From the IMG/VR virus record IMGVR_UViG_3300002220_000624: a stretch of 25,563 nt of DNA. One strand, 5' to 3'. Positions 1 through 25,563 of the stretch are shown one piece after another. A program made the position numbers and the translations under genes. Origin of the DNA: an uncultured virus (IMG/VR IMGVR_UViG_3300002220_000624). Its lineage: Duplodnaviria > Heunggongvirae > Uroviricota > Caudoviricetes. The notes under the pieces were generated by a model. The model had not been told where the DNA came from and ran no database searches. It saw nothing but the letters and a program-made list of their open reading frames with translations. Position 1 is the first letter of the stretch. Each line of letters begins with the position of its first letter.

Positions 1-759
1 ACAGCAAAAGGAAATGTGCCATTTCAAATCTACCCAGGTTCAAGGGTTGTGCTAACTGGAACGCCAGTGTACGATAGCCAGAGAGATGCATGGCAGCTTA
101 ACATAAAGAGTTCCACAGAGGACATATCTGATACTGACAAGGCAATCAGGGTACTGAAAGAGGCTAAGGGAGTTGGTGATGTAAAGGCAAAGGAGATAGT
201 TGACAGCTTTTCAGTATCCGGTAATTCAGAAGGTATATTAGAAAGAATAGCAAAGAACCCAAGAATGCTATTGTCTGTACAGGGGATAAACAGTGAAACC
301 TCTGTTGAAGTTTATAACCATGTTTGCAACTTCTTAAAGAGCGATAGCGGTCTACAAAAGCTTTATGAATTAAATTTAACAAATCACCAAATAGGTAGAA
401 TACATGAATGCTTTAAGACATATTCATTAGATGTAATAAAAGCACGGTGTTTTGAGTTAACAAATCTTAACGGCATAGGCTTTTTGCTTGCGTCTAGAAT
501 AGCAGATGCAGTTGGTGTTCCAAAAAGTGATCCGAAAAGAATTGAGGCTTGTATATTATATTATGCAAATGAAGCAATGAACAACGGAAGTGTTTGTTTT
601 GATGGAATGGAGCTTATTAACACAGTTAATAAAATTCTTGGTGTTTCAACAAAAGCAATAGTTGATGTTTTTTCTAAGCTTGTTGAGGAAATGAAGATAG
701 CAGCATTAAACGGAAGATTTGATCCAACTGAATACTCTAATATTATTCCAAAGGAGTAG
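1..759 (+). CDS. RecD2/TraA-family helicase, N-terminal half (HhH domains); probably 5'-partial
   Basis: Frame is open from base 1, so the true start is probably upstream. HhH motifs KGVGDVKAKEIVDSF and LNGIGFLLASRIADAVGVPKSDPKRIEACILY match the RecD2 N-terminal pattern GIGF..AD.IA...G....DP.RI.A. No P-loop in this ORF. Confidence 0.85.
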   Translation, partial: TAKGNVPFQIYPGSRVVLTGTPVYDSQRDAWQLNIKSSTEDISDTDKAIRVLKEAKGVGDVKAKEIVDSFSVSGNSEGILERIAKNPRMLLSVQGINSETSVEVYNHVCNFLKSDSGLQKLYELNLTNHQIGRIHECFKTYSLDVIKARCFELTNLNGIGFLLASRIADAVGVPKSDPKRIEACILYYANEAMNNGSVCFDGMELINTVNKILGVSTKAIVDVFSKLVEEMKIAALNGRFDPTEYSNIIPKE

Positions 760-761
760 CG

Positions 762-1430
762 ATGGCATACGAAAACGAGACTATTATGGTTATCAACAAA
801 AGTGACGTAAATATTGACGATCTTGATATGTCGTTTAAGCCACGTAGCATGCACCGTATTGGCGAACCTTATAGAATCAGTGTTCTACAGCTTCTTGACT
901 CATGTTATTATACACAGAGATGTGACGATCTTGAGAATAATCCTGAGATTTTGCAGATAATACCATACTGTGTTATTGTAGCTCCTTCTGGATATATATT
1001 TTCATATAGCAGAGGGAAGGAGACATCCGAAGGCAGGCTAAAGAAACTAAAGAGCATAGGTCTTGGTGGCCATGTGAAAGAACAGCCTGGAAGTGGAAAA
1101 GGCAGGTTGATGATACTAAGAGACTCAATAATTCGCGAACTAAAAGAAGAAGTAGGACAAGACTATGAGCATGTACGATGCTTTCTTCCTTATTTTAGCG
1201 GATACATTTTTGATCCAAGTAATCAAGTTGGTAGAGTGCATTTGGGTATTTTGTTTGTAATACCATCTTCAAGAATGTTTGTTGTTGCAAAAGATTCAGA
1301 GATTGGAGTCCACATGACTCCATATTCATGGATCAACATTGACCACCTTGGAACAAATGAAGACATGAATACGTATGAAACATGGAGCGACATCGTAATT
1401 AAGAATAAAGAACTATTATTAAGGTTTTGA
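762..1430 (+). CDS. NUDIX-family hydrolase/phosphoesterase (YmaB/COG4112-like)
   Basis: QIIPY, Y.R....E.RL....SIGLGGH, the Nudix-box helix RELKEEVG, and VGRVHLG. GGAG SD at 753-756. Confidence 0.85.
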   Translation: MAYENETIMVINKSDVNIDDLDMSFKPRSMHRIGEPYRISVLQLLDSCYYTQRCDDLENNPEILQIIPYCVIVAPSGYIFSYSRGKETSEGRLKKLKSIGLGGHVKEQPGSGKGRLMILRDSIIRELKEEVGQDYEHVRCFLPYFSGYIFDPSNQVGRVHLGILFVIPSSRMFVVAKDSEIGVHMTPYSWINIDHLGTNEDMNTYETWSDIVIKNKELLLRF

Positions 1431-1431
1431 T

Positions 1432-2862
1432 ATGTTATATTACCTTCCAGAGTTCAGGGTAAAGGAAGAGGAAATTGGGTTTATGCTTGCTAGGCAGGCA
1501 TTATATCCATGTGACAAGATAGCTGCTATTAAACCTGGCGATATCAATGGAATCGCGAATGAACAAAGCAAGCTTGATGACAGGCAGATGGCTGCTGTAG
1601 AGAATGCATGTACAAATAATTTATCTATTTTGTGTGGTAGAGCTGGGACAGGGAAGACTACAACTTTGAAAGCGATAGCAAATTCTTTTATTGGTGCTGG
1701 AATGAATGGCATTGCTATGTGTCCAACTGGCAAGGCTGCAAAGAGATTTCAGGAAGTTGTGTGTTGTGGAGATAAAATTAACAGTGTCAATCTTCCGTCA
1801 AAAACAATAGCATCTGCACTCAGATATTACAATGGAAGATTTACGGTCGATGAAAATGACACATTAGATTATGATTTTGTGATCGTAGATGAAGCTTCAA
1901 TGTGCGGAGTCCATACGTTTAATGCACTACTAAGGGCAATAGATTGGAAAAGAACTAGGATTGTAATTACAGGAGATCATAATCAACTGCCAAGCATAGA
2001 GCCAGGTAACATATTAAATGACTTAATATCGTGTGGTGAATTTAAGTGCGAATCATTAACTAAGATCTACAGGCAAGATAAGAATAGTGGTATTGTTTAT
2101 AATGCATCGCGTGTCATTGATGGTGAGATGATATCAATCTCTCATCACGAATCAGGTGTTAGATTCGCAGACTGCGATTTTATAAAAACAGACAAAGAAT
2201 GCAGCAGGGATGCGATAATTAAGAAGGTTGTACAGCAGCTACCAGCAGATAATCTTGACCCAGTAAAGGACATACAAGTATTGTGTCCAGGCAAGAGAGG
2301 AGAAATTGGGACAGAAGAGTTGAATAAATCATTGCGTGCAGAATTGAATGTAAAAAAGAGAGTAAATTACATGGGCTTTATGGTTGGGGATAAAGTCATT
2401 AACAGAAAAAACAATTATGGCTTGTGTATAGTTAATGGTGATGTTGGATTTGTAAAAGACATAGGAAAGACTGGGATAACAGTTGACTTTGGCGAGGGAT
2501 CTGGTAGCGATGGAACTGGAATTGTTGAAATGAATTCAGAAGCTGCTGCTTCGCTAAAGCTTGCGTATGCATATACAGTTCATTCTTCTCAGGGCTCAGA
2601 ATTTAAATGCTGCGTCATACCTATATACTCTACACATTGGATGCTTTTATTTAGGAATTTATTGTATACAGCAATGACTAGACCAAGACAGAAACTAGTT
2701 CTGTATTATGACTTAAAATCAATGCATCATTGCATTAAAAATAATTCACAGTCAAATAGAGCAACAAATCTTGTTATGTTTATTAAGAAATACATTTCTT
2801 ATTTTGGTTCAAGGAAGGGGCCTATTGTCAATGAAACAGTTCAGGCCGATGCTTGCGATTGA
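1432..2862 (+). CDS. RecD2-family SF1B helicase, C-terminal motor half
   Basis: Walker A GRAGTGKTT, Walker B VDEASM, GDHNQLPSI, LTKIYRQ, GDKVI..KNN, NGDVG, AYAYTVHSSQGSEF, RNLLYTAMTR. Confidence 0.95.
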   Translation: MLYYLPEFRVKEEEIGFMLARQALYPCDKIAAIKPGDINGIANEQSKLDDRQMAAVENACTNNLSILCGRAGTGKTTTLKAIANSFIGAGMNGIAMCPTGKAAKRFQEVVCCGDKINSVNLPSKTIASALRYYNGRFTVDENDTLDYDFVIVDEASMCGVHTFNALLRAIDWKRTRIVITGDHNQLPSIEPGNILNDLISCGEFKCESLTKIYRQDKNSGIVYNASRVIDGEMISISHHESGVRFADCDFIKTDKECSRDAIIKKVVQQLPADNLDPVKDIQVLCPGKRGEIGTEELNKSLRAELNVKKRVNYMGFMVGDKVINRKNNYGLCIVNGDVGFVKDIGKTGITVDFGEGSGSDGTGIVEMNSEAAASLKLAYAYTVHSSQGSEFKCCVIPIYSTHWMLLFRNLLYTAMTRPRQKLVLYYDLKSMHHCIKNNSQSNRATNLVMFIKKYISYFGSRKGPIVNETVQADACD

Positions 2863-3748
2863 TTGTGATGATTTAGATAAGCTGATATATCCAGTTCTTG
2901 CTACGCCAAAGATAGATGGTATCAGGTGTATAGTTAAAGACGGGCTTGCTCTCAGCAGGAGCTTAAAGCCTATACAGAATAGGTATGTTAGTGATTGGAT
3001 ATCAAGAAACTGTCCATCTGGGTTTGATGGTGAGTTGTTTATAGATGGAGCTAATTTTAATGAAGTCAGTTCAGCCATTATGTCATTTGATGGAGAGCCA
3101 GACTTTGTGTATAAGGTTTTTGATATCATTAGCTTTAAGTATGGTTATTCACAAAGAGTAAATGCCTTAAAGGTTATGCAGGTTTCTTGTAGAGTTCAAA
3201 AGATATTGCCAGTTATAATAAGTACATCACAAGAACTCGAACAGTATTCAAAGTCATGCATCGCAGATGGATATGAAGGTGCAATAGCAAGAAGCCCAAA
3301 TGGTCCTTATAAGCAAGGAAGAAGCACTGTCAGAGAAGGATACATGATTAAGGTTAAGCCATTTATAGACAGTGACGCAGTTGTGTTGGGGTTTAAAGAG
3401 TTGATGCATAATGGGAATGAAGTATTTACAAATGAGCTTGGACTAAGCAAGCGGTCTTCTGCAAAAGATGGAAAGATTGCATCTGGAATGCTTGGTGCGT
3501 TCCACGTAAAGGACGTGCATACTGGCCTTGAGTTTGACATTGGCAGTGGATTAGATAATGAAACGCGAATTACAGTATGGAAAAATAGAGACAGATTCAT
3601 TGGTGCTATTATTAAGTATAAAAGTCAGGAGATTGGGTCTGTGAATAAACCACGTATACCAATCTTTCTTGGATTTAGATCTATTCCTGAAAATAACACT
3701 GTTAATTTTGAAAAAAAGGCTAAGAAGCACATAGAATTCAGGGGATGA
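2831..3748 (+). CDS. ATP-dependent DNA ligase, minimal Chlorella-virus (PBCV-1)-like type
   Basis: Motif I ATPKIDGIR, III DGEL, IIIa VFDI, IV EGAIAR, YKQGRS, V IKVK, VI PRIPIFLGFR. ATG 2831 (MKQFRPMLA) follows purine-rich AAGGAAGGGG and is preferred to the track start at 2771. Confidence 0.93.
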   Translation: MKQFRPMLAIDCDDLDKLIYPVLATPKIDGIRCIVKDGLALSRSLKPIQNRYVSDWISRNCPSGFDGELFIDGANFNEVSSAIMSFDGEPDFVYKVFDIISFKYGYSQRVNALKVMQVSCRVQKILPVIISTSQELEQYSKSCIADGYEGAIARSPNGPYKQGRSTVREGYMIKVKPFIDSDAVVLGFKELMHNGNEVFTNELGLSKRSSAKDGKIASGMLGAFHVKDVHTGLEFDIGSGLDNETRITVWKNRDRFIGAIIKYKSQEIGSVNKPRIPIFLGFRSIPENNTVNFEKKAKKHIEFRG

Positions 3749-3752
3749 CGCT

Positions 3753-6700
3753 ATGAGTGTTGATTTGGAGTTGCTTAAGAATGATATAGTTTCGTCAATT
3801 GATATCACGTCTTTTTATGAATCTAGTCTCAATGGCCAAAGGGCGCAGAAATTTGACTCTGATGGATGGTCAAATAAAATGCTATGCCCAATTCATGTTG
3901 ACGTAAATACTCCAAATTTTGCTTTTAACGTTAACACTGGTGGATTTAAATGTTTCTCTTGCGGTGCTGGCGGAAGCATTTTTGATTTTTGGCTCACCAT
4001 CAATGGATATAGCCCAAAAGATACTTCGTCTTTTATGTTTGCACTATCAGCGCTTGCAAGTGAAGCTGGGATAGACGTTGGTGAATGGAAGAAGACATCT
4101 GGTGCGTCACATGCAGAAAAGCGAAAGAAGATAGACAGAGTAATTGATAGTGCAAGTAAGCTAAATAAGGCAGAGTCTAATGATGCAACTAATGCACCAA
4201 TTGCAGATGCTGTTGTCCGTAGAATGTCAGATGCAATACAGCCAGATCATGTAAATTTTTTACTAGGTAAAAGAGGTCTCAAGAAGAAGACTATAGAAAA
4301 ATTTAGGCTTGGATATGATGATTCATGGATATACAAAGACGATTCTTCACAGAAGTGGTGTAGGGGTAGGATAACTATTCCTGTTTTCAATGTTACTGGA
4401 GAATGTAGGAATATTCGTGGATATACACATAAAGGCAGTCCAGCATACAAGATGGCCAATTATGTTGTAAATAAAGGCGAAATTGATGAAAAGTCTTATG
4501 GTTCACCACCAAGATTGTTTAATCTAGATAAAATGGTTTCAGAGAATTGGGAACATGTTGTGATCTGCGAAGGAGAATTCGATGCTATTCTCCTGTATCA
4601 AGAACTTAGAGGAATCGGACTTGACACATGGGGAACAGTTACTGGAACACATGGCGTTAAGACGTTTGAGCCGGAGTGGGTGAAATACTTTAAGGGTAGG
4701 CATGTTTATATTTGTTTTGACTGTGATGACGATGGAAAAATAGCTGCTCCATCCGTTGCAACTCAGCACTTTCTTCCTGGAATAAAATCTGGTGCATTCA
4801 AGTCAGTTAGAATCATAAAGCTTCCGCTTGATGGGTCGAAGGAATACAAAGACATTAGTGATTTCTTTTTGAAGGCTGAACTAACGATCAATGACTTCAT
4901 AGAACTATGCTCGAATGAGCCTCAACTTATTGTTGGCGGAGTTTCTGAAGATGAAGCATCAGTGGAGCCTATAGTTGTTGATAATCTTGTTGAAGCTATA
5001 CTAGATAAGAGATATATTGATAAAAAGATAAGAGTTCCGATCGCAATTTCCGGTGTTACATCGAGACTTTACCATGCTGTACGTGAGTATGAAATAGGGT
5101 ATTGTCCATGCAAAAAAGAATCAAGTCAAGACTCTTGTTGTCATGATGGCGTTGGTGCTACAAAGATCCCGTATGGGCATCCACTGTTTATACAGTGTTG
5201 CATGCAGCCAGAAGAAAAAACATTGAAATCAATTGCCCATACAGTATGTTCTAAGCATCAAAAGTGTGAAGTAAGGCCGATATCTAAGGTTGTAATGGAA
5301 GAGTATTATGCGCATCAGGTTTCCGATCGACTTAGGGCTGAAGAGGTAGACGGGCATCTCAGGAATACGCAAGAATTATTCACAATACCAGTTTATGTAC
5401 TGCAGCCTCCAGGTGGCATAGTAATTAAGCCGCAAAACTACACAGCCATTGCGTATGTAAGAACGCATCCAAATACTTCATTAACGTCATTGTTTATAGA
5501 GAGCCTTGAGCCACTAGAGGATGAGTGGAATAAGTTTGATTCAAAATCAAGGGAGAATGTAGAGATTCTTAAGAATCTTAAAGAAGGGTTCGACGTTGAT
5601 TCAATTGTTGAGCAATTAACTAATCATGTTACCAGAATCTACGAGTCGGATGAGATTTTGTATGCAACAATACTTTCTTTTTTAAGCCCAATACAATTTA
5701 TATTTAATAATGAACCAATACGAGGATGGCTTAATATAGCAATAATTGGTGACAGCGGAACAGGTAAGTCGGCAACGTATTCAAGGCTCTCCGACTGGAT
5801 TGGAATTGGTGATTTATTTTCTGCTTTATCTGGCACAAGAACTGGGCTCCTTTATGCAATGAGACAGAGGGGAAATGAGTGGCATATTGCTGTTGGTGCA
5901 TACGTCAGGGCGTCTGGAAAGATTATAGCAATAGATGAGACACAAGAAATGGAAGCAGATGAAATAAAAAAAATGGCTATTGCTATGGAGACAGGTTTTC
6001 TTAAGATAGAGAGGGTTGCGTCTGGTGGGTACCAGACAAGAACCAGAACAATATTTCTGCTAAACCCAAAGCACCAAAATGGGCAAGCTGCAACAATTTC
6101 TGAATTCATGTATGGCGCAGAGTGTTTGAGAAACTGCTTTGCATATATGTTTATAAGACGACTTGATTTGGCTGTATTTACAACTGGAAATAGCAAACAT
6201 GATTTCTATAACAAAATAACTACTCCAGTTTCCGAATTAAAATTAACACCGTTAATGATGAAAACGCTCGTATTTTGGTCGTGGACAAGAAAGCCTGAAA
6301 ATATAATTTGGAAACAATCTTCTGTAGAAGTATGTCTTAACGAAGCAACCAGATTGTCTGGTATATTTGGTTACGTTGACTTAATTCCATTGGTTTGTCC
6401 TCAGGATTTTAGGTTAAAATTAGCAAGGCTTTCTGTTGCATATTCAATATTGTCATGCAATTTTACCGATGATTTCCAGTCTGTGACAGTAGAGCCGGAT
6501 CACGTTAGAACTATGGCTGCACTCATTGAAGTTATTTATTCCTCAAACTCATGCGACTTAAATCAGTTGTCTGATTTACATAAATCTAAGTCAACGCTAG
6601 GTGACAGCTATCTTGAGATTAAGGCTTATTTTGAGTCGAGAGTTGTAAAAGACAGAAGTTCTGGAGATCCGGTTATAAGAGAAAGAATGCCATTTATTCA

Positions 6701-7025
6701 GTTGGTATTAAGTCTCATGAGCACAGAGTATCTTAATAAGAAAGATTTATGTGATTCAATTGGCGTAGGAAGCTCTTGGATTTCAGAGAGGATAACAGGA
6801 TTACGTGCTCACGATCTTCTTGAGCAAACAAGATATGGATTCAGAAGAACTAAGAAGTTTAATTTGTTTATAAAGCAATGGAGAAAAGAGTCTGGTGTTT
6901 CTTCAATGCTTAGCAGTGTTTTTAAGATGATATCAGGTTCGTCAAAACATGACGTTAATGATGCATTTGATTCTGCTAGTATCAGTGACTCAAATGATTT
7001 AATTATGTCTGACCCATTTATTTAG
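3753..7025 (+). CDS. DnaG-type primase fused to an MCM-like AAA+ helicase
   Basis: CHC2 Zn finger (CPIH...FKCFSCG); TOPRIM (VICEGEFDA, CFDCDDDG, KDISDF); Cys-rich middle; Walker A IGDSGTGKS; Walker B IAIDE; AMETG..KIERVA; Arg-finger-like IRRLDL (MCM SRFDL equivalent). Confidence 0.85.
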   Translation: MSVDLELLKNDIVSSIDITSFYESSLNGQRAQKFDSDGWSNKMLCPIHVDVNTPNFAFNVNTGGFKCFSCGAGGSIFDFWLTINGYSPKDTSSFMFALSALASEAGIDVGEWKKTSGASHAEKRKKIDRVIDSASKLNKAESNDATNAPIADAVVRRMSDAIQPDHVNFLLGKRGLKKKTIEKFRLGYDDSWIYKDDSSQKWCRGRITIPVFNVTGECRNIRGYTHKGSPAYKMANYVVNKGEIDEKSYGSPPRLFNLDKMVSENWEHVVICEGEFDAILLYQELRGIGLDTWGTVTGTHGVKTFEPEWVKYFKGRHVYICFDCDDDGKIAAPSVATQHFLPGIKSGAFKSVRIIKLPLDGSKEYKDISDFFLKAELTINDFIELCSNEPQLIVGGVSEDEASVEPIVVDNLVEAILDKRYIDKKIRVPIAISGVTSRLYHAVREYEIGYCPCKKESSQDSCCHDGVGATKIPYGHPLFIQCCMQPEEKTLKSIAHTVCSKHQKCEVRPISKVVMEEYYAHQVSDRLRAEEVDGHLRNTQELFTIPVYVLQPPGGIVIKPQNYTAIAYVRTHPNTSLTSLFIESLEPLEDEWNKFDSKSRENVEILKNLKEGFDVDSIVEQLTNHVTRIYESDEILYATILSFLSPIQFIFNNEPIRGWLNIAIIGDSGTGKSATYSRLSDWIGIGDLFSALSGTRTGLLYAMRQRGNEWHIAVGAYVRASGKIIAIDETQEMEADEIKKMAIAMETGFLKIERVASGGYQTRTRTIFLLNPKHQNGQAATISEFMYGAECLRNCFAYMFIRRLDLAVFTTGNSKHDFYNKITTPVSELKLTPLMMKTLVFWSWTRKPENIIWKQSSVEVCLNEATRLSGIFGYVDLIPLVCPQDFRLKLARLSVAYSILSCNFTDDFQSVTVEPDHVRTMAALIEVIYSSNSCDLNQLSDLHKSKSTLGDSYLEIKAYFESRVVKDRSSGDPVIRERMPFIQLVLSLMSTEYLNKKDLCDSIGVGSSWISERITGLRAHDLLEQTRYGFRRTKKFNLFIKQWRKESGVSSMLSSVFKMISGSSKHDVNDAFDSASISDSNDLIMSDPFI

Positions 7026-7036
7026 GAGGATAAAAC

Positions 7037-7654
7037 ATGAAGATTAGGACAGAATCTTTAAAGACATACCAGGATTCAAATGGAGCTGAATTGGCTAAGA
7101 CTCCAGTTCGAGATTTATCTATTGGAGGCGTGTACAATGCAGCAATTTTTGAGCTATTTGATTTAAAGTATAGTCATTATAAAATAGACACTAGCCTTGT
7201 TTCTGCTGTGAAGGCAAGGTCATCTGGAACTAGGTGCGTTAGTCTCAGGGAAGCAGATATTGTTGCAAGGAGCGGAACTGACCTCAGTGTTGGTTCGTTA
7301 GTTGATACAATGTTAATGCTTGGTGATGAACACTACATTTCAGAAGGCATTGTTGGTATAAAAACTTCTCCCTGGGAGCTTAGGGTTAGGTACAATAATG
7401 GCCTCGCGTGGCTACGGTCAAATGGCATTTGCTACAAGAAAGCTAACTTTCAAGATAGTGTTCCTAAAAATGTCCACACTGCATTGCAGCTAATGGATAG
7501 TATAAAGCGTGGACTTGAGATTGATTTCGGCTTATCATTTTGGCCAAGCGAGGTTTTTGAAGGCTTTAACGAGATTTTCCTGACTCCAGAATATATGACA
7601 ATTGAAGAGTATTCTGAGAGAAGAAAGGCGATAAGGCAATGCGTACAGCTCTAG
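7037..7654 (+). CDS. hypothetical protein
   Basis: 205-aa ORF with strong AGGAGG SD, tightly packed between neighbours; no recognised motif. Confidence 0.75.
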   Translation: MKIRTESLKTYQDSNGAELAKTPVRDLSIGGVYNAAIFELFDLKYSHYKIDTSLVSAVKARSSGTRCVSLREADIVARSGTDLSVGSLVDTMLMLGDEHYISEGIVGIKTSPWELRVRYNNGLAWLRSNGICYKKANFQDSVPKNVHTALQLMDSIKRGLEIDFGLSFWPSEVFEGFNEIFLTPEYMTIEEYSERRKAIRQCVQL

Positions 7655-8418
7655 TTCAATTTAGTGGCGGTGACTATGAACTAATACATGCAATACCTCC
7701 ACTTAGTAGGTATGTTTCTTCATCTATAGTAAATGGGATATCTGTTGATTTTTTGTGTCCAAATATCAAGGTTATTGATAGAGTCTTATGTGAGTTCGTT
7801 GGATTTAATGCAATATACAAAAACGCAGATAGCATTGACGTAAATGGCTATTATTACACAAAGACTGTTGCTATTCATCTCAATGGTCCACCAGACTCTT
7901 TTTTACGAAGAGTGTGTAATACACTTGGGATAAGCTATATAGGCTGTGAAACGTTTCGAGATATCACTTTTAATAGCAGGCTTCTTTCTCAGATAAAGAA
8001 ATCAAGAAACAGTGCTGTGTTTAATATGTTGTCGTTTAACACTGTTGATTTCAATAAACACGATACGGATATCATAAGATGTATAGTGGTTTTTGAATCT
8101 CAGGTATATCCATGTATTATCTTTGGGACAAATAGTATACATTCAGTGACGCCGTTTGTGTTGACAGATATACATTCTATTATAACATTTGCATCTATGG
8201 CAAGATCTTATTTTGGGTCTGATGGTATAGTTGCTCAAATATGCGCTATGCTTGAAATACCATGTTACATTAAAAGGATGGATTCAAAAAAGTTGATTAA
8301 AACAAGCCTTGATAATGTTTTATATAAGGATGATTTTTGTGGCCATAACCAGCAACTGGAATTCATTGATAAATATTGGGATGTCCAGAATCATATCTTT
8401 AGATCCAAGCATCAATAA
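7639..8418 (+). CDS. putative divergent GT-B glycosyltransferase (GT9/heptosyltransferase-like)
   Basis: N-terminal MRTALVQFSGGD....AIPPL and C-terminal ARSYFGSDGIVAQICAMLEIP loosely match GT9 patterns (hhh....GD.....P; A..FIG.DSG..H.AAALG.P). The similarity is degenerate. Confidence 0.45.
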   Translation: MRTALVQFSGGDYELIHAIPPLSRYVSSSIVNGISVDFLCPNIKVIDRVLCEFVGFNAIYKNADSIDVNGYYYTKTVAIHLNGPPDSFLRRVCNTLGISYIGCETFRDITFNSRLLSQIKKSRNSAVFNMLSFNTVDFNKHDTDIIRCIVVFESQVYPCIIFGTNSIHSVTPFVLTDIHSIITFASMARSYFGSDGIVAQICAMLEIPCYIKRMDSKKLIKTSLDNVLYKDDFCGHNQQLEFIDKYWDVQNHIFRSKHQ

Positions 8419-8905
8419 CGCTGGAGTATGCACTGCTGCTATTGAATGCGACTACACGGGAAGGAAGATAAGATATCTTGACTATAAACTACTAAGATCT
8501 AGTGACAATATGAATGTGCATGAAAAAATCGTTGCAATTGGTGGAATGTTCTGTGATATTGTTAAGTCGTCAAGGTCTAAGTTTATTGTGTTTGAAATTC
8601 CTTCGATAACTGCTTATGGAGCTGGAAGCAGAGCCTATGTCACAAAAAGATTGGAAGGAATAAGAAAAGTAGCAATGCTTCTGTATTTCATATATGGACG
8701 GCTACACAATAACGGCTTCTATTTTCAAGAGCTTGAACCTTCGCAATGGCAGGACAGAAGCGGAATAAAGAAGTGTGACGGAGATTCAAAGTTATGGTCA
8801 ATTCAGAAGGCAACTGAAATAGTTGGCGGTTCCATAGAGGATCACAATATTGCTGATGCGATTTGTTTAATAGATTTTACATTTAATAAGATAATCAACA
8901 GGTGA
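8381..8905 (+). CDS. RuvC-like Holliday junction resolvase
   Basis: IISLDPS...G at the N-terminus, catalytic Glu in VFEIP, PSQW, and C-terminal DHNIADAI. ATG 8381 places the DP motif at the usual N-terminal position. Confidence 0.8.
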   Translation: MSRIISLDPSINNAGVCTAAIECDYTGRKIRYLDYKLLRSSDNMNVHEKIVAIGGMFCDIVKSSRSKFIVFEIPSITAYGAGSRAYVTKRLEGIRKVAMLLYFIYGRLHNNGFYFQELEPSQWQDRSGIKKCDGDSKLWSIQKATEIVGGSIEDHNIADAICLIDFTFNKIINR

Positions 8906-8908
8906 TGC

Positions 8909-9895
8909 ATGAGTGACAATCCGTGTGTATTTAAAAGAGAATGCAGAAAATGCAATCTCTGCAATAAAGATGACCGTCCAACTATGTGCAAGATGCTTGA
9001 GTGTGAGCATTACACGCCGTGCGCAAAGTGTGGAAGGAATATGCAATTAGACGACTCTAAGAAGTGCAGGGTTTGTAATAAAACTGGGTATGTTGAAAGC
9101 CTTGCATCAGGCAATGAGAGAATTTCAGTTAACACTGTTAACGCTGTTAGCAATAACGCAGATGCATTGCTTTCTGATATTATTGACAGCACAAGTAGAA
9201 GCGGAGTTGATAAGAGGTCTGCGACTGGAGACAAGAGAAGGACTGACGACTATAGAAAGATAAACATAACTGCGCCAGGCATTCCTCCACAGGAATATAA
9301 TGAGTCAGAGAGGAAATATTATATGGATCAATGGTCTAACTATTCAAACTACTACAGAGATCCTACGGTTTACCCATTGATTCATAATTTAATAATTCTT
9401 GAAGTTGAACTGAATTATATAACATTTACAATGATAGGGACTCGTGGAGAGTATCACGACAAGCTCATTAGGCACAGAACTGATTTGATTAAAAATATGA
9501 CTGCAATTAGGGATCAGTTGCCATCAGAAGAGTCTTTTGAACTCTCGGAAGACGAAAAAGCGCTTAGTATAATATATGAGACATACAAGAATGAGGTTGA
9601 AAAAAGATCGAAGGGAAAAATTAAAAGGCTATTTGATTTACCAACAATTGCGCTTGCTCCAAATCTGCATTTCAAGAAAGATCTTAGTGCAATCTTGAAA
9701 AAGCTAGGATATAAGCAGATTGATATTGATGAAGTCGTAAAGAGAATGAAGGATTATCCAGAAGACCCTTATGAGCTTGCATTGTTCCTTGGATTTCCAC
9801 TAGACGAAGAAGTTGTAGAAGAAAACGAAGATCAAGACAGTGGAGACATGGTAGAGGATAATGAATCAAATGAAGGCATTATATTTAGTGCATAA
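8909..9895 (+). CDS. Zn-finger protein, candidate terminase small subunit
   Basis: N-terminal CxxC clusters (CRKCNLC, CAKC, CRVC), helical core, acidic tail; immediately upstream of TerL. The TerS role is inferred from position only. Confidence 0.45.
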   Translation: MSDNPCVFKRECRKCNLCNKDDRPTMCKMLECEHYTPCAKCGRNMQLDDSKKCRVCNKTGYVESLASGNERISVNTVNAVSNNADALLSDIIDSTSRSGVDKRSATGDKRRTDDYRKINITAPGIPPQEYNESERKYYMDQWSNYSNYYRDPTVYPLIHNLIILEVELNYITFTMIGTRGEYHDKLIRHRTDLIKNMTAIRDQLPSEESFELSEDEKALSIIYETYKNEVEKRSKGKIKRLFDLPTIALAPNLHFKKDLSAILKKLGYKQIDIDEVVKRMKDYPEDPYELALFLGFPLDEEVVEENEDQDSGDMVEDNESNEGIIFSA

Positions 9896-9916
9896 CACTT
9901 GGATTGGTAATGTAGC

Positions 9917-11671
9917 ATGAGAGCAAGATGGAGGCTAGATCGTAAATTAACAGCTACGATGATTGACGATTTTATACATGACCCTGTATTAGCTGCTAAG
10001 GTCATTATAGGGTGGGATCTTCCACCACACCAGCAGATCAGGCTCATGGATATGTGGACTACTCACTTAACAATAGACGATTCAGGTTTTTCATCAGGAA
10101 AGACCGCAACGTTTGCTATAGCAATTGCGTTGCGGTCTATTTTGTTTTCTGAGAGAAAGACAGGGATAGTTTCTGGTACATTTAGGCAAAGCAAGATTAT
10201 ATTTGGATACTTTGATTCATGGTATAATAGCTCTCCAATTTTTAGGTACTGCCTTAAGCACGCAAGGGGTAAGCCAAAGATAACACACGGAACAGATGCA
10301 TGGGAAGCTCAGTATAGAGGAGATTCAATTGTTAGGGCGTTACCACCAGGATTTATTGGTGATTCAACAAAAGATAAATCAAGGCTAAGATCTGAGAGAT
10401 GGCACGATGGATATTTTGATGAATGGACTACATTTGATATAACTATTATGACGAGAACGCTGTTTGGTCGTGTAACAGCGTTAAATCGCAACCCAGACGA
10501 CCCAATAAGACAGAATCATATACACTTAGCTAGTACGCCAGGTTTCACTAGCTATCCTTCGTATGAAGTAATACGAAGCATTGATAAGAAAATTTCTATG
10601 GGTAGTAAAAATTATTCAAGATTTACAAGCAATTACAGACATGTTCCAAAAAGAAAGAAATGGGTTGGTTTTGTTGATTATAAGACAATTCACACAATGC
10701 AAACAACCAACCCAGAAGGGGTTGTAAAATCTGAAATCGACGGGGTATGGCAGTCAGATTCTCTTTCGTACTATTCGTACAATGGCATTTCTTCGTGCAG
10801 AATGAGTGGATGCCCTATAATGTTTAAAAGAAGAGATGCATCAGATATATATATCGCTGGATTTGATAGTGCAAGAGGCGGTGTTAGTAGGGAAAAGCAG
10901 GAGTCTGGAGAAGGTGATGATTTTTCTATTAGTGTAATAAGAATACCAGGTGGGTATGGAAAGAAGCAGCATGTTTTGACTATCAGAAAAAATAATGTAA
11001 CTTCACAACAGATGGCTGGAGTTGTTTATAGACTTAATGATGTATTTAATTTTAAGTACATAGTATATGATCCTGGTGGCGGTGGTGCATTTGTTGCAGA
11101 TGACCTTAAATCAGATTACCTAGTTGTTAATGACAAGAGGATTCAAATTATTCCGATAGTTGATCGCTTTGACTTTTCAATACCTGCATCTTATCATGTA
11201 CTAATTCCATTCAAAAGAGGATTTCAGTCAATAGACAAGACATTTGACAAAGTTGCTTCAGATAGCATAATAATCAATAAGCTTCACAAATACGTCTCTG
11301 GGCAAATTGCAAACAAAAAGATAGCACTTCAGGAAAAATGGAATGGATGGCCTGTGCATTACGGAGTGTCCAATCTTGGACAGATGAGAAAATTTCTTAA
11401 CGCATCATCAACGATACTTGAGAAGACAGAGCTTGCGTGCGCAGAAATGGACTTAGCTGCGCTGCAGTTAGTTTCAGTTGATGTCGCAAGAAAAAACGGT
11501 GCTGCTGTCATTGATTCTTATGGCATGTATAAGTTTACATCGAGATATAAGAAAGATTCTGCGTATGGACTTATATATGCAATGTGTGGCTGCTGTATAT
11601 ATGAAAAGGAGCTTGAGGAAGACAAGAGAGAGTCAACTGGTAAACTTGCGATATCTATGGGAGCATATTGA
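9917..11671 (+). CDS. terL: terminase large subunit
   Basis: LPPHQ adenine-binding motif, Walker A SGFSSGKT, Walker B YFDE, coupling motif ASTP, RNase-H-like nuclease IAGFDSARG...DDFS, YDPGGGG, KKDSAYGL. Confidence 0.9.
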   Translation: MRARWRLDRKLTATMIDDFIHDPVLAAKVIIGWDLPPHQQIRLMDMWTTHLTIDDSGFSSGKTATFAIAIALRSILFSERKTGIVSGTFRQSKIIFGYFDSWYNSSPIFRYCLKHARGKPKITHGTDAWEAQYRGDSIVRALPPGFIGDSTKDKSRLRSERWHDGYFDEWTTFDITIMTRTLFGRVTALNRNPDDPIRQNHIHLASTPGFTSYPSYEVIRSIDKKISMGSKNYSRFTSNYRHVPKRKKWVGFVDYKTIHTMQTTNPEGVVKSEIDGVWQSDSLSYYSYNGISSCRMSGCPIMFKRRDASDIYIAGFDSARGGVSREKQESGEGDDFSISVIRIPGGYGKKQHVLTIRKNNVTSQQMAGVVYRLNDVFNFKYIVYDPGGGGAFVADDLKSDYLVVNDKRIQIIPIVDRFDFSIPASYHVLIPFKRGFQSIDKTFDKVASDSIIINKLHKYVSGQIANKKIALQEKWNGWPVHYGVSNLGQMRKFLNASSTILEKTELACAEMDLAALQLVSVDVARKNGAAVIDSYGMYKFTSRYKKDSAYGLIYAMCGCCIYEKELEEDKRESTGKLAISMGAY

Positions 11672-13404
11672 TGGCTATTAAGTTTTCAAAGAGTAGTAGC
11701 GTTAAAAGCACGTTGCCTGTAAATGATTTTCCAGAATTCAGGGAAGCTGAAAAGGAAGTTCCTGGTGTAATAAGAAGCGAAATAGCTGCTACTATGGGCA
11801 GTTTTTCTTCTACCACACAAGGTGCATATTTCGGTAGAAGAATTCCATCATCTACGTCATTGATGGACAGGCTTCAGTTTGGATTGATGCCGAAGAATCT
11901 TATTGAAGCTATTGAGTTCTCTTACAATTGGTATGAGAAAGATGATGCACTTTCTTCCTTAATTGATTTAAAAACTGAATTCACAGTCCTTGGATTTCGT
12001 TTAGTTGCGCATGTAGATGACAAGGCTTATTTTGAAATGCTGCAAAAATCAAAAGATGATAAAGATGAAGAGATTGATGACGATATACTTAATTTGATTT
12101 ATCAACAGATAGAATTGAACGATAAACTCCAGCGAATTTCTAGTGCATTTCAGCTTGACTCTGTAACAGATTCTTTAGCGAGAGATTTTTTTATAACTGA
12201 TTCTATGGCATTATATTGGAAGCTCCCAGGAAAAGGAAATCAGGGAGAGGTAGATGCAAACATTGACCTTGCGCTATTCGATTCAGAAGTTCCTGGATTG
12301 ATTGACGTTTCTGCACTGTCTCTTAAGGACGTGCAATGGGACAACTCACTTGGCAAGAATGAGCTTTCTGTGAAGATACCAATTGAATTAAGAGAGAGAA
12401 TACAGTTGGCGCTAGATTATGATGATAAGAAGGTTGCAAAAACAATGGTAGAGGGGCTTCTTAGCGAAGGAGTTCCTGTTAAATACATTGAGGCTGTTAA
12501 AGCAAAAGATGATTATGTATTGCTTGAGAAAGAAGATGGAGATAACTGGAGAATCTTCACTAAAGAGCGGAAGCATCACGGTCTTGCGTCTCCATCTATG
12601 GTTAAAATATTTATACCACTTGCGACTAGAATGATGATGACAGAGGGCGACTTTGCTGCATCAGTTATGACAAAGCATTTTATTTTTCATATAACAAGCG
12701 GCGAGTCAATAGACTCAGGCCCAAATGCAGGAAGCACCAAGAATTGGGCTTCACCAGATGAAACAAATAGACTACAAGGGCTGTTTAGTGGAATCAACAA
12801 AACAACAGTCGTTGCAACTAATCATACTGTTAAAATGGCTTTTATATTTCCTCCAATTGAAATGTTTTCTCATGAAAAGTATATGGCAAGTTTACAGAGG
12901 ATACTTAATTGGGCTGGAATAAGTCTAGTTTTATATACCGGCGAAGGATCAAAATACGCTGGTGGACACATAAATTTAAAAAGGGTTATGTCTGGTATAA
13001 AATATGCAAGAAACAAAATCCGCGATTTATTTGAGAAAATGTTCTCAAGTGAAGAAATACGATCAGCCATTAACGTTCCAGATGGATTTTCGATACATGT
13101 TGAATTCGATTCTCTTGGACTAAGGGAAGAAAGGCAGATATTAGATGAACTTAAGTTAATGTGTGAAAGAGGGACTGTTGGACCTAATACAGTAAACGAA
13201 GAGCTTGGTCGCTCTCATCAAAATTCAAGATTTGATAGAATTGTTGCGATCATGGAAGATAGAAGGTTTGGTTTGTGGGGCAGTGGCTTTCTATCAAATG
13301 AAATTAACAGTGTTAATACCGGAAGTGCTGGAAGACCTCCAAATAGTGAAACATCAGTAAATGATGAAACTAGGCTTCAAAATCCTGAAACACCTGAAAC
13401 TTAA
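11671..13404 (+). CDS. portal protein (putative)
   Basis: About 577 aa directly after TerL with TGATG stop/start overlap and GGAG SD. Helical N-terminal segment (YEKDDALSSLIDLKTEF) and size fit a portal. Call rests mainly on synteny. Confidence 0.75.
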   Translation: MAIKFSKSSSVKSTLPVNDFPEFREAEKEVPGVIRSEIAATMGSFSSTTQGAYFGRRIPSSTSLMDRLQFGLMPKNLIEAIEFSYNWYEKDDALSSLIDLKTEFTVLGFRLVAHVDDKAYFEMLQKSKDDKDEEIDDDILNLIYQQIELNDKLQRISSAFQLDSVTDSLARDFFITDSMALYWKLPGKGNQGEVDANIDLALFDSEVPGLIDVSALSLKDVQWDNSLGKNELSVKIPIELRERIQLALDYDDKKVAKTMVEGLLSEGVPVKYIEAVKAKDDYVLLEKEDGDNWRIFTKERKHHGLASPSMVKIFIPLATRMMMTEGDFAASVMTKHFIFHITSGESIDSGPNAGSTKNWASPDETNRLQGLFSGINKTTVVATNHTVKMAFIFPPIEMFSHEKYMASLQRILNWAGISLVLYTGEGSKYAGGHINLKRVMSGIKYARNKIRDLFEKMFSSEEIRSAINVPDGFSIHVEFDSLGLREERQILDELKLMCERGTVGPNTVNEELGRSHQNSRFDRIVAIMEDRRFGLWGSGFLSNEINSVNTGSAGRPPNSETSVNDETRLQNPETPET

Positions 13405-13419
13405 TTTAAGGAATTTTCA

Positions 13420-15222
13420 TTGTTCAACTACGAAGATGCATTGCATGTACTTGGGTTGTCAGTAGAAAAGCCAATTGCTTCTGATATTTTTAGCTTAAAT
13501 ACGACATCACATAGCATCATGTCGCAAGAAGATGCTGCAAAAATGTTCCCAGAATTGGCAAATAGCTCAAACGCAAATGTTTGGTATGCTCCAGTTGTAA
13601 TGGCGCATTCATTGCCATCAAAAAACCAAAGGATGCGGTGCTTTACTGCAAAAACTCTAAAGCGGAGCGCTAACACTGTTAGGGATAATCTTGTAAACAT
13701 CGAGCATGAGTTAATTGAGAATGACATCGGATCAACAAACGATGCTGTTTGCGGTCACATTAAAAGCGTTTTTGTTAAGGACCAGTGCTTAGGTGGAGAT
13801 GCAGTAGCGTTGTATGCGCTTTCAGTTCTTTATTCCAGACACAGGAAAGCAAATAGGATTGCAAAGGAATTTGCAAACGGAGTCCCCTGGCGAGTGTCTA
13901 TGGAATGCGGACACAATGTTCTTGAGTCTGCATTTTTATATGAGGGTGATTTTATACCATTTAAAGATGCTCCTTCTGGCATGCTGCAGTGCATAAAGAG
14001 TGATACAGTTATTCCGTATCTAGGAAAAGAGCTTGCTTTTGTTCTTGGCGGTGAAGACGGAATGGTGAATTTCTGGGGTTTGGCACTGACTAAATGTCCG
14101 GCAGACAAGGACGCCAATGTTCTTGGTATGTTTACTGCTGCTCCGAAAGAAATAGCATCTACAAAAGGCTTTTTTCCAATACATGCTAATTTTTTTGGAG
14201 TTGATAGGAAAATTGAAAATTTTTCTGAAATTGCGACCGATAACTTATTAAAAGAGAGTGGAAGTATTTCTGTTATTTGTGTCACTTCTGAATCAGATGG
14301 CCATTACCACAAAGTTCTTTCAAATGGTGTTGTTGTTCCAGAAAATGGCCATAGCCATTTGATTTCCACTTTCATAATAAAACCAGGCAGTAAGCCGACA
14401 TTTACTGCTGTTTTAACAGAACATGCAGATAGGATTTCTGCTGAGCATAATGGGTATTCTTCAGATTACAGATATCATTCACATCTGATTGATGTTGATC
14501 TGAAAACTGAATATAAAGAAAAAAAGGGGATTTTAAGTGAAATGTCAAGCGCACAAGAATTGGAAGGTGATATGAGTAAAGTTGTTGATGCCCTTGCAAA
14601 AGCAGTATCCGATTTGAAAGAAATCGGATCTGTTTTGAAGGCTGGAAATCAGTCCAGCACTTCACAAGACGATCAAAGGATTGCAACTGCTGTTAAGGCG
14701 GTCGATGCAATTGTGAACCTGAATATTGACAAAGCAATTGCCAGTGCTGCTGAGGAAGAGATTGCGCAGAAAGTAAGTGCTGGAGAGTTTGTTTCAAAGA
14801 AGGATCACGAAGATAAGGTTAAGCAGGCAGTTGATACTGCGCTTGCAACTGAACGAGAAACTATCAAGATTGAGCAAGAGCGAGTCAATCGCTTGAATGC
14901 GAGACTCGATGCTGCAAAATCAATCGGAATTGATTTGTCGTTTGAGCCAAAGGAAGGCATTACTATCGAAAGCATAATTAAGGGGATTCCTCTTGATGAT
15001 GCAGGCGAAGAAGTTTTTCAGAATAATCTTGCAGTTTGGACAGCACTTGCCAAGAGTGCAAAGCCTGTCCAATCAGAAGCTGCGAGCATGGGCGCCAAGA
15101 CGCCTAAAACCATCCTCACAGTTGGATCTGGTAAAACCTCTAAGGAAGTTGCTGGATCTGGCAATGCTGCTACTGAAAGCGGCAAGCAAAAGTTTGGCAA
15201 GCACGCCTTGACTGTTGTTTAA
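13420..15222 (+). CDS. prohead maturation protease fused to scaffold
   Basis: Candidate catalytic His in VNIEHE, Ser in WRVSMEC, and F.GLAL...PAD motif typical of phage head proteases. C-terminal third is Ala/Glu/Lys-rich and coiled-coil-like. TTG start after AAGGA. Confidence 0.75.
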   Translation: MFNYEDALHVLGLSVEKPIASDIFSLNTTSHSIMSQEDAAKMFPELANSSNANVWYAPVVMAHSLPSKNQRMRCFTAKTLKRSANTVRDNLVNIEHELIENDIGSTNDAVCGHIKSVFVKDQCLGGDAVALYALSVLYSRHRKANRIAKEFANGVPWRVSMECGHNVLESAFLYEGDFIPFKDAPSGMLQCIKSDTVIPYLGKELAFVLGGEDGMVNFWGLALTKCPADKDANVLGMFTAAPKEIASTKGFFPIHANFFGVDRKIENFSEIATDNLLKESGSISVICVTSESDGHYHKVLSNGVVVPENGHSHLISTFIIKPGSKPTFTAVLTEHADRISAEHNGYSSDYRYHSHLIDVDLKTEYKEKKGILSEMSSAQELEGDMSKVVDALAKAVSDLKEIGSVLKAGNQSSTSQDDQRIATAVKAVDAIVNLNIDKAIASAAEEEIAQKVSAGEFVSKKDHEDKVKQAVDTALATERETIKIEQERVNRLNARLDAAKSIGIDLSFEPKEGITIESIIKGIPLDDAGEEVFQNNLAVWTALAKSAKPVQSEAASMGAKTPKTILTVGSGKTSKEVAGSGNAATESGKQKFGKHALTVV

Positions 15223-15273
15223 CTTAACACTGTTAATTTTATTTAGGAATCAAATCTAGTAGGAGAATAAAGC

Positions 15274-15855
15274 ATGTACGGTTCTAGTCGCTTCAAATTG
15301 GTTTTTGGTACATGGGAGCAGATTGGTTGGCTTACATTCAATCTCGCGCTCAGTGATTCAAACCCAGACGCCGGGCTTGTTCCTCGTGGAAAGGCTATGG
15401 GTATCAATGCGAACTTTACAAACCTGACTTATGCATCTGGTGCCGATTTTGGCGGATTCTTGATGCAGAAAGTTGACCAGTATGGGACTACTGGTGACGC
15501 AGGTTTCAGGAGATTCACTCTGTCATATCCTGACATTCCAGCGAAGAAAGGCTCCAAAGTTTCTATTATGGTGCCGGCTCCAAATTCAATCTTTGAATTT
15601 GAAGGGCCTGAGAATGCAGATGCAAGTGTTGCAAACCTTATAGTTACGAACGGTGCTTATGGAATCACTGCAGACACTCCTGCAGGAACACTTCTTACTG
15701 CTATAAATGGCTGTATTCAGGTTGCAGCTATTGGTGATACGGTTATCGCCAATGTTATCAACGCTGGATTGACGCCTGAGAACGATGATGAGATCCGTGT
15801 TCGAGTTCAGATGGTTGCTAAATATCTATTTTCAAGCGAAGATTATTACGCTTAA
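15274..15855 (+). CDS. head decoration/cement protein (putative)
   Basis: Small Gly/Ala/Thr-rich, beta-type ORF between scaffold and capsid genes; AGGAG SD. Confidence 0.55.
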   Translation: MYGSSRFKLVFGTWEQIGWLTFNLALSDSNPDAGLVPRGKAMGINANFTNLTYASGADFGGFLMQKVDQYGTTGDAGFRRFTLSYPDIPAKKGSKVSIMVPAPNSIFEFEGPENADASVANLIVTNGAYGITADTPAGTLLTAINGCIQVAAIGDTVIANVINAGLTPENDDEIRVRVQMVAKYLFSSEDYYA

Positions 15856-15882
15856 TACTGTAAACTTAATCTGGAGAAGCAG

Positions 15883-17166
15883 ATGAGTGGAATAACAAAC
15901 AAAGAACTTGCGTCTATTGGCGAAAGCATGTTTCGCGGAAACCAGGTGTCTGTTAGCAGAGTACCTGGAATGCGAAGCGATATTGCTTCACTTTCTGGTA
16001 TTTCTAGTGGAGACATAGATCCAAAAGATATTTGCTTTATTCAAAATGCAAGCCGTCCAGAGATTGCGTCTATGCTTGAGACGCTTCGCAATGGTCGGTT
16101 TGATCGCAGGAATCGCGATGACTTGAAGAAGTATGCTGAACTTTTGAAGCGAGCTGGCTTTTCATCGAAGTCCGATATGACTGCGTGGAATGAGTTAGCT
16201 GCGTATCGTGAGTTTGAACTTACGTATGACGTTATGGCGTCACCCTGGGCGCTGTCAGGCTTTCAGGTTGTAAACCTTAATGACGATGAACTGCCTTTGA
16301 TTACAATTCCTCGCAGTAGGAATCTTCAGCGATTTGCTGTTCAGCATATTTCTATTGATGGCGAGACTTCTCGTAATCAATGGAGAAGCACGAAAGACAT
16401 ACTGCAGCTTGAGATGGAAATGCTGGCTACTGAAAAAGTCAGCTATCGACTCATGGATTTGCAGGTTGGAGATGTCAATGAATCAGATGCTATTCAGCGA
16501 GAATTGAAGTACGACCTTGATATGAAGGTTGATTCTCTCGCGCTTGCTCAAATCGACGCCGGTCTTATGGAGAGTGGATTGCGCTCGATTCTGAAGGTTC
16601 ATCCAAACATCAATATCTTGAACATTCCAGATAAGAACTATCTTGATCTTACTGCTGTTGAAACCGCTGGAAAGCTTTCTATCGGCAAGCTCAAGACGAT
16701 CCTTGCGCATATTGTTATGTTTGGAACCATCGGCGGTGCTGATGAGCAGTTTCAGATTAGCAATATCCAGGTTTCTCCACAGAATATGCAAGATCCCTGG
16801 GATTTTGTTTCTATGGTAAGCGGATGGGATTCTGCAAGTGATGGAATCAATCCAGATCCTGCTGGAACGATTCCTGAGCCAGTTCGTCAGCAGATCTACA
16901 ACACAGGAATGTTTACGAATGCATGGGGACAGTCGTTCTCATGGGTTCCAAATTCGACTCTCCGAAAGGGGCGATTATACGTCTTTACGAATAAGCCAAT
17001 TGGCTGGTGCTTTATGAAGCCAGGGCTTGATAAGCTCCTCACATGGGATGAAAGGACAAATCCTGATTATGCCGAAAGGAATTACGGTGAAATGATGTTC
17101 AAGAAAGCAATTTCGTTCTACATGCCAGATATTTGGCGACAGCGATATCTCGTTGTTGATTTCTAA
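15883..17166 (+). CDS. major capsid protein (HK97-fold, putative)
   Basis: 427 aa at the canonical position; distinct codon usage suggesting high expression; GGAG SD. Confidence 0.75.
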   Translation: MSGITNKELASIGESMFRGNQVSVSRVPGMRSDIASLSGISSGDIDPKDICFIQNASRPEIASMLETLRNGRFDRRNRDDLKKYAELLKRAGFSSKSDMTAWNELAAYREFELTYDVMASPWALSGFQVVNLNDDELPLITIPRSRNLQRFAVQHISIDGETSRNQWRSTKDILQLEMEMLATEKVSYRLMDLQVGDVNESDAIQRELKYDLDMKVDSLALAQIDAGLMESGLRSILKVHPNINILNIPDKNYLDLTAVETAGKLSIGKLKTILAHIVMFGTIGGADEQFQISNIQVSPQNMQDPWDFVSMVSGWDSASDGINPDPAGTIPEPVRQQIYNTGMFTNAWGQSFSWVPNSTLRKGRLYVFTNKPIGWCFMKPGLDKLLTWDERTNPDYAERNYGEMMFKKAISFYMPDIWRQRYLVVDF

Positions 17167-17462
17167 TGTCATGCTGTCCAGAAGATAGTAGTTTCAAGAT
17201 AGAAGGTAATGTTGAAGCAGTTCTTGAGTTTAGAGATGAAGAGTATTCTTTTAATGAACTAAAGGGATTTGCGAATAATGAAGAAATTGAAATTTGCGGA
17301 GTTTTTTATCAGCCTGGATTATTAGTGTTTAGAGGATTTTCTGGTGTATCAAGGTTTGGTGTAATAACAGGCACTGCATACTTTGATCTACAGAAAACTT
17401 CTTCTAAAAATTTAAAAGACTTTACAGTGTTAACTACTAAAATGAAGCACAAGGAACGATAA
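17166..17462 (+). CDS. hypothetical protein
   Basis: 98-aa ORF coupled to the capsid stop by a TAATG overlap. Confidence 0.65.
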   Translation: MSCCPEDSSFKIEGNVEAVLEFRDEEYSFNELKGFANNEEIEICGVFYQPGLLVFRGFSGVSRFGVITGTAYFDLQKTSSKNLKDFTVLTTKMKHKER

Positions 17463-17855
17463 ATGAGCTTTTCTGCAACTGTTGGATATACATTTGCAAC
17501 ATCTGAAGGCGTCCTTAGCTACGGCAGGGCAATAAGCGCTGACACGAAGATTGTGCAGTCATTGACTGTTCCAGACGAATCGTCGAACCTTGAAGTTCCT
17601 GTTGCTATCCCAGTAGCTGGACTCAAGGGCATCGTCGTTGGTTCTAATCGTGATGTCACATTGAAATTCAACGACTCTGGATTTCCTGACCCTGAAATTG
17701 CACTCAAGGCAGGTGTTCCGTACATCTGGTTTGAAGATTCTTACGACGACTGCAAGTTTGAAAATGATATCACAAAAGTTTACATTACCAACGCTTCTGG
17801 TGCTAACGCTGTTGTGTCGATCCGCGCGATGGTTGAGGCCACTGAATACGCTTAA
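17463..17855 (+). CDS. hypothetical virion protein (beta-rich)
   Basis: 130 aa, AAGGA SD, codon style resembling the capsid gene. Confidence 0.65.
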   Translation: MSFSATVGYTFATSEGVLSYGRAISADTKIVQSLTVPDESSNLEVPVAIPVAGLKGIVVGSNRDVTLKFNDSGFPDPEIALKAGVPYIWFEDSYDDCKFENDITKVYITNASGANAVVSIRAMVEATEYA

Positions 17856-17880
17856 CAGGTTTTCATAAGGGAAGCTATTG

Positions 17881-18312
17881 ATGGATGAGACTTATTCGCA
17901 GATAGTGTCGTTCGTTCGAGCACTAACGTTTGACAACGATTCGGATGCGTACAGGTACTCATCCAGCGTGATTAAGCAGCATATCCAAATTGCTGTTGTA
18001 ACCGCCAGCTTCACAGTTAGTTTTGATGCAGTTAATCGTGTATTTAATAGGCAGTTAAGCGAGAGCGAAAAACTTGAGCTTGCATGCATTTGCTCTTTAA
18101 ATATATTGATTGGACTGCCAGAGGATTTTTCATACAAAACTCCAGTAATGTCTGTTAGGAGAAAGTTTAATGTTAATGGAATGGTCGCAAGAATAGAAGA
18201 TATGTTGAAAAGGATTTCTGGTGGCAGCATGTCTATTTCTGCATACGATGAAATCCAAAAGATTGCTAATGACGCTGAACTATTTGAAGCTTCACAGTTG
18301 TTGAGTGCCTAA
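17881..18312 (+). CDS. putative head-tail adaptor (head completion)
   Basis: Small helical ORF downstream of the capsid gene; VRALTFD....Y.YS...I pattern is reminiscent of adaptor N-termini. Mostly synteny. Confidence 0.45.
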   Translation: MDETYSQIVSFVRALTFDNDSDAYRYSSSVIKQHIQIAVVTASFTVSFDAVNRVFNRQLSESEKLELACICSLNILIGLPEDFSYKTPVMSVRRKFNVNGMVARIEDMLKRISGGSMSISAYDEIQKIANDAELFEASQLLSA

Positions 18313-18650
18313 TGAGTAATTCTAGCTATCGCGAAACAAGGGAGAGCGTGAGGCAGGAAGTTTCCAAACTCCTGAATCTTATTGAAAATGTTCTGCGGTA
18401 TCAGGTTCTTACTAATGTTGATTCGATAGTGTCTGATACCGTCAGCGAGTTAACTGATTTAATTTCAAGGCTTTCTGCTATAAGTTCAACAGTGGATCAG
18501 CAGACTGCCAATGAGATAAATTCAGTTATAAATAGCATGAAGGGGCTAATAAGGGTTATTGAGCTATCAGATGCTATGATAAAGAGACCAATACGAGTTC
18601 AGGTAAGGTCTCTATCTGGAATAAGAAGATTCACTCTTGAAAAGCTTTAA
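18312..18650 (+). CDS. hypothetical helical protein
   Basis: 112-aa ORF with TAATG overlap to the previous gene. Confidence 0.65.
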   Translation: MSNSSYRETRESVRQEVSKLLNLIENVLRYQVLTNVDSIVSDTVSELTDLISRLSAISSTVDQQTANEINSVINSMKGLIRVIELSDAMIKRPIRVQVRSLSGIRRFTLEKL

Positions 18651-18652
18651 CT

Positions 18653-18787
18653 GCCCTGCGGTTCACATGATGATATGTCAGTGCGCATCGCGAAAGTGAT
18701 GGCATAATTGACACAGTTTATTCGCATTTATATGCGATGCACACAGCATAACAGGGCTGCATTGACAGTAATTGTTAAATCGTCAAT
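18653..18787 (+). ncRNA. candidate structured RNA / cis-regulatory leader (family unknown)
   Basis: Largest non-coding gap in the window. GCCCTG(18653-58)/CAGGGC(18752-57) outer stem; CATCGC-GAAA-GTGATG GNRA hairpin; TCGCAT-TTAT-ATGCGA hairpin; ATTGAC/GTCAAT hairpin. Confidence 0.5.
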
Positions 18788-18809
18788 TAGTCTATAAAGG
18801 AACTTATAT

Positions 18810-19565
18810 ATGCCGTTTGCAGACGCTTGCAAGCCAGGTTACTCTACTCGAAGAACAAAGACTAACAATGAAATTCTTGTCTACTATAACCTTGGCGTCG
18901 GAATGATTGACAAGGTTGCTGTAGCAAGGGATAACGGAGTATGCATTCCGCAGAAATTCGATCCTCAGGAGTGCTGTAACGATCCGATTAACGATAACTG
19001 TCAATGCCCTAGCGACTTTTGGGCTGCGACTGTTGTTCCGAAATTCAACAGAGGGCCTGGTGATGGGTCTATCCCAAAGCAGGCACCTCTGTTTTTTGCT
19101 GTTGAAGATTACGAAAATCCTACTGTTGCAGGCGATGTGTTCTGGCACGTATGCCTTCCGCCATGCGAAAATGACAAACTGATCTGCTTCGATCAGGGCG
19201 TTGTCCCAAATCCTGGAACGATTATTCGAGCGATTCCTCGAAAATTTAACCCTGTTAACCACTATGTTCTTCAGAGACCAGAAAATACGCTAACGCTTAA
19301 TGATTTGTTCGTATCTGATCGCGTTGGCCTTCAGCGCATTCGTGGGGTTCCTTGCACAATCATTGTCAAGGTCAATCCAGACGGAGCTGGTGCATTTCAG
19401 GAGATTCAGTACTACTGCAATGTTATGCTGAATCCTCGCCCAATGAATAGCGGTTCTGATGGAAATGCATCTATTGAAATCTCAATGGAGGGAACCTACT
19501 CTTTCTGTGCAATCTTCTCTGCGACACCGCCTGGCGGAGATGATGTTGTTGGCGTTCTTCCCTAG
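18810..19565 (+). CDS. major tail (tube) protein, putative, Cys-rich
   Basis: 251 aa upstream of the chaperone; C-terminal strands (IIVKV...QYYCNV...ASIEISMEG) fit a tube fold; capsid-like codon usage; AAGGA SD. Confidence 0.5.
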   Translation: MPFADACKPGYSTRRTKTNNEILVYYNLGVGMIDKVAVARDNGVCIPQKFDPQECCNDPINDNCQCPSDFWAATVVPKFNRGPGDGSIPKQAPLFFAVEDYENPTVAGDVFWHVCLPPCENDKLICFDQGVVPNPGTIIRAIPRKFNPVNHYVLQRPENTLTLNDLFVSDRVGLQRIRGVPCTIIVKVNPDGAGAFQEIQYYCNVMLNPRPMNSGSDGNASIEISMEGTYSFCAIFSATPPGGDDVVGVLP

Positions 19566-19581
19566 TGCATAGTATGCAAAA

Positions 19582-19611
19582 CTTTCCGTGCGAATGGATT
19601 CGCACGGAAAG
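19582..19611. promoter_or_regulatory. perfect 14-bp inverted repeat (stem-loop)
   Basis: CTTTCCGTGCGAAT-GG-ATTCGCACGGAAAG, abutting the GGAGG SD (19611-15) of the next gene; no U-tract on the + strand. Confidence 0.8.
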
Positions 19612-19620
19612 GAGGTTGTA

Positions 19621-20124
19621 ATGTCTAATCCTGTATGGACTGGGATCGAGTTAGAGGTTAAGCTATTTCGTGTAATAAATGAGATACCTTACTCTGTAGA
19701 TGGAATGCCTCAGGGCAGCTTAAATGGATATCGCTTTAATCCTCAATATGATACTCCACTATTAGAGTACTGCTTTTGGCAGTCTGCTTCAATATCTGCA
19801 TCAATCGAAACTGAGCAAGTGCAGGTTCCTGGCAGAAATTCAAAAAGGAACATTAGTGGTGGGTCTTCTTATACTTGCTCAATTTCTTCTTTTTATTGCG
19901 AAGCCAAGGAACTTGATGAAGGAATTGTATTTAATTCAAGGTTTCGCTACCATGTTGCAATAATTCACACCACATTTACATCTCAAAGGAATGTCTACCA
20001 AGAGCAGTGCGTGCTCTTTCTTGCTTCAGTGTCCAGTTTTAGGCTCAATGGAATAGAGAACGGAATCTCTTCATACGAAGTTGAATACAGCGCAGAAGAT
20101 TACCAAGTTTACACTGTTAATTGA
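19621..20124 (+). CDS. hypothetical tail protein, possibly a second tube-fold protein
   Basis: ATG 19621 with GGAGG SD, preferred over GTG 19588, which lies in the hairpin. QSASISASIETE..V.G.......G...Y and terminal YEVEYSAED resemble tube-like strands. Confidence 0.45.
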   Translation: MSNPVWTGIELEVKLFRVINEIPYSVDGMPQGSLNGYRFNPQYDTPLLEYCFWQSASISASIETEQVQVPGRNSKRNISGGSSYTCSISSFYCEAKELDEGIVFNSRFRYHVAIIHTTFTSQRNVYQEQCVLFLASVSSFRLNGIENGISSYEVEYSAEDYQVYTVN

Positions 20125-20145
20125 TTTACATGCAAGGAATTATTG

Positions 20146-21159
20146 ATGAGCGTTCTTGCTTTGTCCGGCAAACAGCCGGTTGATGATGCTGTCCAGGTTA
20201 CTGGTGGATGCGATGTGGTCGCTGCTTGTGGTGCTTTATCAGACTGCAAAAAAGATATAGTACTAGACTCCATAAAGTTTAATGATGGATCTGAATTTTC
20301 TGTATTGGTCCTTGATTCGCCTGATAAATGGGAAGAAGCGATCGGAATGAGCTTTTCGAGGGAGATACAGATTGACCAAAAGAAACTAAAGCTAAACCTT
20401 AGATGCGTACCGTATGGTGCATATAAGTATATTTCTGAAAATTTTGAGATCCCAGAGGAAGATGAAGACGATGACGCTTCTGATCCTCAAGCAAAGAAAG
20501 AGTCGATTGATTCTGTAATATTAAAGAGGAAGGTTTTGTTTTTTGAAGCTGCAACAGGAAAACCTATCGCTGGAAACAATCTTGCAGAAAAAGCTGCAAA
20601 ACTTGCAGAGCGTCCAGTTGCTGTTGTTGATAAGATATTTGATGTAATCAATCATTATGCATGCGCTGTAGTTGACGACTCAGTGACAGAAGAATTCAAT
20701 GCAATCAGTAGTAAAGAAGCTGCTGTTATGGAATTCAATGACATTGATTCTATTTTCGATGGAACTGATAGTGTATCAGATCGCGTGTTTGTATTTAGTC
20801 GTCCATTCCAAAATTACATCATCAAGGTTCCACTGAAATCTATTAGCTCTGAGCGAAGATCTCAAATTGAGTCTGAATGCAAAATACCTACACCGCCTCG
20901 CCGCCCAGGTAAGGGATTTGATGTCAACAATCCGCAGCCGTGGGCAAAAGAGCCTCACTATGTTGCAAGGGTAAGGAATATCAAAAACAAGAAAATGATG
21001 ATGTATCTCGACGAATGCCTTACATTTAAGATTCCAGGCGATACAATTGAGCAGAAGCAACAATGGTTAGGCAAGAGGCTGGTTGGTGACGTTCTTAAGA
21101 TACAGCTTTTTATCCAAAGAGAGATTATCGACGCTTCAATGGCGTTCAATTTTTTCTAA
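20146..21159 (+). CDS. tail assembly chaperone (gpG-like), internally duplicated
   Basis: Follows the tail genes, is acidic, ends ...FNFF-stop on a slippery heptamer, and contains two similar halves. Confidence 0.65.
   Translation: MSVLALSGKQPVDDAVQVTGGCDVVAACGALSDCKKDIVLDSIKFNDGSEFSVLVLDSPDKWEEAIGMSFSREIQIDQKKLKLNLRCVPYGAYKYISENFEIPEEDEDDDASDPQAKKESIDSVILKRKVLFFEAATGKPIAGNNLAEKAAKLAERPVAVVDKIFDVINHYACAVVDDSVTEEFNAISSKEAAVMEFNDIDSIFDGTDSVSDRVFVFSRPFQNYIIKVPLKSISSERRSQIESECKIPTPPRRPGKGFDVNNPQPWAKEPHYVARVRNIKNKKMMMYLDECLTFKIPGDTIEQKQQWLGKRLVGDVLKIQLFIQREIIDASMAFNFF
21150..21156 (+). other. programmed -1 ribosomal frameshift site T-TTT-TTC
   Basis: X-XXY-YYZ heptamer in the correct phase (AAT TTT TTC TAA), directly before the stop; the -1 frame is open to 21407. 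Confidence 0.8.
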
Positions 21160-21407
21160 AATCTTGGAGACCCCCAGAGCTTGAAGGCTATGTTCCGTAT
21201 AGACCAAAAAAGAGCAAGTCTCCTGAGCCGATTCAAACAAATATAGCAATAAACGAGGGAAGAGTTGCTAGATTCTGGGGCATTCTTCCCTGGGAGCTAC
21301 GAAGGATGAGTTCTGATGAGCAAGCAGAACTGACAGGATTGTATGTAATAGAAAAAGAAATAGAATCTTATGAAAATAGTGAACATGCAAGACTAAATGA
21401 TATGTAG
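21156..21407 (+). CDS. frameshift extension of the tail chaperone (gpT-like part of gpGT)
   Basis: -1 frame reads LKSWRPPELEG...VARFWGILPWELRRMSSDEQAELTGLYVIEKEIE...NDM*, 83 codons. It has no ATG near its 5' end and fills the gap to the next gene. Confidence 0.75.
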   Translation, partial: LKSWRPPELEGYVPYRPKKSKSPEPIQTNIAINEGRVARFWGILPWELRRMSSDEQAELTGLYVIEKEIESYENSEHARLNDM

Positions 21408-21415
21408 GGCTGAAA

Positions 21416-21904
21416 ATGATAGGATCGTTCTTAACATCGACAGAGATTGCATGGATCAAGAGTGATCTAAAGAATATGGTTAACAGCCCAGAAGCTCATA
21501 ACGTCATATTCAAATATAGAACTTACTCTGAACAAGATATTTCATCTATAGAGACAGACCCAATCTATGGGTATGTCAAGTCTGTTCCGCAAGAAGAAGA
21601 GATCCTGCTTGAATTAAAGTGCGTGCATAAGATACTAGATGATGCAGACACTGATATACTGTCGTTTAGAATTGCAAAAGTAGGTGATTCCGTTTTCTAC
21701 TTTTATGAAAAAATCAACCTAAATATGCCAGATGGATCTAATATTGCTATACCAGAAAGTATATCAATTATTGACGAGTCTGGTGTATCATGGGTTGTGA
21801 ATATTAAGAATTCTACTGATGCAGGTAAGTATTTTAATCTCTTTATTGGCAAGACTGATTACGCAACTGTCTTAATAGCTTCAATAATGAGAAGCGAGAA
21901 GTAG
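21416..21904 (+). CDS. putative head-closure/connector protein
   Basis: 162 aa, beta-rich, DPIYG motif; first of three small connector-sized genes. Confidence 0.4.
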   Translation: MIGSFLTSTEIAWIKSDLKNMVNSPEAHNVIFKYRTYSEQDISSIETDPIYGYVKSVPQEEEILLELKCVHKILDDADTDILSFRIAKVGDSVFYFYEKINLNMPDGSNIAIPESISIIDESGVSWVVNIKNSTDAGKYFNLFIGKTDYATVLIASIMRSEK

Positions 21905-21905
21905 T

Positions 21906-22487
21906 ATGCCAAGAAGATTCAGGATGGTTGAAGGCTCTGGTCTTGCCGTTGTTAATGTGAAGGTAATCACTGACGCAAAGGCAAGAGATCCAATACAGAG
22001 GGTCATAAATTTCTTAAAATATATAAAACAGGTTCATAGACCAAAAAGTCCTTTTCGTGATGCATGCGCTGCAAATTGGCTCACTGAATCTGTTGCAGAT
22101 AAAGTTGAAACTGCTGCAAAAAATACAATAAATGAAGAAGTGTACAGTAAAGGAAGTGGTTCCAGTAGCGGAAATGCTATGGAGTCAATTAAAGTTGGTG
22201 CCATAAACGACTATACCGGAATGGCAGTGTATTCTGATCCAGCAGTTTCTCCATCTATTGCTGGCGAAAATGAGGGAGAGTATTCGTATTTGGCGTTTTT
22301 TGAAGATCCAGATAATCAGATGTTTGGAAAAGGATCATTCATTCGACAGAGGGGTGAAAAGTCTATTAACAGATATAGACCGTTTATGACTCCTATGACA
22401 CATGCGGTCGCAGATGTCTCTGTAAAGGCTTATGTTAGGTCAGTGCGATCTGTAATTAAGTTGAAAATTCCTAGAACGCTAAAATAG
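21906..22487 (+). CDS. putative tail-completion protein (HK97 gp10-like)
   Basis: Basic protein with SGNAMESI and Y.AFFE....G......RPFM.P, resembling the gp10-family TG.L..SI and Y..Y.E.G....RPF..P motifs. Confidence 0.5.
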   Translation: MPRRFRMVEGSGLAVVNVKVITDAKARDPIQRVINFLKYIKQVHRPKSPFRDACAANWLTESVADKVETAAKNTINEEVYSKGSGSSSGNAMESIKVGAINDYTGMAVYSDPAVSPSIAGENEGEYSYLAFFEDPDNQMFGKGSFIRQRGEKSINRYRPFMTPMTHAVADVSVKAYVRSVRSVIKLKIPRTLK

Positions 22488-22497
22488 GGATGAAGAT

Positions 22498-23049
22498 ATG
22501 GGATTGATACCGTTTCACAATTTTGTTGAAGGTTCTCAGTTGGCTTTGCATGGTTGCTTAAAGCCTTTTTTTATTGATGGTGGAACATTTTTAATAAATG
22601 ATTATATGATTAAATTTCCTCCATGTAGGATTGTATTTAATATCCGAGAACTAGAGGATGATACTTCTTTTACATTCCCAATAATTGGAATACTAGGGAG
22701 TGGCGGATATGATACTGGCAGGGACTATAAATGCGAGCAATCTGGTCCAGTTTATTCTAGACCATCTTTTATTAGATATATTGAGTTAGGAAAGAGCGTT
22801 TATGTTAAAGTTAGAAAATCAGGTCTCATCACTGACGATGAGCTTAACAGTGTTAATTCTGCAAAATTCGCTGATAGGGCGTGGTCTTTATTGAATTTAT
22901 TTTTTAAGACTCAAAGCTCTGTTTTATCTGAGAACAAACTGAGGCTATTATCCTTTACTGATTTCCCAACAGATATGTCTAATGCGAATGAAACACTATT
23001 GTATGGAAGATTAAAGTTAATAGCCGAAACAACTTACAGGAAAGAATAG
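22498..23049 (+). CDS. putative tail terminator-like protein
   Basis: 183 aa following the gp10-like gene, with an FPII motif; mostly synteny. Confidence 0.35.
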   Translation: MGLIPFHNFVEGSQLALHGCLKPFFIDGGTFLINDYMIKFPPCRIVFNIRELEDDTSFTFPIIGILGSGGYDTGRDYKCEQSGPVYSRPSFIRYIELGKSVYVKVRKSGLITDDELNSVNSAKFADRAWSLLNLFFKTQSSVLSENKLRLLSFTDFPTDMSNANETLLYGRLKLIAETTYRKE

Positions 23050-23051
23050 AC

Positions 23052-25563
23052 ATGGCTGATGGCGAAGGTGGCGGTGGTGGACTGAGCAATGTTGATGTAA
23101 TCAGTACCAATGTACGCATAAACCTTGGCATAAGTGCCGGGCCTGCGCAAAATATTGATTCCATTACAACAAGCTTAGTTACATTACAAAAGACGCTTGC
23201 TAAATTGTCTTCTGGGAAGTACAAGATAGATATTGGAATCCCAAAGAAGTCAATGGACGCATTGCGCGCTATTGCGCCTTTGCTTGATAATGTTAAGAAT
23301 TTTAACTCTGAACTTGATAAGCTTGTTCGCAAGGCCAATAGTGTTGCTGGAAGAACAGCAATGGCGGCAGCAGATAGTAGAAATCCTGAGTTTCGCGCTA
23401 GGTCACGAGCAACTAGAGAGGCTTTTATTGACAAGGTTCGCGCTGATAGAGAGTCGAGAATCAGGAAGGCAGCAGAAGAAGCTTCTCCTCCTGCAAGAAG
23501 AGGCCCAAAAGTTTACACTAGCACTTCTAAAAAGCCTTCTGTTGAAGAAGCTGTCCAGGAAAGAAGAGTCCATGAGGCTAAAAGCCGCGCTGGTAAACTT
23601 GGTGCAGAAGCGAGGCGAGGCAAGCCGAAACCAGAAAAAATTATACTAACCAGCAAAGCTGCTCCTGTTGAGCAACATACGCCTGTTCAACAGCCAACAG
23701 GACCAAGGGAGTATATACCACAGCCAGATATAGAGATATCGCGCGGTCACTCAAGAGCAGCCGAATTACTCAGTCAGATGGATAGAAGGGCAGCAGCAGA
23801 GAAGCTAAGGCAGTCAATCGAAAAGGAGGGTAATAAGCCAGCAGGTCCACGAGGACCAATTACTGGCCAATATGGCCCAAATATTAGACAGTCATCTGGT
23901 AAGACACCAAACGAATCTTCTACTGATATACTTGAAGGCTACCGTTATGGCGCTGCGCCATTAGGGTCAACTCCTGCTGGAACAATGAGACCAGCATATA
24001 GCCAGAAAACTGTTGAACAAGAAGCTAATGAAATGAAGTCGAAGCTTCTGGTTCTAAAAGCAGAACAAGAGAGACTGAAAAGACTGAGGAGCAGTTTTGC
24101 CATCACTGCAACTAAGAGGAATAGGTATTGGAGTCAGCAGATAGGACTGTCTCCATATGGATCAGAATCCGGTATTGATGTAATCAAAAAACTAGGAATA
24201 CCAGAGCAGCAAAAGCAGACAATCATTAGAGAGCTTCAGAAGTTTTATCTTGATGTTAAGTCTAACATTGAGGAAATGAAAACAGTTAGTCAGCAAATAA
24301 AGGAACTAGAAGGTAAGGGGATAGCAACAAAAAGAAGGGTCGCGACAGAGCAGGCAGCGCCAGTGCTTCCTGGGACAGTTGTTGGGAAAGCAACTCCAGT
24401 CGGAACGGGGGCTGAGCTTGGCGATAGGGGTACTGCGCGCACATTAGGTCTTTCTCAATTTATTAGCCAAGCAAGAGCAGTCCGTGAACAGCTTAAGAGC
24501 ATCAAGAAGGCTGGAGCTGATGCCGATGTTGAAAAGATACTTAGGTTTGCAAAGGAATATAAGAATCAGCCAATTTTGATGCAGGCTGTAGAGAAAGCAA
24601 GAAACGATGCCATAAGAAGGACTTCTGTAATAAATACTGCTGAGCGTGAAATTGCGCAAAATCTTGGAAAAATCGAAGAACTTAAATCAGAGCCGCTCCA
24701 GTATACTGGGTTCGGTAAAAGAGAAATGAAGAAAAGGGATGATGCAAAACTTCAGGAAATGCTTAATAAGATGCTTATTAGGCGTGCTTATTTGTCAAAT
24801 GCACTCCTGCTGCGTGGAGATGCTGGAATAAAAGGAAAGGAGAGGGTTGCCCTGCTTTCAGAATACAGAAAGTATTTTTCGTCTAGAACTAGAGCTGGTG
24901 CCAGCACAGAGAGCCCTCTGTTAAAAATTGAACGAGAAATAGAAGCAAGAGAGGCTGCAGCCAACGCACCAGTTCGTGGTGTAGATATTGGATCTTCTAT
25001 ACCAAAAGAGAGACCAAGCAGTAGTTTTGTTGATTTGCATGACAAAAAGCTTGCAGAACTTGAAAGAGATAGGGTTGAGTTTAAGAAAAGATATGATGCA
25101 AGGATGGAGGTTCTCAAAAAACAAGTTGCATCTAAAAAACTTAAAGGAATCAGCTATACTGATGAAGGATTTTTAAGTGAGAGACACTTTACACCAAAAA
25201 TGAAATCGCTATGGGATAACATAGTAAGATTAGATGATGCAACAAAGAAATCTGCACCAAGAGCTGACCGTGATCGCGCTGAGATAGCAGCATGGGATAA
25301 GGCAAATGCTAAAATAGAAGAAGCAGTTAACACTGTTAATGAAGTAGAAAAAAAGGGTCGAAGAAGAAAGAGAACAACAGAATGGAAGGATATAATTACA
25401 GATACACCTACTACAACTGCTGCGCCAGTAAGAAAACCAAGAATAAGAATGACTGATGATGAAAGGAAAGCTAAGGCCAGAGAGAGAGCAAGGCGGTACA
25501 AAGAAAAGCACGCAACAAGCAAGCAAGATCCAGTTATACCTGTCGGCGGTGGCAGCCCAGGTA
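23052..25563 (+). CDS. very long virion protein, probable tape-measure N-terminal region (3'-partial)
   Basis: ATG 23052 (MADGEGGGGGLS...) after AGGAAAG. Read codon by codon, it has no stop in 837 codons to the window end. Ala/Lys/Arg/Glu-rich. Absent from the ORF track, presumably because it lacks a stop. Confidence 0.7.
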   Translation, partial: MADGEGGGGGLSNVDVISTNVRINLGISAGPAQNIDSITTSLVTLQKTLAKLSSGKYKIDIGIPKKSMDALRAIAPLLDNVKNFNSELDKLVRKANSVAGRTAMAAADSRNPEFRARSRATREAFIDKVRADRESRIRKAAEEASPPARRGPKVYTSTSKKPSVEEAVQERRVHEAKSRAGKLGAEARRGKPKPEKIILTSKAAPVEQHTPVQQPTGPREYIPQPDIEISRGHSRAAELLSQMDRRAAAEKLRQSIEKEGNKPAGPRGPITGQYGPNIRQSSGKTPNESSTDILEGYRYGAAPLGSTPAGTMRPAYSQKTVEQEANEMKSKLLVLKAEQERLKRLRSSFAITATKRNRYWSQQIGLSPYGSESGIDVIKKLGIPEQQKQTIIRELQKFYLDVKSNIEEMKTVSQQIKELEGKGIATKRRVATEQAAPVLPGTVVGKATPVGTGAELGDRGTARTLGLSQFISQARAVREQLKSIKKAGADADVEKILRFAKEYKNQPILMQAVEKARNDAIRRTSVINTAEREIAQNLGKIEELKSEPLQYTGFGKREMKKRDDAKLQEMLNKMLIRRAYLSNALLLRGDAGIKGKERVALLSEYRKYFSSRTRAGASTESPLLKIEREIEAREAAANAPVRGVDIGSSIPKERPSSSFVDLHDKKLAELERDRVEFKKRYDARMEVLKKQVASKKLKGISYTDEGFLSERHFTPKMKSLWDNIVRLDDATKKSAPRADRDRAEIAAWDKANAKIEEAVNTVNEVEKKGRRRKRTTEWKDIITDTPTTTAAPVRKPRIRMTDDERKAKARERARRYKEKHATSKQDPVIPVGGGSPG

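Follow-up and report, generated by a model that had tools for sequence, protein, structure and literature searches.

The matS sites of Escherichia coli are 13-bp palindromes that are present in many copies, are read by a dimer and are restricted to a single macrodomain of the chromosome. Cluster A mycobacteriophages have stoperators, which are also 13 bp long and number dozens of copies per genome; they are asymmetric and oriented with transcription, and many lie in short gaps between co-directional genes. Noc from Bacillus subtilis is a ParB paralogue that has no ParA partner and has many dispersed chromosomal sites. The known system closest to the array described here is KorB with its 13-bp OB operators on the IncP-1 plasmid RK2. 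KorB is a ParB-family, CTP-dependent sliding clamp, and the core of OB is described as a 13-bp palindrome with a central C/G (PMC11790492).

The DNA analyzed here, hereafter the window, is a stretch of 25,563 nucleotides from an uncultured tailed phage (IMGVR_UViG_3300002220_000624). It carries 5 exact copies of TTAACA(C/G)TGTTAA, 13 copies at up to one mismatch and 17 at up to two. The original prediction had listed five exact copies (9129, 13304, 15224, 22844 and 25327) and eight one-mismatch copies (617, 1778, 3693, 6243, 8036, 17421, 19246 and 20108), all of which we recovered at the same positions, and at least four two-mismatch copies, of which there are exactly four (9138, 10472, 13670 and 15852). 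It had also placed the number of exact copies expected by chance far below 0.1; consistent with this estimate, 100 dinucleotide-preserving shuffles of the window averaged 0.00 exact copies, and 0.05 copies when one mismatch was allowed (largest 1). The enrichment also held in the codon-preserving control that had been proposed. Shuffling synonymous codons within genes 500 times, a procedure that leaves the intergenic copy at 15224 unchanged, gave means of 1.15 exact copies and 2.26 at up to one mismatch (maxima 3 and 6), compared to the 5 and 13 observed. The even spacing of the copies is a feature that the original prediction did not mention: for the 13 copies at up to one mismatch the coefficient of variation (CV) was 0.41 compared to 0.90 for the null, and only 30 of 20,000 random placements were equally even.

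The copies, given here without strand, are distributed along the window as follows. The first (TTAACACAGTTAA; 617..629, one mismatch) lies within the gene for a RecD2-like helicase N-terminal region (1-759) in frame INTVN, and the second (1778..1790, one mismatch) within the RecD2-like helicase core gene (1432-2862) in frame INSVN. One-mismatch copies are then found 43 nt ahead of the stop codon of an ATP-dependent DNA ligase gene (site 3693..3705; gene 2771-3748), within the primase-MCM helicase gene (site 6243..6255; gene 3753-7025), where the other open frame is used (LTPLM), and within ORF 7639-8418, which has a glycosyltransferase-9-like fold (site 8036..8048). ORF 8909-9895 contains an exact site (9129-9141) and an overlapping two-mismatch copy (9138-9150) that together span 9129..9150. 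A weak site with two mismatches (10472..10484) lies within the terminase-like ORF 9917-11671, in which a P-loop is seen, and an exact site (13304..13316) is located 88 nt ahead of the stop of ORF 11668-13404, judged portal-like via its ortholog in the complete relative G001. The weak site at 13670..13682 has two mismatches that alter the outer pair on both sides (CTAACA..TGTTAG); this copy may be drifting, because position 13672 differs in a close relative. The exact site at 15224..15236 occupies an intergenic gap, one base past the stop of ORF 13420-15222 and 38 nt ahead of the start at 15274, and a weak two-mismatch site (15852..15864) overlaps the stop codon of ORF 15274-15855. Two one-mismatch copies have TTTACA as their left half, 29 nt ahead of the stop of ORF 17166-17462 (17421..17433) and 4 nt ahead of the stop of ORF 19588-20124 (20108..20120); in copy 17421 this is the half-site used by relatives. 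Between them lies a one-mismatch copy within ORF 18810-19565 (19246..19258). Exact sites within ORF 22498-23049 (22844..22856) and within a long ORF that is open at the window end and syntenic with the G001 tape-measure gene (25327..25339; ORF 23052-25562) complete the array.

As had been predicted, copies cluster near gene 3' ends: 6 of 17 fall between 100 nt before and 30 nt after a stop codon, compared to a background of 12.3% (p=0.013). The predicted use of two coding frames was also borne out. Among the 15 copies that lie within one gene, 12 are read as x-N-(T/S)-V-N/K and 3 in the other open frame; the two that escape a simple in-gene reading are the intergenic copy at 15224 and the copy at 15852 on a stop codon. 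Window proteins contain the peptide [LFIV]N[TS]V[NK] in 6 places, compared to 0.12 expected from amino-acid composition, indicating that protein sequence too has been bent to carry the word. The excess of palindromes outlasts codon shuffling, and selection acts on them at the DNA level.

Relatives were identified through the primase-MCM gene. The sole relative in the genome collection is an unrelated contig that has the primase gene alone in common. The window's own word was found, at up to one mismatch, in none of the loci from the first 6 relatives. Every family relative with enough DNA nonetheless carries a 6-1-6 palindrome, spelled TTTCCA-S-TGGAAA in G001, L004, L010, L013 and L016, TTTACA-S-TGTAAA in L008, L009, L011 and L012, and TTTCCT-S-AGGAAA in L014. 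Exact copies of the word number 34 in G001 (86.4 kb), 26 in G002 (33.7 kb), 27 in G003 (61.8 kb) and 16 in G004 (41.7 kb), and the reversed word, used as a control, has 0 copies in each of the four. The complete G001 genome has 89 sites, about one per kb across its whole length, with a spacing CV of 0.50 compared to 0.98 for the null; none of 20,000 random placements was equally even. The array is a property of the whole phage family, beyond this window alone. The palindrome extends to approximately 17 bp, and most lineages show an enrichment of A at position -2. Separately from the sites, G001 contains a non-coding hub of 1.8 kb in which other inverted repeats occur.

Individual positions show how sites are rewritten. 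At one primase codon position, Ser-Ser is encoded by TCC AGT in L013 and L004 and by TCC TCA in L014, in each case matching the lineage's own word; the site has been converted in place by a synonymous change. At the P-loop FS[TS]GK, four TTTCCA lineages all use the word's codons; the window has FSSGK at the same P-loop, with other codons and no site.

The forms of the site argue for a reader that is itself symmetric. In G001, 34 sites are exact, 45 are one-sided TTTACA/TGGAAA hybrids and a single one is a compensated double variant (6.9 expected under independence), so the two half-sites behave independently. When exact in-gene sites are read on their sense strand, 15 have C at the centre and 13 have G (hand tally). 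A hairpin in single-stranded DNA or RNA, acting as a processing, termination or priming signal, would account for the palindrome with its 5-bp stem and 3-nt loop, for the enrichment at gene ends and junctions and for the G001 copies that overlap start codons. However, predicted single-strand hairpins reach only -0.9 to -3 kcal/mol, shuffled sequences fold at least as well as 3 of the 6 copies examined, conservation across the site is highest at A-S-T, the bases of the supposed loop, the centre base lacks a sense-strand bias, pairing is broken on one side 45 times and restored once, and Rfam yielded no match for the palindrome. A hairpin is therefore disfavoured, and we regard it as very improbable. 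Collectively, the 45:1 ratio of one-sided to compensated variants, the unbiased centre and the weak hairpins point to a symmetric protein on duplex DNA. Together with the codon shuffles and the geometry kept by relatives, they support the original prediction of DNA-level selection on sites for a dimeric protein, which is the best supported reading and one that we infer from the pattern of the sites.

The original prediction noted no obvious cognate protein in the window, and indeed none could be recognised there. In G001, a 458-amino-acid protein matches the ParB HTH domain PF17762 (E=2e-16). Its layout is that of the ParB family: an N-terminal NTP-binding domain, a helix-turn-helix and a charged tail. 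A profile of five aligned orthologs matches solved ParB/Noc/Spo0J chains in the PDB over the N-terminal domain and HTH with E ~1e-21; against KorB the same profile gives E=8e-7, weak beside the match to chromosomal ParB/Noc. Synteny holds in 5 of the 5 lineages for which upstream flank could be examined: the gene adjoins a sigma-factor gene and immediately precedes the replication module in which the window starts, and in 3 of these 5 a site lies 27-68 bp upstream of its start codon. In relatives the gene lies some 2.3 kb ahead of the one where the window begins, and by synteny the ParB gene of the window's genome should lie just left of base 1; protein searches recovered no ParB ortholog from the window's own 87.6-kb contig. 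No match to ParA, CbiA or AAA_31 was found among scanned G001 ORFs (105 of 109 called ORFs by Pfam, 103 by PHROGs), indicating that the phage ParB has no partner. The lack of a ParA ATPase gene among these ORFs speaks against a classical ParABS partition system. In the NTP pocket, the five orthologs keep box I (N-x-R) and an ENxxR-like box III; box II is G-F-x-R-x-x-A instead of GERRxRA, with the Glu and two Arg lost or variable, and the clamp chemistry may accordingly differ. In one unrelated phage with a ParB-like gene, 36 kb of DNA contain only 2-3 parS-like copies and lack an array; ParB alone thus does not imply tiling.

On balance, we lean toward a model in which a phage-encoded symmetric dimer, most likely a ParB-family protein that acts without ParA, docks on duplex DNA at the palindromes, which would be its nucleation sites. 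Each lineage has its own spelling of the 13-bp core within the ~17-bp 6-1-6 palindrome, so that on this model site and reader co-evolve. The sites recur at regular intervals of ~1-2 kb along the entire chromosome, written into coding sequence through codon choice and in places amino-acid choice, and squeezed into small intergenic gaps. KorB-OB on RK2 and ParB-parS suggest how such a protein could work: each site would be a place where it loads as an NTP-gated clamp, from which it would slide or spread, and a ~1-kb lattice of loading sites could keep the entire phage genome covered. We infer both the identity of the reader and its presence in the window's genome from gene content and synteny; the coating might provide genome-wide transcriptional control, compaction or protection. 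The ParB-docking model does not explain why hybrid sites in G001 are intergenic more often than exact ones (25/45 compared to 6/34, p=0.001).

The sites could instead dock a different phage DNA-binding dimer, such as a stoperator-like repressor that silences the genome, with ParB a bystander. This would be compatible with the approximately 80% of G001 ORFs that lack a family assignment, with a tyrosine integrase in G001 that makes lysogeny possible, and with the concentration of sites at short gene junctions (31/79 in G001 compared to a 7.9% background), as for stoperators. Furthermore, the ParB recognition helix varies among four lineages that share an identical TTTCCA word, and hence there is no clean residue-to-base co-variation; few proteins of the module evolve faster than ParB (27-35% identity compared to 41-53% for primase). 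On the other hand, no sequence-specific DNA binder beyond ParB, the sigma factor and the integrase was found in G001 (105 ORFs by Pfam, 103 by PHROGs), and neither there nor in the window was a further HTH, RHH or winged-helix protein detected. The sites are symmetric and follow no orientation rule relative to transcription (G001 hybrids 21 vs 13, hand count), and the relatives' TTTCC half-site partly resembles those of the ParB family. We consider this alternative unlikely. A second conserved candidate, and a slightly less probable one, is the C-terminal winged helix of the primase-MCM protein. In a logic borrowed from archaeal ORB/Orc1-MCM origins, the palindromes would be replication elements that load helicase or mark priming or pausing at Okazaki-fragment pitch. 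The relatives' TTTCCA(C/G)TGGAAA equals the archaeal ORB dyad core letter for letter, as that core is given in PMC4153887 (Table 2) and PMC12890983, every family member has a gene for a fusion of MCM-type helicase and DnaG-type primase, and the winged helix is conserved (wing ..T[RK]KFNLF..). Lagging-strand events would fit a ~1 kb pitch and a word that reads alike on both strands, and neither a separate initiator nor a DNA polymerase was recognised in G001 by Pfam or PHROGs. By contrast, no Orc1/Cdc6 gene was found, the sigma-70-type factor indicates a bacterial host, and the G-string of full ORBs is absent (GGGG within 14 nt of 4/79 sites compared to 3.3% of random positions). The sites are dispersed instead of clustered at a single origin, and the non-coding hub of G001 looks more like one. 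Moreover, the winged helix's recognition helix also varies inside the TTTCCA group, the window's word is not ORB-like, and a distant primase-MCM phage, L030, has no array, which is weak evidence.

A host protein, for example a nucleoid-associated or partition-type factor, might also read the sites, with the spellings mirroring different hosts. Conservation of such a reader would explain why lineages whose proteins are only 40-50% identical have the same word, with no need for a conserved reader from the phage, and the spelling tracks GC content (TTTACA 33%, TTAACA 39%, TTTCC 43-49%). However, the sites have neither the sequence nor the even-length layout of chromosomal parS, and the syntenic phage ParB gene would be left with no other evident role. 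We view a host reader as improbable.

Returning to the known systems, the analogy to matS drawn in the original prediction stands for geometry, as both are 13-bp palindromes in many copies that can be read as 5-3-5. It does not extend further: the sequences are unrelated, no MatP-like family match was found in the window or G001, and the G001 sites tile the whole genome instead of one macrodomain. Stoperators resemble the phage sites in length, in their dozens of copies across a phage genome and in the many that lie in short gaps, but this analogy failed on symmetry and orientation, the sites here being palindromic and orientation-free. ORBs share the dyad core with the relatives' 13-mer (PMC4153887, PMC12890983), and the relatives' genomes also encode an MCM-type helicase; the window core departs from the ORB core at 4 of 13 positions, and the phage sites come with a bacterial-type sigma factor and without a G-string, origin clustering or an Orc1/Cdc6 family match in the window or G001. 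ParB-parS and Noc-NBS provide the best sequence matches of the phage protein, and the relatives' half-site xTTTCC(A) contains the TTTCC of NBS and the TTTC of parS. The window half-site TTAACA is further from both, with only the TT..C. skeleton in common with known ParB-family half-sites. Unlike the phage sites with their odd centre base, parS and NBS are even-length 16-bp palindromes; the phage sites are orders of magnitude denser, and all five phage orthologs carry Ser at the counterpart of ParB 201, neither the Gly of ParB nor the Arg of Noc. KorB-OB differs in that RK2 is given 12 OB sites, compared to 89 in 86 kb of G001 and about one per 1-2 kb here, and in that the phage sites are evenly spaced and mostly within genes instead of at promoters. 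In addition, no ParA/IncC or KorA partner was found in G001, the element is a tailed phage and box II is of the G-F-x-R-x-x-A form. Nevertheless, the phage array and KorB-OB are both built on a 13-bp 6-1-6 palindrome whose arms read TTT...AAA and whose centre is C or G (for the OB core, PMC11790492), and both have it in many copies scattered across a mobile genome. In each case the same element, here in the relatives, also encodes a ParB-family protein that has an HTH and an N-terminal NTP domain.

The window holds five exact, eight one-mismatch and four two-mismatch copies of the 13-bp palindrome TTAACA(C/G)TGTTAA, bearing out the counts of the original prediction. Its claim that such an array would not arise by chance also held: dinucleotide-preserving shuffles gave 0.00 exact copies and 0.05 at ≤1 mismatch. 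In the codon-shuffle control that it had named, 500 within-gene synonymous shuffles, which leave one exact intergenic copy fixed, gave means of 1.15 exact copies and 2.26 at ≤1 mismatch, with maxima of 3 and 6; the window itself has 5 and 13. The peptide [LFIV]N[TS]V[NK] occurs six times in the window, against 0.12 expected from amino-acid composition. These two excesses argue that codon choice and some amino-acid choices serve the DNA word. As predicted, the word is translated in two frames, with 12 of the 15 single-gene copies in one and 3 in the other open frame; the third frame across the word would contain a stop codon. The 13 copies at ≤1 mismatch are evenly spaced (CV 0.41 versus 0.90 for the null), and only 30 of 20,000 random placements were as even. 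The suspected tendency toward gene 3′ ends was likewise found, with 6 of 17 copies at 3′ ends or junctions compared to a background of 12.3% (p = 0.013). Both copies with a TTTACA half (17421 and 20108) lie at gene ends.

Every substantial open reading frame in the window is on the + strand. The left part is a replication module that encodes a RecD2-like helicase divided between two ORFs, an ATP-dependent ligase, a fusion protein of 1090 aa that joins a DnaG-type primase to an MCM-type helicase (primase-MCM), and a RuvC-like resolvase. In the split helicase, the N-terminal HHH/OB ORF (RecD2-N) is separated from the core helicase ORF by a 222-aa ORF, phrog_8902 (window 1-759, 762-1430, 1432-2862), and the split is kept in the complete relative G001 and in other relatives. 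The right part gave almost no family matches and is, judged by synteny with G001, a packaging, head and tail module. Atlas look-ups of two window ORFs of no known family provided no DNA-binding lead. The 259-aa ORF at 7639-8418 resembles the glycosyltransferase-family-9 fold (Atlas structure match, TM 0.70), and no ortholog was found in G001; upstream genes of G001 match nucleoside 2-deoxyribosyltransferase-like (DUF1937), dNMP-kinase and thymidylate-synthase-like families. Together, these matches may point to modified DNA.

Cultured phages gave no megablast match to the window and at best 23% identity at the protein level. Database relatives of the primase-MCM protein number 96, with identities of up to 68%, and many lie on contigs of 86-101 kb, the window's own contig being 87.6 kb. 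Some 70 family members are represented by their proteins alone. Single-protein locus searches of viral and metagenome contigs returned no close relative of the window, and the relatives' loci were retrieved only via primase-MCM protein alignment. None of the first six loci contained the window's word at ≤1 mismatch. An unbiased k-mer and palindrome scan revealed that each relative has another 13-bp palindrome with the same 6-1-6 layout: TTTCCA-S-TGGAAA (S = C/G) in L001-L007, L010, L013, L004/L015 and L016 (GC 40-49%), TTTACA-S-TGTAAA in L008, L009, L011 and L012 (GC 33%), and TTTCCT-S-AGGAAA in L014 (GC 48.5%). The TTTACA-half variants at 17421 and 20108 link the window's spelling to the TTTACA group, which also contains its nearest accessible relative (primase identity 52.5%).

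G001 is a complete genome of 86,403 bp with a 99-bp terminal repeat; L001-L007 are 99.98-100% identical to it and count as one lineage. It contains 34 exact copies of its word, and the records G002 (33.7 kb), G003 and G004 contain 26, 27 and 16, respectively, while the reversed word was absent from all four. Allowing one mismatch raises the G001 count to 89, or one site per 970 bp, spread over both transcription blocks; the spacing CV is 0.50 versus 0.98 for the null, and none of 20,000 random placements was as even. Most lineages have a weak preference for A at position -2 and the preference at -1 is lineage-specific, which brings the full site to about 17 bp. The array is absent from L017, a 5.6-kb locus at 34% identity that is too short to count. 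The only locus from the genome-collection scan, L018, was dropped, as its 91.6-kb contig shares just the primase gene with the family. A CCTGCCTTGATGCC-type word, roughly 14-19 bases long, recurs some 15 times on that unrelated contig (L024-L028, G005 contig 15), which also has a run of N.

When orthologous proteins are aligned, several sites occupy a shared column in lineages that are only 40-50% identical. At one position in the primase, V-S-S-G-K is written with TCC AGT in L013 and L004, and I-S-S-G-K with TCC TCA in L014, in each case fitting the lineage's own word; the peptide is unchanged, the serine codon family differs and three nucleotides have changed. At the terminase-like P-loop FS[TS]GK, G001, L010, L004 and L013 all have exactly the codons of the word, and the window, with FSSGK, spells its serines with different codons and lacks a site at this position. 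Coincident positions on conserved, word-compatible peptides such as this P-loop need not all be ancestral, and most window sites are at positions that are not shared with the relatives. These alignments show selection at the level of the DNA and a word whose spelling changes without a change of place. Close relatives within the TTTACA group had 0 changes in three and in two sites, against 1.04 and 0.89 expected; this agrees with conservation, but so few sites give the comparison no power, and two further pairs were left out because of indels. A public DNA run, X2, contains a relative of the window about 1% diverged, with 184 differences over the covered parts of window 500-20499. Among the 40 differences listed, none was in the 11 strong sites compared and one (13672) was inside the two-mismatch copy at 13670, a result that is likewise consistent with conservation but of low power. 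X2 and the probable source run differ in study and in habitat label, and thus the lineage recurs elsewhere. No RNA run was among the listed matches of public runs with window-related DNA.

The variant sites of G001 speak to the form in which the word is read. The commonest variant is a change in one half only: 45 sites are hybrids that pair TTTACA with TGGAAA, and in a single site both halves are changed, whereas independence predicts 6.9. A pairing-based signal would favor the compensated form. The would-be loop bases A-S-T are among the most conserved positions, and in exact in-gene G001 sites the center base on the sense strand is unbiased (15 C versus 13 G in a hand tally). Predicted single-strand hairpins reach -0.9 to -3 kcal/mol, 3 of 6 tested copies folded no better than shuffles, and Rfam gave no match for the sites. 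These features point to duplex DNA for a symmetric reader rather than a hairpin, with binding predicted.

Sites outside genes make up 31 of 79 in G001, in 7.9% of positions, and hybrid sites are intergenic more often than exact ones (25 of 45 versus 6 of 34, p = 0.001). Many hybrids directly adjoin the stop codon of the preceding gene, and several have the GTG or ATG start codon of the following gene at their center, 6 nt after AGGAG; junction sites with a downstream start codon are at G001 25191, 60763, 9919 and 11814 (L020:5191, L022:763, L019:9919 and L019:11814). In hybrids, the center base goes together with the variant half (G 34 versus C 11, by hand count). An argument from the cheapest location alone would predict perfect, not hybrid, sites in the gaps.

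To find candidate readers, we annotated G001 with Pfam on 105 of 109 called ORFs (four at piece boundaries were left out) and with PHROGs on 103. This revealed a 458-aa ParB-HTH protein encoded at L019:14959-16332 (PF17762, E = 2e-16). The other recognizable DNA binders are a sigma-70-type factor adjoining the parB gene, a tyrosine integrase and a cold-shock-domain protein; no ParA, Orc1/Cdc6, MatP, classical repressor or DNA polymerase was recognized by either collection. G001 also encodes its own primase-MCM, RecD2-like and SNF2 helicases, and nucleases. A profile of five ParB orthologs aligned with ParB, Noc and Spo0J chains of solved structure over both the N-terminal NTP domain and the HTH (E about 1e-21); its match to KorB had E = 8e-7. 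In the NTP pocket, box I (N-x-R) and an ENxxR-like box III motif are kept, and box II reads G-F-x-R-x-x-A. The ParB and sigma-factor orthologs are syntenic in all five lineages for which an upstream flank is available, and three of these five have a site 27-68 bp before the ParB start. The G001 parB gene ends 2.3 kb upstream of RecD2-N, the gene inside which the window starts; this position would account for the original prediction's remark that no cognate protein was in view.

A serious rival is that the phage's MCM module reads the word. The relatives' TTTCCA(C/G)TGGAAA is, in the available parts of two papers, letter-for-letter the dyad core of the archaeal origin recognition box (ORB) bound by Orc1/Cdc6 (PMC4153887, PMC12890983). 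This ORB-identical word occurs in L001-L007, L010, L013, L015 and L016 (for example, L019:14308-14320). The rival is taken seriously because these phages carry an MCM-type helicase. The C-terminus of the primase-MCM protein (window 6700-7025) holds a conserved winged-helix-like segment, at residues of about 990-1050, whose wing, ..T[RK]KFNLF.., does not vary between lineages, and it has an acidic D-P-F tail. However, no Orc1/Cdc6 gene was found in G001, the G-string is absent (GGGG near 4 of 79 sites versus 3.3% at random positions), the sites are dispersed, and G001 has, as a separate feature, a non-coding hub of 1.8 kb that contains other inverted repeats. Bacterial hosts are indicated by the sigma-70 factor and AGGAG-type ribosome sites, which, with the absence of Orc1, led us to reject the archaeal virus suggested by the ORB match. 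The hub (L019:4381-6211), between divergent gene blocks, is a candidate origin or control region; its inverted repeats, in several copies, are GTCAGTCA..TGACTGAC-like and TAGACAACTTGTCT-like, and it also holds three 13-bp sites within 460 bp.

Residue-to-base co-variation of the ParB HTH and the primase-MCM winged helix gave no usable signal, as both recognition helices vary within the TTTCCA group. A tblastn search of ParB against cultured phages returned two weak matches, and the one examined, L029, has only 2-3 parS-like copies; L030, a distant primase-MCM phage, has neither ParB nor array. Neither result discriminates between the two readers. The array is real, strongly non-random, family-wide and co-evolving, a set of putative protein sites on duplex DNA. 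Its most likely reading, which we consider somewhat better than an even bet, is a lattice at whose sites the phage's ParB-type protein, which has no partner, would load.

ParB-family clamps serve in chromosome and plasmid partition and include Noc and KorB. It is doubtful, though worth stating, that the lattice, with its pitch of about 1 kb, lets a partner-less ParB-type NTP clamp coat or condense the entire viral chromosome. Such a coat would be a shell-less self-compartment, for global transcription control or as a shield against host nucleases and silencers, and the lineage-specific spelling would serve as a private code, so that related phages in a co-infection could not read one another's genomes. 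A bolder variant would have the MCM module read the ORB-identical word, in a bacterial virus with archaeal-style origin boxes at Okazaki-fragment pitch. If the ParB reading is true, a tailed-phage family that spends coding capacity on a ParB-type site every 1-2 kb would be new in three respects: its ParB has no partner, its word is re-spelled by lineage with some positions fixed via synonymous serine-codon switches, and the array would suggest a role in whole-genome coating rather than centromere partition. For the ParB fold, the four natural spellings provide a ready-made series on the evolution of specificity, and the word is a simple sequence signature to sort these uncultured phages. We found no description of such arrays in phages in the open-access papers searched, and the word stem "palindrom" is absent from the accessible part of a 2025 survey of ParB-fold proteins, phages included.

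By analogy, the array most likely belongs with the KorB-OB and ParB-parS kind. In the available text of PMC11790492, KorB is a ParB-family CTP-dependent sliding clamp, and its operator, OB, is a palindrome of 13 bp that has arms of TTT/AAA around a central C/G; a reference title there gives RK2 12 KorB sites. The phage sites are also 13-bp palindromes with a central C/G. The relatives' half-site shares TTTCC with the Noc site and TTTC with the ParB site (PMC7383237, in part), although parS and NBS are of even length and the phage sites have an odd center. Compared to KorB-OB and ParB-parS, the phage sites are far denser, mostly intragenic and evenly spaced, the element is a phage, and no ParA or KorA partner was found. 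The sites are also unlike stoperators, which are asymmetric and oriented.
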